Shown here: in pieces, positions 1 through 64,000 of the stretch
Numbering within the stretch: position 1 is the first letter of the stretch
Layout of the letters: every line of letters starts with the position of its first letter
Source: Gemmatales bacterium
Lineage (GTDB): Bacteria > Planctomycetota > Planctomycetia > Gemmatales > HRBIN36
Length of the DNA stretch: 64,000 bases
Direction of reading: 5' to 3'
Assembly: GCA_041640595.1 (NCBI GenBank)
Contig: JBEPZY010000004.1
Coordinates: 194,373 to 258,372 of the forward strand
Translations under genes and position numbers: made by a program
Notes under the pieces: model-generated
Told to the model about the DNA's origin: nothing
Databases searched by the model: none
Seen by the model: the letters and a program-made list of their open reading frames with translations, nothing else

Positions 1-439
1 TATCACGTCGTAGGCCGTCCAGCTCCACTGGACTGCGGGTCGGTCCAGCCAACTGCTGGCCAGAGCACTACGTGGCACTCACCCACTGCCGAAGCAAACG
101 GCCTGCTCGGCTGGCGAACCACACCAACGGATTACCTGACCGCTGATGCGCATCCCCGCACCAAACATCAACCACGCTACGACCGGTAATACCCACCAGC
201 GAGTTTGCTGCCAGCGCAAGTTCGGCTCCTTACATCGGTGGGAGTTGGCTTTCCGAGCCCTTGGCTCTGCCGGGCATCATTCGCGTCGTCGAAAGTACCG
301 AGGCTTCGCGGTTACGAAATCGCCAGGTGTCCCGCTACTCGATCAGATGCGTGCGTTCACCGGGATTGCTCGACCGCACCCGCCGCGATGGTGGTTATTC
401 CGTGGCCGGTCAAATTTCGTCCGCGGCCTGGCTACGCTC

Positions 440-2053
440 TCAGCCGCCCAATGCCGCACGGGCACGCTGAATGAGTTGATTATCGCGGTGGCTGGTGCCT
501 TTGAGATTGAAAAGGCTGGCCGCCAGGAAGCGGTTTCGCCAAACCGGACTGGCGTGGAAGAAATCTTCCAATGCCGCCGAGCTGAACTTGTAATCGTGGG
601 AATCGAAACCTTTGGCGAAAATCAACCGTCGTGCCGTGGCGATCAGAGCCACCGGGTCCACGACATTTTGCTGCAACGCGGTAAGGGTCTTGCGAGCCGC
701 CAGCAGCGTATCTTTGCCCACGAGATCGAAAATCTCCTCGACGGCATCGGTGCCGGTTTTGGTCAGCGGAGCCGGTTCCAGTTCGTCCAGCCGCAACGCT
801 TCGTTGAGTTTGCCCCGTTGCCGCATCGCCTCGCGGAACATGGCCAGGAAGGCCGCGTTTTGCAGCAGAATGTAGCGCCGATGCTCGTCCACACCGCTGT
901 TTTGAAAGGCGAAGTGCATGGCGTTGGTCATGGTGACGCAATGCAGACCGACGATGCCCGGCTGGCGTGCCAACCATTCGCCCGCACACAGGAACAGGCC
1001 ATCGTAAATCGACTGCGGACTGATCCCAGCGTTGAGCAATTTCACCACGTACGCACTGGCTTCCTCCGCGTCGGCGCTACGCAGCACCTGCACCAGTTCT
1101 GCCGCGGCCTTGGCATCGGGCCGACCGGCATACCAGTCCGCACGAATTTCCCGGATTCGCTCCCGATTGCGGCGACCGGGCCGATCCGCCGGAAGGTCGT
1201 TTTGCGCTGGATTGGGATCCCGACCGCGGTCGAGCAAGGCATACGCTAAGGAACGCAGCACCGGTTCGGCATAACGCCAGCCGATCACCTGTAAAGTTCG
1301 CCAGGCGTTAGCAGCGTAAATGATTTTGTGGCCAATGTCACGGAAATCCCGCACTGCCAGCCGCCAGAAACACTCACTGATCTCTGCCTGCCCGGCCGAA
1401 CGCGCTAAGACCGTGATTGCCCGATCCGCCTCTTCCTCATCCCAGGCTTCCATAGCCTGGAGGAAACGTTCCCTGGCCCGTTCCGGCGGCGGCAACCGCT
1501 TGTCATCGGCAGGAGGCAGACGCCAATCCCCTTCGACGCGGTTCCTTTCCTGGGCCACCTTGAAATAGTCCAGCGCCCAGAACAGCGGCAGCCAGCGATC
1601 GCGGTCACTGGAAGCCATCGCCGCCAGATGCGCCGAATTGACCACCAGAACCGCGTGAAATTTATATCCGACCGGACGCGGTTGTATGCCGCGCACCCCT
1701 GCCAGCATCAATGCCGCCAGCCATTGCTGATAGCTCGTCCCCGCACGGATACGTTCAGCGACTACCTCCAGCAAGCGGTCTCGCGGAGTTTCTTCGATGA
1801 GCCGAACCAGCGGTTCCACCTCGGCAGGATATTGCACCATGGGGCGAACGATCTGCGTTTGCTCCGCCGACACCGCCGGTAACCGGCTCAGAAAATCCAG
1901 CCCGATTAGCCCCACCGCACTACCCAGAAACTCCCGTCGGGCGATTGCCACCCGTCCGAGTTCGCCATGCGACGGTACGCTCCCTGACGTGCTGCTTACC
2001 GGAAACTCACGTTGCACCATCCCCGCTACCGTGTTCCCGACGGACCTGCTCAT
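440..2053 (-). CDS. Conserved hypothetical all-alpha protein with Tat-like signal (RREFLG)
   Basis: 537-aa ORF with host-like codon usage, an AGGAGG-like RBS upstream and a twin-arginine-like motif followed by a hydrophobic stretch; function not recognised. Confidence 0.75.
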   Translation of the reverse strand: MSRSVGNTVAGMVQREFPVSSTSGSVPSHGELGRVAIARREFLGSAVGLIGLDFLSRLPAVSAEQTQIVRPMVQYPAEVEPLVRLIEETPRDRLLEVVAERIRAGTSYQQWLAALMLAGVRGIQPRPVGYKFHAVLVVNSAHLAAMASSDRDRWLPLFWALDYFKVAQERNRVEGDWRLPPADDKRLPPPERARERFLQAMEAWDEEEADRAITVLARSAGQAEISECFWRLAVRDFRDIGHKIIYAANAWRTLQVIGWRYAEPVLRSLAYALLDRGRDPNPAQNDLPADRPGRRNRERIREIRADWYAGRPDAKAAAELVQVLRSADAEEASAYVVKLLNAGISPQSIYDGLFLCAGEWLARQPGIVGLHCVTMTNAMHFAFQNSGVDEHRRYILLQNAAFLAMFREAMRQRGKLNEALRLDELEPAPLTKTGTDAVEEIFDLVGKDTLLAARKTLTALQQNVVDPVALIATARRLIFAKGFDSHDYKFSSAALEDFFHASPVWRNRFLAASLFNLKGTSHRDNQLIQRARAALGG

Positions 2054-2381
2054 GGCCAGCCCTCCTCTTTCGGAAAATCCTACCGTTGTAACAACCGACG
2101 CTGCCGGCAGCTAATCTATCAGTTTTCCAGCCACCGGCGAGTGCCCCACCGCAAGACCGAGACGCTCGCATCAGCCCCATGCCCAATCGCAACTGGTTCC
2201 CTGTATTGTCGGGTGCGCGAGTTTCAATGGCCTAATGCTCAATCGCAGTTGGCTCGCGGACACGTGCCGCAATGACTACGCTCGAGCAAACTCACGATTT
2301 GGCCAGCGCTGGACAGGTTCGGTAGCCCTGATCTCGACGGAAGCACGCCACCGCGGCGAAACCGCATCGGCGTACGAAACC

Positions 2382-2617
2382 GCCTGGTTCACCGTATCGG
2401 CGTTGCTTTTGGACTTCGCGGACGCTCACAAGTGCATGCCCGTGGTTGTTCTGGTTCGCAGTATCAGCGCTTTGCCCGGACTTCAGCAACCCTCGCAAGC
2501 GGATGCGCATTGTCGGCCTGGTTCATCATCGGTGTTCCATCCGCAGTCCGCGAACACAACCTCGATGCTGATCCGAACAGAGCCTCGTTCATCATCGGCG
2601 TTACACCCGCAGCCCGC
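2382..2617. repeat. Degenerate repeat-spacer array, 4 copies, period 66-67 nt
   Basis: CTGGTTC/CTCGTTC core at 2384, 2451, 2518 and 2584; copies 2516-2551 and 2582-2617 match at 31/36 nt with a dissimilar 30-nt interval. Confidence 0.7.
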
Positions 2618-2923
2618 TCATTTCCACAACGGTTCGCCCGGCGCGCGACCTATTTTCGGACAATCGCCCGGTAAGGTGGATTTTCTCTCCAAGCCGCGGC
2701 ATCGGCTACCGTGTCCAGGCTGACAAGCCGGTTGCATGACTCCTGCACACTGGATTTGTTCGCATCAGCGCGACCGGCAGCACAACGTCCGCAACAAGTT
2801 GCATGAACCCTGCACGCAGGGTTTCTTCACCAGCCGAACGGGCCGGCAATACGCCGCCGCGTGTCCTCTGGTGAACTTGCGCTGCGGGCCAGTTTTTTCG
2901 CCGGTCGTAAGCATCACCGGCCT

Positions 2924-4810
2924 TCATTGCAACGGAGCAAATCCGAGCGAACCGCCGCCCAGTAACCGCGCCCCGAGCCGACCGCTCTGGTGGAGCATTT
3001 CTTCCAGTGCCTTCTGGACATCGGCCAACTGGAGTGTTCCGGTACCGCCTTCGCTGACGTGAAACTGCCACGCCCGACGCATCAGTTCCTTGATAAATGC
3101 AGCACTAGCCTGGTTAGTCCGCCGAACAATTTCTTCCAGCACCGCTTCCGGTATCGAGAGCCCGCGGCCATACAGTTGGGCCAGTCTTCTGCGGCAGTCT
3201 TCGTCCGGCAGGGGAAATTCGATTGCCTGATCGACACGCCCGGGCCGGGCTGCCAGGGCTTCCTCCAGAACCTCGGGCCGGTTCGTGGTCAATATGAACA
3301 ATATCTCGTTATCTTCGCCGATACCGTCCATCTCGTTGAGCATGCGATGGAGCAGCGGCAGGCTACTGCCTGGAAAGTCTCTATCTTCGCCTATCAAGTC
3401 CACGTCCTCAATAACGACCACTGCCGGCTGGAGTTGTCGGGCGAGGTCAACGTAGGCATCGAGGTAGGCCATCTGCTCCGCACGCACCAGCGCCACGGTT
3501 TGTCCCAGTTTCGTCAACTCGCTGATGAGATAGGCAATGGTGTGGGTTTTTCCGGTACCCGGAGGCCCGTAAAACAAGACGCCTTTCTTTACGTGCAGGT
3601 TCCAGTTTTTCAACTGTTGCCGATGGGCAACGAAGCCGAGAACATTTCGCTCGATTACTTCCAGCACCTTGTTGGGCAGAATTACTTCCTCGCGTCGTAC
3701 ATTCGGCACGTCGTGAACCTTGATATGCACGCCTGGACTGCCGAAAAACTCCACGTCCTTTTCCAGCGAAAGCACCTTCGTCCGATAAAAAGGCGATTGC
3801 TTGGCCGCCTCGCGGATGCGGTTGATCAAACTGGAAACCGTTTGTTCCACTTCCGGAGTATTGGGGCCGGCCAGCTGCAACGACACATGCACATCGCCGA
3901 ACCAGGAAGTGCCCATCATCAACATCGCCAGGGGATGCTCACCAACGCGCAGCAGCCACAGGCCATTCTTGACAAACCGCGCTTCCGCATCCTTGCCAAT
4001 GTTGATATGCTCGTACTCGATAGTACCGTAATTCCAGCGGTCTTTACCAGACGCTCCGAGCAGTTGGCTGAAGTTGACTTCCCTGAACAGTTCAATTGCC
4101 CCTGCAATTCTTCCCCTGGCACTACTCACACCCACGCACTGGATTATTTGGGCCTCCTTCTGCAGAACAGCGTCCAGCGCGAACTGGAGATTGGCGCGTA
4201 AAAAATAGGGGAAACGATACACCTGCACGGAAATGTCATTGACATCCCGCACACCCAGATGGTTCATCACCAGCCGTCTAAGGGATTTGGACCGGCCGGC
4301 ACCAGCGGCGGTGCTGCGCTCGCCTCCACTTTCCACCGGATCAGCAGTCATATCGTCCCTCAGTAAATTCAGGACCTCCTCGCGGACTTCTCCCAGGCGC
4401 AGACCCAGGTTCCGCAGTACCTGAGCGGCCACTCCTTCCTCTTCACGCAACAGGCCCAGTAACAAATGTTCGGTGCCGACGTAATTGTGATTGAGATTGC
4501 GGGCCTCTTCGATGGCATACTCGATGACTTTCTTAGCTCGGGGCGTGTACGGGAGTTTCCCCATGGTCACCATTTCGGTGCCGCTTTGCACCAGCCGTTC
4601 CACCTCCTGGCGAACCTTCTGCAGGTCCACGTCCAGATTTCTCAGGACGTTGGCGGCGACGCTCGCACCTTCTTTCACCAATCCCAGCAGAATGTGCTCC
4701 GTGCCGATGTATTCGTGATTGAAGCGCTGGGCCTCTTGTCTGGCCAGTTTCAACACCTTGCGAGCGCGATCCGTAAACCGTTCAAACATGCGTCCTTCAC
4801 TCATGCTCAT
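2924..4810 (-). CDS. Clp N-terminal domain fused to a single AAA+ ATPase domain
   Basis: N-terminus MFERFTDRARKVL...EHILLGL is a ClpC-type Clp_N domain; C-terminal part has Walker A GPPGTGKT, Walker B VVVIEDVD and SRH motif TTNRPE..RPGRVD. Confidence 0.9.
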   Translation of the reverse strand: MSMSEGRMFERFTDRARKVLKLARQEAQRFNHEYIGTEHILLGLVKEGASVAANVLRNLDVDLQKVRQEVERLVQSGTEMVTMGKLPYTPRAKKVIEYAIEEARNLNHNYVGTEHLLLGLLREEEGVAAQVLRNLGLRLGEVREEVLNLLRDDMTADPVESGGERSTAAGAGRSKSLRRLVMNHLGVRDVNDISVQVYRFPYFLRANLQFALDAVLQKEAQIIQCVGVSSARGRIAGAIELFREVNFSQLLGASGKDRWNYGTIEYEHINIGKDAEARFVKNGLWLLRVGEHPLAMLMMGTSWFGDVHVSLQLAGPNTPEVEQTVSSLINRIREAAKQSPFYRTKVLSLEKDVEFFGSPGVHIKVHDVPNVRREEVILPNKVLEVIERNVLGFVAHRQQLKNWNLHVKKGVLFYGPPGTGKTHTIAYLISELTKLGQTVALVRAEQMAYLDAYVDLARQLQPAVVVIEDVDLIGEDRDFPGSSLPLLHRMLNEMDGIGEDNEILFILTTNRPEVLEEALAARPGRVDQAIEFPLPDEDCRRRLAQLYGRGLSIPEAVLEEIVRRTNQASAAFIKELMRRAWQFHVSEGGTGTLQLADVQKALEEMLHQSGRLGARLLGGGSLGFAPLQ

Positions 4811-5007
4811 GGCTGCTCACCTGCTTGCTCATCCGCAACCCGACCGGAACCGGCCCATGCTCCCCTGGCTCCGGGAAGCTGCGTTTAGTCGCATTATACC
4901 TCGCTAATCCCCAGCGGACGAGACGCGACACATCCACTACGCCAGCGGATTGTCAATCTGGCTGATCCCCAGTTTGGTTCGACGCAGGGGATTTCCCAAC
5001 ATATGGC

Positions 5008-5214
5008 CGGACAACGGCTGACGAATAGTCCCATTTTTTCAACCTCGGGCACCGCACGCCCACATCGTTGCCGCGTTCAGGACCGAACAGCACGACCTTT
5101 TTCTCCGCTTAGATGCTCATGCGACGCGCTGCGAAGTACCTGTTCAGCACCGAGCAGCACAACCTTTTTGTCCGCCTCTGGCTGACCGCACGCTCACATC
5201 GGCGCAGTGTTCAG
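5008..5214. repeat. Degenerate repeat-spacer array, period 67 nt, at the left edge of the toxin island
   Basis: GTTCAG starts at 5075, 5142 and 5209; 5075-5110 vs 5142-5177 match at 31/36 nt; a decayed copy lies near 5008-5043. Confidence 0.7.
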
Positions 5215-5750
5215 CCAAGACGATTGCGGCCCATTGCGTGGCTAGCAGTCGGCGGCCCTTTGCCAAAACCTGACGAAGCTAAGGCAGACCTTGCGCGTTC
5301 CAAACGCCCCCCTAGCAAGCACTCGCGGTCCGTAGGCTGGTCCGGTACCAGCCGTAGGCAGGCCTCGCGTGTTCCAGGTGCCCCCGAACAAACAGGCGAC
5401 CCGACGTAACCGTTATGACCCCCATGCCTTACCTCCAGCGGAGCCCCCGTCAAAACCGGCGACGAACCAGACCGTGCATGAGCGCCGCTTGGCAAATTAA
5501 CCAGCAGCAATATCAGGCAGTAATCAACCGGTTTAACAGGGACGCAAACAATCCACCTAATTACAGTGTCTTCGACTATAATTGTACGAACTGGGCATTC
5601 GATGTGCTCAATCGGGAAACTCATATCCGCTGGAGGCCCCAACTTGTACAGGAGCGTGTAACAGGCAGGTGGTTGTTGGCACCAGCTCAAGTCGGTGTAG
5701 AATTGCGCAGGAATCCAGTACCACAAAACGGGATAGGGTTAGAACCCTAA
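5215..5750 (+). pseudogene. Orphan toxin C-terminal fragment, papain-like/PPPDE-like 'NC' peptidase
   Basis: ...NPPNYSVFDYNCTNWAFDVL motif; the 5' part is broken by stops, frameshifts and an internal duplication; directly followed by a secreted protein gene. Confidence 0.5.
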
Positions 5751-5782
5751 GCAATGAAAAGTCCATGCGAGGGAGAGCAAAC

Positions 5783-7078
5783 ATGACCAGGTCTCACCGA
5801 GTGGTGAAGCTGGCGGTCTTCTCAATGTTCGCGGCTGTCCTGGGAGGGATAATTAGCATGTCGCTGGCGGCTAGAAAAATCTCCGTTCTTGGAGACCTCG
5901 AGGACTGTGCACACGTAAGATTGTCTTTGCAAGATGGCCAGGTTCGAGTGCACGCTATAGAACCCTCAGGCCGGTTACTCATGCTCGACTTGAAGACTAA
6001 GGAAATCAAAAAACTGAGGGTAAAAGATTTAGAACTTGACGGCACGCAGCACATCTCCGTCGGAGGCCTGTTTGCCCCTATGAGTCCAACTCATTACGGT
6101 GTTAGAGCTCCAGATTCAAGCTTAGTCAACCTTTTTGTCGTGAGGGGAGCCGGTGAGGATTGCCAAACCTGGCTAGTTGATTTAGATACTGGAGCCGCCG
6201 TACTTCGACTCGAGGGTGGCTGGTACTGCTTGCCTACCGGCGATGGGATCTACGTTGTCTGGTCAGGCGAGCGAATACCTGGAAAAACGAAGCAGGAGTA
6301 TATTATCTATCGCTATGCAAATGCTAGGTTAGAAAAATTCTCGTCCTGGCAGCCTGATTTACCCATACAGAGTATTCTTTTTGCTCGATCACACGGAAAC
6401 TCGATTCGTATAGTTTGCGAGCGTCTCGTAGGAGAGAATCAAGGTACCCAACACAAGGTCGGGCAATTAGGACAAGCTCGTGCTATTTATCTCATAGATT
6501 TAGAAACACAGACAGCCAGAGTCCTGAGGTCTAAAAAGGTATTGGAGCTAAAACGCACTCCAGGCCGTGACAAGTCCTGGCCTTCAGCAGCAGTCTTCCC
6601 CGCACCATCGCCTGATAGCGTCTATATATACGAGCCTCAGAATCGTTCTCTCTATCTTTTTGACTGGAAGACGCTCCAAATGATTCGTGAGTTAAAACTG
6701 CGGATTCAAAAGAACTCAGAGGATAATGAATGGGAGCTCATTCCCTTCTTTATTATCCATCCTAATAAACCTCTGGCATTGCTGGTGTTTCCTATGGGGT
6801 TCGTATATCTGTTAGACTTGTCAGACGGTAGCCTTCGCCTATTGGGCGATGAACATTTCAAGAAGTTAAATCAATTTGTCATGACGCGCAGCCAGGAAGA
6901 GCCACTGGTTGGGTTAGCGGCAGTGCATTTTATGATGAAAGATGGAGTTTTCATGCCTAACGAGAATCAGGTGGTTGTAGTCGCGGGTTCTGGACATGTT
7001 TATATTTACAACTTAGCGCAGTCCAGACTGGACGCAGTTTTTCGTCTGACAGCAGAAGACCTCTTCGAACGCAAATAA
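5783..7078 (+). CDS. Secreted/membrane-anchored beta-propeller-like protein, candidate immunity protein
   Basis: ATG at 5783 after GGGAGAG; hydrophobic N-terminus; repeated 'W/YLxDLxTG'-type blade motifs; lower GC than the backbone. Confidence 0.7.
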   Translation: MTRSHRVVKLAVFSMFAAVLGGIISMSLAARKISVLGDLEDCAHVRLSLQDGQVRVHAIEPSGRLLMLDLKTKEIKKLRVKDLELDGTQHISVGGLFAPMSPTHYGVRAPDSSLVNLFVVRGAGEDCQTWLVDLDTGAAVLRLEGGWYCLPTGDGIYVVWSGERIPGKTKQEYIIYRYANARLEKFSSWQPDLPIQSILFARSHGNSIRIVCERLVGENQGTQHKVGQLGQARAIYLIDLETQTARVLRSKKVLELKRTPGRDKSWPSAAVFPAPSPDSVYIYEPQNRSLYLFDWKTLQMIRELKLRIQKNSEDNEWELIPFFIIHPNKPLALLVFPMGFVYLLDLSDGSLRLLGDEHFKKLNQFVMTRSQEEPLVGLAAVHFMMKDGVFMPNENQVVVVAGSGHVYIYNLAQSRLDAVFRLTAEDLFERK

Positions 7079-7121
7079 ATTAATAAACCACCGTCAATAT
7101 AATTTTGCCTGTCCTGCGCAC

Positions 7122-8560
7122 GGGCACGATCCCGACGGGGACACTATGACCGCCCCAATGCCTTCAACCCCAGCGTTCCCGCGGCGTAATCAATTTCGCC
7201 TCCGGCCAACAGGCCTGACCAACGGCACACTGACACTCAATCCCGACGGCAGCTTCACCTATACGCCGAACACGCACTACGTCGGCCCGGACAGTTTCAC
7301 CTACACTTGGTCGGATGGTATGGGAAGCAGCGATGTCGGCACGATAAGTATAGATGTGGGGACCTACGCCGAGGATGAGTTGTGGGCACTGATGATCGAA
7401 ACGGACGGGGAGACGCGAGTACCTTACTGCAATGCGGATGATGAGGTCGTTCATTGGACTAGACACGACATATTACATATCCAACTTAGTCGGCCTATTG
7501 ACCGGGATGTTATAGTTGAATTACGGCTCGGCGTTATGGGCGACAATGGTGAACCCGCCGTTCAGGAATCGTCACGTTTATTTCTTCAAGTAGGAGAAAC
7601 CAGGGGAAAGTATCTGACGATTCCGATCACCACGGATGGTTCAGGACATCTAATATTGGTTTGTGTCGATCAAGACACCGGGGCTAGCGTAGACCTGGGA
7701 GAGACATGTATTCCAGCCCGTATACTGGCTGCTACTGGGACCTGGGTGCCACTGCGACCAGTCGTTACACTTGTACCCAATGCGGTGAGGACCTACAAAA
7801 AGACGATTTTCTGCGAGACCTCGGTATAAGCGAGCTCATCCACAACTGTGAACGTCAGCATCCGATCGCTCTGGAAATGCATCACGACTTTCAGCATGCC
7901 CTCGGAGAATATCTCAAGGATGTCAAGGTAGGGAGGATCCGCTTGAGAATCTCCGTCTTGTTCCCGGAGAAATCCATCAGCAAGCAACAGAATCCCATAG
8001 GCTCTGGTGGAACAAGAAAATGAATGAACCTGATGCGAGAGGCCTGATCCCAAGAAGGAGAAAAGGATTTCTGGACTTAGACCCACGTTTCGCTAAAGAG
8101 GCATAGGAACGATAACTGGTCATTGTATCTTAGTACAATGCGCTAATTCAGAGATTGGTCAGCGAACACACTTAAATCCGCACTCGTCCCCGTCTCATTC
8201 TCGAAGGCTGATCTGAACGGAGCGGTTAGCAAGCTGAGGGATATAGCCGAGCTTGCCCATGAGTCCAATCAACGAGGACGGTACTGGGCCAGAACTATCG
8301 CGTAACTACGCCGAGGAGTAACGATCATGGGCGCTGTTGCCAGTGGGCTATAACTAGCAAACCTGGTATTTAGAGCGGCAGACCTCCAGGAACAGCAAAC
8401 AGTTATTAACCCAACTATTGAGTGTGTTAGCAGACTTAGAGACTTTGAAGACGCACTGGCTCGTGGTTATTACCATCTAGTGGAGCTTGCTCTGGAGCGT
8501 AGGGTCAACTTCAGCGAAGCGTTGACTACATAGTTGCAGCATCAATTTCAATATAATTGA
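7122..8560 (+). pseudogene. Orphan cassette: Big_9 stalk fragment plus a decayed toxin with an HNH-like nuclease motif
   Basis: 7220-7355 encodes TNGTLTLNPDGSFTYTPNTHYVGPDSFTYTWSDG; downstream frames join as EMHHDFQHAL...DPLENLRLVPGEIHQQATESHRLWWN; multiple stops and frameshifts. Confidence 0.6.
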
Positions 8561-9262
8561 TGACACAACTAAGGGAGTCCTCAAGAAGAACGTGTGGTTG
8601 ACTTTGTGAGCGCCATCGGGCAATCGTTGTTTTGCCCTGTCAGAATGGTATTCCTGAGTTGGTAAAGAAAAAGAACATCTTCAGCCCCGATAAACGTATG
8701 TGGATCAGCCATTTTGGAAGACACGGGGACCGGCTTTCCGTGATAAGTCGTGGCATAGTCACTCATGGTGGAGAGGACTTAGATATTGGAGAGGCTATGG
8801 TTTATATAATTGACCTAGCTCGGCAAACGGTTGTCAGAAAAATTCGGGCCATAGACTTATGGGAAGCTGACTATGAACCGGTGTGGATTAGCCCTTCCGG
8901 GCAATACGTGGTCAATGCCGCTGGCGGCTGGTATCTAATACGGCACTAGAATAGACATAAGAAGGACGAGGTAGAGTTCCCATCATTGGGACGCATGTAC
9001 CGGGAAGTGGGGGACAAACAACTCAGTGGTGACCCACACAGTTATTATGTCCGAACCAAGCGCATTGTAGCTGCTGTGGAGGGCGATGGAGGAGCCGTGA
9101 TACTTTTCCAGATCCGTGACGATATGATTGACCTCCTAATTTATTAGCACGCCCATGATGACCAGATAGCAGCACTGGAACTCGATAGCTCCGGAGAGTA
9201 GGTGCTCACGGCGGGGGTTGACGGATTAATCAAGATATGTTCAATCCAACCGCACAAGTGAT
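8560..9262 (+). pseudogene. Decayed WD40/beta-propeller protein, candidate immunity gene
   Basis: ORF 8632-8949 continues in frame through stops to AHDDQIAALELDSSGE*VLTAGVDGLIKI, a WD40-like repeat. Confidence 0.6.
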
Positions 9263-9474
9263 TCCTTTGGAAGACATAAGGTGTTGAAGCGAGGTTTTGC
9301 GGGCTAGTTTCACAAGTGCCTTGCAAGAAGCGAAGTCCAACGAGTTTTACAAGCCTATTGATCGCCCGTGGCGGAATTCTGTGGCGAAGACAGGCAAGGC
9401 GATAAGAGCATGAATAAGACTTCCGCCTGGCTGCTCTCTCTGATAAGGTACGACGGTACCCTTTGCGATAGGCG

Positions 9475-10824
9475 TTATGGTTTCTGCGGACCAGTGGCGG
9501 GTACACTAGGGGGTTTGTGGGCCTTGCGTTCAGTTGTGACTTTCCAGACTGGCCGCAGATATTCTTTTCCGGTGTTTTCTTTACCCCAATGCTCCCAGGG
9601 TATGATAGGGTAAACGTCGCCGGTTCTAGCGTTAATCCACAGTTCTTGCAAGGTGGGCTGCACGAAATATAAACTGGCTTTGGCCATATCAACCTTATCG
9701 GGGTGGCGAAAGCGCGGAAGGGCTACACGTACGATCCAGTAGCAATCTCCTAAGGCATCCGTCAAGCCCATTATGTGAAAGCAAAATTCATCATAATGCA
9801 CCATGGCGTGAAAGTACAATCCATCATGTGCCTTCGGCTCTGGCTCAGGTAGCAGGTCAAATTCTCTGGAATACTTTATAAGGGCGTGCGCTAGCTCTGG
9901 TTTAGACTTCACAACCTCCTGCATCGCCCGTTCCAGAGCCTGGCGCTCATTGGTTACCTTAGCGTTTTTCGGAAAATTAAATAAAGTAAATGCCTCACCT
10001 GGATTACGGAGTAGCAGTGGCCAGGAACCAAGGTCCCGTTCCATCTGGTCCAGAAGACCAGGGAAAGGAATTCCTGATCCGGGCATTCTCTTGGTCTGTA
10101 TTGGCTTCCTTTTCAGTCTCTCATCAGGCAAAGCTGACTCGTCCTGCACGATTAGAAATTCGAGTATGCGTGTACTTCGGGCATTGAGAAAAACATAGCA
10201 GGGCTGCATCTCCGACACCTCTCGTTTCAAAACCCAGACAGGGTCCCCGGCTTCGCCGAAACCATCTACAGGTACTCCGAGAATTAGCAAACTCGTAACA
10301 ACGTAGGGGTGGATCGGTTCCATAGCTGCTGGCCAATATTCATCACCCTGCGTCATTAGAAACTCCAGCGCCTCTTTGGGACTGCGAATTTTGCACTGCT
10401 GGACTATACTTTCTCTCCACTCTTTGAACACGATATTCATCTCTTCACACAGGAGGTATGCGGCGTAACCATCGGTTCCCGATTGTAAATCCAGCAGCGG
10501 TAGTAAACATTTGACCCGGGCCATGGCTATCTGACCAAGCGTACCTCGCCGACTGGGAGGCTCCAGAAATCCCTTCCATATATCAAGAAGCTTTTCAACT
10601 TCTTCGCCCTTGGCTTCTGGAATCCTGGACACAGTTCCAGCAGCTTTATCTTGCTCCTTCGACGACCCAGATTCCAGGACTTTTTGCGGCTTGCCAGCTG
10701 CCTCGCCACTGGAGCCACCTTTGGTTCCAGCCTCCTGGTCGGACTCGACGCAAGCGCTCTGGATAGTTAGTAGCCAGACTATTCCCAGAGCATAGATCGC
10801 AATGGTTGCAAGGGTCTTCCTCAT
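9475..10824 (-). CDS. Lipoprotein with two internal repeats of a GDxxWxV...(I/L)NAR(T/S) domain, candidate immunity protein
   Basis: 449 aa; lipobox-like QSAC; AGGAGA RBS; motifs GEAGDPVWVL..FLNARST and ALGDCYWIV..WINARTG. Confidence 0.75.
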   Translation of the reverse strand: MRKTLATIAIYALGIVWLLTIQSACVESDQEAGTKGGSSGEAAGKPQKVLESGSSKEQDKAAGTVSRIPEAKGEEVEKLLDIWKGFLEPPSRRGTLGQIAMARVKCLLPLLDLQSGTDGYAAYLLCEEMNIVFKEWRESIVQQCKIRSPKEALEFLMTQGDEYWPAAMEPIHPYVVTSLLILGVPVDGFGEAGDPVWVLKREVSEMQPCYVFLNARSTRILEFLIVQDESALPDERLKRKPIQTKRMPGSGIPFPGLLDQMERDLGSWPLLLRNPGEAFTLFNFPKNAKVTNERQALERAMQEVVKSKPELAHALIKYSREFDLLPEPEPKAHDGLYFHAMVHYDEFCFHIMGLTDALGDCYWIVRVALPRFRHPDKVDMAKASLYFVQPTLQELWINARTGDVYPIIPWEHWGKENTGKEYLRPVWKVTTERKAHKPPSVPATGPQKP

Positions 10825-10909
10825 GGCTGGTCTCCTGTTTACTTAGATCGGGTGCTGCTGCAAAGCGTGTAATCGCATGCTTCTACTTATCAGCGGCGGT
10901 TGTGCCGTC

Positions 10910-11675
10910 ACTTTTTAGGCGGCTTCATTTCTTCGGGGGCGTATAACACGTGGGAAACACGGACTCCGGGATTAAGGGGCGGAAACAAGCCCACCATCTG
11001 TCATGTCCGCGAATTAACGAAATAAAAATTCGAAGTCGTGATTCTAAATGGGCTTCCTTCCGTTCGGCTGTCCCAACAACCCTCGCTCACCAACCAGATC
11101 AAATCTCCGGCCTTTCCTAAACCCGGTGTGTCGCGTCCCAGCATGAATATAGCCTCTATCCTTGGAATGTAAAGTCTCAGCCTCACTTCCTCCCTGATTA
11201 CTTCCGGTGGAAGTCCGGGCAGCTCTTTCAGGAGGCGTTTTTCCAAGGCGATTGGCGGATTGGCGTCGTGCGCTTCCGGAACAAAAAAATTGTCCAGCTG
11301 GCATTCCCCGGGCAGCATAAGCTTGACAGAGTTGATATGGCAGAGCTTGTTCTCCTTCTGGAACTTCGTAAACCACTCGTGATCATCTTAGCGCTCGAAT
11401 AGATGATCCGTGCAGTTGAGGAAACGGATGACGCCGGCGTCTTCGCGGGCGCGATGGTATAGATATTCCCAAGTGGATCGGCCTGCCTGTGTATTGTTAG
11501 CGCGCGCACGAGCCAAGATCTGGTCTTTATAAAACGTTAGTACATCGGTCAGTGGAATCGGAAAACGGTTAAATCGCTCAGGCTCCTGAGCAATCGAGTA
11601 ATACGTCAGGGCTGTTCCAGCCAAGAAGGCTACTAGGTGACTGAGGCAATACAGGGCATAGCGGCGCATCATCAT
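10910..11675 (-). pseudogene. Secreted paralogue of 9475-10824, interrupted by two in-frame stops
   Basis: ORFs 11388-11675 and 11001-11318 share a frame; motif GKAGDLIWLV..FVNSRT*QMV matches WINARTGDV of the neighbour. Confidence 0.7.
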
Positions 11676-11791
11676 TGTTCCTCCTTATTGCAGAATCAAT
11701 ACAGTTTAGGCGTGCACATCCCGATCTTGTTCCCGCTCAAATGTGGCCTTGCCAGTAGAATCCGCGCAGGTAAATTATCTTGTGTGTGTCT

Positions 11792-12574
11792 TTATTCTCC
11801 TTTCCTAATAAGCTTCTCTAAACGCCAATCCTTCGAGTTCTTGCCAGAGGTAGAAAGTTCAATGACGTAGGGGCCGCACCCTGCAACAAGCGTCCATTTT
11901 TCGTCCTTGAAGTGCAGCGCGACGATTCTGATGTCCTTTGTGAGCAATTGCCTAGCGGCCTCACGACCTAGAGCTTCTGTCAATTTTTCCTTTAAAGGTA
12001 CCTGATGGTCAGGGATAGTAGTAAAGTTTTTCCATTCGGATAACCTATAGTGTACGCCCAGCTTGTCGTACGAGGCTGGTCGAGGTGGCAGGGGATCCAT
12101 GTGCGACTGATTAAGGTTAATGCTATAAAACGCTAAACAGGGTTTTTCTTCTCCTGGCAATGCGAAAACAAGCTCAAACAACCCTTCGTTAGACAGGCTA
12201 GCTTGAAACCCATAAGGGGCCTTCTTTGGTTCTGTGAAGTCTCTATCGCCAAACCTGGCTGTCCAATTAACTGACCGCACTCTGCTTTTGGAGTCCCGCA
12301 ACTGATCTAGTATTTCGACGTATAGCCTGATCCAGACATCTTTATAAGAGACGTTCGGGGGCGCCCCAAAGTCGTGCTCGACACGAATTTTCTCCCAGCC
12401 AACTTCGGCCACTTGATGCGCAGCTATGCGCACGCTCAAGACCTTGTGTGGGCCATCCTGATTGGCTTGCGTTGACACGGCATTATTCGAAGTGAGCAGC
12501 AGGACAGTTCCAAATAAGGACAAATATGCCTTTATTGGGTTCATGGAATTCACCCTCACGTTAGTGGAAATCAT
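11792..12574 (-). CDS. Secreted protein, candidate immunity protein for the upstream transglutaminase-like toxin
   Basis: 260-aa ORF with a signal-peptide-like N-terminus (start may be 12544), immediately downstream of the toxin end. Confidence 0.7.
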   Translation of the reverse strand: MISTNVRVNSMNPIKAYLSLFGTVLLLTSNNAVSTQANQDGPHKVLSVRIAAHQVAEVGWEKIRVEHDFGAPPNVSYKDVWIRLYVEILDQLRDSKSRVRSVNWTARFGDRDFTEPKKAPYGFQASLSNEGLFELVFALPGEEKPCLAFYSINLNQSHMDPLPPRPASYDKLGVHYRLSEWKNFTTIPDHQVPLKEKLTEALGREAARQLLTKDIRIVALHFKDEKWTLVAGCGPYVIELSTSGKNSKDWRLEKLIRKGE

Positions 12575-12610
12575 TTATCAGTTACTGCAGACTATCTAAG
12601 CAATCTACCA

Positions 12611-14786
12611 TTAGCCTACCTGCACGAAGACGATCTCTAAAATGGTCGGGTCATTTTTCTTAGCCCGCAATCCCGCTGGGAAAACGTATACGAAACCATC
12701 CAGAGCAGCGTTCTCCCACTCATTTTTCCGTGCTGTATGGTCCTCCGCCATAAGAAGGATCATAATAGGCATCTGCAACCCGCACGACGAAATGATTTGC
12801 AAAAGCGGAAGGTGGATCGGGATTGCCTTGTCCCGGTACCCCCGCTTTTGGCTTAACTTCGGAGACCGTCGGGTCATCCAAATCTATTATATATGTGTAG
12901 GGACTAGTCGCTGGAGAACCGCCTGCGCCGTTGAATTCCCAGTTCTTGACCAGCATACCTGTTCGCCACGGTAGGGCATATAGTCCGGTGACTGGGTCTA
13001 TGGGTTGGTCAGCACTAAATACCATGAATTTTCTAGCCCCCTGAACGCTTATGGCCCCGTAAGTATCTATCAGCAACTCGGCCCAGGAGCCGCACTGGCC
13101 GTTTGCGTGGGCTAAAAGTTGCTGTGTGTTGACCGCAGTGGCCCTGCCGCCAGCCCAGTACCTCAATTGAGTGTCATCCACACGACGGACTTCCCGATCA
13201 GTGAAATCACTCCAAATTGCTGAGATAACATCTGATTCGTTTGTTTTGCCGTCAGCGTTCTTCGAGCCCAGATGCACCAGGGTATGGTATAAGTTTACCC
13301 CTGGTTTGAGGGCAGGGTCGGCAAAAGTAAGGTACAAAGGATTTGGCGTCGACCCCGCCTTCGTCCAGGTTGAGTTGGCGCGCTGGCTGTCGGAGGTGGC
13401 TTGCCAGTCCAGCCTGAAGAGATTTGCACCAACGTAAGCTTGCACCACATTCGGAAATGCCACCGGCGACTCCGTTACGTCAAGCACGAGTTCAGTCGGG
13501 TTCGTCGGGTCGACGCGCACAGCCTTCGGCCCTACGTGAATCTGGAATCCCGTCGCAGGGTCCGCCGGCCCCGTCGCCATCACATAAATCGGGCCGCCAC
13601 CCCACGCAGTATCTAAGACGAACCGGGCACTCACTTTCAACGTTGTACCCCGGGTGTAAGCGTATGGCCAGCTATGCTCATCCGCATCCTCCGCATCCCC
13701 GTCTAAGTTTTTGTCCAACCAGTGTTCCGAACTATAGGCCACGTCGGGAGCTATTACTCCAGTCGGGTCCAGCTCCGGGTCCCGGTACACGGTATGCCCG
13801 CCGCTGAACGTTACCGACCGGATACCAAGGATTTTAGCCGTGTGAACAACGACCGTTTGCGTCGCCTCGGCAACCCCATCACTAACGGTGTACGTGAACG
13901 AGTCGTCCCCAGTGTGTGGAGCATCTGGCCGCTCGACTGCATAATAAACAAAATCACCGTTGGGATTCATCACCAGCTGAGCACCGGATGGTAGTCGCAT
14001 CAACTGCCGCGGTGGCTGATCGTTAATCTTGACCACGCGTAAGCTATCGCCATCGGCGTCAGTATCGTTCGCCAGGACGTTTCCCCGAACGGCACTCCCC
14101 GCCAGGACGTAATACTCGTCATTTACAGCCTCCGGAGCAGTGTTATGAACAGCAATCCAAGCCACAGCCATTTGTCGGAACTAGAGAATTCATTTGCCAA
14201 CCAGAGAGGAGCAGTGTTATGAACAGTGTCCAAGCCATAGCCACTGGGATTGTTAACAGTGAGTTTATTATACTGGTAGTGGAGCAGTGTTATGAACGGT
14301 GATCCAAGCCATAGCCAGGCCTAAAGCTATACCATCCGTAAACCCAAATACAAAAGCATCGGTGCCAGTATAACCAGCCGCCGGTGTATATCTAAACCTG
14401 CCATCATCATTCAATACCACCGTGCCATTCGTCGGAGCGGAGATTAGTTGCGCCGAGAAAACGCTGGGGCTTGAAAGCATTGGCACGGTGATAGCGTCGC
14501 CGTCCGGATCGTAGCCGCAGAGCTGGCCGACCAACTCGCGGTCGTGCAATACACTGAAACTCTGCATGGCGCCCAGCTGGGCAGACCTCCACCTATAGTA
14601 GCCGGTCGGTTTGTGATCATCCAATACGCTGAAGCTGGCATCGTAGGCATACGGCGCGTTGTTATAAACATCTATCACGACAGTGGCCGTGTTGCCGGTG
14701 GTCAGCCCATCCGACCAGGTGTAGGTGAAACTATCCGTACCGACGTAGTGCGTGTTCGGTGTATACGTGAAGCTGCCGTCGGGAAG
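12611..14786 (-). pseudogene. Orphan cassette: Big_9 stalk repeats plus transglutaminase/papain-like Cys-His-Asp toxin domain
   Basis: ORFs 14268-14678 and 12720-14171 are in the same frame; motifs GQCGSWA, FANHFVV and YYDPSYG; one extra A near 12723-12727 truncates the C-terminus (EWENAALDG continues in ORF 12611-12877); no start or signal peptide. Confidence 0.75.
14134..14317. repeat. CRISPR-like mini-array inside a coding sequence: three 36-37-nt repeats and two unique 37-nt spacers
   Basis: Repeats at 14134-14170, 14208-14243 and 14281-14317 (GGAGCAGTGTTATGAAC...CCAAGCCAYAGCCA); spacers at 14171-14207 and 14244-14280. Confidence 0.9.
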
Positions 14787-14832
14787 GGCACTTGGCTGTG
14801 AGCAAACAGCAGCTGCCCATCTTACGGGCAGC

Positions 14833-15828
14833 CTACGGAGTTTTCGGAGCTAAGTCGCCACTCGGTTTCAGAAGGTTTTCTACCAAAGGTTTGATCGCTG
14901 GATGGTTTTCTTTCTCCATTAGCTTCAGGAGTTCTGGAGTCATGTATAACTTCGGATGCTTTCGCACCTGTTCTACCAAATATCGCCTCACATACCACTG
15001 CGGACACGAATCCCATAGTCGTTGAAGGTCTTGCGCAACTCTCTTTTTGAGCACCTCAACATCTTTCTGCAAAGCTAAGCATCGATCCTCTGGCAGGTAC
15101 TTTCGCAACTCGGCCTCACTTCTCACCCAGGTCTGCTTAAGCTCTAAATTACGGACCTCGGAAGACACATACCCAAACAGCACCCTATGTCCTGGCGGTA
15201 CTTCTTCGTCTAGCCAAGAACTATAAACTTCGAAGAATAGTTGGACGGCCTGTACGGGCTTTTCCTCGAAAAGTCGGTCCAGGAATTCTTTCGGAGGCAA
15301 TTTTCCCTGACGCAAGTATGAGGCCAGCCATGTTTCTATCCCAGCAGGTCTAGATGGATATGGTCCAAAAGACTTATCAGGCAGGAATTCAAGTACATAT
15401 TCTAATGCGGACCTGCGGAGCTTGTCATCGTCGGAAGATTCTATCAGAGGCAATAATGCTCCTGTAAACCGGTCTCCCGCAACTTGGGTGACAATTGTGA
15501 TTAGCTTGTAAATTGCCATAAACTCGGGATGCGGCTGGTCGTCGGACGTCTGCTCGCCCAAGAACAGCAACTCTTTTAACAGTTCTTTAGCTGCTGCTGT
15601 CTGAGCAGCATCCGGCACAGGTTTCTGGAACAGCAGCAGCGCCTCATGGGCAACTAACCAGTGTTCCTTATCCGTTTTTGCCCTTTTTGCTTGGTGGATG
15701 ATCTGCCGCATCTTTTCGGCCGCTTGATGCTCTGCATTAGCCTCCTGAGCATCTGCGTTTAGTGTCACCAGCACTTGCAGCAGCACGAGCACTCGTGCGA
15801 AATTATTGACGACTCTGAGCATAGCCAA
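14833..15828 (-). CDS. Secreted helical candidate immunity protein (paralogue 3)
   Basis: Signal peptide; shares YLxxGxLPP, WYVRRYL and TPELxKLMxxExHPAIKPLVE with 16310-17263 and 17757-18743. Confidence 0.8.
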   Translation of the reverse strand: MAMLRVVNNFARVLVLLQVLVTLNADAQEANAEHQAAEKMRQIIHQAKRAKTDKEHWLVAHEALLLFQKPVPDAAQTAAAKELLKELLFLGEQTSDDQPHPEFMAIYKLITIVTQVAGDRFTGALLPLIESSDDDKLRRSALEYVLEFLPDKSFGPYPSRPAGIETWLASYLRQGKLPPKEFLDRLFEEKPVQAVQLFFEVYSSWLDEEVPPGHRVLFGYVSSEVRNLELKQTWVRSEAELRKYLPEDRCLALQKDVEVLKKRVAQDLQRLWDSCPQWYVRRYLVEQVRKHPKLYMTPELLKLMEKENHPAIKPLVENLLKPSGDLAPKTP

Positions 15829-15834
15829 TGCCTC

Positions 15835-16260
15835 CTACTTCCATGACCGAGCTTCCAGACGGGTGCGGATTCCCCTCCAAACCAGAATTTGGTTATCAAT
15901 ATTGTAATGGTCTATATCTGCGCTAACCAAGGTCATATCAATGTTCACTGTAGGACGGCCTCCAGGATCCAAGTCGGTAGCAAAGCCAACGGGGCCACCG
16001 TTTCTTTGGTAGTAGTTAACGTGGTATTCTGAAGGAGGACGCCTCCTTTCGGGGAAAGGTAAACGGCGATTGGACCAGGTCACAGCGTCAATGTAGGCTG
16101 TGAAATCGATAACAAAGGGCCCCTCTAGCTTTTGCTCGTCGCGCAATTTCTTGAGCTGTGTGGTAAACTCATAGGTCATGGCTCCGCCGGAACTATAGCC
16201 CATGGCAGCTATATACTTGACACCCCGCGAGCCAACTATGGCACCTTTGAGGTTTACCAT
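15835..16260 (-). CDS. Orphan C-terminal half of an alpha/beta-hydrolase toxin
   Basis: MGYSSGG nucleophile elbow, AYIDA and DHYNID; homologous to the C-terminus of 18763-21504. Confidence 0.7.
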   Translation of the reverse strand: MVNLKGAIVGSRGVKYIAAMGYSSGGAMTYEFTTQLKKLRDEQKLEGPFVIDFTAYIDAVTWSNRRLPFPERRRPPSEYHVNYYQRNGGPVGFATDLDPGGRPTVNIDMTLVSADIDHYNIDNQILVWRGIRTRLEARSWK

Positions 16261-16474
16261 GTGTTAGCGCAGCATTAGGTAGTCGCAACAGCTGTCGAGC
16301 TCTCACACTCTAACCTGACGGGAAAAAGCGGGCATAAACTTCCTCGAGCTCTTCCACGAGCGGCTTGATCGCCGGATGCTTTTCCTGACGCATCAACTTC
16401 ATTAACTCGGGAGTCAGAAAAATGTTCGGATACTTCCGCACATAATGAACCAGATACCGTCGCACATACCATTC
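16163..16474. repeat. ~310-bp direct repeat, copy A (immunity 3' end, intergenic region and 5' end of the hydrolase fragment)
   Basis: Near-identical to 17610-17921, offset 1447 nt. Confidence 0.9.
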
Positions 16475-17263
16475 CGAGCAAGCTTCCCAGCTGTCTGTCA
16501 GCATTCGTCGTACACGTAGTTTCTCTGATTCGAAAAGCCTCCGAAGCTCCTTCGCCACTGCCTCTGTCTTATATTCAGAATCATGGACGTACCAAAACAA
16601 TTCGACCGCGTTCCTGACTGAATACGTAGCAAGACTCAGATAGTCCTTACTCTTCTCAGACAGTTGAGTACCACAGTACCGTTCGTTTATTTGCCACAAT
16701 TTGCGCAAAGCCATTTCCGGATCCTTTTCGAACATTTTATCTAACAAGCCTTTTGGCGGCAGCTCTCCTTTCTTCAAGTATTGACCAATCCACGAATCTA
16801 TCCGATGATCCTCACCGGAAGCGTAGTAGTCTATTATATGACTCCTGGCGGATTCCACCACCTTATCGCTGCGGGGCCCCTCTAACATTGGTAAAAGCGA
16901 GACAACAAAATTCCTTCGCGCTGGTGGAACCATCTCTATCACTGTGTGCACGGTTATTACCGCATCCAGGCGGGGGTCGGGCTTGTCATCGGTCGTTTTT
17001 TCCATAGCATCCACTAACTCTTCTATAAGTGCACTTGCTGCTGGAACATCTGTCTTCTGCTCGAACATCGAAACTGCCTGCACTATCAAAAGCCATCTTT
17101 TCTCAGGAGCCTTGGTGTTCTGCAGTTCACGAAGCAGCGCGCGAATCCTAACCGCGGAGTCCTGATCCACATTCTGCTGCTGAGCAGTGCCCTGTAGAAA
17201 GAGCGCTGTCACAATTGCCGCTGATGCTAACAAGGCAAGTTTGTATCTGATAGTCATGGTCAT
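16310..17263 (-). CDS. Secreted helical candidate immunity protein (paralogue 2)
   Basis: Signal peptide, AGGAGA RBS overlapping the upstream stop; C-terminus almost identical to paralogue 1. Confidence 0.8.
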   Translation of the reverse strand: MTMTIRYKLALLASAAIVTALFLQGTAQQQNVDQDSAVRIRALLRELQNTKAPEKRWLLIVQAVSMFEQKTDVPAASALIEELVDAMEKTTDDKPDPRLDAVITVHTVIEMVPPARRNFVVSLLPMLEGPRSDKVVESARSHIIDYYASGEDHRIDSWIGQYLKKGELPPKGLLDKMFEKDPEMALRKLWQINERYCGTQLSEKSKDYLSLATYSVRNAVELFWYVHDSEYKTEAVAKELRRLFESEKLRVRRMLTDSWEACSEWYVRRYLVHYVRKYPNIFLTPELMKLMRQEKHPAIKPLVEELEEVYARFFPSG

Positions 17264-17269
17264 TTCTCC

Positions 17270-17722
17270 TTATTTCCAGCCCCAGCTCTCCAGCGCTTCA
17301 CGTATTCTCCTCTGCACGTCCGCTTGATTATCAATGCTGTAATGGTCTACCGGTGGGTCCAGACGAATGTTAATCGTCGTGCGAATGGGAGCCCCGACTG
17401 CTGCGGTTGCCTCTCCGTTCAGGGGTATAGAACCTGTCGAGAACCCAGTATTTTGTTGATAATGGTTTATGTGATAAGTGGTTGGTGGCCTCTTTGTTTC
17501 TGCCGAAGTCTTGCCCTCAGTGGACCACTTTATGGCGTCAATGTAGGCACTAAGGCTCAATTGTGCCCAGTTAACTTGACTTTTGCTAATGCGGTCGAAC
17601 AGTTCCGTCGTAAACTCATAGGTCATGGCGCCGCCGGAACTATAGCCCATGGCAGCTACATACTTGACACCCCGCGGCCCAATTATGGCACCTTTGAGGT
17701 TTACCATGTGTAAGCCCAGCAT
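17270..17722 (-). CDS. Orphan C-terminal half of an alpha/beta-hydrolase toxin
   Basis: MGYSSGG, AYIDA and DHYSID, ending WGWK like the EQGWK end of 18763-21504. Confidence 0.7.
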   Translation of the reverse strand: MLGLHMVNLKGAIIGPRGVKYVAAMGYSSGGAMTYEFTTELFDRISKSQVNWAQLSLSAYIDAIKWSTEGKTSAETKRPPTTYHINHYQQNTGFSTGSIPLNGEATAAVGAPIRTTINIRLDPPVDHYSIDNQADVQRRIREALESWGWK

Positions 17723-17921
17723 TAGGTAGTCGCAACAGCTGTCGAGCTCTCACACCCTAACCTGACGGGAAAAAGCGGGCATAAATTTCCTCGAGCTCTT
17801 CCACGAGCGGTTTAATCGCCGGATGCTTTTCCTGACGCATCAACTTCATTAACTCGGGAGTCAGAAAAATGTTCGGATATTCCCTCACATAATGCAAGAG
17901 ATGCCGGCGCTCATACCATTC
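17610..17921. repeat. ~310-bp direct repeat, copy B
   Basis: Near-identical to 16163-16474. Confidence 0.9.
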
Positions 17922-18743
17922 CTGGAATGAGGCCCAAGCCCGCACTAGCAAGGCACGGGCCTGTTTCTTATCACTCTCGCACCACGTCTTGACCTCTGCA
18001 ATGAAAGCCCGATCCCTTATATTGCCCTCCAAGCCATCCGCTTTTATCTGACGCAGTAAGCTATCAGCTGCAATAGCCTTTCTGATAGAGTGAAAAGTTG
18101 CATCTTTCAAGAATTCTCTTGCCGGGTCGGTCGCACGATTAGGTGTGTAATGGATCTCCTTGAGCATTATCGAAGCCTCCCCGGGACTCCGCTCAAATAG
18201 TTTGTCTAAAAATCTCCCCGGCGGCAACTGGTCCTTTTTCAAATAAGTAGCTACCCAGTCTCTTATGCGGCGATCCCCGGTATCACAATAATATTCAACC
18301 ACAAGATTGACATAGTCATTCGCCGTTTGCTGATCGGAATCCATCAAGGGTAGCAGGGAAACCATGAAATTGCCGTATTCAAATGGCATGTAGTAGAAAA
18401 GATACCGGATCAAAACCAAAGGCGCAGCGCACATTTTCGAAGGGTCTGCTTCGAGGTCCTCTAACTTTGGACATGCGTTTAATAGCGCCAAAGCTGCCTG
18501 TGGGTCCGGCCCTTTGAAAATCTCTCTTAAACCTGGCATCGCTATGACCAGCTTTTCCTCAAACTTTAGGTCTTTGCCTGTGGTCTGTTCGAACCGCATG
18601 ATTAGCTGGCGGACTTTTTCGGCCGACTCATCAGCAGGTTCAGCCTTTTGAGCAAAAGTAAGCGTCGAGATGACCGCCACTATTAGCCCTCCGATCACCG
18701 CCGAAACGCACACCGTAATTACTGCGCGATCCACTACGTTCAT
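17757..18743 (-). CDS. Secreted helical candidate immunity protein (paralogue 1)
   Basis: GGAGGT RBS, hydrophobic N-terminus, directly downstream of the hydrolase toxin. Confidence 0.8.
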   Translation of the reverse strand: MNVVDRAVITVCVSAVIGGLIVAVISTLTFAQKAEPADESAEKVRQLIMRFEQTTGKDLKFEEKLVIAMPGLREIFKGPDPQAALALLNACPKLEDLEADPSKMCAAPLVLIRYLFYYMPFEYGNFMVSLLPLMDSDQQTANDYVNLVVEYYCDTGDRRIRDWVATYLKKDQLPPGRFLDKLFERSPGEASIMLKEIHYTPNRATDPAREFLKDATFHSIRKAIAADSLLRQIKADGLEGNIRDRAFIAEVKTWCESDKKQARALLVRAWASFQEWYERRHLLHYVREYPNIFLTPELMKLMRQEKHPAIKPLVEELEEIYARFFPSG

Positions 18744-18762
18744 GGCATACCTCCCTTCCTCG

Positions 18763-21504
18763 TCATTTCCAGCCTTGCTCTGCTAAGCGCTGTCGAATAG
18801 TGTCGTGTACGGGTGGGTGGTCGTCAATGTTGTTATGAGTCACTCCGCTATCCTTTACCTCAATGTTTATGGTGCTGTTATCGTCAGGAGACAATTTATT
18901 GGTGGGAAGACCAATACTAACTCGGTCTGGACTGTTTTGCTGGTAAAGATTCACATGTATCTTGCTTGCGGGTCTTTGTCGTAGGGGAATAAATATTGGT
19001 TTCCTTAGCAGATCCATGGACCAGGCATCAACATATGCCGTGAAGCTTACCCCGATTTTGTTTTCGTCGAGCTGTTGCTCTTTAATCCACTTGGAGATAT
19101 TCGTTGTGAATTCTAATACGCTGCTCCCGCCTACACAATAACCCAGCGCCGCTAACTTTTGTACACCGCGTTTCTCGACCCCTACCTTCGCCTCAGCCGA
19201 GGCTGCTCTCTCGTCGCTATGCTTAAAGAGATATACGTCATAGCCACTTTTGTAAAGTTCATAACCAAGCTGGTACATTCCATCGCCTTTCCCGATCGGC
19301 CACGCTGGTTTGTCGTAAGCAAAACCGCCGAAAACAAATACCATGCCTTGCAAACCGAAGAATTCAATGCTATAAGTACTGACCACGTTGCCACCAACCA
19401 GGGCCTCGAAGGTCAAGACCGTCTTGTTTCCCCCAGCCGCCTGGTCAGGTGGTCGCATCCATTCCACCCATATCGTCATCTTGCCGGAATCCGCCCCTAC
19501 CGGAAAACCTACAACGTTCTCTAACAGCGCACCGGCAAACCCTCCTCCCGGAGCTACTATCGGGCCAAGCACCGCAGTAGCTGCAGGGGTTTTGTCAGGG
19601 CCGTACAGCCAGACACGTATATTATCATTATCCACCCGTAGCCGATAAGTAACCACCCCGGCAGGTGGTGGCTGGCGGTTTTGGTCGCCAAACTTGAAAT
19701 CGAGTACTACCTTAACCAGGTCATTCTCATTAGCCACGTTATTATCCCAGCGGTCATGAATACCATCGTTATCGTCATCGTCATTATTCCACCGCACCCC
19801 GACACGGACCTTGCCATCCTGCTCGGGCTGCACCTGGGTTTCCTCGAATATATTATGCTTTGGCCGGTAACCTGTCATGTACACGACTGGCCCTCCCGCA
19901 GGGGGTTCAGCCACCATCTGGTCGCGCACTAATTCGACCCTCTTTATTTCGCTGGCAGTAATGCCATCGCGCACGCGGTAGTAAAACCAATCTCGATTTT
20001 GCCCCGACGAATCAGGGTTGGGAGTATAGACAACATACCGGCCCCAGCTTTCTAGCTGCCCCTGATAAGGCCCAGCGACAATTTCCACCTGCAGCGGATC
20101 ACCGTCCGGATCGTAAGCCCCTTCGCATCCACAACCAGGGTCATCGCAAATCAACGACAGCGTAACTGGCATCTGATCGGGTACATGTATGGTCATATCG
20201 CGGGCAACCGGCGGCGTGTTAGTTATATAGATGCGAATGGTCGCCGCGAGGCTTTCCGCCACACCATCACTTACCGTGTAAGTGAACGAATCACCGCCCA
20301 CTGTTCGACTATGCGGTGTATAGACAAACTCACCATTGTTCAAAATAAGCACACGGGCTCCCGAAGGCAGACTCACCTCCTCTCCCACCTCGACAACACT
20401 GTCATTGATTCGGGCTATCCAGAAATTATCCCCGTCCGGGTCGTAAGCGGCTACTTGCTGGCGAAGTTCGCGATCATGCAGCACCGAATAATCCGCCTCC
20501 ATCGCGTATGGCCCATTATTATACACCTCAATCCTGACCGTGGCGGGCTCACTCGCCGCTATGCCATCCGACCAGGTATAGGTGAAGCTATCCGGGCCGA
20601 CATAATGCGTGTTCGGGTTGTAGGTGAAAGTGCCGTCGGGATTGAGTGTTAGTGTGCCGTTGGTTGGGCCAGAGACTAGTTGCGCGGTGATTGGGTCGCC
20701 ATCGGGATCGTAGCCGTAGAGCTCGCCGACTAACTCGCGGTCGTGCAATACGCTGAAGCTGGCGTCGTAGGCATACGGGGTGTTGTTATAAACATCTATC
20801 ACGACAGTGGCCGCGTTCCCAGAGGTTAGGCCATCCGACCAGGTGTAGGTGAAGCTATCCGGGCCAACATAGTGCGTGTTCGGCGTATAGGTGAAGGTGC
20901 CGTCAGGATGGAACGTTAGTGAACCGTTAGTGGGGCCGGAGACGAGTTGCGCGGTGATAGCGTCGCCGTCGGGATCGTAGCCGTAGAGCTGGCCGACCAA
21001 CTCGCGGTCGTGCAATACGCTGAAGCTGGCGTCGTAGGCATACGGGGCGTTGTTATACACATCTATCGTGACAGAGGCCGTGCTGCCGGTGGTCAAGCCA
21101 TCAGACCATGTATAGGTGAAACTGTCGGAACCGACGTAGTTCTCATTAGGTGTATAGGTGAAAGTGCCGTCGGGATTGAGTGTTAGTGTGCCGTTGGTGG
21201 GGCCGGAGACCAGCTGCGCTGTAATCGCATCGCCATCGGGATCGTAGCCGTACACGCAGCCGGTCAGTTCGCGGTCGTGCAGCACGCCGAAGCTATCACT
21301 GCATGCGTAATTGAGCAATGCATCATGCTTGCCCAACCTGATCTCGTCGAGTGCAAAGTCTATTTTGCGTTTGTGGGACGCTTTCAGAAACCGAAAGGTA
21401 ACCTGGCCGGGTGCTACATAGGGACGCCGTTCGTCTATACCTAGAACGAGTTGACCAAACATTACTAACCGAGATTGCATGAACAGTTTTCGCATTGCTG
21501 TCAT
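18763..21504 (-). CDS. Big_9/cadherin-like tandem-repeat protein with a C-terminal alpha/beta-hydrolase domain, probably an N-truncated cassette
   Basis: About 5 YDPDGD Ig-like repeats, the first three near-identical with a 267-nt period (20741, 21008, 21275); Asp-rich NNDDDDNDG motif; LGYCVGG, AYVDA and THNNID; stalk homology starts abruptly near 21297. Confidence 0.85.
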   Translation of the reverse strand: MTAMRKLFMQSRLVMFGQLVLGIDERRPYVAPGQVTFRFLKASHKRKIDFALDEIRLGKHDALLNYACSDSFGVLHDRELTGCVYGYDPDGDAITAQLVSGPTNGTLTLNPDGTFTYTPNENYVGSDSFTYTWSDGLTTGSTASVTIDVYNNAPYAYDASFSVLHDRELVGQLYGYDPDGDAITAQLVSGPTNGSLTFHPDGTFTYTPNTHYVGPDSFTYTWSDGLTSGNAATVVIDVYNNTPYAYDASFSVLHDRELVGELYGYDPDGDPITAQLVSGPTNGTLTLNPDGTFTYNPNTHYVGPDSFTYTWSDGIAASEPATVRIEVYNNGPYAMEADYSVLHDRELRQQVAAYDPDGDNFWIARINDSVVEVGEEVSLPSGARVLILNNGEFVYTPHSRTVGGDSFTYTVSDGVAESLAATIRIYITNTPPVARDMTIHVPDQMPVTLSLICDDPGCGCEGAYDPDGDPLQVEIVAGPYQGQLESWGRYVVYTPNPDSSGQNRDWFYYRVRDGITASEIKRVELVRDQMVAEPPAGGPVVYMTGYRPKHNIFEETQVQPEQDGKVRVGVRWNNDDDDNDGIHDRWDNNVANENDLVKVVLDFKFGDQNRQPPPAGVVTYRLRVDNDNIRVWLYGPDKTPAATAVLGPIVAPGGGFAGALLENVVGFPVGADSGKMTIWVEWMRPPDQAAGGNKTVLTFEALVGGNVVSTYSIEFFGLQGMVFVFGGFAYDKPAWPIGKGDGMYQLGYELYKSGYDVYLFKHSDERAASAEAKVGVEKRGVQKLAALGYCVGGSSVLEFTTNISKWIKEQQLDENKIGVSFTAYVDAWSMDLLRKPIFIPLRQRPASKIHVNLYQQNSPDRVSIGLPTNKLSPDDNSTINIEVKDSGVTHNNIDDHPPVHDTIRQRLAEQGWK

Positions 21505-21555
21505 ATGGGTTGGAATTCAGTTGTTAGATGTCTGCCCGTTATGTTTCGCCCCAGA

Positions 21556-21975
21556 TTATCGAGGGACCGCTTTGTAAAGGAAATATTTTTCTGCCTTGGT
21601 ACGCACGAAATAAAGATCCATTTCCTTGGTTCGAACAAGATGACAATCTGATGGCAGCTTCGTATATGCCTCGAAAGTTAGATCGTGCTTAGCCAGCAAC
21701 TCCCGTAGTTTTGCGCCGTAGCTCAGGGAAACCAGCGCGTTCTCCCGAGACCATTTCTCCTCGTCCTTGACAATTTCCATCAATTTAGAATAGCTCCTGT
21801 ATAATTCTGCAGGAAGGATATGCTCTGGTCCAACCTTCTTGACCTCGATTTGCTCCGCATGAGCCTTATGATTGGCGATGTAACAGACGGGCAAAAGTAA
21901 GGCACTACCAAGGAAGACCAGAAAGACGCCTGGCAGATTGTATGCAATGGGCAAGGGGTGAGGCTCGAATCGCAT
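21556..21975 (-). CDS. Small secreted/membrane-anchored protein, candidate immunity protein
   Basis: 139 aa, AGAGGAG RBS, one N-terminal hydrophobic segment. Confidence 0.65.
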   Translation of the reverse strand: MRFEPHPLPIAYNLPGVFLVFLGSALLLPVCYIANHKAHAEQIEVKKVGPEHILPAELYRSYSKLMEIVKDEEKWSRENALVSLSYGAKLRELLAKHDLTFEAYTKLPSDCHLVRTKEMDLYFVRTKAEKYFLYKAVPR

Positions 21976-22021
21976 GAGTGCTTCTCCTCTGGTTTATCAC
22001 ACGAGTTGGGCCATCGTTTAC

Positions 22022-23779
22022 TTATTGATTTTCCAAGTACGAATGGCCATACAGCCAATACTTCCACCCACTCGGGGTTGCCAAGAAGACAAGACGAAAC
22101 TCGTGTACCCGACTTTTGAGAGTCACTAGACAAACGTCCGGATTATAGTGCGTAATGGCTTCCATAGTCGCAGAGCTAAGGTTGCTAATAGCGGAGCGAA
22201 AGGTTCGCACCTCAGGGTACGAATCTACTCCGAAAATACTCAGGCGGGACAAGGTCACCTTGTCGTCAGCAATCACTGCATCGGCAAACTCCGCTAGAGT
22301 CGTGACCAAATCTACCATGCCCTGCCAGCGACCCTGCGATGTGCGTTGCCAGTGATCCTTCGGCAAACCTTGGGGTAGACGCGGGCCAGCCGGGCCCACT
22401 GGACGGTTGTACACTAAGTGGCACGGAGTGCTAAGTAGCGATACGGACGTAACTTGCGGTTGGCTGTTATTTTGGCAGTAACGCTCTATATCGCTTGATA
22501 ACGCCGTTTGGTGCTGCGCTTTTTGCTGCGCCTGGATTTTTGCGCTCGGAATTGTCGCAATTGCATTGTCTTGCTCGGCAGCTGCGGGTATTGCCGTCGG
22601 TTGGCGTTGCAGGGTAGCGGTTCCGGTTGGCAGTTGCTCGGCCGTACCAGGCTGCCCGCTGACGCCTGCCGCTTTCCGGAAGTGTTCGTCCGTTACGGAA
22701 CGGTAAAACTGGTCGGCAATCGCTTGGCTATGGCCCAGCCAGGCCGCGCAAGTATGCGAGGGGAAAATATCGGCCAGCTCGGTCGCCCGTGTAGCTCGCA
22801 TGTTCTGAAACGGTTTCGGCCAGGGTTGAACGCCTGCCAGTAGGCAGTAGCGGTTCAGTTGGGTTCGCAGGTTGGCATCCGGCTTGTAGCGAGTAATCAC
22901 TTGGTCGGGTGCGCCTTCCGGCAGTTGGTGCCATAGTTCCTCTAAGTATGGCCGTACCTCGGCAAAAATGGGAATAATCCGGACGCCTTGGTCGGGATGG
23001 TGTGCGGTTTTTGGCGAACGGATAATCATCCGATGATTGGCCCAGTCTATATCCGACCAGCGTAGTGTGGCGATTTCCGACGGAATGCGTAATCCTGCCC
23101 AGCGTGCCAGCGCCACAATCAGCCGAAACTGGGGGCAGGGAATTACGTCCAAAACTTTCCTAACTTCGTCCGCAGGAATCAATTTCCGACGGCCAGGATC
23201 GCCTTGGACGGTCAGTCCCTTGATATGCTCAAAAGGATTGCTGGCAATGTAACCGCGTCGGCAGGCTGCGCGGAAAAACTCCTTGATTAGCCGCGTCCAT
23301 TTATTCGCCGTTGCTTTGGCTCGGCCTCGGAGTAATTCAGCCCGAATACGGTCGGCATCCGCTGGGCTAATTCGGTCTAGCGGTGTATTCGGGTCAACCG
23401 AACGGAGTAACCAACGGGCAGCTTGCCGCAAAATGATATGTGTGGACGGCTTGACCTCGGCAGCCCGCAATTGTAAGTGCTCGGCAATAAACTCGCCCAG
23501 AGTCGGTGTCCGTTGACGCTGGCGCGGTTCCGCTAAGTCCCAGGCTTCCAATTTCCTGTAGATGCGTTCCGGCAGGCTGTCCAGCCATTTTGCAGTTGCT
23601 AATGGCAAAGGCGTTGCCGTAGTTTTGGCCGCAACCAGTTCGCGCACGTGTAGGGCGATATGCTCGGCAGTCTTACGGTCTCTGACGCCAGGCAACCGCA
23701 ACGCTCGCCGGATGCCGTGATGATCGAAAAAGTCAATCCGGTAGATGCCGCTTTTTGGGTCTTTCAATATACTGGCCAT
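22022..23779 (-). CDS. Tyrosine recombinase/integrase; the ORF reads through the att site into host sequence below ~22390
   Basis: GLRIPSE (R), SPKT (K), FQNMR, WLGHS and QFY catalytic pattern; GGAGGA RBS. Confidence 0.9.
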   Translation of the reverse strand: MASILKDPKSGIYRIDFFDHHGIRRALRLPGVRDRKTAEHIALHVRELVAAKTTATPLPLATAKWLDSLPERIYRKLEAWDLAEPRQRQRTPTLGEFIAEHLQLRAAEVKPSTHIILRQAARWLLRSVDPNTPLDRISPADADRIRAELLRGRAKATANKWTRLIKEFFRAACRRGYIASNPFEHIKGLTVQGDPGRRKLIPADEVRKVLDVIPCPQFRLIVALARWAGLRIPSEIATLRWSDIDWANHRMIIRSPKTAHHPDQGVRIIPIFAEVRPYLEELWHQLPEGAPDQVITRYKPDANLRTQLNRYCLLAGVQPWPKPFQNMRATRATELADIFPSHTCAAWLGHSQAIADQFYRSVTDEHFRKAAGVSGQPGTAEQLPTGTATLQRQPTAIPAAAEQDNAIATIPSAKIQAQQKAQHQTALSSDIERYCQNNSQPQVTSVSLLSTPCHLVYNRPVGPAGPRLPQGLPKDHWQRTSQGRWQGMVDLVTTLAEFADAVIADDKVTLSRLSIFGVDSYPEVRTFRSAISNLSSATMEAITHYNPDVCLVTLKSRVHEFRLVFLATPSGWKYWLYGHSYLENQ

Positions 23780-24037
23780 AGCAATCCTCCATCTGAGCCA
23801 GGCTTGCCCAGCGTCGGTGCTGGTAGGTCTGGCTCGCCTTTTGTATGCCGTTCAGCTGCCGTTCAATATGCGCGGTTCGGTTAGCTTCGTCCAGTTGGTC
23901 GCCGGATATAGCAACGTCTGGCCGATTGCTGGTCGCTTGCGGTGCGTTGCCGCATGGCTTCCCGTTGCCGATGGTCGGTCTGGGAATAGGTAGCGGTGCG
24001 GCTTGCTTTCTGGCCAGCTCTGCGCCAGGGAAGGCGA

Positions 24038-24748
24038 TTAGCGTTTTAGCTTCAAAATCCGCTCTGCTTCGTCGCGTGAATAGCCTCGCGCCACGAATGC
24101 ATCCACGAGTTTGGTTGCGTGTTCTGATACTGCGCGCTCAATCGGCACTGACCCGGTAGGTTGCCCGGTCTGTTTCAGTTGAATTTGTTTTTGCATAACT
24201 GATGCGCATGCGAAACGCCCAGTCACTGGCGGAAAAAATGATTGCGAATACGTGAACCGCGAATGCGCAAAACCAATCAGGATTCGGATAGGATCATAAT
24301 TCCTTGTCGGCGGCGAATAATGCCGCTCGAATTTCGTGTAATTGTGCTTGTTGTCGCCTCGCGTTACTATAACCGGCCCGTGTGCAATTGCTGCAGCAAA
24401 CTCACAAACTGCCTCGAACGGAAGCAATAAAACGCATGGCGCCCAGTCGCCGTGTTCCTGCATGGCAAAAATTGTACACGCAGCTGCCAACTGTGTTTTT
24501 TCGCGTAGCGCGGCGGCGATATCGTCGCGCAGCTGGCACCGGCAAAATGCATTGAACGGCCAGCCAGGCAAAAAGGCAAAGTTTGTTTGCGACCAACACA
24601 AAACTACGTTGCGATTGTGATAATGATACGTGTATCGAACGTACACAACGTCGCCGACTACATCGAATTGTTCTGCAACCTTTTCAAGTGGGGGCATCGC
24701 GTGCACGATGATTTGCTCGCCATTCCGCAAAGTTTTGTATGCTGTCAT
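24038..24748 (-). CDS. Hypothetical protein of the integrative element
   Basis: 236-aa ORF with GAGG RBS, co-oriented with int and xis. Confidence 0.55.
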   Translation of the reverse strand: MTAYKTLRNGEQIIVHAMPPLEKVAEQFDVVGDVVYVRYTYHYHNRNVVLCWSQTNFAFLPGWPFNAFCRCQLRDDIAAALREKTQLAAACTIFAMQEHGDWAPCVLLLPFEAVCEFAAAIAHGPVIVTRGDNKHNYTKFERHYSPPTRNYDPIRILIGFAHSRFTYSQSFFPPVTGRFACASVMQKQIQLKQTGQPTGSVPIERAVSEHATKLVDAFVARGYSRDEAERILKLKR

Positions 24749-24772
24749 TATTGCCTCGTTGTGTTAGTGCCC

Positions 24773-24864
24773 CATCTCATCTCATCTTCTTTCATCTAGA
24801 TGAGACGCTTAGAGCTTAGATGAGATGTTAACCATCTCATCTCATCTAGATGAGATGAGATGAG
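24773..24864. repeat. CATCT pentamer repeats with a perfect 30-bp palindrome
   Basis: 24833-24862 reads CATCTCATCTCATCT/AGATGAGATGAGATG; further half-sites at 24773-24827. Confidence 0.85.
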
Positions 24865-24889
24865 AGGCGGTATGGGGGAGAGAAGTGTA

Positions 24890-25099
24890 TCAATAATCGC
24901 TGTCGCGTTTTGTTTGCATTCGACGTAGCAGCCAGCCCTCAATCGTTTGCGCGTGAAAAACAACCCGTCGCCCTAGTCGCAGGTAGGGAATCTCTCCACG
25001 TCTCACAAGATTTCGCAAGTGCCCAACGCTGATTTTTAGACGCTGCGCTGTTTCGCGCATGTTCCATACAAGTGCAGCAATCTGCTCAGTGTGTTGCAT
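24890..25099 (-). CDS. Excisionase-like helix-turn-helix protein
   Basis: 69 aa: ETAQRLKISVGHLRNLVRRGEIPYLRLGRRVVF, an HTH_17-type pattern; AGGAG RBS. Confidence 0.9.
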   Translation of the reverse strand: MQHTEQIAALVWNMRETAQRLKISVGHLRNLVRRGEIPYLRLGRRVVFHAQTIEGWLLRRMQTKRDSDY

Positions 25100-25396
25100 C
25101 GTGTTGCTCCTTTTGCTTGTGTGTTCACTTAAACGTTGCGAGTTCAGATAATTTCCATGCTCAACCGACGTAACCTACGCCAGCAAAATCACTTGTGACA
25201 AATCGCGGCGTTCAGATGCGTTCACATACTGTGAAGAAGTTGTGAAGAAGCGTTCAGATGCGCGCATAGAGTTGGCCATACCTAGCTTGATAGTCGCATG
25301 GACAATCAACCGAAAACAAGGCCAACTCTAAGTTCCCGCTTAGGCAAAACCGGCCTAGCTAGTGCCCTACCTTGATTAGCAACGCCCAGTCAGCTG

Positions 25397-26308
25397 CTAA
25401 CTTTCGTCCCGTCTCGGTAGTTCGCAACTTTGCGCGCGTGCACGGTAACGCTCGGCTTGTTGCTGCTTAGTTGCTTCGCGCATGCCTTTGATGGCCGATG
25501 ACTGGGATACAGCGCTCTTAGCGCAAACCAGAAGCCCCGCGAGTGCCTCTATAGCGCCCGTCTGGTTCAACTGATGGGGGCGGATAAACTCAATCTCTAT
25601 AAGTTGCCTGATTGTCAGGTTGACGCATCTTGCGTGCGGGTTGATTTGTTTGGTTTCCTCATGCCGTAACAAAATATCAATCGCGCGCTGGAAGGTTTCT
25701 GTGGCATCCGGCTCGCGTTGCCAAATGGCCTCTATAAACTCGGAATCCTCAACCGCCTTCAGGTATTTCAGTAGCTTTTTGCCAGCCTCTTGCCTGTTGT
25801 CTGCATCTGAATCCCCAGCGCCGGGGTCTGCAACGGGGCGAGGTTCGCAGGACAAAATAGCGCTCCAGATTTCGGCACGGATTACCTTGTGCTTTCTAGT
25901 GTCGAGTTCAAGTTCAACGAGATATTTTGACGACACTTGCCAGGGCAGTATGCCTAATTCGCGCTCGCAAAGATATTGCTCACTTGCGAGTGCCTCTTTT
26001 ACCTTGTCCGCTAGTTGCTTGAACGTATAACCTCGGCTCTTGTGCCACTTTCTTAGCCGACTGCCAGAGAAGGCTGGTAAGTTCTTGTATCTATCGCAGT
26101 ACACTATCAGCGCGCTGGCCAGGTTTTGCAATGCTTCCCAGCTAAACCTATGCGAATCATTTGTGGGCTGTTTCCCGCGAAAAAGATTTTCTATCGCCTC
26201 AAGCGCGTTTTGCTTTGTCGCCCGGTCGCATAGGTTCGCATCGCTATACATCGCCACGCACAGGTACGTCCATTCGTATGAGAAGCGTCGTTTTTCCAGC
26301 CATCGCAA
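25397..26308 (-). CDS. Hypothetical protein with a possible Xre-like HTH segment
   Basis: 303-aa ORF; segment LRKWHKSRGYTFKQLADKV. Confidence 0.5.
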   Translation of the reverse strand: MRWLEKRRFSYEWTYLCVAMYSDANLCDRATKQNALEAIENLFRGKQPTNDSHRFSWEALQNLASALIVYCDRYKNLPAFSGSRLRKWHKSRGYTFKQLADKVKEALASEQYLCERELGILPWQVSSKYLVELELDTRKHKVIRAEIWSAILSCEPRPVADPGAGDSDADNRQEAGKKLLKYLKAVEDSEFIEAIWQREPDATETFQRAIDILLRHEETKQINPHARCVNLTIRQLIEIEFIRPHQLNQTGAIEALAGLLVCAKSAVSQSSAIKGMREATKQQQAERYRARAQSCELPRRDES

Positions 26309-27368
26309 GTTTTCTCGAATCTGACGTATCAGCGTACACGCAGCAGCGTATGTTTCCTTCGCCCGTTGCAGTATCCGCTCTCGGTCTGATGGTGGCGGAA
26401 GGCCAGTGCCATTTAGCCAGCTTTTTAGATCGGCCTCGGTGCAACCGATGCGGTTTGCGAAACTCTCTGTTTGAGGTACGTCGCCTCGAATAATTCCCGC
26501 AACTTTTTGACGAAATCGGCGTCCGATAACGCAGAGATTCCGAATTTCTGATGTTCAGGTTGCCAGGGGCTATCTTGGTCGCTATATTTAGCCATGCTTA
26601 GACTCCAGGCACGGCCACGATGCGAAATCTAGGTATTGGCGTCGTGGCCGCTGCTTTTTAGTTATGCGATAGGCACTAGGGGTCAAGTCTGCGAAACTTG
26701 AGTCGCTACCTAGAGCGCAGGTTTTCCGCTTCCAGTTGGCCAGGAAGCCTACCTCAGCCATCGGCGTTGTCCGCAATGGCTTCCTGCCGCTTGGCGGGGC
26801 ATCGGCCATTCGGTGCGCTGGCAGCCCGTAACCGGATAGGGGGGAAAAATTTTGCCGCTAGGCAGCCGTGTAACGTTCGCCCAGCCGCGCGTGCATTTTT
26901 GCGAAATTGGCCAATCAACACGGTGCACGTCGGCAACCGGTCTTGCTGCGGAGCGTGCGGCTTGCGGTTCGGCCAGGTCTCGGTGCATCGGCAACGTTGC
27001 ACGCTGGGCAACCGACCTCGGTGCGGATGCGGTGCGGTTCGCATCGGTTGAACGTCGGCAACCGGTCTTGCTGGGGAGCGTTCGCGTGCGGCTTGCGGTT
27101 CGCATCGGCCAGGTCTCGGTGCGGCTGCGGTGCTACGGCTTGTTTTTCCCGAAACTTTCCAGCAACCGTATCAGTAACTCGCGTTCGGTCTCGGATAGGG
27201 ATGCGATAATCCGCAGTGCCTCGGCCAATCGGTTGCCAGGTTCGGACGTTTGCGATTCGCCAGGATTGCCGCTTGCGGTATCCGGACGGTCTGGCTTGGC
27301 TTTTTCCCCGAAACTGCGGTTAAGTGCTGCGCTTTTTGCTGCGCCGGAATCGCCAACCTCGCATTTTC

Positions 27369-27845
27369 CTAGGAAATTTGCAGGATGTTCGAATCCTGCC
27401 GGCCTACCCAGTCGCACACACCAAGAGGATGCCGGCGATTTACATAGATTCTTTCGACCCGGTCCCATTCGCAACGGTTGCCAAGGCGACGCAGTTTTAG
27501 CACCACCTGGATTTCCCGGCCTTTATCCTCACTTACGTCTCTCCAGAAGCGAAGCTCGATCGCTTCCCGCCAGCTCTTATTGACCTGAATCGCTACCGAC
27601 ATCAGGGTAACAATCTTTTCTTCGGCCAAAGCGTCTTTCAACTCTTCAAGCTGTTCGACGTTCTTCTCTTTACGTCCGCCTCCCACTACTAATTCATGCA
27701 ACTGGCGACAATAGTCGAGGGCGGCTACTAAGTCCCAGTGAATTCCGGTCCGCTGACCGTCTCTGGGATCGTTATCCGCCTTTGGAGCTACTGAGCTTAC
27801 CAGGAGAGCTATTATCACTATTGCTAATGCTTTTACCGTCCGCAT
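27369..27845 (-). pseudogene. Secreted candidate immunity gene, 5' part, interrupted by the integrative element
   Basis: GGAGGT RBS, signal peptide; ends in GRQDSN, the antisense translation of a tRNA T-arm; probable 3' half at 22022-22390. Confidence 0.65.
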
Positions 27846-27877
27846 AGAGCACACCTCCCATCTAAAGGAAATACTGG

Positions 27878-30275
27878 TTATTGTCCCAGCCTTGTAAGTA
27901 AATTGCTCTTTAAAATCTGTTGCTGCTGATCTGGGAATATCCGCCGCGGGTAATCCACTCGCCTTGGGTCAAAATCTTTGTCAAAAATGTCTTCTCGACC
28001 GGTTTGCATCGCATTGACGGCGTTTATCCCGACCTTTGGATCGACATGGTCGTCTACGCCAACGGGACTGTTCAATAGGACGTGGACAAGTTCATGGGCC
28101 AGGACTGCTGTATACTTGGGATATTCAATCAGTCTTCCTTCTTCGAAAGCACGACGTTGAGGATCTGTGCTTATGAGTCCAGCCAAGATTATCGAGTTTG
28201 CCAACCTTGGGTTCGACATGCCTTCTTGGGTAAAGGCCTGACCTACCACCGGAAAGCCAAAGACACCTAAGAGAGTAGACCTGAACACATTGACTGTATA
28301 TACATGGACCACTTTGGCGTCTTGCTCGCGGTAGCTTATCAATAGATTATGGAGCTCTCCCGATCCATTTGGTACCATTTTGTTCTGGCTGTCAAATTCA
28401 AAACTCAAATCATCCAACCCGTCCGCGTCATTCAGATTCACCTGCGGGGGCGGTGGCTTGACGTCAGTGCGCTCCCCGATAACGTCTAGTCTAATTCCCA
28501 AAGGAGCCAGAATATATCGTGCTTCTCGTAAATTGGCTTCTGTCCACTGATAGTATATGCCATCAATCGGAGCGGGATGCTGCCAGTTTATGAAGACCGA
28601 CTTCACGCGCAGTGAATATTGGGCGGGAACATCGGCGTCAACCCACCATCTACCCTTGTATATCGCCCGAACCTTCCCCTCCAGCTCCCCGAGAAAAGTT
28701 GGATCTCCTTTCTGGTTGTCTGCGACAGGAATATTCAACAAGTCGTCATCTGGGTGGGCCACTAACAATAGCTCGTCGGACCAGAACTCCCCTTCTGCGT
28801 CTGGTTTTTCTCGTAGAACGATCTCGTTCCCATTATCCAGCAAACGGCCCTCCTTATCGAAAGTCACAATGAGCGCTGTGATCTGGTCGTTTCCTGGACC
28901 CGGTGTTATATTGGCGGCCGGGTCGTTGATGCGGAGGATAAATTTTTTCGGGTCGCGGCGAACATAGTCATTTCTTAGTACGACCTTATCATTAACACGC
29001 TCAAATGCACTCGGCCCTTCCAAACCAGAAAGCTTCAAAGTGTTCGTGCGCGAGTAAAAACTCCACCCGTTCTCGCTCCTCTCATAAGCCGCAAAATACA
29101 TATTTATCGCGCCGCCACCTCCACCGCCACCACCAGCACCGACCTGCAACAGCATGCGTACATGCCAGCTCGCACTATAAGGATATGCCTCGTCCTCATT
29201 GTAAGTGTCGTTGTACGGGGGATAAGGCGGCCTAATCGGAATCCGATCGGTAACAAAATATTCAAAGCTGCCGTCTATACCCTCATAGTCCGCTGGCGGA
29301 CGGAACACCCACGCATTCCACGAGCTGTCAAACTCCCAATGTTCCGAAAGCTGGCCCGTCTTTACTAACTCAAGAGCATCTCCATCCGGATCCCAATCGT
29401 TTTCTAACAGCGTGGCCAGAGTGATAGCCGGCCCCTGGTAATCAGCCGGAATACTATCCCCCAGAAATACTGCGAAAGTTTGCCCCGGCTCTACTATAAA
29501 CCACTCCCCCTGCGCCATCGGCGGATTATTATATACACGAATCGTAACCGTGGCCACATTGCTCCTGTTCACCCCGTCGGTCCATTCGTATGTGAACGTA
29601 TCCGGGCCAACATAACCTGGATTAGGTGCATACACGAAGACCCCGTGCTCTGGGTCCACAAAATCCACTGTTCCATGAGCTGGCCCACTGACCAGTGCAG
29701 CGGTAAGCGAATCCCCATCGGCGTCGTAACCCTCTAACATGCTAGACACGGTTCGGTCGTGCAATACACTGAGGTGAGCATCAAAAGCGACCGGCGATTC
29801 GCCGTTGTGGATTACCAGTGTTACCGTGAGCACCGCGCTTTCGCTTATTCCGTCAGACCAGACATAACTAAAACTGTCAGTCCCGAGGTAGTTCTCTTCT
29901 GCGGTATAAGTAAACGTGCCATCCTGGTGCAGCTCAAGTGTTCCGTGAACCGGCCCCGTATCGAGAATCGCGGCGATGCTGTCACCGTCGGGGGCGTTAC
30001 CGTAGAGCTGGCCACTAAGCACCTGTCCAGCTTGCACATAGAACGTCGCCCCATAACCATAAGGTGCGTTGTTATACACATCTATCGTCACCGTGCCGAT
30101 ATTACTGCCCTCTAAACCATCCGACCAGGTATAGCTGAAACTATCGGGGCCAACATAGTGCGTGTTCGGGGTATAGGTGAAGGTGCCGTCGGGATGGAAT
30201 GTTAGTGTGCCGTTAGTTAGACCGGAGGCAAATTGCGCCGGGAAACGTTGGGTCTTGGCAGTAATGGGACAATCA
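27878..30275 (-). CDS. Orphan cassette: Big_9 stalk repeats, poly-Gly linker and HExxH zinc metallopeptidase domain
   Basis: Frame is open upstream of 30091 (GLTNGTLTFHPDGTFTYTPN) without a real start; GAGGGGGGGA linker; VLAHELVHVLL...DDH...NAM motif. Confidence 0.8.
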
Positions 30276-30506
30276 TGTGATCATAGTCAGGATAGGTGGG
30301 CTGGGACTGGCGGGCAATGCTGTACTCATGAGAGTGCGTGTTAGAACTTGCTAATGAACCGGGGAGCACTGCCATGCATCAACGGCATTTGTTTTGCCTA
30401 TTGTTGTTATAGCTAGAATTGCTATCATTTTATCGTTATACAAATCAGCCGTGTATGTGGCGGCAACTCGTATACCCTGGCAGTCCGATGGGAATCATTG
30501 ACCTGG

Positions 30507-31814
30507 CTAAGATTTACGTGGTGCCGGTGCTGGCTTGGTCGGTTCAGGCGTCGGAGAAGTAGCTGGCGACTCTGGAATCTCTACGGGTAATCGCAACTTG
30601 TCCAGTGGGATAAAAGCATCTTCAGGGACCGCTGCGATATCCCAGACATAACAATTTCCAGCGATGCGGGCAATGACAAATCGGCCGCTGTCAGCAAACT
30701 GGAGGTTATAGAGCGACCAATCTCCCAGCGAAGCCAAACGTGCGGCTACTTTGCGTTTAAGATCGCACATAACAACTTCCCCTTTATATGCAAACACGGC
30801 TCTGTCGGTTTCTCCATCGAAGGCATAGCGATTCAACAATCCATATCCCCACCCGGGTCTGGTCAGAACTTCTGCTATTGGTGGACCCGGTTCGAGCTTC
30901 TCCAGGTCAAGCTTTCTAAAGCATAGAACCAAGCCTTTCATATCTTCGTCCCAATTATTAATTGATGCGAATTGGTAATGGCTTCTGCTCTGGTCAAAAA
31001 CTATTGCATATTTAGAATCCCTGCAAAGGCCAACGTACTGCGTGGATAACAAGTCTTTGGACCATCGCTGCATTTCGCCCGTTTTCTTGTTGTAAGTCAC
31101 AAGAAAAGTGTGCCTGAATGATCCGGAGGTCTGATGTAGTGCTAATACCTCTTGGCCTCGCACAGCCAGACTGCAGACACTATGATAATCTGGAATAAAA
31201 TCATCGGTAACCTTAGTAGATTTGAGAACTGTTTTCCAATCAATTGTGTTGTCCCATAACACTTTGCCGGACTCCAGGTCCAATGCAAAAACCCGTCCGC
31301 CCCTACTGCCACAGTAAGCTATTTTTTCCCCCGCCGGCACCTGCATTGTAATAACATCACCGGGCAAAAAACACATCGCTTCCCGGAGATTAGGGGCACC
31401 ATACTGGGCGATCACATTGCCATCGAGATCAACTACAGCAGCGCAGCCGTTATCGTTTGCCAGAAATACTAACTTCGATTCTTTATCAACATGGATGAGT
31501 ATGTTGTTGCCCAGGGGAGCCAATGGTAAACCTGCCTTGAAACTCAGGCGAAAGGTTTCTTCTTTTGATGGGAGCCGCACAACACGAAGTGAAGCGTGAC
31601 CAGGCATGAATAAAGGGGGTGTGGTTAGAACGGCGATCTCTGCCCCGTTGGGCAGTACACCTATTCCTTGCACACGCTCGGATGAGCCGTTTATGGCCTG
31701 GCCATGGTAGATGCGCAGGCCCGGGTAATTGACGCCGCCTGCGTCGCTGGCTTTGCTGCATCCGCTCAGAACGACACCGAGGCTCAGGAGTATCCCGACG
31801 ACCAGCCTGGGCAT
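30507..31814 (-). CDS. Lipoprotein with a PQQ/WD-like beta-propeller, candidate immunity protein
   Basis: Lipobox LSGC; GSRGGRVFALDLESGKVLW blade; AGGAGA RBS; Pro-rich tail. Confidence 0.85.
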   Translation of the reverse strand: MPRLVVGILLSLGVVLSGCSKASDAGGVNYPGLRIYHGQAINGSSERVQGIGVLPNGAEIAVLTTPPLFMPGHASLRVVRLPSKEETFRLSFKAGLPLAPLGNNILIHVDKESKLVFLANDNGCAAVVDLDGNVIAQYGAPNLREAMCFLPGDVITMQVPAGEKIAYCGSRGGRVFALDLESGKVLWDNTIDWKTVLKSTKVTDDFIPDYHSVCSLAVRGQEVLALHQTSGSFRHTFLVTYNKKTGEMQRWSKDLLSTQYVGLCRDSKYAIVFDQSRSHYQFASINNWDEDMKGLVLCFRKLDLEKLEPGPPIAEVLTRPGWGYGLLNRYAFDGETDRAVFAYKGEVVMCDLKRKVAARLASLGDWSLYNLQFADSGRFVIARIAGNCYVWDIAAVPEDAFIPLDKLRLPVEIPESPATSPTPEPTKPAPAPRKS

Positions 31815-31824
31815 GATACATCTC

Positions 31825-32330
31825 CTATGTTTGGATTACCCGGAAAATCTGCAGCGGCGCAACGGCATGGCTTTCGATTGCAGTGCCATCTCCTTCCAAA
31901 GCCGAGATGGTTCGCCGAGGTGGCCCGTTGTGATCGTATTCGTAGATTCTCGAATGGGCTACTTGCAAATCGTTGGCAGGGCCGTGTTCGAGAGTTACGA
32001 ATGCTTCCCAATTCGGATAACCATCATGGCTCAGGTAGTATGACATTTCCAAGTCATTGGGCGCAGCATTAATTCTGATTATCAAGTGCTTCAAACGCCA
32101 GTCAATGTTAGGAAAATCGGCGCTTGCTAAAGCGGCAAGCCAGGGGTACGACTCGACGAGGGCTGTGTTGGGAGGAGACCTGACCCAGAAGTGAGCCTGA
32201 AATGGATGGAGGCGATGTTCCATTCCTGCCCCGTTCGCAGCTGGCAAAAAACCAAATGGGAGCCTCAGATCAGGCCGGTGTTGTTTTTGACAAGTTGCGA
32301 ATCCGCAAGGCAGTGCAGTTTGAGAGTCCA
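31825..32330 (-). pseudogene. Orphan toxin-like C-terminal fragment (DUF3238-like HDGYP motif)
   Basis: LSHDGYPNWEAF...IYEYDH; 5' part decayed; coupled to the downstream lipoprotein gene. Confidence 0.45.
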
Positions 32331-32508
32331 GAGAAAAGGCGCACATAGACTTGGGCGGTGGGTCGGGAGGTGACAGGTCAGGGGCGAGTCCAGCGTGACA
32401 ATGGTCGGAAAAGCGGGGCCAAGATTCCACCATAGGGGTGACGACAACGAAAACACCCGGGTCGCAGTGGTCGGAAAAGCAGGGCCGGGGGTGGTGTGGA
32501 TGCGGACG

Positions 32509-33366
32509 TTAGTCGTAGGAGGCGGGGAGGCGATCGAGGATGGAACGCAAGGCAGCGACTGCTTTCGGGAAAAGGTCGGGACCAGTTACGCCCCCGGTGG
32601 GTCCACCACCGAGCAGATGCGGTTCGAGAGTAGCAAATCCGCGATAGCCCCGTTGCACGGCATCGGCTAACACTTCGGGAATCCGTCCCTGCCCTTCGCC
32701 TGCGGGACGAGCGTGGGTTTCGCCACGGACCCAGTCTTTGATGTGGAAATGAACCGTCCAGTCGCGGGTCTTGAGCCAGCCTTCCCAGGGATCGTAGCCG
32801 CAAAAAACGTAGTTGGCCGGGTCGTACACCGCTCGGAATTGTGGATGGTTGAGGGTGGTCAGCAAATCCAGGACTCGCTCCGGGGAATCGCCGTAGATGC
32901 GATGTTCGTTTTCGTGGAGCAAGCGAACACCAGCTTTCTCGGCAATATCGAGTTTGCGACGGAACCGGTCGAGTATTTCGCTGCGATAAGGCTGCCAATC
33001 AAAGTTACCCTCGGCCGAAGCGGGCGAGTCCGGGGGATAATAGCTGAAAACGCGAATGTTGCTGGTCTCGAAGACCTTGCAGAGCTCGACCGCGCGTCGG
33101 AAGCGTTGCAAGTGCGGCTCGAAGGGATCGCTGATCTTGACCTTGCCGATAGGTGAACCGATCGCGCTGATGCGAAAGCCGCGAGCGTCGAGTTGCCGCT
33201 TGATTTCGCGCACCTGGTCGTCGGTGAGGTCGAGCACATTGGTTTTCCAGACCGAACGCAGCTCGATGTGCCGAATACCGCAACTTTCCAGCACCGCCAG
33301 TTGCTCTTGCAGGTCGGGAGAAATTTCGTCCGCAAAAGCCGATAGGGTGAAATGTGCATTCGCCAT
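32509..33366 (-). CDS. Sugar phosphate isomerase/epimerase (AP endonuclease 2 TIM barrel)
   Basis: SAFADEIS, LLHENE, YDPAN, HFHIKD and TLEPH motifs. Confidence 0.9.
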   Translation of the reverse strand: MANAHFTLSAFADEISPDLQEQLAVLESCGIRHIELRSVWKTNVLDLTDDQVREIKRQLDARGFRISAIGSPIGKVKISDPFEPHLQRFRRAVELCKVFETSNIRVFSYYPPDSPASAEGNFDWQPYRSEILDRFRRKLDIAEKAGVRLLHENEHRIYGDSPERVLDLLTTLNHPQFRAVYDPANYVFCGYDPWEGWLKTRDWTVHFHIKDWVRGETHARPAGEGQGRIPEVLADAVQRGYRGFATLEPHLLGGGPTGGVTGPDLFPKAVAALRSILDRLPASYD

Positions 33367-33384
33367 AGTCGCCGCTCCTGTTGC

Positions 33385-35751
33385 TTATGCCGTGTGTTCG
33401 TCGCTGATAATCTGCAACGGGGCTTTGGCAACGACGAAAGTTTTCTCTCCGTACTGCGGGAAGCGAATGGTAACCCGCAAGCCTGGCCCGAAACCGCTGA
33501 CGGCACAGACCGAGCCGACACCGTACACCTGATGGCGCACCAGCAGTCCGGGTCGCCAGATCGGCTCGCCAGTGCCGTCGCCGTTGGCACCTGGTCGAGC
33601 GAAGCCTGCGGAAGCCAGGGTTGGCGTGCGGGTCTCGCCTGTCCGGTCGGCAAAGCCTGCGCAAGCTGCTGTGTCGTCGGTATAGTCGTGAATGAGAACG
33701 TGCTCCTGTGGCAATTCGCCCAAAAACGAGCTGGGAACACAGTAGCGGGTTTGCCCCCGGAATAGCCGCAAGCGCGAGCAGGAAAGATGCAGTTCGTCCT
33801 TGGCTCGCGTCATGCCGACAAACAATAGCCGACGCTCTTCCTCGAGTTCCTCCTCATTCTCGCGGGACCGTTCGTGGGGCAGTAAACCTTCCTCCAGGCA
33901 AGGCAGGAACACCACCGGGAACTCGAGTCCCTTGGCAGCATGGAGTGTCATCACCGCCACTGCATCCTGACCTTCCCGAAATCCGTCCACCTCGCTGACC
34001 AGGGCGACGTGCTCTAAAAAGTAAGCCAGCGAATGGTCTCCGGTTTCCTCGGCGAGAGTTTCAGCAGCGGAGATCAGTTCCTCAATGTTAGCCAGGCGTT
34101 CCCGGTCTTCCTCGTCGTTACTTTCCAGAAGTGCCTTGCGGTAGCCGGTGCGTTCGATAACTTCGGTGATAATTTCTGCGGCGGTGAGGTCGGTGAGCTG
34201 CCGCAGTTCGTGAATGAGACGGGCAAACTCCTGGAGCGGAGCGAGCTGACGTGGACGCAATTCCCGAATACGCTCGGCCTCCGCACACGCTTCCAGCAGG
34301 CTCAAACCACGCTGGGCGGCGTATTCCCGTAAGCGTTCCAGTGTCATCTTGCCGACACCGCGAGGCGTGGCTAACAGCGCTCGCTGGAATGATAGATCAT
34401 CTCGCGGATTGACCAGAATCCGCAGGAAAGCCAGTACATCGCGGTTTTCCTTCCGCTCAAAGAAGGCCAGGCCACGCACAATCTGGTACGGGACACGGCG
34501 ACGCAGGAACGCTTCCTCAAAAATGCGGGACAGCGCATTGATGCGCAGAAAGATCGCGAAATCGGAATAACAGCGCCGGCCACTTTGTACCGCCTCGGCA
34601 ATGGTGGCCGCGATAAAGTCCGCTTCCTGATCGCTGCTTGGGAAAAATCGCACCTGCACGGGTAAACCTTCCCGGCGTGTGGTGAACAAACGGCGTGGCT
34701 TGCGGCGACGATTGAAGCTAATCACATGGTCGGCCACATGCAAAATCGGTGCGGCGCTGCGGAAATTCTCGTCCAGATATACCACCGTGCAATTGGGATA
34801 ATCGCGCTCGAAATCGAGGATGTTTTGTATGTCAGCACCACGCCAGCGGTAAATGGACTGGTCAGGATCGCCAACCACGCAAACGTTTGGATAATCACGC
34901 GACAGTTGCTTCAGAATGACATACTGGGCGTGGTTGGTATCCTGATATTCGTCCACGAGGATGTAGCGGAAGCGGGCATCCAGTTCGGCTCGCCAGTCGC
35001 TCAGGTTGGGCGAAAGTAACGCCCGCGCCAGCCAGTAGAGCAGGTCGTCGAAATCCAGGGCGTTCAGTTCACGCATCTTCCGCTCGTAAAGCGGATAAAT
35101 CTCGGCGACCTGGCGGCTGAAATAATCGGCAGCGCGAGCGGCATACTCGACCGGGCCCAGCAGAGCATTCTTGGCCCGGCTGATAGCGGCTTGCAAACTT
35201 TCCACGCTGAACCGAACACTGTCCAGATTCGACCGCTCCAGCACCTCGCGGAGCACTTCTTTGCGATCATCCTGGTCGTAGATGGTAAATTGGCCATTCA
35301 GGCCGAGCCGGTCGGCGTATTGCCGTAATACACGGGCCGCGAAGCTGTGAAAGGTGCTGATCCAGACACCGCACTGCGGCAACAGCTGTTCGATGCGGCG
35401 CTGCATTTCGCGGGCGGCTTTGTTGGTAAAGGTAATGGCCAGAATCTGCCACGGCTTGATACCCTGCGCCAGCAAATGGACAATCCGTCGCGTAATCACT
35501 CGCGTTTTGCCGGAGCCAGGACCGGCAAGGACTAACAGTGGCCCATCCACGTGGGTGACCGCTTGCTTCTGGGCTTCGGTCAAATCCCTCAGGTAGGCTG
35601 GTTCCGATTCGAGAAAAGACTTTCGTGGAAGCATGGCTGGGTGTGGCGGAGCAAGTGCCCCGTTGGCATCGGTAGCTGGCAATTGGGACTCCGCCCCACG
35701 GGGGGTGTTGCATCCTTTCGCTATTTTGCTTGCTTTTCTGGCCATCCTCAT
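33385..35751 (-). CDS. pcrA: ATP-dependent DNA helicase UvrD/PcrA
   Basis: AGPGSGKT, VDEYQDTN, GDPDQSIY, TLHAAKGLEF and EERRLLFVGMTRA; start codon uncertain. Confidence 0.95.
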   Translation of the reverse strand: MRMARKASKIAKGCNTPRGAESQLPATDANGALAPPHPAMLPRKSFLESEPAYLRDLTEAQKQAVTHVDGPLLVLAGPGSGKTRVITRRIVHLLAQGIKPWQILAITFTNKAAREMQRRIEQLLPQCGVWISTFHSFAARVLRQYADRLGLNGQFTIYDQDDRKEVLREVLERSNLDSVRFSVESLQAAISRAKNALLGPVEYAARAADYFSRQVAEIYPLYERKMRELNALDFDDLLYWLARALLSPNLSDWRAELDARFRYILVDEYQDTNHAQYVILKQLSRDYPNVCVVGDPDQSIYRWRGADIQNILDFERDYPNCTVVYLDENFRSAAPILHVADHVISFNRRRKPRRLFTTRREGLPVQVRFFPSSDQEADFIAATIAEAVQSGRRCYSDFAIFLRINALSRIFEEAFLRRRVPYQIVRGLAFFERKENRDVLAFLRILVNPRDDLSFQRALLATPRGVGKMTLERLREYAAQRGLSLLEACAEAERIRELRPRQLAPLQEFARLIHELRQLTDLTAAEIITEVIERTGYRKALLESNDEEDRERLANIEELISAAETLAEETGDHSLAYFLEHVALVSEVDGFREGQDAVAVMTLHAAKGLEFPVVFLPCLEEGLLPHERSRENEEELEEERRLLFVGMTRAKDELHLSCSRLRLFRGQTRYCVPSSFLGELPQEHVLIHDYTDDTAACAGFADRTGETRTPTLASAGFARPGANGDGTGEPIWRPGLLVRHQVYGVGSVCAVSGFGPGLRVTIRFPQYGEKTFVVAKAPLQIISDEHTA

Positions 35752-35888
35752 GCCTCGGTCAAAGAGAATTGCCCCGGCGACTGTGTTGCAGCCCGGGCCA
35801 GGCCAGCCATTCTAGCTGCCCCCTACAAAATTGTCCTCGTCTTTTGGTATATTGACAGAAAGCGATGGCTGGCACAGCAGGCAGGTCC

Positions 35889-36371
35889 ATGAACATTTTC
35901 GGCATCGGCACCGATATCGTCGAATGTGCACGGATCGCCCGTATGCTGGAAAAGCATGGGGAGGTCTTTCTGCGGCGTGTGTTCACAGCGGAGGAGATTG
36001 CCTATTGCCGCCCTCGCAAACGCTTCATCGAGCATTTTGCCGGTCGCTGGGCCGCAAAGGAAGCCGTTTTCAAATCCCTCGGTACTGGCTGGGCAAAAGG
36101 CATGTGCTGGACCGATATTGCCATTACCCATGACCCGCGCGGTCAACCTCACGTTCAGGTTCGCGGGGCAGTCGAAGAATATATGCGAGCCTGCCACATC
36201 AGCACCATTCTCGTGAGTATCTCGCATTGCCGACGATATGCCACGGCCTGTGCGATAGCTTTGCTCGATGCCGCGGTGCAGCTGCCTGCATCAAGTGAAA
36301 TCGCACTCCCTGGTGGTATTGAACAGCAAGCAGGTGCGGCACATTCTTCGCCGATTTCCCGGACTGAGTAA
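35889..36371 (+). CDS. acpS: Holo-[acyl-carrier-protein] synthase
   Basis: GIGTDIVE, FAGRWAAKEAVFKSLGTG and VSISH. Confidence 0.95.
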   Translation: MNIFGIGTDIVECARIARMLEKHGEVFLRRVFTAEEIAYCRPRKRFIEHFAGRWAAKEAVFKSLGTGWAKGMCWTDIAITHDPRGQPHVQVRGAVEEYMRACHISTILVSISHCRRYATACAIALLDAAVQLPASSEIALPGGIEQQAGAAHSSPISRTE

Positions 36372-36388
36372 ATTTCTGAGGTCTGGCC

Positions 36389-39028
36389 ATGATGCTGCTT
36401 TGGAAGCCACGTCAGCTGTGGCCAAGTGGGGCAAGGTTTGGGCTGGTGCTATCGCTGGCCACGAGCCTGATCGTGATGCTGGCTGCGCAAACGCCTGTGG
36501 AGGAAAAGGAGGAGAGCAAGCCACCCAAATTGCGCAGCGATCTGCCCCTGTTGCCGCCGCTGGAGTCGCTGCAAAAGATCGTGGTGCAGCCGCTGGCCGA
36601 GTTATTGCTTGAAGCGGAACGTACCAGTCATCCGGCCGTCCGCGACTTACTGCGTCGGCTCGCTTATCCGCACGACCGGGTCGTGTTACGCAATGGCAGT
36701 GTTTTGCGCGTGGCGCCCCTGGCTCGTCCTTTGGAACAGGAAAAAGCGGCGCAACTGAAATTGCAAGTGATTACTCCCACCGGGCAGCTGGAGACGCAAC
36801 GTGCGGTTGCTCGCGACGAGGTGCTGCGGGTGGAGTATTTCGAGCGGTTTGCGATACAGGAAGTGTTGCAGCTAGGCCAGGAGACGGGTGCCGGTAAATC
36901 GCCTATGAAACAATCGCAGGTGCTGCGTCTGGCGGAGTTTGTCCTGGAACAGCTGCTGGCGTTTCACGGTCAGGGAATACGTGCGGAAGGTTGGGGCGAT
37001 GTTCAGAAGCAGTTGCAGCAGCAACTCAAGCAAACCCGGTTGCAATGTCTGGCGGCTTTGCAGCAGGAGAATCAGTGGCAGGAAGCCACCGCCTGGGCCG
37101 ATCGTCTCCTGGAGGAGTACAAGGGAGATGCGGAAATTGTCGCCCAGTTTCGTCAGCTTGTTGAAACCACCGCGGAACAGGCAATCGCCCGAAAGGATTA
37201 CGTTACGGTTCGGCGGGTCCTCGACCGCTTGAATGCCCGCTTGCCAGGCACTACCAGTCCCGCTCTGGAACGCTACCAGCGTGTCCTGTACGAACACGCT
37301 GAGTCGCACCTCAAACAGGCACAGCAACTGCAGGAAAAAAACGACTGGGTCTCCGCCTGGCTAGCCGGAGCCGAAGCCGCTCGCCTGGCACCGAACTGGG
37401 AGCGCGTGCAATTGTTCCAACGCCAGCTTTTACGCCGTTATCCCTTCCTTATCGTGGCAGTGCCGCAGTTGCCGCACACCACCTGGCCACCGCTGGCTAT
37501 GACCCTGAGCGACCAGATGGCTGTCAGCCTGCTTTACGAATGGCTCATTGAACCGCGTCAACCACCGCTGACCAGCGCAGGATACTGGAGCAGTCCGGGT
37601 TTTGCTCCTTTTCGGCAGCGCGGCTCGTGGTTTTTCAACTGGCCCAGTTACCCTCTGCTTTTCGCCACTTCGTCAGGAGAACGGCTGGCACGCTGGCAGG
37701 ATGTGCAGTTCAGCCTGCATTGTGCAGGCGACCCCCAGCTCCTGCTGTACGAACCCCTGTGGGACAAACGCTGGTCCACCTGGCACACCATCGAACTGTC
37801 CACCGGCCAGTGGCAGGTGCAGATGCCTTTGAGTTGGGGCGACCCGATGCGGCTTTTTTACCTCCCCTTGCTGCCAGCTACCGATGAGAACTCCTCGCAT
37901 CCGGGAGATTCTGGCAAGCAGCTTCCAGCTCCGTTTGTCGCCGGGACTGGCCCTTATGTTCTTGCGGAACGCTCGGATAACCAGTGGGTGTTTCGTGCTC
38001 GTCCCGGCTGGGTCCGACCCCATGCCCAGGAAGGGCCGCTTCTGCGAGAGATTCGCTTCCGCCGTTACACGGATATTCGCCAGGCTCACGAGGACCTGGA
38101 ATGCGGAGCCGTTCACCTGGTGGTCGGTCTGACGGCACGCGATGCCGATACCTTTGCGAACATTCCGCACGCACGCATTGTCTGTCTGCCCAGGCAGGAA
38201 GTTGCTCCCGGCGGTATCGCTTTCAGTCCCCGCGTGGCCATGCTGGCTTTCCATCGCCGCCGGCCCACCGTTCAGTCCGCGCTCCTGCGACAGGCCATCT
38301 CGGCCGCTCTGGATCGGCAAGCGCTCTTACAAACCCATTACCGCGGTCGCGACCCCACCACGTATCGCCTCACGGGAGGCCCGGCACCACTGGCCAGCTG
38401 GGCTTACCATCCCGACTATTCCCCGACGCTGCGTTCGCCTTATCATCCCGCAACCGCCCGCGAGCTTTTCCAGCGTCTTGCCGGGCCGGCTACGGGCAAG
38501 CCCGGTACTTCCGGAGCAAAACCGTCTTCGACCCTGCCCACGCTTTCCCTCTGGTATCCTCAAGAGGAAGCCGCAGTGCATTCCGTAGTCCAGGACATTC
38601 GCAATCAGCTTGCCGCTTACGGATTGAAGTTGGAACTTCGAGCCGCAACCGCTCAGGAAATCCTCGCCGCCTGGAAAACTCCTAACCCGCCTTACGACGT
38701 GCTGTTCTGGATTGCCGAATACCCTGCCGAAGGCATGACACCGTTCCGCTGGCTTAGTCCTGCCCCACCAGGCCAGGCCTGGCCCGACCCCTTCGGGCTT
38801 GCCGATGAGCCTACCGTTGCCCAGCTTCGCCAGCGCTACTGGCAAAGCGATGACCCGGCCAGCTCCCGGAGAACTCTCCACCAGCTTCACGCTCACCTCG
38901 TGGATCAGGCCTGGATTGTCCCGCTCTGGGAAATGGACCGTTTCGTGGTTGTCTGGAAGAATCTTGGTATCCCGTATTTCCACCCGTGCTGGGTTCTCCA
39001 CCACGTCGAATCCTGGACGTGGAACTAA
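36389..39028 (+). CDS. ABC transporter substrate-binding protein (family 5-like) with a helical N-terminal region
   Basis: Signal peptide; GTGPYVL and LRQAISAALDR motifs. Confidence 0.75.
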   Translation: MMLLWKPRQLWPSGARFGLVLSLATSLIVMLAAQTPVEEKEESKPPKLRSDLPLLPPLESLQKIVVQPLAELLLEAERTSHPAVRDLLRRLAYPHDRVVLRNGSVLRVAPLARPLEQEKAAQLKLQVITPTGQLETQRAVARDEVLRVEYFERFAIQEVLQLGQETGAGKSPMKQSQVLRLAEFVLEQLLAFHGQGIRAEGWGDVQKQLQQQLKQTRLQCLAALQQENQWQEATAWADRLLEEYKGDAEIVAQFRQLVETTAEQAIARKDYVTVRRVLDRLNARLPGTTSPALERYQRVLYEHAESHLKQAQQLQEKNDWVSAWLAGAEAARLAPNWERVQLFQRQLLRRYPFLIVAVPQLPHTTWPPLAMTLSDQMAVSLLYEWLIEPRQPPLTSAGYWSSPGFAPFRQRGSWFFNWPSYPLLFATSSGERLARWQDVQFSLHCAGDPQLLLYEPLWDKRWSTWHTIELSTGQWQVQMPLSWGDPMRLFYLPLLPATDENSSHPGDSGKQLPAPFVAGTGPYVLAERSDNQWVFRARPGWVRPHAQEGPLLREIRFRRYTDIRQAHEDLECGAVHLVVGLTARDADTFANIPHARIVCLPRQEVAPGGIAFSPRVAMLAFHRRRPTVQSALLRQAISAALDRQALLQTHYRGRDPTTYRLTGGPAPLASWAYHPDYSPTLRSPYHPATARELFQRLAGPATGKPGTSGAKPSSTLPTLSLWYPQEEAAVHSVVQDIRNQLAAYGLKLELRAATAQEILAAWKTPNPPYDVLFWIAEYPAEGMTPFRWLSPAPPGQAWPDPFGLADEPTVAQLRQRYWQSDDPASSRRTLHQLHAHLVDQAWIVPLWEMDRFVVVWKNLGIPYFHPCWVLHHVESWTWN

Positions 39029-39731
39029 CCACCCAGGCTATTAGCCCGGCAAGCTACCACCGCTCCACCTCGTCGAATCCTAGAGCCGCAATTAACCACC
39101 CCACCACCAGCAACTGATCCGCAGCACTATAAGAATTATTTTAGGCCTCCGCCCCTTGGCGTCGGTGGTACTAACATTGCCCCTATGACAAGCATCCAAC
39201 GCCCCACATCTTACCCTCAAGGGTACTAACATTGCTCTCCGCGAGCACCGCGCACTATAATAAGCGTCCCATACCTCTGCGTCTTACCCCGCTTCGATTC
39301 CCGTTGGCGAGTTAGTCATCCGATTCAAGGGACTACAGCGTCCTAAGTCTCCGCACCCTAACCGGCCTTGATTCACTGACGGTGAAATGTTGGCCGCTAT
39401 CGTAATTGCTACGTCCCCACATATTAACCCACCTTGGTTGCCGCAAAGCCAATCCTTACTGCCACACTTGCTTGCTAACTTCTCGCAGAGTTGCTAACGC
39501 TGCAATGATATAGCTTTGTCGCCCTATTATTAGCGACAACCAACGGTGCAGCATGACTCGCATATTGGGACCACCGCGACGTTCTAATTTGCCGTCATGG
39601 CCTTTGTAAGCCCCGTCACCACGGGTGTTGTGCTTAAGCGTCTGAGCCACATCTTAAGCGTCTGAGCCGCATATTGACAATTGCTAATCGCAAACATGCC
39701 TTCCGACAGGCCGTGCTGTCTGCGCACTTTC

Positions 39732-40436
39732 TCAATAAGGCTTAGACTTTTTGTCCCCACCGGCACTATCAGGCTGAGGTTGACGGAATAGCATACTGGA
39801 AAACTGCAAGTCTATCTTTGGCGGCTTAAAGTTCGCTCTGGTCCCAATGATCTCAAACGGCTGAAGAACCTCGAATTTGGATTCCAAGATCAAAGTTCCG
39901 GGCATCTTCAGAACTTCTCCTAGGTATTGATAATGCGGCGGCACCTTATGAACCACTACCGATATTTCATAACGGATTTGCCCGCCCGCACGTGGCGGAT
40001 TTTCTTCGTTATTGATCACCAGGCTCTTAACATGAACGTCCATCCGCCTGTGATGGATCACTTTTCCTTTACCCAGCCCAAAAGTGGACCCGTCCACCAC
40101 TCGGCCGTTGCTCACAGTTCCCACCGCGGTTGCAGCCAGGGTGTCGATCTTCCATCGCATATCTTTGTTGTCGAAATGATAAAAAATGCGAAAGGATACC
40201 TTCGCTTCCTTTCGTAGCCAGTCAAGGCCCGACTCAGCAGCTAATCTATTACTTGATTCCGGCACATTTCTGGCAACCTTGTTAAGATGCTCCCATAGTT
40301 CGTCCGATGGCGCGTAAACGACGTTACCTGACGCCCTTACTTGTTCTGCCCAGCTGAATTGCCGCGGCGTCGGCCACGCGAAGATCGTTGCACAAATCAA
40401 CATGAGGCAACACTCAACGGCTTTCTTGGTCCGCAT
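39732..40436 (-). CDS. Secreted hypothetical protein, candidate immunity protein
   Basis: AGGAGA RBS, signal-like N-terminus, low GC, in an operon after an orphan toxin tip. Confidence 0.65.
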   Translation of the reverse strand: MRTKKAVECCLMLICATIFAWPTPRQFSWAEQVRASGNVVYAPSDELWEHLNKVARNVPESSNRLAAESGLDWLRKEAKVSFRIFYHFDNKDMRWKIDTLAATAVGTVSNGRVVDGSTFGLGKGKVIHHRRMDVHVKSLVINNEENPPRAGGQIRYEISVVVHKVPPHYQYLGEVLKMPGTLILESKFEVLQPFEIIGTRANFKPPKIDLQFSSMLFRQPQPDSAGGDKKSKPY

Positions 40437-40484
40437 GTTTTCTCCTTTCACATTAGCCGCCTACCGGTTGGAGGCTCATGGTGG

Positions 40485-41435
40485 TTACTTCTGTATTTTT
40501 TCGGCCCGCCACTTGTTCGGCCCCTCACGAATGAGTTTATGGTGGTCCAGAGAAATTTCCCAGCGTTTATGCTCGTGGCTCCAATTGATAAACCACCTGT
40601 CCGACAAACGCAGGAGTGGTACCTCGGCGGTGCCCTTTCCTTCCACAATTGTGTTTCGCGGCTCGACTAAGTAGTACCCGGACGGCGCAGGACGAACCCA
40701 GGGAGTTTCCGGGAACCTCTTCTTCACGAAGTCTTTGTCCTTGTCCTTCAAAACCGAAACATTGACCAGTTCTCCTGGATTTAGTTCCGATGGCAGTTTG
40801 AAATCAAGAGCCGCCCCGTAACCAGATTTACCGCGTTGTACACGAGCAATCGGGATTGTTAATGCAGCCCGCGCATCCTTGTTGGGGTCGAACTCCCAAA
40901 ACTCCAGCATTTCCGGCAAATCTGGATCTCTTGCATACTCAGAAGCTATGTACCAAGCGACAGGCCCAGCAACTTCCGTAGCGGGGAACAGGAACCCTGC
41001 GGGTCGAATGCAGAAGATGGCGCCCTTGCCAGCTTTGTGATCTACCTCGATGTGCCACCACCACAGAAGAGGGTTTGCGCGGTTTGTATTTGATAATCGA
41101 ACCAGGTCCTTCACTGTAATCCAGACGTCTTTATCTCCACGGCGCAACCAGAGCATAAGGTAGGGCCACATATACGGGCACCCGTCGCCTGTAATATCAA
41201 CGGTAAAATACTATGCGAATAATTCGTAACGTTCTCCTGATTGACTGCCCTTGAAGACCCGTAAGGGCTGAAGGTCTTCTCCCCAAAGAACCTCAAAGTC
41301 TGGCTGAGTAACCGGTGGCCTTGTTTCCTGAGGCTTGCTTTGCTGGTTATGGTTCTCAGTTCTTAACTCCTGCGTCAAGAGCAAAACAAGCCCGGGGATT
41401 AGAAATGCCTTCCACCAAATCTTTGGCCTAGCCAT
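40485..41435 (-). pseudogene. Secreted candidate immunity gene with one in-frame TAG (41211-41213)
   Basis: ORFs 41211-41435 and 40485-41171 share a frame: ELFA*YFTVDITGDGCPYMWPY; GGAGG RBS. Confidence 0.7.
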
Positions 41436-41458
41436 AGCTTGGCCTCCGTAGGAAAATT

Positions 41459-41890
41459 TTAGGACCCTGGTCGTGGCTCATCGGTAAACCAGGTTAGCCT
41501 TATCCCCTCCTTCTTGGGACGGAAAAATACCAACAATTCGCCTTTGGGAGACCGCGTCTCGAAGTATGCGGCGCCCAGAGCGGTCCGTTCCCAATCTTCC
41601 GCGCTAGCAAATGGACCCGCCCCATAAGAAGGATCGTAGTACTTCCCGTTATATTTGACAACTGCGCGATTAACAAACACTTGCTTATTGATTGGCTTGT
41701 TATTGTCGCCCTGGACAGGTATAGAGCCCTGGGCATCGCTTGGCTTGACAGGACCTTGAGGATTATTCAGGTCGAAAGGCACCGTTTGAAGTCCTACATA
41801 ACACGCATAGCCTTGGGGAGGCGGAGGAAGATTGAGCTGCTGCGGTTGCGTTTAAAAGGAAACCACTTTCTCCGTCGCAAAAATGTTTGC
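41459..41890 (-). pseudogene. Orphan transglutaminase-like toxin tip, homologous to the 12611-14171 C-terminus
   Basis: VFVNRAVVKYNGKYYDPSYGAGPFASAEDWERTAL aligns with AFANHFVVRVADAYYDPSYGGGPYSTENEWENAAL. Confidence 0.75.
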
Positions 41891-42177
41891 GTGTGAAAGC
41901 AAACGGGTCGCGGGGGTGAATGTTGGCGGCAAGGGCGATAACGAACGGTCACGCTGGTTTGCTTTGCAGAATGATCAGCAGTCAACGAATTCCTTGCCTC
42001 AGCTCCTTGATTGCCGTGGGGGCCGCAGCGGATTATCGTAATTTCAACCGGCACGGTGCAGGACTACTGCGTACATTGATTGTCTGGGACGCAGGAAAGT
42101 ATCGTAATTTCAACTGGCTCCGACGGTCGCGGATTCGGCAAGCCAGTATTTGGAACATTCTCGATGGAGAAAGGGCC

Positions 42178-43620
42178 ATGAGACGTCTGGCGATTTATTC
42201 GCTGCTGACGGGCGTGTGGGTAATGGCGGGTGATGTGATAAGCGCGGCAGAGCGGCCCAACTTTGTGCTGATCACCTGCGAGGACATTTCGCCGAACCTC
42301 GGCTGTTACGGTGATCCAGACGCGATCACACCTAACTTAGATCGCCTGGCTGCTCAGGGGGCACGCTTCACGCGTGCGTTCACCCATGCGCCGGTTTGTG
42401 CACCGTCGCGTTCGGGAATCATCACCGGCATGTACCCGACGACACTGGGAACTCACCACATGCGTTCCAAGCTGACGCGAACGCCGCCGCTATTTACGGA
42501 TTATCTGCGTAAGGCCGGTTATCGTGTCATCTGGCCGGCTCAGGGCGGCATTGGCAAAACGGATTTCAACTTCGATGTCCCCAAAGGATGGGTGGATGTT
42601 CAGGTGGATTGGACGCGCCAACCGGAAGTGCTGCAACCGCCGTTTTTCGCTATTTACAACATCACGGTCACGCATGAAAGCCAGGTGCGTGCGAGCCGGT
42701 ATCAGTACGTTCGCAACACCGCCCGCCTCAAACCGGAGCAACGCCACGATCCGAACAAAGTCCGCATTCCGCCATACTATCCGGACACCTGGGCAGTGCG
42801 CGATTGTGTTGCTGTCTATCACGACAACATTACCGCGATGGACTATATCGTCGGCGACATCTTGAAGTTGCTGGAGGAAAAGAAGCTGGTCCAAAACACG
42901 ATCGTGATTTTCTATAGCGACCACGGTGCCGGTTTGCCCCGCTGCAAGCGCTGGCCCTACGATAGCGGTTTGCATGTGCCGTTGTTAGTTCGCTGGCCGG
43001 GAGTGATACCGCCCGGCACGGTGCGCGACGATCTGGTCGCCCTGCTGGATATTGCTCCGACTCTGCTAGCACTGGCCGGTGTGGAACCGCCGAACTATAT
43101 GCACGGGCGAATATTTCTAGGGCCTAACACTCAACCCGAACCGCAGTACTTATTCGCCGCCCGCGACCGCATGGACGAAGCCTACGACCGCATCCGTTCC
43201 GTCCGCGATCGCCGTTACCGCTATATTCGCAACTTCCATCCCGAACTGCCCTACATGCAGTACATCAACTACATGGACGAAATGCCCATTATGCGGGACT
43301 GGCGACGGTTGGCTTTTGAAGGTCGGCTCAATCCGACGCAAAAGTTGTTTATGAGCCGCACTAAGCCGAAAGAAGAACTCTACGACCTCGACAACGATCC
43401 TTACGAAATCAACAACCTGGCTCAGTCGCCACAGCATCAGGAGATCTTGCAACGAATGCGCGCCGCCCTGGATCGCTGGATCGCCGAGACGAAAGACCTC
43501 GGCGAGATACCCGAACAAGAACTCATCCGCCGCGGTATCGTGCATGATGTTTTGTCCAAGGAATACGAAGCCCGCCGCAAACTCCACCCCAAAACCCCTC
43601 CCGTCCCGCAAGACGATTGA
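42178..43620 (+). CDS. Sulfatase (formylglycine-dependent)
   Basis: RPNFVLITCED, CAPSRSGIITG and SDHG motifs; signal peptide. Confidence 0.95.
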   Translation: MRRLAIYSLLTGVWVMAGDVISAAERPNFVLITCEDISPNLGCYGDPDAITPNLDRLAAQGARFTRAFTHAPVCAPSRSGIITGMYPTTLGTHHMRSKLTRTPPLFTDYLRKAGYRVIWPAQGGIGKTDFNFDVPKGWVDVQVDWTRQPEVLQPPFFAIYNITVTHESQVRASRYQYVRNTARLKPEQRHDPNKVRIPPYYPDTWAVRDCVAVYHDNITAMDYIVGDILKLLEEKKLVQNTIVIFYSDHGAGLPRCKRWPYDSGLHVPLLVRWPGVIPPGTVRDDLVALLDIAPTLLALAGVEPPNYMHGRIFLGPNTQPEPQYLFAARDRMDEAYDRIRSVRDRRYRYIRNFHPELPYMQYINYMDEMPIMRDWRRLAFEGRLNPTQKLFMSRTKPKEELYDLDNDPYEINNLAQSPQHQEILQRMRAALDRWIAETKDLGEIPEQELIRRGIVHDVLSKEYEARRKLHPKTPPVPQDD

Positions 43621-43645
43621 CCCGTGCGATAAGACTGCCGTAAAT

Positions 43646-43906
43646 AGGAACGCATAGCATTCCGAGCACAAGATAACTGGTTGCAGGAACGTAAAAACGA
43701 AATTGTGGGTGTAGCGTAACAGAGATGCATAGCATTGCAAGCACAAGATAACTGGCCGGAGGAACGTAAGAACGAAATTGCGGGTGTGGCGTAACAGGGA
43801 TGCATAGCGTTGCAAGCACAAGATAACTGGTTGCAGGAACGTAAGAACGAAATGGTGGGCGTGGCGTAACAAGGACGCATAGCATTCCGAGCGCAAAATA
43901 ACTCGT
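43646..43906. repeat. 75-nt tandem repeat, 3 units plus a terminal ~36-nt part-unit
   Basis: GCATAGC starts at 43652, 43727, 43802 and 43877. Confidence 0.9.
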
Positions 43907-43925
43907 GCGAATTACGCAGGCCGCA

Positions 43926-44218
43926 GTTCCAATCCCACCGGCATGATGGCAGGTATCTTAGTTTGTGCGCAGGCTCCGGTCGCTGTACGGTGCGGAATGT
44001 TTCAATCCCACCGGCGTGATGGCAGGTCTGTTGGTTTGTGCGCAGACTCCGGTCGCTCTAGGGTGCGGAATGTTTCAATCCCACCGGCATGATGGCAGGT
44101 ATCTTAGTTTGTGCGCAGGCTCCGGTCGCTGTACGGTGCGGAATGTTTCAATCCCACCGGCATGACGGCAGGTATGCTAGTGATCGGGTTGAGCAGCCGT
44201 AACTCGCCAGCCTCGTAG
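43926..44218 (+). repeat. 73-nt-period array with a CRISPR-like 37-nt repeat (GTTTCAATCCC...); three near-identical spacers, then one unique 37-nt spacer
   Basis: Repeat starts at 43926, 43999, 44072 and 44145; unique segment 44182-44218. Confidence 0.85.
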
Positions 44219-44700
44219 GTTTCCATACCGACAGCACGTTCACCTATACACCGAACACGCACTATGTTGGCCCGGATAGCTTCACCTATACCTGGTCGGA
44301 TGGCCTGACTACCGGCAACACCGCCGCCGTCACTATAGATGTGTACAACAACGCGCCGTATGCCTACGATGCCAGCTTCAGCGTATTGGATGATCACGAA
44401 CCGACCGGCTACTATAGGTGGAGGTCTGCCCAGCTGGGCGCCATGCAGAGTTTCAGTGTATTGCACGACCGCGAGTTAGTCGGCCAGCTCCCTGTACGGC
44501 TATGATGCCGATGGCGATGCTATCACCGTGCCAATGCTTTCAAGCCCCGGCGTTTTCTCGGCGTAATCAGCCTCCGGCCCCACCAACGGGCCGGACCAAC
44601 GGTACACTAACACTCAATCCTGACGGCAGCCTTACCTATACATCGAACACGCACTATGTTGGAACGGATAGTTTCACCTATACCTGATTGGCTGGGTTGC
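44219..44700 (+). pseudogene. Isolated Big_9 stalk fragment, an inverted close copy of 14449-14786
   Basis: Same repeat DNA including the same 75-nt and 33-nt insertions; frameshifts and stops. Confidence 0.85.
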
Positions 44701-44886
44701 TAACAGGCGAAGCGGCTAAGATTCTGAATCGCCGCTGGTGGTGGTAAGTTTTTCGAGGTCGGGGGATGGGATTGAGCTTGCCGATTTTGGCGGGTGAGGT
44801 GGCTTAACAAATCCTGCGGGTGTGCATTGCGATACGTGAGGCGGGCAGACGGTTTGCTCCATGCCGACCAGCAGCGCATAATTGCC

Positions 44887-45212
44887 GCAGAGCGGGTGCT
44901 GGTCGGTTGGCATCACGCCGACACCGAACAACCTGGAATAGAGGAACCATAGCGCTGAGGCAGAGCGGGTGCTGGTCGGTTGGCATCACGCCGACACGGC
45001 AGAACCTGTAAGAGCCGAACCATAGTGCTGAGGCAGAACGGGTGCTGGTCGGTTGGCATGACGCCGACACCGAACAACCTGGAATAGAGGAACCATAGTG
45101 CTGAGTCAGAGCGGGTGCTGGTCGGTTGGCATCACGCCGACACGGCACAACCTGGAGGAGAGGAACCATAGTGCTGAGACAAAGCGGGTGCTGGTCGGTT
45201 GGCGTCAGGCCG
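44887..45212. repeat. 73-nt tandem repeat, 4 units plus a ~34-nt part-unit
   Basis: AGCGGGTGCTGGTCGGTTGGC-like units start at about 44887, 44960, 45033, 45106 and 45179. Confidence 0.9.
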
Positions 45213-45228
45213 TGAAGGAGAGTGCAGG

Positions 45229-45444
45229 ATGCGCTGGATGCTGAGCTTGCTCGTGATAATTCTGGTCGGTTGTCGCACCATTGTCGGTCCGCTGGAACCG
45301 CGACGGGCAGAGCGTGCCGATGATCCCTTGCTCAGCACGCAGGAGCAGGCCCGACGAAGCCGGTATCTGTATGCGTTTCCGGATACGGAACTGGGCCCGC
45401 GATCTGGTCCGGAACGTCCCATTGCGGCAGCTCCGGCTCCGTAA
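45229..45444 (+). CDS. Small lipoprotein
   Basis: AAGGAG RBS; MRWMLSLLVIILVGC lipobox. Confidence 0.75.
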   Translation: MRWMLSLLVIILVGCRTIVGPLEPRRAERADDPLLSTQEQARRSRYLYAFPDTELGPRSGPERPIAAAPAP

Positions 45445-45725
45445 ATAAGCGAATGTTCTGGCCGCGAATATACGACCGTTGCGTCCGCTAAGTTTGGCAT
45501 GGCCTTCTGACTCAGTTAACGGGCGTTGCGAATGGCATTTGTGCGAAGGTGTGGTTGCAGGGGGTCTTTGGGGAGTTTCCGTGGGCAGGTGGTGCGAGCA
45601 TTTCGCATGGTACCGCAGAGCACTGCGGTTGCTATAACAATTGCGCTGATGGAGCGGTGAGGCGACGTGCGGGAGGGCGGAACAGGCGGCACAGCTTTCG
45701 GTGTGGGTAACTCTGGAGGTGCACC

Positions 45726-46145
45726 ATGCTGGCCAGGCATAGCGCGGTCGTCCTGCTGGGGGTGCTGATTTGCGGTTCTGGCTGTCAGTCGCCCGAACAT
45801 CAGGCGCTGGAACCGCTGCCGGCCAATGCTCCACCCCTTGCCTACCCGGAACTGGTAGAACGTGCCCGACGGCAAGTTTGGGCGGCTCAGGAGATATTTT
45901 ATCGCGACGAATGGGACCAACTGGTCAAGGCGGCGGAGACTCTCGGCCAGACGGCACAACAGCTGGCCCAGTTTCGAGCCGACCAGGTGCCGGCACGGTG
46001 TCGGGAACTGTGGCCGAAACCGGTCGAGGAATTCCGTTCCGCGGCCACGCAACTGCAGCAACACGCTCGCCAGCGCGATGCCATTCTTGCCGCCGGGGAT
46101 TTCCAACGCCTGCACCTGGCCCTCAAGCAAATTCGCCCGGAATAG
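45726..46145 (+). CDS. Helical lipoprotein, hypothetical
   Basis: GGAGGT RBS; lipobox GSGC. Confidence 0.75.
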   Translation: MLARHSAVVLLGVLICGSGCQSPEHQALEPLPANAPPLAYPELVERARRQVWAAQEIFYRDEWDQLVKAAETLGQTAQQLAQFRADQVPARCRELWPKPVEEFRSAATQLQQHARQRDAILAAGDFQRLHLALKQIRPE

Positions 46146-46476
46146 GCGCGAAAAGCAATTGGCCGGCACGCTGGGCGCAACTCTGGCCAGCTCTGTTGTC
46201 GGGCGGGGTCGCGCTGAAACAAAACTGCCCCGGCAGCGGAAGGCGTTGCCCCAGCAGATCGCGGATCAGGCAGCGCCCCAATCACCGTCGCATATTCGCC
46301 ATTCCGCATTCCCCGTGGGCTTTACTCAAGTGCACCGCGAAAGAATACCCGGCCCTGACCAGGGCGCCAGCGATTTTGACGCTCGAACCGAGCACGCTCA
46401 TGCCGAGGGAAAGACCTGATGGCCGGCATTTCGGCAGTATGATTTGTATGCAAGAAGCATGGAACGGAGGCTATCT

Positions 46477-46746
46477 GTGAAGGTGCGACCGATTCTGCCG
46501 TTCTGGTTTCGCCAGCGGCAAATCCAGGCGGAGCCCGTTGGCGAGAACGCTTTACGCTTGCAGGGGCCCAACCTGCCACCGTGCGAAGTGCGAATCGAGC
46601 CGGGCGAAAATGGCAACTGGCGAGGATTAGTCGTTCGACTGGACGGCGAGCTCCAGGTCATCGCCAGCGGTACCGCCGTCGAACCACATCCCCAGTCCGC
46701 CTGGCAACTGGCTTTCGAACTCTACCGCAAATCGGTCGTCAACTGA
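46477..46746 (+). CDS. Hypothetical protein
   Basis: GGAGG RBS before GTG; host-like codon usage. Confidence 0.6.
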   Translation: MKVRPILPFWFRQRQIQAEPVGENALRLQGPNLPPCEVRIEPGENGNWRGLVVRLDGELQVIASGTAVEPHPQSAWQLAFELYRKSVVN

Positions 46747-47029
46747 TCGGCAGGTGGAGGGGGAAGGTTCACGGGGTCAAAATCTTCCGGCGATTTGCTG
46801 CCTGTGGACGCATCCGCCCTTGCCAGAACCGTAGCCCGACTTACAATTACTTGCTGCAAGCCTATCACCGAACAACAATGTCCACGTGAAAATGCCGAAG
46901 GGCCGGGATGGTCGTTGCCGATCTCTACCTAACCCGGAAGAGGTCGGCCAGACCAGGGATGTAACCGGTCATTCCGGCTGCTGGTAACTGAACCCGACCA
47001 TCATCACCGAGACCAGCGCGAAATTGCTT

Positions 47030-47102
47030 GGGGGGTTAGCTCAGCTGGGAGAGCGCGTGAATGGCATTCACGAGGTCAGGGGTTCGAATCCCCTACCCTC
47101 CA
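47030..47102 (+). tRNA. tRNA-Ala (GGC)
   Basis: Cloverleaf with TAGCTCAG D-arm, CGTGA-ATGGCAT-TCACG anticodon arm, GGTTCGAATCC T-arm and a G3:U70 pair; CCA not encoded. Confidence 0.95.
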
Positions 47103-47913
47103 CTGCGTGGAGCGCTGGCATGTCGGAATCGCTGGGCCGTTCGTAAAACTGAGTGCGTTGCGATAGCGCGTACGGTTGGAGTTTCCTACGCCCGACTGCT
47201 CAGTGTGCCAAACTGTTGCGCCATCCTGTTGTGGCTGCCGGCAATACCAAGCCTGGCGTGGGGCTTGTTAGGGGAGAAACCATCCGCTGCTGCTGGTTAT
47301 CTCGAAGGACTGATTCCATTCAGGGCATGCCGCTGGCGTGTCGCTGGATGTGGCAGGCCGGCGGGAATTGGCACTGGCCACGTAGCCTGGTCCGTATCGC
47401 TGGGTTTGGTTAGTAGCATTGGCAAGCAGGGCAGGGCAAAGCGTGACGCGGAAAGCAGGCCTGACGCCAATCGCCAGGCAACCGCCCCATTTTCGGGATA
47501 ACCCCCTTCGAGCGATCGAAACGCGCTGGGACAGGCGGAGCAGTTCTGCAAGCAATCGGCCAATTTTCGGGATAACTTTCCCTTCTAACCTGCCGTACTT
47601 GCCTGACATTTCCATCCGTGCATCAGAGTTTCCGCAGGGGTAATCCCTTGGAAGTTAGAAAGTCGAAGTCGGAGGTTGGTTGCACACAACATGACTGCTC
47701 GGCCGAAGTGCGGGCATTACCGATAGGAACATGGAAGCGGACTCTGTTTTCGTGGACGAACATGCCCTCTCAAGTGGGGGCCTTATCGGGATAAGCAACT
47801 CGACGGTCAAATTGGCACAAGCTGGAGACGCGGTAGCTGGGATCGGTCTTCTTGCGGGATGTGTGCCCAGCGAGTGCTGGTCTGGATTTCGAGTTATTGG
47901 GATGGGAGCCGGC

Positions 47914-48828
47914 CTACTGGAGGACGTGTGAGAGGTTAATCGCTTCACCGCCGGCACGGGTGCTGAGTGCCTGATACACGCTCAAGCTAATCGTTTGCCG
48001 CAGGAAGTGCACTGAGCCATCCCCGAACAGGAATTGCGCTCCCTGCGGATGCGGTGCCACGACGTCGCGATCGTCGCTGTCAGGAGCGTTCGGCAAATGA
48101 CCGGTCTGGAACAGCACCATGTGAGCATGGTCATCTTCGGGGTCGGTAATTTCGCGGACGGCTCCAATCCAGGTAGTTTCGTAGTAAACATGCACGCCGT
48201 GACTGTGTTGTGTCAGGAAAGGCCCATTGATTCGCTCGCCGACGAAGAGTGTGTTGGAAGTGCCGTCGTGGACATCCTCGATACGGATTTTGCTGTTGCG
48301 GAAAAAGACACCGCGGTCGTCGTCCGGGTTGTCATCCATATCGCCCGGGCCGAAGGAGGCAACATAGCAAGCCATCGCGTATTGCTCTGAACCCATTTGC
48401 ACAAACTGATTGGCGGAGCGACCGTCGCTGGGGCACAGATAAATGCGCAGATGCTGAGTCCGAGCGGCAACGTTGGAGGCGCCCCAGATCGGTGCCTCCC
48501 ACTGGATTTGCCGATGCAGGGCGTCCTGTTCGACGTAAGGCAAAAGATGAGCAGCCCAGCCATGTCCCAGGGCGTTACCCTGCGGACTGTAGGCGTACAG
48601 GTAACCGGGCGGGAGTCGGCCAAAATCGTTGTGGTAGTTCATCAGGGCGATGCCGATCTGATGCAGGTTCGAACCACAGCGCATGCGGTTCATCGCTTCC
48701 CGCACCCGCTGAATGGCCGGCAGCAATAGCGCCATCAATAGTCCGATGATAGCGATCACCACCAGCAGTTCGATCAGGGTGAACGCCCGGCGTGGCCAAC
48801 CGTGTATATGCGGCCAGATCCCTGACAT
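47914..48828 (-). CDS. DUF1559 prepilin-type N-terminal cleavage/methylation protein
   Basis: AFTLIELLVVIAII, CPSD, DGTSNT and HPQGAQFLFGDGSV (H-X9-DG) motifs. Confidence 0.95.
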   Translation of the reverse strand: MSGIWPHIHGWPRRAFTLIELLVVIAIIGLLMALLLPAIQRVREAMNRMRCGSNLHQIGIALMNYHNDFGRLPPGYLYAYSPQGNALGHGWAAHLLPYVEQDALHRQIQWEAPIWGASNVAARTQHLRIYLCPSDGRSANQFVQMGSEQYAMACYVASFGPGDMDDNPDDDRGVFFRNSKIRIEDVHDGTSNTLFVGERINGPFLTQHSHGVHVYYETTWIGAVREITDPEDDHAHMVLFQTGHLPNAPDSDDRDVVAPHPQGAQFLFGDGSVHFLRQTISLSVYQALSTRAGGEAINLSHVLQ

Positions 48829-49345
48829 CCAGGGCAGATGGACACCCGTTGCTCGCAACACCGAATGCGTACTGTCTCGTTCACACACCGTGCAGGCTCC
48901 CGATAGCATGCGTCATGCTCCTGGTGCGATGCTGCGTGTCTGCAAAGGGCAGCCCTGTGCGAGAGCGAATCATCGCCGCTGTGGTATTACGTAATGGCAC
49001 AAGTGTAATACTAAACCAGCATGGGAGCGTCCAGAGGAAACGCACGGAACGCTGAGCGATGCGGTTCAGGAGTGGACGCAGGCCAGGGCGTGGTCATTCG
49101 CGTCAACCTTCCGAACAGGGACCGGAACATTCCGCGATTGACGCAGGACGTGTCCAGTTCCTAGGATGGTAGCCAGAATTTCCGTCTCCAATCGCGTGAT
49201 CTAAGGTCAGGCGGACGGTTGCCGAACCACAGCCCGTGGATGCTGGCCGCTTTCGCTGCGGTAAGGTTTGCCTGGGCGGAAAATGGCACCGGCAGCTTGT
49301 ACAATAGGCGTTCAAGATGGCTAGGCGGAAAGCGGAGAACCAACC

Positions 49346-50893
49346 ATGAGCGCCTATCTCGGTATTGACGTTGGTACCAGCGGCACCAAGACGGTGATCT
49401 GCCGCGAGGACGGTACCATTCTGGCAACAGCCACCGCAGAACATCCGTCGTACTATCCCCAGCCCGGCTGGTCGGAACAGGAGCCAGAAGATTGGTGGAA
49501 AAGTACGGTGCAGAGCGTTCGGCAGGCGCTCAGCCGCGCCGGCATTCCCGGCACCGAGATTCGCGGCATCGGTTTGAGTGGACAGATGCACGGCTCGGTG
49601 TTTCTGGACGAAAAGGGTCAGGTCTTACGACGGGCCATTTTGTGGAACGACCAGCGCACAGCCGAGCAATGTCGCCAGATCGAGGAAGCAGCGGGTGGTC
49701 GGGCCAACCTGATCCGTATGGTGGGAAATCCAGCCTTTACCGGTTTCACGGCACCAAAAATCCTCTGGCTGCGTCAGCATGAGCCGCACCTGTACGAACG
49801 CACCCGCAAAATTCTTTTGCCGAAAGACTACATCCGCTACCGGCTCACCGGGGAATTCGTTACGGAAGTCAGCGACGCTTCGGGGACCCTGTTGCTGGAT
49901 GTGGCCGGGCGACAATGGTGCAAGCCGTTACTGGCTCGACTGCAAATAGCGGAGGAGTTGCTGCCGGTGTGCGTGGAATCGCAGGAAATTACAGGTCGCC
50001 TGACCAGCGCGGCAGCACAGGAATTGGGACTGTCGGCAGGCGTACCGGTGGTTGGCGGAGCTGGGGATCAGGCAGCCGGAGCCGTCGGCAACGGCATTGT
50101 CCGCACCGGTGTCCTCAGTGCCACGATGGGAACCAGCGGCGTAGTGTTCGCGCACAGCGACCACGTCCAGACCGATCCGCAGGGTCGAGTGCACACCATG
50201 TGTCACGCCGTCAAAGGTGCTTGGCACCTGATGGGCGTCGTGCTGAGTGCGGGCGGAAGTTTGCAATGGTTCCGCAATCATTTTGCCACCGCGGAAATGC
50301 GTCTGGCGGCGGAACGGCAGGTGGATGCTTACGATCTCATCCTGGCACTGGCCGAGCAAGCCCCACCGGGAGCTGAGGGACTTTTGTTCCTCCCGTACCT
50401 GACCGGCGAGCGTCATCCTCATGCCGATCCTTATGCTCGCGGAGCGTGGATCGGCCTGACAGTGCGACACGGTTGGCGGCACCTGGCACGGGCAGTGGTC
50501 GAAGGAGCCACGCTGGCTCTGCGCGATTGTCTCAATGTCATGACCGAACTCGGTATCGTACCCCAGCAGATTCGCCTTTCCGGTGGCGGTGCTCGCAATC
50601 CGTTCTGGCGACAGCTTCAGGCCGACATCTACGGTCATCGAGTCGCCCTGGTCAACGCCCGCGAAGGCCCAGCATTCGGGGTGGCCATCCTGGCTATGGT
50701 CGGTACCGGTGCCTACCGTTCTGTTCCCGAAGCCTGCGATGCCACCATCCGCGTAACCGAAGAGATCGCCCCGCGGCCGGCCCTGGTCGCTTTCTATGAA
50801 CGTTGCTACCAGGAATACAGGCAACTGTACCCGGCACTGGTCGCATCATTTCCACGGCTGGCGCAACTGGCCCAGGCACAATTGAACTCCTGA
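49346..50893 (+). CDS. xylB: Xylulokinase (FGGY family)
   Basis: LGIDVGTSGTK, SGQMHG, LWNDQRT and GAGDQAAGA. Confidence 0.92.
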   Translation: MSAYLGIDVGTSGTKTVICREDGTILATATAEHPSYYPQPGWSEQEPEDWWKSTVQSVRQALSRAGIPGTEIRGIGLSGQMHGSVFLDEKGQVLRRAILWNDQRTAEQCRQIEEAAGGRANLIRMVGNPAFTGFTAPKILWLRQHEPHLYERTRKILLPKDYIRYRLTGEFVTEVSDASGTLLLDVAGRQWCKPLLARLQIAEELLPVCVESQEITGRLTSAAAQELGLSAGVPVVGGAGDQAAGAVGNGIVRTGVLSATMGTSGVVFAHSDHVQTDPQGRVHTMCHAVKGAWHLMGVVLSAGGSLQWFRNHFATAEMRLAAERQVDAYDLILALAEQAPPGAEGLLFLPYLTGERHPHADPYARGAWIGLTVRHGWRHLARAVVEGATLALRDCLNVMTELGIVPQQIRLSGGGARNPFWRQLQADIYGHRVALVNAREGPAFGVAILAMVGTGAYRSVPEACDATIRVTEEIAPRPALVAFYERCYQEYRQLYPALVASFPRLAQLAQAQLNS

Positions 50894-50923
50894 CGATACA
50901 CCGCAAAATTGGTCGTGGCTCGG

Positions 50924-51679
50924 TCAGCGACGTTTGCGGCGTTGCAGTTGGCGTTGCCAGTACGCTGGCACTCCCGCCCACGCCTGCTCATACGCCCGCT
51001 CCAGCGGCACCAATACATAATGCTCCACCGTCAAAAACACCGGCATCTCCGGCAACACCTCCCCGTACTTCACCCGCTCCACATACGCCCGCATCGGTTC
51101 CGCCGATACGTAACTGGCCAGCGTCACCGCCTCGCTCTCTTTTTGCGGACTTTCCCCATCCACTTCCGCCCAGATTTGCTCATGCAACCCCGGCCGGTCA
51201 TACCGCCCACACGCAAACACATCCACCAGCAACACGTGCACACCGTGGTGCAGCAGTTCCACGATCTTCCGCACCAGCTCCGCCACCGCACCGGGACGGT
51301 CTTTGTTGGCCGGCGAGGTGATTTCGATGATTGCCACGAGCCGATGACCGCTGGTATGGCGGATGGCCAGGGTTCGCCGCAACCGCCGATAAGTCGCTGC
51401 CACCAGTTGCTGCCGCACCCGTGGCGGTGATTTGCTGATGGTCAACACGTTGCCGCCGTTGAGACCGGGCGTGCTCTTTTTGCCCTGCGGTGGTTGTGCG
51501 GAACTGGCGTGCAGGGTCAGGATGTCCGGCACATACTGCCCGGCATGCTGCTCCACCAACGCATAATACTCCGCCGGCAACAGACCGCTGTTGAGAGCGT
51601 CCGACAAGCGGCTAATCCACAGGATGTGGAAATGGTGATAGACACCGGCCTCCACCCGCGACCAATCATGCACCGGCAT
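50924..51679 (-). CDS. DUF4058 family protein (Uma2-like restriction-endonuclease fold)
   Basis: MPVHDWSRVEAGVYHHFH and IEITSPANK. Confidence 0.8.
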   Translation of the reverse strand: MPVHDWSRVEAGVYHHFHILWISRLSDALNSGLLPAEYYALVEQHAGQYVPDILTLHASSAQPPQGKKSTPGLNGGNVLTISKSPPRVRQQLVAATYRRLRRTLAIRHTSGHRLVAIIEITSPANKDRPGAVAELVRKIVELLHHGVHVLLVDVFACGRYDRPGLHEQIWAEVDGESPQKESEAVTLASYVSAEPMRAYVERVKYGEVLPEMPVFLTVEHYVLVPLERAYEQAWAGVPAYWQRQLQRRKRR

Positions 51680-52043
51680 GGACCTGGCTCCAGAACCGCT
51701 ATCTTCTCCGTCCGCATTATACCGGAAGCTGGCCGATTGCGAACGCCATCAGAGGCGGCACCATGAGTGCACGCGATAGTGGCACCGATACCCGGCATCC
51801 TGGCAGCGGGCGATCAGCTCTTCACCGTCCGACACGCCAGCGGCATCGATGCTCGGCATCCAAGATATGGTTGCCGGCCGAATGTTCGACGGCTCAGTCC
51901 AAACGACAACACCGGCTGGGCCGGCCATTCCAGCACTGGTGTCTGGCGGGATTCGGCCTAAAATAGTCCGAGCGAAAGTCGGTGCGGTTGTCGCTGCGCC
52001 GATGGATTCAGCCTGGACAGAAGCGAGTTCCAGGAGGTCGCCT

Positions 52044-55000
52044 GTGTCGCAAGAGCAACCTAAAGGTCTGGCCGCTGTCATTGACGTGTTGCGTGAAAAA
52101 TACGATTGGAAGCTCGACCAGGAAATCGGTCGTGGCGGGTTTGGCGTGGTGTTTCGCGAACAGGTGAACGGCATGATGCGGGCCGTCAAAATCACTCTCG
52201 ATCCGCTCGATCGGCTCACCGCAGGGCTTAGCGATGTCCAGCGTCAGCAAGCACTGCAACGGGAACGCGAAGCCCTGGAATTGCTCACGCGGATCGGCAA
52301 CCATCCCCATCTGTTGACACTCATCAGCTGGGAGGAAGTGTTGGGCCACCTGGTTACGGTTTGGGAATACGCGGCCGATGGCACGTTACTGGATCGGCTG
52401 CGGGAGCATCAGCGGCAAAACGGACAATGCGGATTGCCGCTGGATCAATTGATCCCGTGGATGGAACAGGCGGCGGAAGGCCTCGAGTTTCTCAACAGCC
52501 GGGGGATTTACCATCGCGACATCAAACCGCAAAATTTGTTTCTGGTCGGCGAGCAGGTGAAAGTCGGCGATCTGGGATTTTTGAAGCTGGCGGGGCTGAG
52601 CACGGCATCGCAGACGGGCGTGGGCACGGTTGGCTATCTGCCGCTGGAGGCGTACCCGCGGAGTGCGAACGAGAAGGGTCGGTTGCATGAAACGATTGAT
52701 GTGTACGGACTGGCGGCGACGTATGTCCATCTGCGCACGGGCAAGCCGCCTTTTGGCACGAGCGAGCTGATGATTATTGATCGCCAGAAACGTGGTCAGC
52801 CGTGCACCGATGGCATGACGCCGGCCGAAGCCGAGTGGGTGCGTCAAGCCTTGTCGCCCCGTCCGGACCAACGCCCCCGATCGGTCAGGGAATTCGTGCG
52901 AGAACTCGGCAATCGTTTGTCTGCCAGTGAGCTGAGCCAGCGCGTAAGCATCCGGGAGTTCGGTTTCTCGCCCTCGCCTATTGAGTTGCGTATCGCCAGG
53001 CCACGGCAAGTCGAGGGCAGTACGCTGCCACCATTGCCCAGAGAACTGGCGCAAGCGCAGGCGCAGCTGCTGGCCCTGCCGGAATTGATCCGCCAGGTGC
53101 AAGACGGGACGCACCCGGCGTTGCAGCGCCACTGGCAGGTCGTGCAGCAAGCCGAGCAACAACTGCAACAGTTAAAAGCAGCTTTGCAAGCGACACCGCT
53201 GCCAACCGGTCTATCCGTTGCCGATGCGCAAACCATATTCAAGACACTCCAACGGGACCCCGAAGCTTCTCTGGTAGGGTTGTATCGGCTGGCAGGCAAT
53301 GTCTCTCGATGGGCGTTTGCTCACTGGCTGAAGATGGCCAAGTCCTGCGTTCTGGCCCAGCGCCAGTATGAGCAACTCCGACAGCAGTACCTGAGTTACG
53401 CTCATGAACAGCTGCAGAGAATGCAGCAGCTGTTAGAGCGGCTCAAGGAAGAAGTAGGCCGGCTTCAATACCGGGACCTGGTACAGTTGCTTGCCGGGTA
53501 TCGTGCACGAATTGGCACTGGCAGCGAGACGCTTCCGGTGGAGTTGTGGATTCAGCTAGGCCCGGAATTAGAACGGCGCTACATCGGCTGGAACGCACAA
53601 ACGCTGCTCGAGCAAGCCGAATGGGCCTGGGGAGCAACGGTTCAGTTCCTGAAGCAACAGCGGCGCCGGAGGCGGCTGCGCCTTGTCCTTGGCCTGCTTA
53701 TACTCGTGCTGGCCTTCATCTTGGGAATCCTAGTGTATGCCTGGCCTCCTTCGTTGCAAGTATCCGCCACGCAACCTGACCAGCCCGTTGCTGGCGAACC
53801 GTGGGAGGTGGAATTCCGAACCTGGTCACTTTGGGGTCGGCCCGTGTCTGTCGAATGGCGCTATGCGGGCGAGACGCAGTGGCAACGGCTGGAGGAGCCG
53901 AAACTGCGCATCCCGGAGATTAAAGCCGACAGTCTAGCCCTGGAATTTCGCCCCGTGGACAGCAAAGGTTTTCTCGGTAACGCGATCCAACAACGAGTTT
54001 ACGTTCCCGTTCCGACGCTGAAAATCACGAAACAGGATCCGCCGAATGGCCCGATAGCGGGCGAGCCGTTTACCATTGAGTTCGAGGCGACTTCACCGGT
54101 GGGCCGGACCGTCCACGTCGAGTGGCGCTACGCTGGCGATACACAGTGGCGGCGACTGTCCGAGCAAAAGTTGCATATTGCGGAGGTCAAAGGCGACGCT
54201 CTGGCTCTCGAATTCCGCGCCGTGGACAGCAAGGACTTTATCGGTTCTGCTCTCGAAGGGCGCTGGCGGGTCTTGCCTCCTGCTCCGTCGCTGAAAATCA
54301 CCAAGCAGGATCCGCCGAATGGGCCGATAGCGGGCGACCCGTTCACCATTGAGTTCGAGGCGACTTCACCGGCGGGCCGGACCGTCCACGTCGAGTGGCG
54401 CTACGCTGGCGATACACAGTGGCAGCGACTGTCCGAGCAAAAGTTGCATATTCCGGAGGTCAAAGGCGAAACTCTGGCTCTCGAATTCCGCGCCGTGGAC
54501 AGCAAGGGCTTCGCCAGCACCGTGAGCCCGTACCTCTTGCTTGTATTCGCAGATAAGGACAGCTACGCGCGCCGCGAAGTGCGGCTCTTCACGGGGCACG
54601 AGAATCGGGTCTGGAGCGTCGCGGTGACGCCCGATGGCAAATACGTCGTTTCGGGAAGCGACGACAAAACGGTGCGTTTGTGGGACTTGGCGACGGGGAA
54701 AGAAGTGCGGCGGTTCACGGGGCACTGGCCTTCGGTCTATAGCGTTGCGGTGACGCCCAATGACAAATACGTCGTTTCGGGAAGCGGGGGCTACACGGTG
54801 CGGGTGTGGGAGCTGGCGACGGGGAAGGAAGTGCGGGAGCTCACGGCGCACGAGGGTTCGGTCAATAGCGTCGCGGTGACGCCCGATGGTAAATACGTCG
54901 TTTCGGGAAGCGGGGACAAAACGGTGCGTTTGTGGGACCTGGCGACGGGGAAAGAAGTGCGGCGGTTCACGGGGCACGGCGATTCGGTGAGGACCGTCGC

Positions 55001-55460
55001 GGTGACGCCCGATGGCAAATACGTCGTTTCGGGAAGCTGGGACAACACGGTGCGTTTGTGGGAGCTGGCGACGGGGCAAGAAGTGCGGCGGTTCACGGCG
55101 CACGAGGGTTGGGTCAGGAGCGTCGCGGTGACGCCCGATGGCCAATACGTCGTCTCGGGAGGCTATGACAACACGGTGCGTTTGTGGGAGCTGGCGACGG
55201 GGAAAGAAGTGCGGCGGTTCACGGGGCACCGGAGCGCGGTCTCGAGCGTCGCGGTGACCCCCGATGGCAAATACGTCGTTTCGGGAAGCGACGACAACAC
55301 GGTGCGTTTGTGGGACCTGGCGACGGGGAAAGAAGTGCGGCGGTTCACGGGGCACGGCGATTCGGTGAGGACCGTCGCGGTGACGCCCGATGGCAAATAC
55401 GTCGTTTCGGGAAGCGGGGACGAAACGGTGCGGGTGTGGTACATCGGCGACCTGAAGTGA
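52044..55460 (+). CDS. Receptor-like Ser/Thr kinase: kinase, helical linker, TM helix, 3 Ig-like repeats and 7 WD40 repeats
   Basis: IGRGGFG, HRDIKPQN and GDLG; TM helix after RRRRRLR; WD40 units of 126 nt from 54576; GTG at 52044 follows AGGAGG (ORF open from 51849). Confidence 0.92.
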   Translation: MSQEQPKGLAAVIDVLREKYDWKLDQEIGRGGFGVVFREQVNGMMRAVKITLDPLDRLTAGLSDVQRQQALQREREALELLTRIGNHPHLLTLISWEEVLGHLVTVWEYAADGTLLDRLREHQRQNGQCGLPLDQLIPWMEQAAEGLEFLNSRGIYHRDIKPQNLFLVGEQVKVGDLGFLKLAGLSTASQTGVGTVGYLPLEAYPRSANEKGRLHETIDVYGLAATYVHLRTGKPPFGTSELMIIDRQKRGQPCTDGMTPAEAEWVRQALSPRPDQRPRSVREFVRELGNRLSASELSQRVSIREFGFSPSPIELRIARPRQVEGSTLPPLPRELAQAQAQLLALPELIRQVQDGTHPALQRHWQVVQQAEQQLQQLKAALQATPLPTGLSVADAQTIFKTLQRDPEASLVGLYRLAGNVSRWAFAHWLKMAKSCVLAQRQYEQLRQQYLSYAHEQLQRMQQLLERLKEEVGRLQYRDLVQLLAGYRARIGTGSETLPVELWIQLGPELERRYIGWNAQTLLEQAEWAWGATVQFLKQQRRRRRLRLVLGLLILVLAFILGILVYAWPPSLQVSATQPDQPVAGEPWEVEFRTWSLWGRPVSVEWRYAGETQWQRLEEPKLRIPEIKADSLALEFRPVDSKGFLGNAIQQRVYVPVPTLKITKQDPPNGPIAGEPFTIEFEATSPVGRTVHVEWRYAGDTQWRRLSEQKLHIAEVKGDALALEFRAVDSKDFIGSALEGRWRVLPPAPSLKITKQDPPNGPIAGDPFTIEFEATSPAGRTVHVEWRYAGDTQWQRLSEQKLHIPEVKGETLALEFRAVDSKGFASTVSPYLLLVFADKDSYARREVRLFTGHENRVWSVAVTPDGKYVVSGSDDKTVRLWDLATGKEVRRFTGHWPSVYSVAVTPNDKYVVSGSGGYTVRVWELATGKEVRELTAHEGSVNSVAVTPDGKYVVSGSGDKTVRLWDLATGKEVRRFTGHGDSVRTVAVTPDGKYVVSGSWDNTVRLWELATGQEVRRFTAHEGWVRSVAVTPDGQYVVSGGYDNTVRLWELATGKEVRRFTGHRSAVSSVAVTPDGKYVVSGSDDNTVRLWDLATGKEVRRFTGHGDSVRTVAVTPDGKYVVSGSGDETVRVWYIGDLK

Positions 55461-55663
55461 GTGGCCAGCGGGGAACAAGGATGCCGAATGGGATGCGGGA
55501 TTGGGATGGGCGATTGGCGGCCAGGAATTGGCAACCGGGAACGTGGAGTTGGGACGGCGAAGTAGCTGGCACATCGCTGATGCGATGCGGTGCCATCTGC
55601 CGACCGACGAATCAAACGCGGCAGGTGTCAGCACGACCCGCTGCCCGCAGTAAACGCCGAGTC

Positions 55664-56162
55664 AAGAGCGGCGGGCGTCAGCCCGCCGTGGTTCTGTGAT
55701 ACGAACGTTGTGCAGCGAGAAACGCACTTCGTTCAGCGACTAGCGAACGGACGAACAAGAGCGGCGGGCGTCAGCCCGCCGTGGTTCTGTGATACGAACG
55801 TTGTGCAGCGAGAAGCGCACTTCGTTCAGCGACTAGCGAACGGACGAACAAGAGCGGCGGGCGTCAGCCCGCCGTGGTTCTGGTCGGGCGAACGTTGTCG
55901 GTAATGTGTTGGAAATGCACGTGCACTAGCGTGTGCGAAACCACGGGGGGCTTACGCCCCCCGCTCTTGGATTGCAGTGCGCATGTCTGCCGGTGAAAAG
56001 CGATTTTTGCGATGCGTAAACGCACGCCTGTAGAGCGGTGGGCGTCAGCCCGCCGTGGTTTGGATTCGCACTTGCGACGGCGACCGGCTTTTGCGGAGTG
56101 ATTATGTTTCGGCCCGCACATTCGCCTCCCCTACCACGGCTGGCTCACGCCAGCCGCTCCTG
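55664..56162. repeat. Cluster of REP-like palindromes, partly in 93-nt tandem units
   Basis: GAGCGGCGGGCGTCAGCCCGCCGTGG at 55666, 55759 and 55852, plus inverted variants. Confidence 0.85.
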
Positions 56163-56268
56163 GTTGCAGGTGCGGTGGTCGTCGCGGATGTGCGGTTCGG
56201 CTGACGGCTGTCGAAACGGTTTTTGAGCGTCCGGCGGAACGCAAAAGGGAACTCCGTCCGGCGTGTGG

Positions 56269-57012
56269 TTATTCATCGGAGTAGCGGCGGCGGATTTCGT
56301 CGCGGAGCCGGGCAGCACGCTCGTAATCTTCCTGGGCCACCGCTTCGGCAAGTTGTTCCTTGAGCGTGGCGGTGATCTGGTGCATGGTGCGAATTTGCTG
56401 TTGCATGTCCTGGAGATGCCGCAGCATCGGGTCTTCTTCGATGCGGTCGTGCAGGGAGTGTTTTTCGTAAAAAGCGCAGATGTGTTCGATTCCCGCCTGC
56501 AGTTCGTCAATCGCCCGTTCGGGATCGTTGCGTTCGAGAGCTAAACCGGCAGCAGCCTGGGCACGGTGAAAATGAACAAAACCGCGATACTGTTCGTGAG
56601 CCAGAGCGTATTCTTCATTCGGAGCGTAGCGGTTGACGAAATCCATGAAGGCGAGGGTGTGGTCGGCGTCGGCGATGGCGCGTTCGTAGAGCCGCAAAGT
56701 CAACCAGCAGAGTCGCCGATGGTAATACTGCAAAAATTCGCGGTCAGCCTCCTGGCACTGTTCGGGGTTCATGCGGAAGCGTTGTCCGGAAGCCCGCGCT
56801 TGAGCGGCCTGATGGCGGAGATAATCGAGGTAGGTGGGAAAGCCATGCGGTCGCTGACCGTCGGGGCGACCCTCGATTTCCATTTGCAAAATGCCGAGGT
56901 CCACACGCATCTGCAACACCTGTCGGCCATCGGACGCATCTACCAGTCGGGCCTGAACCATGCCCGGCCGAAATTCCCACCCCGCCAGAGCGGCATCAAT
57001 GTCCTGCGGCAT
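56269..57012 (-). CDS. UvrB/UvrC-motif-containing protein
   Basis: C-terminal LAEAVAQEDYERAARLRDEI; N-terminal LQMRVDLGILQMEIEGRPDG. Confidence 0.85.
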   Translation of the reverse strand: MPQDIDAALAGWEFRPGMVQARLVDASDGRQVLQMRVDLGILQMEIEGRPDGQRPHGFPTYLDYLRHQAAQARASGQRFRMNPEQCQEADREFLQYYHRRLCWLTLRLYERAIADADHTLAFMDFVNRYAPNEEYALAHEQYRGFVHFHRAQAAAGLALERNDPERAIDELQAGIEHICAFYEKHSLHDRIEEDPMLRHLQDMQQQIRTMHQITATLKEQLAEAVAQEDYERAARLRDEIRRRYSDE

Positions 57013-57373
57013 ACTCAGACTCCCATAAAAAGCTCTCCATTAGCATTATGAGGCGTAACACTCCGCCTGGAAAAGGCCCGTGCGAAGGTTGGCAGGGCAA
57101 GCGAGACCGTGCAACCGATGCCGGGCGAAAGGACGTTCGGCCAGGCGCAGGCTGAACCGCCGGCAGAGTTGTTTTCGCCCGCACCAGTCGCTAAAATTTA
57201 CCGCAGGCAGGAAAACTTGCCGCGCCACCGGTTCGGTAGCGATCGGTCGGGTAGAATGACGATTGGAATGACGATCCGCTAACCCACACGCCGACAACGG
57301 GTGCGGGCTTGAAGCGGAACAAAAAGTGACCGGTCGGGAGGAGCCGACCATCCGGATAGGGAGAAGATCGGCA

Positions 57374-57718
57374 ATGCGGAGTCGGATAGGGACGGTAGTT
57401 CTGCTGGCTTTGCTGATGGGGATGCTGGCGAAAACGGATAATCTGGCCGCTTGTCCTGGTTGCAAGGAAGCGGTGGCGGCTCAGGACATTGAATCCGATT
57501 CGGATGTGTACAGTCCCAGCCAGCTGGCCCGTGCCTACAACTACAGCATTTATTTCATGCTGACGATGCCGGCGTTGATCCTGACGTTTTTCGGAGCGGC
57601 GTGCTATATTCTGACAAAACGAGCCGCCGCAGCACGATCTCATCCGGCCAGTTCCGCCGCTGAGGCAAGTCCGACGGAAACCCTGCCCAGGAGCGGGAGT
57701 TGTCCAGCTTGTGAGTGA
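57374..57718 (+). CDS. Small membrane protein with CxxC
   Basis: Signal peptide, ACPGCKEAV and one TM helix; overlaps the next start. Confidence 0.7.
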   Translation: MRSRIGTVVLLALLMGMLAKTDNLAACPGCKEAVAAQDIESDSDVYSPSQLARAYNYSIYFMLTMPALILTFFGAACYILTKRAAAARSHPASSAAEASPTETLPRSGSCPACE

Positions 57719-58241
57719 GGCGTTGGAGCGGTCGGAGAAGGCGGCTGGTGTGCGTATTCGCCCTGCCCGGGTGGCAGATGTACCGGCGTTGTATGCGCTC
57801 ATCAAGGTGCATGCAGAACGGGGCAAAATGATTCTGCGTACTCTGGACGAGCTGTACGCCAACATCCGCGAGTTTCAGGTGGCGGAAACTTCGCAGGGCG
57901 AGCTGGTCGGTTGTGCAGCCGCTCACGTGTTCTGGAACGATCTGGCGGAATTGAAATGCCTGGCGGTGCGCGACGACTGGCAGGGCCGGGGAATCGGTCG
58001 GGCTTTGTGTACCGCCTGTTTGCAGGATTTGGCCCGGCTCGGTGTACGCCAGGTCTTTACGCTGACCAACGCACCTGAGTTTTTCGAGAAGCTCGGCTAT
58101 CGCCGGGTGGACAAAAATAGCCTGCCGCGGTTCATCTGGGGCGAATGCATCCGCTGCCCGACGTTTCCCATTTGCAACGAGGAAGCCCTGGTGCGTGACG
58201 TGCCGGTCAGCGAAGCGGCGAGTCTGTCACCTGACGCATGA
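57711..58241 (+). CDS. GNAT N-acetyltransferase (short ArgA-like)
   Basis: IRPARVADV, LAELKCLAV, QGRGIGRAL and FFEKLGY. Confidence 0.88.
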   Translation: MSEALERSEKAAGVRIRPARVADVPALYALIKVHAERGKMILRTLDELYANIREFQVAETSQGELVGCAAAHVFWNDLAELKCLAVRDDWQGRGIGRALCTACLQDLARLGVRQVFTLTNAPEFFEKLGYRRVDKNSLPRFIWGECIRCPTFPICNEEALVRDVPVSEAASLSPDA

Positions 58242-58277
58242 ACCAGCCTGGGGGCAAACGATAGGACGGCGGTGGCA

Positions 58278-59651
58278 TCATTCGAATGGATTGCCCGGGG
58301 CAAGATTTTCCATCCGCATGTATTGCTTGAGGTAAGCGAGGCGAACGTCGCCGGTCGGGCCGTTGCGCTGTTTGCCGATGATCACTTCCAGCACGCCAGG
58401 GTCCTGATCGGGATTGTAATACTCCGGACGGTGCAGGAGAAAAACGGTATCGGCATCCTGTTCGATGGCGCCGCTTTCGCGGAGATCGGAGAGTCGTGGC
58501 CGGTTGTCAGTGCGGTCTTCCGGACCGCGATTGAGCTGAGCACAGGCCACCACAGGAATGTTCAATTCCTTGGCCAGATGCTTGAGCCGACGGGAAATGG
58601 CCGCCACCTGTTCCTGCCGGCTTTCTCGACGTGATCGGCTGTCGGATTCGATAAGCTGGAGATAATCAATGATGAGCAGGCGGAGGTTATGCCGCAGTTT
58701 CAATCGGCGGGCGTTGGCGGCAATGCGGAGCATGTCCTGAGCCGGCGTGTCGTCAATGAAAAACTTGGCCGTCGAGAGATCATTTCCCGCCGCGTGCAAC
58801 CGACGCATCTCCTCCGCGCTGAGATGTCCCTTGCGGAGCTTGTGGCTATCAATGCGGGCATGGCAACAGAGCAACCGCTCGGCCAGTTCGATCCGCGATT
58901 GCTCCAGGCTAACGAAAAAGACAGCGTGGCCCTCTTCCAGAGCGACATGGCGAGCGATGTTGAGAGCGAAGGCGGTTTTGCCCATGCTCGGCCGGGCGGC
59001 AATGATGATCAGTTCCGAATCCTGCAGTCCGGCCGTTTTTTCATCGAGGTCGAGAAAGCCCGTGGAAAGGCCGCTCAGCGCCCCGCCACTCTGCCGCTGA
59101 TGCCGTTGATCAATTCGGCTATAAGCCTGGGCGATGCATTCTTCCAGGGTAAAGGTCTGCCCGGTCAGGCCCCATTCGGCAATCTGCAGGATTTTGCGCT
59201 CCGCCTCCTCCAGGATATCGTCGGCTGGGGCGCTTTGTTCGTGAGCCAGACTGAGGATTTCGTTGGAGGCGTGGATGAGATCGCGGATGATGGCTTTATC
59301 ACGAACGATGCGGGCGTGGTATTCGGCATGGGCTGCTGTCGGTGTGGCATCCCACAAACTGGCCAGGTAGGCATACCCACCAACAAGCTCGATTTGCTTT
59401 TGCTGGTACAACCGCTCGCTAATGGTAACGAGGTCGGCGGGCTGACCGTGATCGTATAAATCCACGATGGCGCGGAAAATCGCCCGATGGGCCGGGTCGT
59501 AAAAATAGTCCTCCTTGCGGATGATTTGCAACACATCCCCGATGACGCGGTTGTCCCGCATCATACTGCCGAGCACGGCACGCTCCGCTTCGAGATTTTG
59601 CGGAGGTAAGTAGGCAGAAGGAAGTACCGCCGCAGTCGCACTCTGCGACAT
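58278..59651 (-). CDS. dnaB: Replicative DNA helicase
   Basis: PPQNLEAE, AARPSMGKT, IIDYLQL and DLRESGAIEQDAD. Confidence 0.97.
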   Translation of the reverse strand: MSQSATAAVLPSAYLPPQNLEAERAVLGSMMRDNRVIGDVLQIIRKEDYFYDPAHRAIFRAIVDLYDHGQPADLVTISERLYQQKQIELVGGYAYLASLWDATPTAAHAEYHARIVRDKAIIRDLIHASNEILSLAHEQSAPADDILEEAERKILQIAEWGLTGQTFTLEECIAQAYSRIDQRHQRQSGGALSGLSTGFLDLDEKTAGLQDSELIIIAARPSMGKTAFALNIARHVALEEGHAVFFVSLEQSRIELAERLLCCHARIDSHKLRKGHLSAEEMRRLHAAGNDLSTAKFFIDDTPAQDMLRIAANARRLKLRHNLRLLIIDYLQLIESDSRSRRESRQEQVAAISRRLKHLAKELNIPVVACAQLNRGPEDRTDNRPRLSDLRESGAIEQDADTVFLLHRPEYYNPDQDPGVLEVIIGKQRNGPTGDVRLAYLKQYMRMENLAPGNPFE

Positions 59652-59683
59652 CGGACGTTCCCTAACTGGAAGAAGATGCCCGA

Positions 59684-60337
59684 TTACTGGCCGGCAGGCT
59701 GTCCGGCAGCGTGTTCGGCACCGATGACCAGTACCTTGACCTCGCTCTCAATGTCGTAGCCCAGGTGCAGCTTGACCGCGTACAACGCCAGTTGTTTGAT
59801 CGGGCCTTCCATGCGTACCTGTTCGGGCTCCACCGCAAAACCCTGGGCCTTGAGCGCCCGGGAAATTTCCTCCGGGCCGACCGAACCGTAGAGTTTGCCT
59901 TCCTCGTTGGCAGTGGCTTCGATGGTGATGGTCAGGTCGCGCAAACGTGCCGCCAGACTTTTCAGATCGGCAATCCGCGCCTGCCGCAATTCCTCGATGC
60001 GTTGTTTGTGGCGTTCGAGCCGCCGCAGGTTATCGGGGGTGACGTAAGTGGCCAGACCACGCGGAATCAGGTAATTGCGACCGTAGCCTGGGCGGACTTC
60101 AACAATATCACCAGCCCGACCAAGGTGCGGAACATCGTCCACCAGCAACAGCTGCATACCGCCGTGGGGGCCTTTGGGAACCTGCTGGCGTTTTTTCGTT
60201 GGTTTCGCAGGGCTGCTGGCGGCCGGAGAATTGGCTTCGCGAGCCGGTGCCGATTCTGCCACCGCCACCGTTTTCTCGGCGGCTGATTTCGGCGTTTGCC
60301 CAGCGGTATCGGCAGTTGGCTTGGTCTTCTTGGCCAT
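59684..60337 (-). CDS. rplI: 50S ribosomal protein L9 with a low-complexity N-terminal extension
   Basis: LGRAGDIVEVRPGYGRNYLIP and GKLYGSV. Confidence 0.95.
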   Translation of the reverse strand: MAKKTKPTADTAGQTPKSAAEKTVAVAESAPAREANSPAASSPAKPTKKRQQVPKGPHGGMQLLLVDDVPHLGRAGDIVEVRPGYGRNYLIPRGLATYVTPDNLRRLERHKQRIEELRQARIADLKSLAARLRDLTITIEATANEEGKLYGSVGPEEISRALKAQGFAVEPEQVRMEGPIKQLALYAVKLHLGYDIESEVKVLVIGAEHAAGQPAGQ

Positions 60338-60363
60338 TTTTGTACCTCACGCACGCATGGATT

Positions 60364-60864
60364 TCAGAAGGGAATATCCTGATCGCTTGGCCCTTCGTCG
60401 GGCAAATCGGCAAGCGCATCCTCTTCCGGCAGATAATCGTCGCTGATCCTGGGAGCCGGAGCTGGGCTGGGCGTAGCGGGTCGGGTCGGAGTACCGCCAG
60501 GCGCAGCAGCTTCCGGTCGGCTGTCGAGGAATTGGAAGCTATCCATCACCACGACCAATCGCGAACGTTTCTGCCCGTCGTTGCTCGTCCACTGGTCGAG
60601 TCGCAGATGCCCTTCGATGTAGAACTGCCGTCCTTTGCTGAAGAATTGTTCCACCTGATCGGCCAGCCGAGCGAATTCACCGCGATTGAACGCTTCGATT
60701 TCCAGATATACCGGTTCATCTTCCCACTGACCGGTCTGGGGATTTTTGCGGCGACGATTGACGGCAAAACCGAAGCGGGCCACCTTGCCACCGCTGGCAA
60801 AGGTACGCACTTCGGGATCGCGGGTGAGTCGGCCGATCAGCAGGACTTTGTTGAGGTTGGCCAT
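60364..60864 (-). CDS. ssb: Single-stranded DNA-binding protein
   Basis: LNKVLLIGRLTRDPE and C-terminal DIPF. Confidence 0.97.
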   Translation of the reverse strand: MANLNKVLLIGRLTRDPEVRTFASGGKVARFGFAVNRRRKNPQTGQWEDEPVYLEIEAFNRGEFARLADQVEQFFSKGRQFYIEGHLRLDQWTSNDGQKRSRLVVVMDSFQFLDSRPEAAAPGGTPTRPATPSPAPAPRISDDYLPEEDALADLPDEGPSDQDIPF

Positions 60865-60942
60865 AGCCGTACCTCCACGGCTGGCTGAGGGAAAACTTCA
60901 CGCCAGGTTCTGCTACTAGTGTACAGATGTTCGCTTTGGGTT

Positions 60943-61365
60943 TCAAGCACCTTCCACGGCCGGGCTGGGGGCTTCCGCTTCGCTCTGAATTTCTTCCGCC
61001 AGACCGGGAGCCTGAATAGCCAGGGCGTGTTCGTCCCGGCCCAGCGCCAGCAAGGCTTCTTCCATCTTCGGATGATGGCGAACGATCAAAAAGCGCAGGA
61101 TGTCTTCGTTGATACGAAAATCCTCACGAATCGGAGGCAGGGCTTTGCCTGGAGCGCGAAAGAAAATCAGATGATACACCCCCTTTTTGCGCTTTTTGAT
61201 CGGGTAAACCAGTCGGCGTTCGTCCCAGAGCCGGCTCGTTTCGATTTTGGCGCCGTGCCGTTCCAGCACCTGATGAATTTGCTGGATCAATTTTTCCCGC
61301 TCGCTGTGGTATTTACCGCTGTCGAAAAGTAATAAGCACTCATACAAATGGGTGATCGTGTGCAA
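60943..61365 (-). CDS. rpsF: 30S ribosomal protein S6
   Basis: YECLLL, WDERRLVYPIKK and INEDILRFL; located upstream of ssb. Confidence 0.9.
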   Translation of the reverse strand: MHTITHLYECLLLFDSGKYHSEREKLIQQIHQVLERHGAKIETSRLWDERRLVYPIKKRKKGVYHLIFFRAPGKALPPIREDFRINEDILRFLIVRHHPKMEEALLALGRDEHALAIQAPGLAEEIQSEAEAPSPAVEGA

Positions 61366-61589
61366 GTTTTCTCCTCCATCCTCGCCAGCGAAAATTTACC
61401 GGCGACTGGCTCATCCCAGCCGTTGGCACCAGCATCCGGAACGCATGATCATACACACCCGTTCGGTTCTTGCCCAGAGTAGCCACATTGTATGGCGCCG
61501 AACCGATCGGTGTCCGCGTGGGCTGGAGAAAATTCGGAAGCGGCTTTTGTTCGGGGCGTTCGACGGCCAAAGATTCCTGCACGCGGCGG

Positions 61590-62192
61590 TCAAGAAGCGT
61601 TCGAGTTTTGCGATCCCTGAGCCGATTCCCGCACATTATACCGATTCATCGCGGCCTCGATGCCCTGCTCGAGCCAGACAACCACGGCATCGGCGGCACG
61701 TTCCAGGGCCGGTTCAATAACCGCTCGCTCTTCCGGTCGAAAACGCCCCAGTACGAAATCCGCGGCGTCCCAGCCCGCTGGAGGCGAACCGATGCCGATC
61801 CGCAGACGGGGATATTGCGGTGTCCCCAGTCGCTGCTGAATATCGAGCAACCCTTTATGCCCACCGTGCGTCCCCTGCGGACGCAAACGCAGCTGACCGA
61901 GCGGCAGGTTGAGGTCATCGCAAATGACCAGCAAGTGGTGCAGCGGCAGCTGGTAATACTGCACCAGCTCGGCAACCGCCAGACCGCTCCGGTTCATGTA
62001 CGTCTGGGGCTTGACCAGGAGAATCGGCTCTTGAGCGTGTCGCAGTTCCAGCAGCAGCGAATGAAAATCGTACCGCCACGTTTGGCCCGGCGCCCAGCGA
62101 CGCCCCAATCGCTCCACCACTTCGAAACCGACATTGTGGCGGGTACGCTCAAAACGACTTTCCGGATTTCCCAGACCGATGATGATTTTCAT
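61590..62192 (-). CDS. pth: Peptidyl-tRNA hydrolase
   Basis: IIGLGNP, TRHNVGF, KPQTYMNRSG and GGHKGL. Confidence 0.97.
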   Translation of the reverse strand: MKIIIGLGNPESRFERTRHNVGFEVVERLGRRWAPGQTWRYDFHSLLLELRHAQEPILLVKPQTYMNRSGLAVAELVQYYQLPLHHLLVICDDLNLPLGQLRLRPQGTHGGHKGLLDIQQRLGTPQYPRLRIGIGSPPAGWDAADFVLGRFRPEERAVIEPALERAADAVVVWLEQGIEAAMNRYNVRESAQGSQNSNAS

Positions 62193-62317
62193 GCCGCCGA
62201 CCGTTTCTCATCGCTCACAGCGGCCTTATACCGGTAGCTCCGATCCCGCTGGTGCTTCTCACGACACACCGGGTGTGCACCCGCCAATCTTCATTGAATA
62301 GCTGAGCGTTCGCGTGG

Positions 62318-62959
62318 CTATTGGGCTTCGCCCTCTTCGGCTGCGGGTTTACGACCGATGACTTCCGGTTCAGTCGGGCCAGGCAATTCTTCTGTTGGCG
62401 CCGCTTCTGCCTTCGGCAAGGCGACATGGACGACGATCGCTTCCGGGTCACCGAGGGCAACGACGCCTTCCGGCAGGCTGAGGTCGCGGATATGAATCGC
62501 CTGCCCGATCTGCAAGTCGGCTACGTTGACGCGGATCGCTTCGGGCACGTTGACAGCGAGGCACTCGATCTCCAGCGTATGCAACGGCTGCTGCAATACG
62601 CCGCCCGCCTGGACACCAGCAGGCGTACCGCGCAGCTGAATGGGCACGGTAACGCGAATGCGCTCATCGGTGCGTATCCGCACCAGGTCCACGTGCAGAA
62701 CCTCCTTGCCGAAGGCGTCCCATTGTACTTCGCGGACAAAGCATTTCTCAGCGGGACGATTTTCCACCACCAAATCGAGCACCCGGGTACCGTGGCGTAT
62801 CACCGACCACACGTCCTCTTTTTTGAGCGTGATATGAACCGGTTCCTGCTTGTGCCCGTACACAACTGCCGGCAGTTCACCGAGCCGCCGTAATTTCCTC
62901 GCCGCGTGCGAGCCTAGAGCCTGGCGCAATTTCGCATGAATCGTCATGGTCTCCAGCAT
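62318..62959 (-). CDS. rplY: 50S ribosomal protein L25/Ctc
   Basis: PAVVYGH, LHVDL and GVQAGGVL. Confidence 0.95.
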   Translation of the reverse strand: MLETMTIHAKLRQALGSHAARKLRRLGELPAVVYGHKQEPVHITLKKEDVWSVIRHGTRVLDLVVENRPAEKCFVREVQWDAFGKEVLHVDLVRIRTDERIRVTVPIQLRGTPAGVQAGGVLQQPLHTLEIECLAVNVPEAIRVNVADLQIGQAIHIRDLSLPEGVVALGDPEAIVVHVALPKAEAAPTEELPGPTEPEVIGRKPAAEEGEAQ

Positions 62960-63164
62960 GTTTGGCTTTCCCTCCAGTTAGCGTGGTAAACGGATATTAT
63001 CGCCCATCTGCCCCTTCCGACAAGGGCCAGCCTTGGCAATCGCAGGAACAAAAGCGCCACTCGACTGCGCCGCAGTGCAGTTGGTTTCGGCGAGTTATGA
63101 ACAATATGCCGCGGCAAATATGCGTTTCTCACCGGTGAATACGCTGTTTTTTTCCACGTAAACG

Positions 63165-64000
63165 TCAACCCGCCGTGGTTCGCAATGGAACGCACTTGCA
63201 ATGCCGAGCGACCCATGTTCGGGGAATGGCGGCGGGCGAAACAAGAGCGGTGGGCGTCAGCCCGCCGTGGATTTGCAAACCGTGCTTGCAACTGCAATGC
63301 GCTGAATTTCCGGTTTCACGTTCGCATGCGGGGTGCACTCCACGGGGGGCTTACGCCCCCGCTCCTGATTGCACAAACGTTCGCCGTTGCAGGTAGATGT
63401 TTGCGACTCGAAAAAACGTGCCGCGATTACCCACGGGGGGCTTACGCCCCCCGCTCCTGTGTTGGTGTGCGGACGTCTCCCGGCGTAACAGCGACTTTTG
63501 CGATGCACAAACGCACGTCAGCAAGAGCGGCGGGCGTTAGCCCGCCGTGGGTCGCAATGGATCGCGCCTGCAATGCCGAACGAACCATGTTCGGGCAATA
63601 GCGGCGGGCAAAACAAGAGCGGCGGGCGTCAGCCCGCCGTGCCAACGAAACGCGCACGCGACGGGGAGCGTTTTTCACCGGCTGAGTACATTCGCGCGCC
63701 ACGGCTGGCTCACGCCAGCCGCTCTTGCTGCGCGACGCGCGTTCGGTGCGAAATGCGCGATTTGCTGTGCACAAACGCACGTCAGCAAGAGCGGCGGGCG
63801 TTAGCCCGCCGTGGGTCGCAATGGAACGCGCCTGCAATGCCGAACGAAGCATGTTCGGGGAATAGCGGCGGGCAAAACAAGAGCGACGGGCGTTAGCCTG
63901 CCGTGGATTTGCAAACCGTGCTTGCAACTGCAATGCGCTGAATTTCCGGTTTCACGTTCGCCTGCGGGGTGCACTCCACGGGGGGCTTACGCCGACCGCT
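63165..64000. repeat. Second cluster of the same REP-like palindromes with longer duplicated flanks
   Basis: About 10 copies in both orientations; 63506-63640 is duplicated near 63770-63905; runs off the window end. Confidence 0.85.

Follow-up and report, generated by a model that had tools for sequence, protein, structure and literature searches.

The window analysed here, a 64,000-nucleotide stretch of the genome of a Gemmatales bacterium, contains a series of loci at which short direct repeats flank an insert of similar length, which raises the question of whether a CRISPR integrase has acted on this chromosome outside its own arrays. The original prediction listed about a dozen such loci in two period classes, with repeats that differ from locus to locus and at some loci are the local coding sequence, and attributed them to one or two promiscuous Cas1-like enzymes. 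The listed loci all exist, as judged by TRF, a repeat search and a lag scan confined to the window (lags 40-124) or, for the pair at 14526 and 44374, by comparison with a paralog. This lag scan gave six segments at lags 66-67, eight at 73-75, four at 91-93, which belong to a different repeat family, and six at all other lags. Two loci absent from the list were recovered, namely a repeat-insert-repeat at 2731-2828 (lag 67; 31-nt repeat, 25/31 matching), which has the class A geometry defined below, and a weak candidate at 5282-5385 (lag 74; 24/30 matching) seen in the window lag scan only.

The same periods stand out in the genome as a whole. A scan of 4.45 Mb over lags 40-124, from which the true CRISPR arrays were excluded, returned 688 direct-repeat loci with sharp peaks at 65-68 and 72-76 nt only, apart from an 87-94 class of REP/MITE elements that is unrelated to the scars; all other lags have 0-10 loci each. 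The 156 loci at lags 65-68 are designated class A (22 at 65, 75 at 66, 40 at 67 and 19 at 68) and the 186 at lags 72-76 class B (29 at 72, 52 at 73, 50 at 74, 41 at 75 and 14 at 76). Single inserts are found at 147/156 class A and 151/186 class B loci, with modes of the duplicated length at 30 nt (28-31 nt in 60 loci) and 37 nt (36-38 nt in 41 loci) respectively; the matched lengths have broad tails, from 18-27 nt through end trimming and at 32-36 nt somewhat more commonly than chance extension predicts. Repeats are unrelated between loci, as had been claimed for the window, and the 298 single-insert loci fall into 289 insert clusters. Inserts lie in predicted non-coding DNA at 127/147 class A and 135/151 class B loci, the yardstick being a coding fraction of 0.797 from crude gene calls.

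These dimensions are those of the canonical CRISPR arrays of the genome, which together hold 587 spacers. The type I-B array (contigs C8 and C10) contains 344 copies of a 30-nt repeat with periods of 65-69 nt (mode 66), and the RT-Cas1 array (contig C1) contains 247 copies of a 37-nt repeat with periods of 72-76 nt (mode 74); spacers are 35-39 nt in both. The scars thus share unit, repeat and spacer length with these arrays. The genome yielded just two Cas1-family genes, both outside the window and each next to one of the true arrays: Cas2, Cas1b, Cas4, Cas3, Cas5b and Cas7 plus Cmr2-6 are encoded beside the type I-B array, and Cas2, a group-II-intron-type reverse transcriptase and Cas1 directly before the 37-nt-repeat array. 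In contrast to the canonical arrays, the scars lack a leader and adjacent cas genes, mostly hold one insert, and have repeats that resemble neither the CRISPR repeats nor each other.

It is very probable that the scars represent ectopic (off-target) CRISPR spacer integration by the two adaptation modules of this genome, and we infer that the Cas1 proteins are the agent. Cas1-Cas2 would transfer strands at two staggered positions separated by a set distance (30 bp in the case of type I-B Cas1b-Cas2-Cas4, 37 bp in that of Cas2-RT-Cas1) and place a 35-39-nt prespacer between them; gap repair would duplicate the target on both sides of the prespacer, giving a repeat-insert-repeat with a period of 65-68 or 72-76 nt regardless of the local sequence. 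The scars that survive are mostly in non-coding DNA, with some in genes (14134, 14526 and the gene end at 38996). Whole repeat-plus-insert units would be duplicated afterwards, in an independent step, when the two copies of the repeat recombine or slip; the outcome would be tandem arrays of the form n x (R+S) + R, where R is the repeat and S the insert, the three at 43643-45212 among them. The idea of one or two promiscuous integrases is supported by the lag spectrum, true arrays, modules, inserts, empty sites and sister species, with one amendment: the multi-copy arrays carry one repeated insert and need the unit-duplication step, which the original prediction did not state.

Single scars in the window illustrate both the regularity and its exceptions. 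The repeat-insert-repeat at 32390-32486 (copies at 32390 and 32456, lag 66; 31-nt repeat of 81% identity, 35-nt insert) has class A geometry, lies between two minus-strand genes and is gapless in X2, X3 and X4 population contigs. That at 42020-42118 (copies at 42020 and 42086, lag 66; 33-nt repeat of 82% identity) occupies the 5' end of a sulfatase ORF, upstream of the sulfatase domain, and is gapless in X2 and X3 contigs, while that at 47475-47576 (copies at 47475 and 47549, lag 74; 28-nt core of 86% identity ending in GGGATAAC) lies ~370 nt behind tRNA-Ala (47030-47103) and is present in X2 and X4 contigs. At 38996-39101 (plus strand) the first repeat copy is native: it comprises the final 11 codons of a SBP_bac_5 gene (36389-39028), its stop codon and a further 6 nt, and is followed by a 28-nt insert and a decayed second copy; four homologous gene ends in the sister species G001-G003 contain one copy each, and homology stops at 39030. 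The lag here is 67 (38996/39063) as against 75 in X4 and X5 contigs, which have 8 extra nt at the insert/R2 junction. The split is 39 + 28 and not the 30 + 36 of the period class to which the locus had been assigned, and fits a class B event (~39 + 36) followed by a loss of 8 nt in this strain. No presence/absence polymorphism of the scars at 32390, 38996, 42020 and 47475 was seen among population contigs, since they are present in every contig that bridges them.

Two loci near a Clp ATPase gene are less regular. Within 5008-5214, listed as a single locus, 5075-5175 (lag 67), upstream of the gene, is a clear repeat-insert-repeat, with a repeat of 30-34 nt as judged from a matched length of 34 nt (30/34), but the outer parts are only weakly alike; the resemblance between 5043-5074 and 5176-5208, ~134 nt apart, suggests an older, decayed unit surrounding the clear one. 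An expanded scar of 3.5 units at 2382-2617, located between ORF 440-2053 and the Clp ATPase gene, contains four diverged ~36-nt copies at spacings of 68, 66 and 66 (copies at 2516 and 2582 in the repeat search). Its units were copied whole, because inserts 1 and 2 resemble each other. The split, a repeat of ~36 nt and an insert of ~28-30 nt rather than 30 + 36, fits neither CRISPR system exactly and is unexplained.

Three tandem arrays at 43643-45212 had been listed as repeats with spacers. Array 1 (43643-43906; period 75, ~3.5 units, length 3 x 75 + ~36; 3.4 copies at 43652-43903 by TRF) lies directly behind the sulfatase stop codon, and the X2, X3 and X4 contigs that bridge it have exactly one 75-nt unit (43829-43903) fewer. 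Array 2 (43926-44181, minus strand; period 73, ~3.4 units; 3.4 copies at 43926-44175 by TRF) is entered by population contigs that end 29-52 nt into it. Array 3 (44887-45212; period 73, 4.5 units also by TRF, length 4 x 73 + 34) sits immediately before an ORF that starts near 45230, and its units 1/3 and 2/4 are most alike, so a two-unit block has been copied. The periods of 75, 73 and 73 are real, but all three are whole-unit tandem repeats of 87-90% identity; the supposed spacers are consequently the same in every unit rather than distinct, and the arrays are expanded scars, presumably made by unit duplication rather than repeated integration. Genome-wide, dividing length by period leaves a remainder of 31-43 in 20/42 class B tandem arrays, while 19/91 control arrays with other periods have a fractional copy number in the comparable range of 0.4-0.6. 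The form n x (R+S) + R suits the class A tandem arrays poorly, only 4/13 having remainders of 26-31.

Array 2 is also the clearest case for a different origin, in which certain loci would be what is left of canonical CRISPR arrays that decayed or arrived by transfer. Read on the minus strand, its repeats finish with CGGTGGGATTGAAAC, exactly the 15 nt that close the type I-B repeat. I-B-like repeats that depart from the canonical one by 4-7 changes are also found at C3:328836 and C20:1210, and the spacer at C3:328836 matches contig C15 beside a CCG PAM. However, the period of array 2 is 73 and not 66, one and the same insert occupies all its units, the rest of its repeat is unlike either CRISPR repeat, and the repeats at other loci are native genes or unrelated intergenic sequence, so that we regard a remnant origin as unlikely.

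Evidence that the inserts were added to pre-existing sites comes from paralogs without the insert, found for 17/342 loci (one of the 17 being an LRR protein repeat). Where the insert measures 65-68 nt the target overlap is mostly 28-35 nt, and where it measures 73-75 nt mostly 36-41 nt. The double scar at 14134-14317, R(37)-S1(37)-R(36)-S2(37)-R(37), with spacings of 74 and 73 over 14131-14301 in the repeat search, contains two different inserts in Big_9/cadherin-like coding sequence, and the gene is now split into minus-strand ORFs 12720-14171 and 14268-14678. Its flanks are ~95% identical to C3:616262-616665, where the two alignments overlap by exactly 37 nt; this paralog thus has R only once and lacks the inserts. 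In the same gene fragment, an old in-frame 75-nt insertion at 14526-14636 (repeat ~37 nt plus insert ~37 nt) has repeat copies that are only ~60% alike. A copy of this scar lies at 44374-44484, inside Big_9 pseudogene fragment 44219-44720, in a region 88% identical to C4:208797-209154 (window 14425-14782), and both are too diverged for the window lag scan; the C3 paralog has one copy of the segment without the 75 nt. Joints that skip these 75 nt at 44374-44484 in X4 and X5 contigs look like the C3 paralog, from which they may derive. That the repeat is native coding sequence is confirmed by this paralog at 14134 and 14526 and by the orthologous gene ends at 38996. The empty-site paralogs hold R only, so S does not come from the local sequence.

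Ordinary slipped-strand or unequal-crossover tandem duplication, which would involve no CRISPR and make the 'spacers' the middle of a duplicated unit, would suit the 43643-45212 arrays and 2382-2617, which repeat the whole unit with its insert, and unit numbers that differ between populations in minisatellite-like fashion. For single scars it is contradicted by empty sites that hold R only and not R+S. Moreover, slippage has no length ruler, yet the lags are confined to 65-68 and 72-76; 298/342 loci have ~1.45-1.5 copies and not 2.0, with a duplicated part of 30 or 37 nt, and there are inserts that correspond to a true spacer or to sequence at distant loci. We consider this explanation highly improbable.

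The inserts themselves behave like spacers and have sequence in common with those of the true arrays: 31 nt of true spacer C8:12372-12402 recur, with 1 mismatch and an offset of 2, in the insert at C2:174386. Several others correspond to chromosomal or mobile-element sequence elsewhere whose flanks are unrelated; for example, that at C3:643266 equals C1:732923-732955 at 100%, and that at C3:484583 is a piece of a 23S rRNA gene (33/34), both with R = 30 and S = 36-37 after ambiguous bases were assigned. The 9.6-kb contig C15 is matched by one distinct ectopic insert that occurs at a pair of paralogous loci, by the spacer of a degenerate I-B-like mini-array and by 32 spacers of the type I-B array. 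True-array protospacers on C15 show 5'-CCD (C at -3 in 28/33, C at -2 in 29/33), but this PAM is not clearly present at the few ectopic inserts with identifiable sources and so lends the integration reading no support. For the insert at 14171-14207, viral and metagenome contigs gave no exact match.

Among sister species the 65-68 scar class tracks Cas1b. Above the family cut-off, G001 and G002 possess RT-type Cas1 only, with 13/15 loci (in 304 kb) and 7/10 loci (in 400 kb) respectively at lags 72-77 and none at 65-68, whereas G003 possesses Cas1b (407.9 bits) and RT-type Cas1, with one locus each at lags 66 and 67 and three at 74 in 376 kb; the three assemblies are incomplete (87%, 93% and 78%), so failure to find Cas1b does not prove that the gene is lacking. 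None of them yielded a member of the I-B Cas7 family. A different, unknown enzyme of the same geometry, such as a casposase-like or other staggered-cut integrase for which the CRISPR match would be coincidental, scarcely deserves credence: although inserts of known source do not clearly show the CCD PAM, target and insert lengths match both resident systems, the only two Cas1-family genes each lie beside a true array, the 65-68 class is absent from 704 kb of the two species where Cas1b was not found, and one insert overlaps a true array spacer.

Non-canonical Cas1-Cas2 integration giving 'neo-CRISPR' loci has been reported by Nivala, Shipman and Church (Nat Microbiol 2018), and, according to a text citing that work, the E. 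coli off-target system needs artificial up-regulation. As neo-CRISPR loci are described in citing papers, the scars resemble them in having a spacer-sized insert flanked by a repeat-length duplicated target outside an array, and in arrays being able to grow from off-target sites. They differ in that ~340 scar loci are fixed in a wild genome, against 587 canonical spacers, that they stem from two modules of different kinds (type I-B and RT-associated), that no fewer than four species of one genus have them, and that many scars have expanded to tandem arrays carrying one repeated insert. CRISPR misintegration, known mainly from laboratory E. coli, would have been fixed hundreds of times in a wild hot-spring bacterium. 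Ectopic acquisition inside the type II-A arrays of Streptococcus thermophilus and S. mutans (PMC7999890, PMC5338259, PMC8265633) likewise occurs away from the leader-proximal repeat but uses a canonical in-array repeat, whereas the targets here are unrelated chromosomal sequences.

Off-target sites of Pyrococcus furiosus Cas1-Cas2 in vitro reveal repeat elements that guide the integrase (PMC6698737); that study concerns purified proteins and minimal substrates, in contrast to the natural genomic record described here, in which weak edge motifs are seen. Repeat copies end in AC in 16/46 and 16/41 precisely sized loci, compared with 11% of random sites, and in three loci the 8-mer ATTGAAAC coincides precisely with the edge of the repeat, a weak signal from small numbers. 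Three units of array 2 have ATTGAAAC in just that position.

Tandem Repeats Finder, a repeat search and a lag scan of the window together confirmed the repeat-insert-repeat loci listed in the original prediction and their division into two period classes. Tandem Repeats Finder reports three expanded arrays, all of which lie inside one 1.6-kb stretch: tandem array 1 (43652-43903; period 75, 3.4 copies, 87% matches), tandem array 2 (43926-44175; period 73, 3.4 copies, 90% matches) and tandem array 3 (44887-45212; period 73, 4.5 copies, 88% matches). The repeat search located pairs at a spacing of 66-67 nt (2516/2582, 2731/2798, 32390/32456, 38996/39063 and 42020/42086), as well as two- or three-copy sets at a spacing of 73-74 nt (14131/14205/14278 and 47475/47549). 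When lags of 40-124 were scanned, six segments fell at 66-67, eight at 73-75, four at 91-93 and six elsewhere, and the bimodal period is therefore real even inside this one window. Comparison of the window repeats also bore out that their sequences are unrelated between loci.

For the 4.45 Mb assembly (42 contigs), all lags from 30 to 169 were scanned using seeds of at least 18/20 matches with +1/-2 extension; true CRISPR arrays were removed and the best lag was kept for each locus. The resulting distribution is not flat. Among the 688 loci at lags 40-124, sharp peaks are observed at 65-68 (class A; 22, 75, 40 and 19 loci at lags 65, 66, 67 and 68, respectively) and at 72-76 (class B; 29, 52, 50, 41 and 14 loci at lags 72, 73, 74, 75 and 76), and the remaining lags hold 0-10 loci each, with the exception of a third class at 87-94. 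A single repeat-insert-repeat is found at 147/156 class A loci, where a matched length of 30 nt is the most frequent (14, 13, 18 and 15 loci at 28, 29, 30 and 31 nt), and at 151/186 class B loci, with a mode of 37 nt (11, 16 and 14 loci at 36, 37 and 38 nt). The two repeat copies are identical in 21/147 and 18/151 of these loci, respectively; most commonly they differ at 1-3 positions, so the scars represent events of a range of ages.

Slippage, as in a minisatellite, would duplicate whole local units with no preferred length. Secondary expansion of the arrays does behave in this manner, but as the origin of the scars slippage is rejected, since the lags fall in two narrow classes and 298/342 loci have approximately 1.5 copies. 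A canonical CRISPR array is likewise rejected as the identity of the window loci, which have unrelated repeats and mostly one insert, in a window devoid of cas genes. The third geometry, at lag 87-94, was discarded because it represents a high-copy dispersed REP/MITE family with a conserved inner sequence and 139-217 genomic matches of at least 80 nt. Units of 91-93 nt located in the window at 55663-55882, 63340-63451, 63522-63641, 63786-63906 and 63976-64000 are members of this REP/MITE-like family, which is the source of the 87-94 peak; a GC-rich hairpin of 29 nt, either CAAGAGCGGCGGGCGTCAGCCCGCCGTGG or a variant, marks their boundaries. A tRNA or other known RNA as the origin of the 73-75-nt units is dismissed, as ARAGORN and Rfam return tRNA-Ala (47030-47103) only.

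The unit, repeat and spacer lengths of the genome's own two arrays are matched by the scars. The type I-B array (true array 1) has a 30-nt repeat, with 317 copies on contig C8 (3-21080) and 27 at the end of contig C10, and periods of 65 (36), 66 (165), 67 (108), 68 (26) and 69 (5). The RT-Cas1 array (true array 2) has a 37-nt repeat, present in 247 copies at C1:359749-377934, and periods of 72 (12), 73 (81), 74 (99), 75 (38) and 76 (11). Spacers of both arrays are 35-39 nt long. Subtraction of 30 and 37 nt from the scar periods of 65-68 and 72-76 leaves inserts of 35-39 nt, equal to the true spacer length, and the duplicated target is as long as the resident repeats (modes of 30 and 37 nt versus repeats of 30 and 37 nt). 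Exceptions to a spacer-sized insert in the window are 2382-2617 (about 30 nt) and 38996 (28 nt, although 36 nt in X4 and X5, metagenome runs that sample other populations). The genome encodes two Cas1 proteins, and each gene adjoins one true array. Beside true array 1 on C8 are genes for Cas2, Cas1b (which scores 425.5 bits against the type I-B model), Cas4, Cas3, Cas5b and Cas7/Cst2, and after these comes a type III-B Cmr2-Cmr6 module. Directly before true array 2 on C1 are genes encoding Cas2 (Pfam E 2.9e-12), a group-II-intron-type reverse transcriptase of 550 residues and a Cas1 of 342 residues. The earlier statement that no cas gene is visible in the window holds; in the genome, the candidate agent, a Cas1-Cas2 module, is present twice. 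These sequence comparisons support the proposal that a promiscuous Cas1-like integrase, or two, has been active, there being two modules with matching repeat and spacer lengths, and hence that the scars would be products of off-target Cas1-Cas2 integration by the resident modules.

Sister species of the same genus serve as natural controls. G002 has one Cas1, which is linked to a reverse transcriptase and precedes an array with 37-nt repeats; of its 10 loci (400 kb), seven are at lags 72-76 and none at 65-68. Similarly, in G001 an RT-linked Cas1 is the only one above the family cut-off, and 13 of its 15 loci (304 kb) are at lags 72-77 and none at 65-68. G003 encodes a Cas1b that exceeds this cut-off (407.9 bits) in addition to an RT-linked Cas1, and in 376 kb has one locus each at lags 66 and 67 and three at lag 74. 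The ratio of class A to class B in the source genome is 156:186; if G001 and G002 had the same mix, 0/20 class A loci would be very unlikely, although the species are kin and the G001, G002 and G003 assemblies are 87%, 93% and 78% complete. No member of the I-B Cas7 family was detected in G001, G002 or G003. In G004, from another genus of the family, contig C15 (376 kb) has five loci in all (lags 40-124 scanned), at lags 69-75 and one with a 38-nt repeat, which may reflect the same process at lower density; its own array was not located.

Single-copy empty sites, as anticipated, are represented both in paralogs (17/342 loci genome-wide, one of which is an LRR protein repeat) and in orthologs of the gene end at 38996. 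Overlaps at the empty-site targets are mostly 28-35 nt for the 65-68-nt inserts and 36-41 nt for the 73-75-nt inserts. Window 14134-14317, the sole window locus with two different inserts, is arranged as R-S1-R-S2-R, where S1 and S2 are 37 nt each. A paralog of this Big_9/cadherin-like gene on contig C3 aligns at 95.5% to 13950-14170 and at 95.0% to 14281-14500, and the two alignments overlap by exactly 37 nt (C3:616446-616482); the paralog thus consists of the left flank, one repeat and the right flank. The window gene is split into open reading frames at 12720-14171 and 14268-14678, both of which contain Big_9 domains. At 14526-14636 a segment that is single copy in the C3 paralog is duplicated around a 37-nt insert; the paralog also lacks the insert found in the pseudogene copy at 44374-44484, and at both sites the additional DNA amounts to 75 nt, in frame. 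The first repeat copy at 38996 corresponds to the last 11 codons and the stop codon of an SBP_bac_5 gene; the segment is single copy in four homologous gene ends from three same-genus genomes, homology stopping at 39030. This gene end alone was usable among the sister species, as coding identity to G001-G003 is 66-79% and intergenic DNA, and with it the intergenic scars, does not align. The expectation of empty sites was not realised for single scars in other populations: every contig that bridges 32390, 38996, 42020 or 47475 contains the scar in question, and these four scars are older than the split between these strains. Joints that skip 75 nt at 44382-44458 in X4 and X5 were rejected as population empty sites, having short sides of 27 nt and matching the C3 paralog.

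The 298 single inserts form 289 clusters, so nearly all are independent. The insert at C2:174386 and a true array 1 spacer (C8:12372-12402) share a 31-nt overlap that contains one mismatch, the two being offset by 2 nt, and matches were also obtained to contig C15 of the source genome. Other inserts resemble chromosomal DNA: C3:643266 is 100% identical to C1:732923-732955, the flanks being unrelated, C3:484583 derives from the 23S rRNA gene (33/34) and C2:136237 is similar to C3:406663-406698 (34/36). If ambiguous bases are assigned to the insert, C3:643266 and C3:484583 have a repeat of 30 nt and an insert of 36-37 nt. C15 (9585 nt, GC 0.50), probably plasmid or viral DNA that was placed in the genome bin, is matched by 32 array-1 spacers, nearly all on one strand, with protospacers that carry 5'-CCD. 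C15-like sequence is matched by one distinct ectopic insert, found at two paralogous loci, and by a spacer of a degenerate I-B-like mini-array. As regards the PAM, no clear CCD was observed where the source of an ectopic insert could be traced; such cases are few, and most inserts have no traceable source. Inserts and the corresponding true spacers agree in GC content (0.550 versus 0.551 and 0.574 versus 0.570), which lends weak support to their being spacers. Neither viral_contigs nor metagenome_contigs contains an exact match to insert 14171-14207, and 13900-14500 has no match in the phage collection. The class B insert at C9:139927 agrees at 23/24 nt with part of the type I-B cas1 gene (C8:23069-23092), beyond which the similarity ends, a pattern suggestive of origin from a related foreign cas1.

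According to crude gene calls with a coding fraction of 0.797, the insert lies in non-coding DNA at 127/147 class A and 135/151 class B loci. The scars are also clustered, with 63 neighbouring pairs no more than 300 nt apart compared with 20.7 +/- 4.2 for random positions with the same coding share; 43643-45212 is one such cluster. Both CRISPR repeats end in GGGATTGAAAC, and in one orientation the repeat copies end in AC at 16/46 and 16/41 precisely sized loci, compared with 11% of random sites. ATTGAAAC occurs 113 times outside the arrays and lies exactly at the repeat edge in three loci, one of which is tandem array 2; the numbers behind both edge signals are small. A de novo orientation and motif search (18 and 16 precisely sized sites) gave information slightly above the null and no usable logo.

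In tandem arrays 1-3 the entire unit is repeated, insert included, and these are therefore not arrays of different spacers. The possibility that "spacers" align to each other is realised in these three arrays, which carry the same insert in each unit; the inserts of the single scars are nearly all independent. Array lengths follow n x (R+S) + R, leaving about 36, 31 and 34 nt as remainders; genome-wide, 20/42 class B tandem arrays have a remainder of 31-43 nt, compared with 19/91 control arrays of other periods in a comparable range (fractional copy number 0.4-0.6). Runs containing window DNA are mostly hot-spring and microbial-mat metagenomes. In contigs that span tandem array 1 in three other populations (X2, X3 and X4), exactly one 75-nt unit is absent, which fits a single scar that later gains and loses units by recombination between its repeats; contigs of other populations end inside tandem arrays 2 and 3. 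Units 1 and 2 of tandem array 3 are identical in the 37-nt repeat part and have eight differences in the 36-nt insert part; either sequence change has been far more rapid in the insert than in the repeat, or a pair of related spacers was acquired. Locus 38996 is split 39 + 28, and X4 and X5 have eight more nucleotides at the junction of the insert and second repeat, giving 39 + 36; this is consistent with a class B event followed by an 8-nt loss in this strain. The split at 2382-2617 is about 36 + 30 in every unit, which fits neither CRISPR system.

Off-target spacer integration has hitherto been regarded as a laboratory curiosity and a possible route to new CRISPR arrays. This wild lineage has about 340 scar events versus 587 canonical spacers, attributed to two unrelated adaptation modules, and provides a ready data set on the non-CRISPR DNA features recognised by Cas1-Cas2 complexes, one of them RT-linked. 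A figure can also be put on the cost of adaptive immunity, because almost all scars that survive fall within the non-coding calls, which make up 20% of the genome, and a concrete path is apparent by which a single integration error leads to tandem satellites and candidate new arrays. The closest described process is the formation of neo-CRISPR loci in Escherichia coli by non-canonical spacer integration (Nivala, Shipman and Church 2018); according to papers that cite it, the E. coli events arose under artificial up-regulation, with circumstantial evidence in two other species. The kind of event is already known, whereas its form here is new, natural and much larger; a limited literature search revealed no account of hundreds of natural scars, of scars from an RT-linked module or of expansion from scar to satellite. 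We regard as doubtful the broader proposal that ectopic integration is ongoing in the genus and a major source of new DNA, contributing a sizeable share of intergenic sequence, tandem satellites, in-frame peptides, gene breaks and proto-arrays, and that it constitutes the first natural record of target choice by an RT-associated Cas1-Cas2. Were this correct, some proto-arrays would start to function as new CRISPR arrays, their repeat having by chance the crRNA handle ATTGAAAC at its end, as exemplified by tandem array 2 (43926-44181).

The window also contains an island of lower GC content (0.49-0.53) at approximately 6000-31000, with several Big_9/cadherin-like repeat proteins and a phage-integrase-family gene (22022-23779, minus strand). 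Part of the island has a 95% identical second copy on C3 near 613-617 kb, and a pseudogene fragment of it is located between the tandem arrays at 44219-44720. A perfect pentamer-repeat palindrome, in which CATCT runs are opposite AGATG runs, is present at 24773-24865.

Follow-up and report, generated by a model that had tools for sequence, protein, structure and literature searches.

A putative polymorphic toxin/immunity island built on an Ig-like repeat stalk in a hot-spring planctomycete

The 64,000-nt stretch analysed here (the window) belongs to the 4.45-Mb genome of a hot-spring planctomycete, and we consider it likely to be a genomic island, the repository of a polymorphic toxin/immunity system. 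The core of this reading, a library of toxin/immunity cassettes with an Ig-like Big_9 stalk as the shared recombination anchor, is supported by the present analysis. The window contains stalk fragments, enzymatic tips, of which the two that were modelled have recognisable folds, and genes for exported partner proteins. Homology between cassettes breaks off abruptly, tip-partner pairing is conserved, and related strains carry intact parents and alternative joins. The tips are putative toxins that would act on the envelope, the partners would protect against them, and the stalked proteins would follow a presumed export and delivery route. Known bacterial competition toxins have a similar layout of tip and protector, but the component parts are different here. 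If correct, the island would keep a stock of exchangeable enzyme tips, each paired with an exported putative protector of its own, and recombination could move these tips onto a surface stalk made of repeats.

Stalk repeats and layout of the island

The features of the window are as follows.

5358..5750, plus strand: stalk-less ORF, candidate tip fragment with a YNCTNWA motif, ending 14 nt before the next ATG
5765..7078, plus: exported protein with a signal anchor (hydrophobic N-terminus), candidate immunity protein
7050..7829, plus: junction-led Big_9 fragment (E 1.4e-14), no recognisable tip after ~7321
9475..10824, minus: exported protein with a lipobox-like N-terminus, ending the minus-strand cassette row
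11792..12574, minus: signal-peptide partner (candidate immunity protein) of the transglutaminase-like tip
12720..14180, minus: orphan copy with one Big_9 repeat, beta-sandwich and transglutaminase-like Cys-His-Asp tip
14208..14317, minus: repeat-insert-repeat scar of 73-74 nt, disrupting the frame where the stalk fragment meets the transglutaminase-like module
14268..14849, minus: Big_9 stalk fragment (E 4.3e-22) with a junction element inside
14833..15828, minus: signal-peptide partner, candidate immunity family of the hydrolase tips, paralogue of 16310-17263 and 17757-18743 (family alignment)
15835..16263, minus: start-less orphan hydrolase (GYSSGG), C-terminal two thirds of the catalytic domain
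16310..17263, minus: signal-peptide partner, same candidate immunity family, near-identical copy after the fused tip in L066
17270..17749, minus: start-less orphan hydrolase tip, partial hydrolase domain, C-terminus of the stalk ORF in L066
17757..18743, minus: signal-peptide partner of the same paralogue family, directly 3' of the 917-aa gene
18763..21504 (Big_9 region to 21516), minus: most complete window gene (917 aa), five Big_9 repeats, Ca-motif beta-sandwich and alpha/beta hydrolase tip
21556..26308, minus: mobile-element module with a small membrane protein, tyrosine integrase and two unknown or HTH-like genes
27369..27854, minus: signal-peptide partner after the HExxH tip (23-nt gap)
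27878..30280, minus: start-less gene with four Big_9 repeats (E 2.1e-48), poly-Gly linker and HExxH tip
30507..31814, minus: lipoprotein (LSGC lipobox), weak PQQ_2/BamB-like matches below cut-off
31825..32433, minus: ORF earlier named as a tip
39732..41851, minus: small satellite cassette, tip fragment (41459-41851) followed by two genes, of which the second encodes a signal peptide
44203..44716, plus: isolated Big_9 fragment with a junction element, right arm of a 30-kb inverted repeat

The stalk repeats are Big_9 (PF17963), also described as tand_rpt_95 ('tandem-95'), and Pfam matches were found in six of the 27 scanned ORFs (E 1.4e-14 to 7.5e-76). An earlier sequence-only reading had placed a shared Ig-like repeat at five window sites, and both Pfam and blastn bear this out (7050-7829 on the plus strand, 14268-14849, 18763-21516 with five repeats and 27878-30280 on the minus strand, and 44203-44716 on the plus strand). 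Its description of the repeat DNA as near-identical was overstated, because the copies share 62-92% DNA identity. Repeat families D2, D3 and D7 and inverted pairs I1-I16 were detected in the window, and the fragment at 14268..14849 forms a 268-nt inverted repeat (91%) with 44223-44490. The GC content is 0.49-0.56 between 4 and 32 kb of the window, against 0.57-0.63 in most other bins.

The parent gene and the exchange of tips

In the proposed mechanism, the working unit would be one exported protein, intact only in related strains, in which a planctomycete-type N-terminal leader (...LRVEMLEDR..P) is followed by a Big_9/'tandem-95' stalk, a beta-sandwich 'pre-tip' and a C-terminal enzyme. The enzyme would vary (alpha/beta hydrolase, transglutaminase-like Cys-His-Asp, HExxH metallopeptidase, and others in relatives), and the gene directly downstream would encode an exported protein specific to that tip, which may shield the producer's own envelope. 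The window would then hold, in place of a parent, 5'-truncated stalk-plus-tip copies and shorter orphan tips, with an intact partner for each. The shorter orphans comprise part of the catalytic domain only, so they cannot work alone. Homologous recombination would change the tip on the stalk by way of the stalk repeats and of conserved sequence at the catalytic nucleophile motif, and the retained partner genes may serve as standing protection against the tips of relatives.

The window was correctly said to contain no full-length parent. A genome-wide blastn search with the 267-nt repeat unit counted 15 matches, 11 in the window and four in one locus on contig C3, where the parent lies; every copy of this stalk subfamily in the genome lies in one of these two places. 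The C3 locus comprises, in order, the leader with three Big_9 repeats, a TAA codon, a transglutaminase-like module and a lipoprotein gene, followed by a junction-led orphan stalk with a hydrolase tip and then a signal-peptide gene. This parent, the only one in the genome, has the planctomycete leader and is interrupted by the in-frame TAA, so that the system may be silent in this genome. The same TAA occurs in L054, which is probably a near-identical assembly rather than an independent line of support. The leader motif LE[DE..]R..P is N-terminal in about 30 large ORFs of the genome (a count made by eye on the 93 regex hits among 7780 ORFs), and also starts a full-length tip-bearing gene in a Pirellulaceae MAG (L052).

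In related metagenome contigs the parent gene is intact, with identical N-termini and different tips. Two genes of L056 (1449 and more than 887 aa) have a common N-terminal stretch (~310 residues, by eye) and differ in their tips, and L057 carries a 1039-aa intact parent followed by a partner gene and a junction-led orphan.

The proposal that the stalk acts as a recombination anchor agrees with the abrupt end of identity between paralogous cassettes. The transglutaminase-like orphan is 95.5% identical in DNA to the C3 cassette over 1090 nt (14170-13081), and the identity stops exactly at the QCGSWA codons (13097-13080), the catalytic-motif boundary. Tip swapping onto the stalk, also proposed earlier, is found in another strain: L066 2516-5573 matches window 17679-14626 at 96.2% and is preceded by window 20664-19325 at 97.3%, which fuses the window's own stalk and pre-tip to its orphan tip 17270 in a single 694-aa ORF. 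P0002 (661 aa, on another contig) is a stalk-tip ORF of the same kind. L066 is also 98% identical over window 6206-7321 and then continues into 20664-19325 on the opposite strand, which makes 7321 a rearrangement breakpoint. L073 joins window 16308-14448 to 44887-52505, so that the 30 kb bounded by the inverted stalk fragments lie in reverse orientation; these alternative joins come from short-read metagenome contigs, and L073 is a single contig in which chimeric assembly at the repeat is possible.

Frameshifts or insertions of 73-75 nt disrupt many window cassettes, and most of the island may therefore have decayed. In the scar at 14208..14317, a 37-nt and a 36-nt repeat enclose an insert of 37 nt that contains stop codons, and one run X7 contig lacks 73 nt at 14225-14299. 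The island could be a gene graveyard of decaying adhesin and secreted digestive enzyme fragments, broken by a mobile element, repeat-mediated rearrangements and small insertions and having no toxin/immunity or library function. Such decay would fit the start-less fragments, the in-frame TAA in the sole parent, the frames broken by insertions, the integrase module in the middle of a low-GC island and the similarly fragmented copies in a related genome (G006). It fits poorly with the partner genes, all of which are full-length with intact signal peptides although the tips are truncated, and with orphan tips that contain zero internal stops. Moreover, the same orphan forms the C-terminus of a predicted stalk ORF in another strain, the breakpoints lie at defined module borders in independent contigs, and the tip-partner pairing is conserved across phyla (discussed below). 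We therefore regard simple decay as improbable.

Enzyme tips and their partner genes

The alpha/beta hydrolase assignment was confirmed by a fold model and a conserved triad. The 917-aa gene (Big_9 E 7.5e-76), in which no recognisable leader was found, has Cys at the nucleophile position (GYCVGG) in place of Ser. In the model of its tip (pLDDT 90.2), residues 24-210 are predicted to form PAD-like Ig domains and residues 202-398 an alpha/beta hydrolase fold (2qjw_A, Z 14.1, rmsd 2.6, 150 aligned). The phospholipase TleB (9j3f_A) matches with Z 13.2, rmsd 3.4 and 186 aligned, a level at which many esterases tie. A Ser-Asp-His triad is conserved in the family (G273, G277, D311 and H375 invariant, S275 at least 90%), and the tip is probably an esterase or lipase. 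A search with it gave 267 cluster representatives at E<=1e-3, the match being mostly C-terminal. Among 30 long homologues, the stalks were Big_9 in six, TSP3_bac in nine, Calx-beta in eight and RHS repeats in one; judged from these sequences, the tip moves as a C-terminal module among many kinds of stalk. The stalk-less tips named at 15835 and 17270 are partial hydrolase domains; the former shares 40% identity with the 917-aa gene (residues 780-917) and lies 6 nt from the next gene.

The transglutaminase-like tip was likewise upheld, by Cys-His-Asp conservation (C261, H356 and D367 near-invariant, at least 90%), a model (pLDDT 91.6) and structure matches. TG3 (8rmx_A) aligns with Z 8.4, rmsd 8.5 and 289 aligned, and Foldseek gave 49 matches at E<=1e-3, of which all but one of those listed are transglutaminase-family chains (TG2, TG3, factor XIII, protein 4.2). 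The stalk-less tip at 41459 is also transglutaminase-like, but only its C-terminal part (36.8-38.7% identity to the ends of two such tips). For the HExxH tip, the motif is present (HELVH at residue 729 of 800), whereas the family support is a weak Atlas lead to reprolysin-like proteins (0.86). The similarity of this gene to the intact L057 parent stops at residue 380, and the poly-Gly linker is at 383.

An HNH-like tip at 7392-7829 was not borne out: the 145-aa tail of 7050..7829 has zero Pfam matches at E<=5, and homology to the related contig ends at the 7321 breakpoint. At 5215-5750 an ORF is present (5358-5750), its family support being a sub-threshold Lnb_N match (E 3.5e-4, 20.6 bits against a cut-off of 22.2).

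An exported protein had been said to follow every tip. For seven of nine tips, a signal-peptide or lipoprotein gene does lie 6-145 nt further on; none follows 7050-7829, and of the two genes after 41459 only the second carries a signal peptide. Homologues of 11792..12574, which is only 29.5% identical to the gene following the C3 tip, immediately follow transglutaminase-like tips in L054, L058 and L060. Pfam and further family searches gave zero matches for 27369..27854 and 9475..10824, and family searches gave none for 5765..7078, of which L066 has a 99% identical copy immediately ahead of a junction-led hydrolase cassette.

Homologues of the hydrolase partner follow hydrolase tips in two of four distant loci, in an Acidobacteriota MAG (L050) and a Rhodopirellula MAG (L053, which also carries one orphan tip and two partner paralogues), with profile E-values of 1.9e-10, 3e-10 and 8.6e-9 in a search against only six sequences. 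At the level of sequence, this pairing is conserved across phyla. The downstream gene in L052 encodes an unrelated small membrane protein. At the L051 locus the contig ends. Complex prediction for tip residues 200-398 and partner residues 37-328 (17757..18743) weakly supports the pair: the scores were 0.61, 0.51 and 0.47 (median 0.51) against 0.00 for the best of three controls, on a scale whose mark 116 of 157 solved complexes and two of 215 mismatched pairs attain; both mismatches, but only 18 of the 157, attain it with scores of 0.60 or below. At least 82% of contacts are common to the runs, and the partner pLDDT is at least 85.

The same enzymes could instead serve nutrient acquisition, with stalked enzymes digesting environmental polymers and partners acting as enzyme-specific foldases or inhibitors. 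In lipase-foldase operons, an N-terminally anchored protein is encoded directly downstream of the enzyme. The partner here (~320 aa, N-terminal anchor, encoded directly downstream) resembles this arrangement, and N-terminally anchored partners after a lipase-like gene could be dedicated foldases. The generic esterase/lipase fold, which ties with many non-toxin esterases, is also compatible, as is the genome, in which no delivery machine was identified and the T6SS sheath family VipB was not found (95.5% complete). Yet the hydrolase partner matched no Pfam family, and hence no foldase family, at E<=5, and arrays of partial start-less tips that keep full partners have no role in a foldase model. 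At least three unrelated enzyme classes are paired with exported partners that are themselves unrelated, the partners diverge along with the variable half of the tip, and one homologous tip sits on an RHS-repeat protein. A digestive role thus seems unlikely to us, and we favour the toxin/immunity reading.

Junction element and mobile module

A conserved stop-bearing junction element stands at orphan starts. Its 42-nt copies at 14445-14486 (CAA form, which leaves the frame open there) and 44528-44569 (TAA form) have counterparts, 96-98% conserved, at seven places in the metagenome loci; the join in L055 is free of it. The tyrosine integrase of the mobile-element module (22022-23779, Phage_integrase E 3.9e-7) has one full paralogue on contig C1 (39% identity). 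A shufflon-type switch, in which this integrase inverts segments at the junction element and moves tips behind a constant stalk, would account for stalk fragments and junction elements in both orientations, the conservation of the element, the integrase within the island and the inversion and inverted join between strains, but is very unlikely, given that the crossovers lie in long homologous stretches (~100 nt in L066, the 268-nt repeat in L073), the sole parent lies on a different contig, the integrase, part of a distinct module with cargo of its own, recurs among the fetched loci only in L059, a copy of the window, and the intact parents lack the element.

The ORF at 31825..32433 was unsupported as a stalk-less tip. 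It gave weak DDE-transposase leads (Plant_tran E 0.066; Atlas DDE_Tnp_4 clusters at 0.86, short of the recognition mark) and is more likely a transposase-like fragment, or of unknown kind, than a tip. The lipoprotein at 30507..31814 is probably a beta-propeller, as judged from its PQQ_2/BamB-like matches.

Arrangement of the island and its repeats

The genes of the island are built of a stalk of Big_9 (PF17963) or 'tandem-95' Ig-like repeats, a beta-sandwich (the pre-tip) and a C-terminal enzyme domain (the tip), and a gene directly downstream typically encodes an exported protein (the partner), which is a candidate immunity protein. Start-less or 5'-truncated copies of tips are hereafter designated orphans, and full-length genes bearing a leader are designated parents. 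The anatomy of these genes and the recombination between them support well the reading of the locus as a polymorphic toxin/immunity island of new build, with toxicity, protection and export as putative properties. The features of the window are arranged as follows.

Features of the window; the first seven lines form one minus-strand row running from 32.4 to 9.5 kb
31825-32433 (-): ORF, then a lipoprotein gene
(-), next in the row: start-less stalk with HExxH tip, then a signal-peptide gene
21.5-26.3 kb (-): integrase module
18763-21504 (-): 917-aa gene with five Big_9 repeats and the hydrolase tip, then its partner
17270-17749 (-) and 15835-16263 (-): orphan tip with partner, then a second orphan tip with partner
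(-), next in the row: stalk fragment, transglutaminase-like module and its partner
(-), end of the row: two more ORFs
5358-7829 (+): candidate tip, exported protein, stalk fragment
39.7-41.9 kb: satellite with the last 130 residues of a transglutaminase-like tip
44.2-44.7 kb: isolated stalk fragment
20516-21316: three tandem copies of the 267-nt stalk unit (DNA repeat comparison)
30069-30335, 14617-14787, 7212-7369 and 44222-44746 (both strands): further copies of the unit

The orphans are scattered over both strands of this 40-kb island and over a second contig of the same genome (C3). The GC content is 0.49-0.56 across 4-32 kb, compared with 0.57-0.63 in most other bins.

Pfam identified Big_9, Cadherin_5 or Cadherin_4 repeats in 6 of the 27 scanned ORFs (E 2.2e-7 to 7.5e-76), and NCBIfam names the stalk ORFs 'tandem-95 repeat'. 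At the DNA level, related copies of the 267-nt unit are present on both strands, and the best pair (14520-14787 and 44223-44490) shows 91% complementarity over 268 nt. The sequence-only reading had described the copies as near-identical; they form a real repeat family, far beyond chance, but that term is too strong for identities of 62-92%. A genome-wide blastn search (4.45 Mb) with the unit, as that reading had proposed, gave 15 matches, of which 11 lie in the window and the other 4 at one C3 locus. A protein-level scan for the repeat found the same two places, with 15 and 7 matches, respectively.

Parent genes, leader and junction element

The C3 locus (617536-611004) consists of the following parts, in order.

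Parts of the C3 locus
Leader and three Big_9 repeats, ending at an in-frame TAA
Big_9 repeat, beta-sandwich and transglutaminase-like tip, then a lipoprotein gene
Junction-led stalk with hydrolase tip, then a signal-peptide gene

The system is possibly silent in this strain. The existence of a full-length parent, on which the sequence-only reading hinged, is borne out by intact parents in related metagenome contigs. One contig (L056) carries two intact genes with the same N-terminal stretch (approximately 310 residues by eye) and different tips, and another (L057) carries an intact 1039-aa parent, its partner and a junction-led orphan, representing a third combination of N-terminus and tip. 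In L055, the stalk and the transglutaminase-like module are joined without the interrupting element. The C3 locus, TAA included, recurs in L054, which probably derives from a near-identical assembly and is not counted as independent, because a contig of the same record set (L059) carries the integrase of the window at 100%.

The leader of the C3 parent (...RLRVEMLEDRNAP...) contains a motif shared by the N-termini of about 30 large genomic ORFs (judged by eye, with 93 regex matches among 7780 ORFs); the motif also starts a full-length tip-bearing gene of a Pirellulaceae MAG. In the large ORFs (e.g. C2:658878-668405, C1:985922-992239 and C3:549313-553707), a basic stretch is followed by L.hE.LE[DES]R..P, which, as far as the sequences tell, looks like a lineage-specific N-terminal export-associated motif. 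We take this LEDR-type leader motif to mark exported planctomycete proteins; a literature search for the motif found nothing relevant.

Just upstream of the leader of the C3 parent (approximately 11450-11560 (-) of the C3 stretch L016), a (CA)n tract separates the leader from an ATG that is linked to a ribosome-binding site; the tract is also present in L054-L057. Its length varies between strains (13, 11, 15 and 10 nt), and the ATG is in frame with the leader only in the 11-nt form (L054). A TTG immediately ahead of the leader could serve as the start instead. The tract may give rise to phase variation.

The first elements of an orphan cassette are the final part of a stalk repeat (...YGYDPDGDAIT), an insert of 33 nt that normal repeats lack, and GCG-TAA-TCA. 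This junction element was located at the following sites.

Junction elements in the genome
C3 616651: junction element
C3 613870: junction element
Window 44528 (+): junction element
Window 14486 (-): junction element
Window ~7150 and ~30270: diverged forms

The TAA is present in three of the four junction copies, and the copy at 14486 reads CAA and leaves the frame open. Downstream of the element the frame is 0 or +1, depending on the copy, indicating that the DNA and not a peptide is conserved. In the metagenome loci, the junction occurs at seven places with 96-98% identity; it stands at the orphan start wherever the upstream region is visible (L057, L060, L066 and L054) and is absent from the intact parents. 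A search allowing up to three mismatches did not find the pattern in three genomes of the same genus, which are 78-93% complete. The junction may silence the orphans as a cap, mark them for recombination, or simply be a scar inherited from a single old insertion that was spread by duplication. The stop-bearing junction at the orphan starts and the variable (CA)n tract before the leader could be regulatory.

Three other explanations of the junction were rejected. Stop-codon read-through or frameshifting does not fit intact parents that are free of the element, an integron-like attC should form a hairpin and none is evident by eye, and a misplaced CRISPR spacer should be flanked by a duplication of ~37 nt of the kind seen in the 73-nt scars described below, which the 33-nt insert lacks.

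Enzyme tips and exported partners

Apart from sub-threshold Lnb_N, Plant_tran and BamB-like matches, no Pfam (E<=5) or NCBIfam (E<=0.01) family was found for any tip or partner, and the three main tips gave nothing below E 0.5 in sequence comparison with all solved structures. For the hydrolase tip (the last 398 residues of the 917-aa gene), a search of 1.84 billion proteins gave 267 cluster representatives with E<=1e-3, and the match is mostly located at the C-termini of proteins of 159-2024 aa. The N-terminal parts of 30 long homologues contain TSP3_bac (9/30), Calx-beta (8/30), Big_9 (6/30) or RHS repeats (1/30; the distant P0087), as well as FG-GAP, beta-helix and RTX, and two of the 30 have no family.

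In an alignment of 48 hydrolase-tip rows, Gly273, Gly277, Asp311 and His375 are invariant and Ser275 is at least 90% conserved. The nucleophile position 275 is occupied by Cys in the 917-aa gene and by Ser in the window orphans. The AlphaFold model of the module (pLDDT 90.2) has two parts. Residues 24-210 form a pair of beta-sandwiches, for which Foldseek found peptidylarginine deiminase Ig-like domains with an E value of 2.7e-8 but a TM score of only ~0.28. Residues 202-398 form a small alpha/beta hydrolase (2qjw_A, Z 14.1, rmsd 2.6, 150 aligned residues). The phospholipase TleB (9j3f_A) ranks second in the fold search with Z 13.2, with many esterases within one or two Z units. The modelled fold, together with the GxSxG elbow, the acid and the His, places the tip in the alpha/beta hydrolase superfamily, as the sequence-only reading had proposed from the sequence.

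The transglutaminase-like module has 28 relatives on varied stalks (Big_9, FlgD_ig, TSP3_bac, dockerin and PKD), and Cys261, His356 and Asp367 of its tip are at least 90% conserved in 29 sequences. Its model (pLDDT 91.6) matches transglutaminase 3 (Z 8.4), factor XIII (7.4), TglA (7.0) and LapG (6.5), and at E<=1e-3 all but one of the Foldseek rows listed are transglutaminase-family chains. The papain-like core of the model and the Cys-His-Asp order assign the tip to the transglutaminase-like superfamily, and this proposal of the sequence-only reading likewise holds. The tip might cross-link proteins, or act as a deamidase or as a cell-wall amidase.

The HExxH tip contains its motif and gave a weak Atlas lead (0.86) to reprolysin-like clusters. 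Two other tips were not upheld: the Pfam search gave no support for an 'HNH-like' tip in the tail of 7050-7829, and the ORF at 31825 gave weak transposase leads instead.

Two metagenome contigs (L060:2119-4446 and L058:2135-3772) carry more junction-led or stalk-led cassettes with other tips, indicating that the population has a larger set of tips than is seen in the window. One of these tips has an NDCW...H motif, as might be expected of a papain/calpain-like peptidase; an exported protein that is propeller-like comes after it.

The statement that every tip is immediately followed by an exported protein applies to seven of the nine tips, with gaps of 6-145 nt, and fails for the remaining two. 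The hydrolase and HExxH units have gaps of 6-23 nt, and the transglutaminase-like unit has one of 145 nt. Every partner-type protein has a hydrophobic N-terminus or a lipobox, as read from the translations. The partners of the three hydrolase tips in the window and the C3 one belong to a single family, and a search with the partner protein found only two relatives. Four distant tip loci were collected by a profile search of genome contigs with an 8-row alignment. In two of them, from a Rhodopirellula MAG and an Acidobacteriota MAG, the same partner family follows the related tip, and the Rhodopirellula MAG contains an orphan tip with two partner paralogues as well; of the other two, one is cut by the contig end and one has a different small membrane protein. 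Complex prediction of the hydrolase tip with its partner gave a median of 0.51, compared with 0.00 for the best control, which lends weak support to the pairing. Partners of the transglutaminase-like tips recur after such tips in L054, L058 and L060, and those of the window and C3 are 29.5% identical.

Exchange of tips and comparison with known systems

The transglutaminase-like cassettes of the window and C3 share 95.5% identity for 1090 nt; this stretch closes with the final base of the QCGSWA codons, beyond which the DNA is unalignable. Several metagenome proteins have the same conserved front in common, and the parts that follow the QCGSWA motif are of at least three different kinds. The hydrolase orphans begin approximately 14 residues ahead of the GYSSGG elbow, and a 300-nt repeat (94%) in these cassettes covers the 3' end of a partner and the 5' end of an orphan. 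Breakpoints at QCGSWA and near GYSSGG indicate that, in both enzyme classes, the exchanged unit starts within the catalytic domain, at the motif of the catalytic nucleophile. Orphans 15835 and 17270 comprise only part of a tip, and an orphan tip cannot fold alone. The match of the HExxH gene with the L057 parent stops at a poly-Gly linker.

Other arrangements of the same DNA were found in two short-read metagenome contigs. L066 consists of window segments 6206-7321 (98.0%), 20664-19325 on the other strand (97.3%) and 17679-14626 (96.2%), in this order. One 694-aa ORF in L066 joins the stalk and pre-tip of the window to the orphan tip 17270 as its C-terminus, followed by the matching partner and the next orphan pair, and P0002, from a separate contig, is an ORF of the same kind. 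In L073, window 16308-14448 is joined to 44887-52505, as expected from inversion of the 30 kb between two inverted stalk fragments; this is a single short-read contig, and a chimeric assembly is conceivable. Four read runs compared with the window gave short contigs that break at repeats and speak neither for nor against its arrangement; run X7 had no cover over 8922-11356. Read joints with sides shorter than 50 nt (14517>13081, 13190>20564, 11702>13360 and 7299>6000) were left out, as they may represent paralogous copies or other strains.

Small scars of 73-75 nt, polymorphic between strains, consist of a duplication of ~37 nt around an insert of ~36 nt and are present in the window at 14208-14317 (-) and 14550-14626 (-). 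The former (73 nt) disrupts the reading frame that would link the stalk fragment with the transglutaminase-like module and is absent from one X7 contig, and the latter (75 nt) is absent from contigs of runs X2, X3 and X7. X3 and X7 have an extra scar at 14012-14048 (37-nt duplication and 36 new letters) that the window lacks. Tandem arrays with the same period of 73-75 nt (3-4 units each, 76-95% alike) at 43643-44181 and 44887-45251 border the stalk fragment 44203-44716 on both sides.

Polymorphic toxin systems (Zhang, de Souza, Anantharaman, Iyer, Aravind 2012, PMC3482391) combine an N-terminal region for export, a stalk of repeats and a C-terminal enzyme that varies, with an immunity-type gene directly downstream and stand-alone tip cassettes for recombination. 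As in that description, genes of the island have a repeat stalk and a variable C-terminal enzyme behind a putative export leader, tip cassettes also stand alone, and the tips are shared with proteins whose N-terminal parts are quite different. A conserved N-terminus with differing C-terminal domains between close relatives is seen in L056, L057 and the window and C3 cassettes, and recombination of an orphan cassette with a stalk gene is seen in orphan 17270 as the C-terminus of the 694-aa ORF. In contrast to the systems in the available part of PMC3482391, the stalk is of Big_9/'tandem-95' type and not RHS, filamentous-haemagglutinin or other named repeats ('cadherin' has no occurrence in the text), the leader is of the planctomycete LEDR type, the tips and partners have no Pfam or NCBIfam family, and the swapped unit begins within the catalytic domain.

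The island also resembles orphan cassette arrays. The cdiA-CT/cdiI, rhs-CT/rhsI and mafB-CT/mafI systems have arrays of 5'-truncated tip genes, each with a short upstream homology and an intact immunity gene, located downstream of or apart from the full-length gene, and their tips are exchanged by homologous recombination. Unlike these arrays, the island has its orphans on both strands and a second contig, exported immunity-type proteins and a stop-bearing element at the orphan starts, and Pfam and NCBIfam detected no TPS, FHA, RHS or DUF1020 domain in its stalk genes. Specifically, the CDI hallmarks (TPS domain and filamentous-haemagglutinin repeats) are absent from every stalk gene in these searches, and the single RHS_repeat match of the genome is elsewhere (C3:80130). 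A genome search for the ShlB transporter gave no match, but its control matched nowhere either.

Like the type VI lipase effectors with periplasmic immunity lipoproteins (Tle/Tli; TleB 9j3f), the hydrolase tip is an alpha/beta hydrolase with GxSxG and an adjoining exported partner. However, its fold match ties with many ordinary esterases, it has no sequence similarity to any solved chain, and it is covalently borne on an adhesin-like stalk. The T6SS sheath family VipB was not found in the genome (95.5% complete), whereas the control matched in E. coli. The transglutaminase-like module shares an N-terminal beta-sandwich followed by a Cys-His-Asp core with animal-type transglutaminases and bacterial transglutaminase-like cysteine peptidases (TG3 8rmx, factor XIII 4kty, TglA 9crn and LapG 4fgo), but the Z scores are only 6.5-8.4 with TM 0.22-0.34, and no Pfam transglutaminase family was matched.

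In R64-type shufflons, a surface protein has interchangeable C-terminal segments that are arranged in either orientation close to a tyrosine recombinase, and the island shares this layout. An inversion is seen and an integrase is present, but the joints of the two contigs fall in long homologous repeats and gave no short fixed crossover site, and the constant part is not adjacent.

The tip was found in all three other genomes of the genus and in none of 11 genomes that represent the family's five other genera; one related genome (G006) has numerous stalk fragments. Nearly all sequencing runs containing the stretch are metagenomes of hot springs or microbial mats (20 runs from 15 studies; three of the runs contain at least half of the sampled words). 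A more specific reading, to which we give only a small chance, takes the junction, the sub-domain swap, the (CA)n tract and the leader jointly as a programmed tip-switching system particular to a genus of hot-spring planctomycetes. Orphan cassettes would be silenced and marked for recombination by the ~75-nt junction (stalk-repeat end plus a 42-nt TAA element), and only the C-terminal enzyme sub-domain, from the nucleophile onward, would be swapped along with its exported partner. The variable (CA)n tract between the ATG and the leader would gate parent expression, and the LEDR-type leader would export the product by a route not yet described for inter-bacterial toxins.

As a polymorphic toxin/immunity island, the locus supplies all of the parts (leader, stalk, pre-tip, exported partners, and three or more enzyme classes that have no Pfam family), and the comparison of strains captures tip switching as it occurs in nature. 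Toxin systems acting between bacteria have been studied extensively in Proteobacteria and Firmicutes, and our search of the literature on Planctomycetota found no described system of such build. The island is a concrete model for planctomycete competition in hot-spring mats, a source of candidate toxin/immunity families, and a case of recombination that swaps part of a catalytic domain instead of the whole domain.

Two other repeats were observed in the window. Copies of a hairpin-bearing element with the core GGCGGGC-GTCA-GCCCGCC are located at 55663-55848, 56032-56104 and 63616-63688, including a 93-nt tandem pair with 99% identity. In the integrase (22022-23779 (-)), a 64-residue stretch of the C-terminal extension (residues 402-465) is repeated at five other genome sites (C2, C9 twice, C5 and C3) with 69-90% identity and without the rest of the gene; this stretch may represent a small repeat element that overlaps the ORF.

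Follow-up and report, generated by a model that had tools for sequence, protein, structure and literature searches.

How did three nearly identical repeats and two AT-rich inserts come to lie inside a gene cassette at 14134-14317 of the window, the whole 64,000-nt stretch of DNA analysed here? A sequence-only reading had proposed two successive spacer integrations at one ectopic site, each duplicating its 37-nt target. We judge, with a probability of about 0.85, that two successive off-target Cas1-Cas2 spacer integrations into ordinary DNA would account for the locus. The block is built as follows:

14134-14170, minus strand: R1, 37 nt, the gene-distal repeat (a copy of the 37-bp target), whose minus strand reads AVAWIAVHNTAP
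14171-14207, no strand assigned: S1, a 37-nt insert read as the older spacer, with a single occurrence in the genome
14208-14243, minus strand: R2, the middle repeat, 36 nt (one base missing)
14244-14280, no strand assigned: S2, a 37-nt insert read as the younger spacer, with a single occurrence in the genome
14281-14317, minus strand: R3, 37 nt, the gene-proximal repeat, which reads AMAWITVHNTAP in the gene's frame

A repeat finder and direct reading of 13900-14560 both returned these three repeats. R1 and R3 are 33/37 identical, the same value that had been read from the letters, and R2 equals R3 except for one substitution and one missing base. The flanking bases differ at all repeats (C, A and T before, and T, C and G after, R1, R2 and R3, respectively). 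Hence, the repeat borders are exact, and the pattern of 37-, 36- and 37-nt repeats around two 37-nt inserts is borne out. Within the 64-kb window, there are three copies of the repeat's first 17 nt where 0.09 would be expected, and none of 100 shuffles reached this number. As had been claimed, the inserts have no relation to each other and are AT-rich, with a GC content of 41% for S1 and 35% for S2 compared to 57.6% for the genome. Each is found only once in the 4.45-Mb assembly, and their similarity to the rest of the genome never extends beyond 14-16 nt. The repeat finder returned no inverted repeats in 13500-15000. We rejected a MITE or IS insertion with target-site duplication since there are no terminal inverted repeats and since S1 and S2 are single-copy and mutually unrelated.

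Read on the minus strand, the repeats consist of stalk-gene codons, AMAWITVHNTAP in R3 and AVAWIAVHNTAP in R1. Pfam coordinates put the repeat at the border between two Big_9 domains, in agreement with its earlier description as the gene's own codons between two Ig domains. The distance from the start of R1 to the start of R3 is 147 nt (49 codons). Hence, ORFs 14268-14678 and 12720-14171 share one frame. The last minus-strand base of S1 makes the ATG of ORF 12720-14171, and the stop codons that end ORF 14268-14678 come from S2.

Searching for an uninterrupted homologue, we found one in the same genome, one in metagenome DNA and one in a congeneric genome. By BLAST against the organism's own genome, contig C3 carries a paralogue in which C3:615405-616482 is 95.5% identical to window 13081-14170 and C3:616446-616726 is 94.0% identical to window 14281-14561, and these two alignments overlap on exactly one 37-nt copy (C3:616446-616482), to which R1 is 36/37 identical. 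Three-way MAFFT alignment gave a clean 147-nt gap both in the C3 paralogue and in L015, a C3-type copy on a metagenome contig. In the congeneric genome G003 (locus L011), the junction is likewise unbroken, with 61% amino acid identity across 242 aa. The uninterrupted paralogue junction reads ...GLAMAWIAVHNTAPEAVNDEYY..., and the prediction that removal of 147 nt rejoins the ORFs in frame thus has a natural counterpart. Since there is one repeat copy and no insert in C3, L015 and G003, the 37-bp target duplication was made twice. The pre-insertion site is a single 37-bp stretch at the Big_9/Big_9 border. Judged from these alignments, the ancestral state is one repeat copy, and the present state is three copies around two apparently foreign inserts. 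An in-frame stop lies upstream in the C3 paralogue. Among 40 relatives searched at the DNA level, none had a close orthologue of the locus; the best matches had 71-78% identity and lie in two of the three same-genus genomes searched.

Which enzyme could have left this geometry? Two copies each of cas1 and cas2 are present in the genome, and the cas2 copy on contig C1 is placed as follows:

C1:356211-356405: cas2, adjoining the RT, cas1 and a 247-repeat array

The C1 RT (550 aa, of the group II intron kind) is located between cas2 and cas1 (342 aa). The array directly beside cas2-RT-cas1 has 247 repeats of 37 nt, and its 246 spacers are most often 37 nt (n = 99), followed by 36 nt (n = 81) and 38 nt (n = 38). 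Contig C8 carries a type I-B set (cas1b, cas2, cas4, cas3, cas5 and cas7) and a type III-B cmr1-6 set, which sit by arrays with a 30-nt repeat. The geometry of the locus (37-bp duplication and 37-nt insert) is that of the C1 array: the duplication length equals the resident repeat length of 37 bp in both events, and the insert length is the modal class of C1 spacers. In sequence, the locus repeat and the C1 37-nt repeat agree at 10/37 positions in one orientation and at 6/37 in the other, compared to a random mean of 10.7. With a single in-frame copy in the paralogue, the repeat is not the bona fide CRISPR repeat that the sequence-only reading had named as its possible undoing. We therefore rejected a bona fide CRISPR array, as the repeat is not common to a cas-linked array and consists of the gene's own codons.

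The type I-B Cas1-Cas2-Cas4 of C8, instead of the RT-linked module, would be the other resident candidate for off-target integration. Its spacers are often 37 nt (108/341) and it left many off-array scars (87 pairs, described below), but these scars duplicate about 30 bp whereas both events here duplicate exactly 37 bp, which makes this integrase a very unlikely source.

With the four canonical arrays set apart, we scanned the genome without gaps for isolated direct-repeat pairs at all periods of 45-120. A sharp peak at periods 65-68 (repeat length 25-33 nt) had 13, 41, 23 and 10 pairs (total 87), and a second peak at periods 72-75 (repeat length 33-41 nt) had 15, 28, 26 and 19 pairs (total 88, part of which are protein repeats, e.g. 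the 72-nt units at C4:319323-319875). Neighbouring periods had 0-5 pairs each. The 65-68 class has the geometry of the type I-B array (30-nt repeat plus 35-38-nt spacer), and the period spectra mirror the way spacer lengths are distributed in the I-B and C1 arrays. The two classes have modal duplications of 30 nt and 37 nt, and the repeat sequence is different at every pair site. The ungapped scan missed 14134-14317 because R2 has a 1-nt deletion. A third peak, at period 87-93, was set aside: its members are copies of a palindromic REP-like element, the same in sequence throughout, and do not represent scars.

The scar sites are depleted from long open frames, as frames of at least 250 codons span 21% of the sites in the 65-68 class (n = 87) and 36% of those in the 72-75 class (n = 88) compared to 80% of 3000 random positions. 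In the 30-nt class, one of the 87 inserts matches a C8 array spacer (31 nt, 96.8%) and three match the 9.6-kb contig C15, which is also matched by 33 canonical type I-B spacers. In the 37-nt class, a tie to a canonical spacer or to C15 was found for 0/88 inserts. Three of 83 loci in the 30-nt class were extended more than once, as was C2:183877 in the 37-nt class.

With regard to target choice, an EM motif run with free orientation gave a weak signal (sum IC of 3.56 versus 2.71 at random sites), and position-wise comparison to the canonical repeats gave a mild enrichment at the repeat ends only. The target at 14134-14317 is without this repeat-end enrichment, without resemblance to the 37-nt repeat and without a detectable motif, and we saw no leader-like similarity at the locus.

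These observations are consistent with the following course of events. The integrase would attack the two strands at staggered points 37 bp apart, a 37-nt prespacer would be joined between the attack points, and gap filling would duplicate the 37 bp to yield R-S1-R. A second integration, at the gene-proximal repeat, would then yield R3-S2-R2-S1-R1 on the coding strand. The enzyme would most likely be the C1 cas2-RT-cas1 module, whose adjoining array combines a 37-nt repeat with spacers that are most often 37 nt. Since the target is unlike the CRISPR repeat, the 37-bp ruler appears to be set by protein. The stop codons of S2 would have split the cassette, and substitutions along with the 1-nt deletion would reflect later drift. 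The repeats differ at 1 to 4 positions; hence, the events are old, and there is no sequence tie to the present cas genes.

The order of the two events may be read from the repeats. With the C3 copy as reference, R1 differs at one position, and two adjacent derived bases, absent from both R1 and the reference, are common to R2 and R3; R3 carries one further change and R2 is one base short. The simplest history would be that S1 was inserted first, two substitutions then arose in the gene-proximal repeat, and S2 was then inserted into that repeat, with the caveat that the codon varies among paralogues (IAV, IVV, ITV) and that gene conversion could mimic the shared-base pattern.

If the inserts came stepwise, are the intermediate forms present in the wild? 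We decoded predicted proteins of metagenome contigs against the window's three reading frames and examined 41, which report on proteins only and not on DNA. Ten of the 41 run from the gene through AMAWITVHNTAP and an S1-coded peptide into R1 without S2; nine of these were recognised by script (P0026, P0028, P0029, P0033, P0035, P0041, P0057, P0058 and P0060) and P0059 by eye. Four terminate in the S2-coded 'LPV' (P0024, P0025, P0052 and P0053), and P0040 runs through both S2 and S1. The junction is uninterrupted in two (P0051 and P0054), as it also is in P0002 and P0004 from outside the 41, and P0027 has no insert but is frameshifted. The other 23 stop short of the site, and an S2-only form is not recognisable from such proteins. 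P0003 begins with MAVAWIAVHNTAP, as the window's downstream ORF does, and has a different C-terminal domain; the contig encoding it is absent from the 14 other family genomes searched.

The zero-insert, S1-only and two-insert protein forms fit stepwise growth. Along with the empty sites, the match to the C1 array and the genome-wide excess of similar pairs, the S1-only proteins uphold the original proposal of two successive integrations, each duplicating 37 nt. The two S1 variants (…EFSSS… and …ELSGS…) each occur with and without S2, and the 1-nt deletion of the window's R2 is also present in P0026 and P0041, right after the gene. Hence, the combined pattern of S1 variant, S2 and deletion needs recombination, repeated S2 loss or recurrent mutation. 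Removal of a unit through recombination between the repeats, and hence reversal of the knock-out, would be plausible, and this pattern supports it indirectly.

Corresponding DNA came from X1, X2 and X5, three DNA runs that belong to three hot-spring and mat studies. The contigs of X1 and X5 cover 14135-14331 and those of X2 cover 14083-14431, in each case as the two-insert form with no difference. In an RNA library (X4), the array is covered in two pieces, and in one contig an additional A after 14228 brings R2 to 37 nt. Joints that skip 73, 74 or 147 nt were absent from the contigs of the four runs, which drop rare variants and so indicate presence only, being silent on rare alleles. A metagenome scan with the left flank-repeat junction pattern returned solely the C3-like empty site L015. 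Forms with 0, 1 and 2 inserts, for which a check of reads had been advised, are thus represented among the metagenome proteins, and the contigs of the four runs gave the two-insert form or parts of it.

Might the block serve as a programmed on/off switch for the cassette, being removed or restored by recombination between its repeats? That the 147 nt are whole codons speaks for this idea, as do the 0-, 1- and 2-insert forms in metagenomes and the occurrence of all four combinations of S2 presence and S1 variant. However, the cassette lacks both a 5' end and its own start, the one-insert forms are still out of frame or stopped, the contigs of four runs have no 73-, 74- or 147-nt skip, and the C3 paralogue is also broken by a stop. 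We consider such a switch barely credible.

The same origin could also have given rise to a young array that now works, i.e. one that is co-transcribed with the cassette and cut to guide RNAs for the III-B or I-B effectors. The locus has three repeats and two different spacers, contigs from the X4 RNA library cover the block (coverage itself not being proof of transcription), and repeat extension is seen elsewhere in the genome, at the multiply extended loci given above. However, neither the hairpin of the canonical 37-nt repeat nor its 3'-terminal ATTGAAAC is present in the locus repeat, which folds with about the same energy as shuffled sequences; the repeats are decaying in several lineages by the 1-nt deletion and substitutions, and no leader-like similarity was seen. 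Hence, the locus is probably not a working array, and we hold this possibility to be quite remote. A fuller account would be the birth of an array in the wild, seeded by the RT-linked Cas1-Cas2 with its protein-set 37-bp ruler, in which the new repeats became a preferred target and took up a second spacer, the array was transcribed with the cassette into usable guide RNAs, and 0-, 1- and 2-spacer forms co-exist with recombination losses in hot-spring populations; as a whole, this account is improbable.

We also looked for the source of the inserts. Comparing S1-R2-S2 to phages and plasmids by blastn with E up to 10 gave no match, and exact-match scans of S1 and S2 against IMG/VR and genome_contigs gave none either, although a diverged source would escape such scans. 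The IMG/VR check that accompanied the original proposal, made by exact match only, therefore returned nothing. No source for S1 or S2 was found within the organism's own genome.

This last result bears on a different origin, in which the inserts are leftovers of cassette-swap junctions, of illegitimate recombination or of tandem duplication in the stalk family. The locus does belong to recombining cassettes with common stalks and different tips, but S1 and S2 match no stalk gene or other genome site beyond the short stretches noted above, so the match to stalk genes that had been foreseen as evidence against spacers was not found. Moreover, the inserts are not copies of the adjoining gene sequence, as tandem duplication would have made them, and recombination leaves the 37/37 geometry unexplained, both twice at this locus and at tens of unrelated sites. 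An origin without CRISPR enzymes is hence highly unlikely, and off-target Cas1-Cas2 integration stays the preferred reading.

What did the insertions interrupt? The cassette and its full-length relative are as follows:

14268-14849, minus strand: upstream cassette piece, whose frame opens inside a Big_9 domain, with no N-terminus
12720-14171, minus strand: downstream cassette piece, with one Big_9 domain, a beta-sandwich and a transglutaminase-like Cys-His-Asp domain
18763-21504, minus strand: full-length stalk gene, 913 aa, with five Big_9 domains

The first possible start in the upstream piece is the GTG at 14678. The cassette has 88% nucleotide identity to the stalk of gene 18763-21504, and homology to this full-length gene starts abruptly near 14787. 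The two have the stalk sequence in common, and the C-terminal region of gene 18763-21504 is unrelated; among the C-terminal regions of the window's three stalk genes, we found no significant similarity. The cassette tip has no Pfam family, even at an E of 1, and no PDB sequence match, and a protein atlas gave unnamed clusters and weak transglutaminase leads only. In a 22-sequence alignment, Cys251, His351 and Asp362 are nearly invariant, and Transglut_core of Pfam is weakly touched by two of the 22 members. The tip model (pLDDT 87.1) has a beta-sandwich and a transglutaminase-like core, and is closest to transglutaminases 2 and 3 and factor XIII (Foldseek E of 2e-6, with low TM scores of 0.26-0.34). 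The downstream ORF 11792-12574 has no family match.

Polymorphic toxin systems such as Rhs and CdiA have orphan C-terminal cassettes. In common with these, the copy here is 5'-truncated, has the same upstream sequence as a nearby full-length gene and ends in a different C-terminal domain. Unlike in Rhs and CdiA, the stalk is Big_9/cadherin-like and the tip transglutaminase-like. Hence, the name 'toxin cassette' given earlier would be a fair likeness, as it holds for the resemblance to orphan cassettes with a variable transglutaminase-like tip on a shared stalk but does not go beyond resemblance. By its sequence, the cassette is an orphan, 5'-truncated copy with a putative transglutaminase-like tip. 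The earlier term 'knock-out' likewise stands in part: the S2 stops split the cassette, but the cassette was already 5'-truncated and without its own start. An insertion into a cassette that had no 5' part to begin with was probably neutral, and that the hit copy was already silent fits the insertion's survival.

How does the locus relate to known cases? Nivala, Shipman and Church reportedly described non-canonical spacer integration giving 'neo-CRISPR' loci in Nat Microbiol in 2018. The locus has the testable features of a neo-CRISPR scar, apart from a known protospacer. In the parts of the sources considered here, neo-CRISPR integration is described for the E. coli type I-E system with overproduced Cas1-Cas2 (as cited in PMC7054753, bioRxiv 10.1101/148544), and the natural evidence, from two other species, is called circumstantial (bioRxiv 10.1101/148544). 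As far as those accounts extend, the present locus has in common with the E. coli loci a spacer-sized insert flanked by duplicated local non-CRISPR sequence of the length of the system's repeat and a site able to accept further spacers. Unlike the E. coli loci so described, it is natural, lies inside a coding cassette and has a 37-bp duplication that fits an RT-linked cas1-cas2, and wild DNA has retained both the empty site and the one-insert form (the latter as seen through proteins).

Ectopic spacer acquisition inside arrays is described, in the portions of the papers that we drew on, for Streptococcus thermophilus and S. mutans (PMC5338259, PMC7999890, PMC8265633). Going by these portions, integration away from the leader-proximal repeat is common to both; however, the Streptococcus events took place at true repeats of a true array, whereas the target here is ordinary gene sequence. 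The limited collection of literature that we searched gave no natural genome-wide cases of off-target integration. The process is already known, and the locus is an unusually well-documented natural case of it.

So far, most knowledge of off-target spacer integration comes from E. coli overproducing the integrase. The locus offers a clean natural case, with an empty site in both a paralogue and a relative, an exact duplication, two ordered steps, and one- and two-insert forms that are both found in environmental DNA. The C3 empty site provides a concrete substrate for studying integrase rulers and the idea that arrays may arise from ordinary DNA. Together with the approximately 170 similar pairs in the genome, the case suggests that the cut spacing of the integrase can be set without a CRISPR repeat, that the RT-linked adaptation module also integrates off-target, and that CRISPR adaptation carries an insertional cost that is pruned from genes by selection.

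Besides the main 37+37 scar (a 37-bp target duplication around a 37-nt insert, ascribed to off-target Cas1-Cas2 integration), we found that the window holds other candidate off-array spacer scars, that is, spacer-sized inserts outside the canonical arrays:

2516-2617, isolated repeat pair, candidate scar
5075-5175, isolated repeat pair, candidate scar
32402, 38996, 42034 and 47478, weaker repeat-pair signals, candidate scars

Among these pairs, the periods of 66 and 67 agree with the geometry of the resident type I-B arrays, and one pair has a period of 74. Elsewhere in this genome, an off-array locus on contig C8 (39396-39840) carries six 37-nt repeats with two spacers in alternation, and has the appearance of a two-spacer scar duplicated afterwards as a 147/148-nt unit.

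Three tandem arrays in the window have the same period as the 37+37 scars:

43652-43903, tandem array, period 75 nt, 3.4 copies
43926-44175, tandem array, period 73 nt, 3.4 copies
44887-45212, tandem array, period 73 nt, 4.5 copies

The repetition in all three covers the entire unit, and hence they are not CRISPR-like. Genome-wide, enrichment at periods of 72-75 and 66-67 was found for whole-unit tandem repeats as well, and in the array at 43926 most units open with the same 15 nt as the type I-B CRISPR repeat, with a 1-base difference in the first unit. Whole-unit arrays of this kind may be scars that were amplified via unequal recombination between the scar repeats.

Other repeats are also present in the window. 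A REP-like palindromic element (…AAGAGCGGCGGGCGTCAGCCCGCCGTGG…) occurs in tandem at 87-93-nt spacing at 55663-55882 and genome-wide, with approximately 139 pairs at this spacing in the genome. The 1203-aa ORF at 51849-55460 contains a 126-nt tandem repeat (6.9 copies), which corresponds to 42-residue units that are likely of the WD40 type, and a 273-nt repeat lies upstream.

We found a third, broken fragment of the Big_9-domain stalk gene at 44222-44708 (+), with 88% identity to 14425-14782; it has stop codons and also includes a second Big_9 piece, which has diverged. The GC content of positions 6000-31000 is 49-53% vs 57-62% elsewhere, and this region is possibly an acquired island. It includes three stalk genes, the tips of which are unrelated, as well as the following gene:

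22022-23779, tyrosine-recombinase-family gene

Of the canonical type I-B spacers, 33 match contig C15 (9585 nt) of the same assembly, as do 1 spacer from the 37-nt array and 3 of the off-array inserts; this contig is probably a virus or plasmid that was binned together with the genome.

The adaptation module on contig C1 (356211-359617) has the gene order cas2, reverse transcriptase (group II intron kind, 550 aa) and cas1, and adjoins the 247-repeat array with no effector genes adjacent. This arrangement raises the question of whether RNA can serve as a source of its spacers, including the off-array ones.
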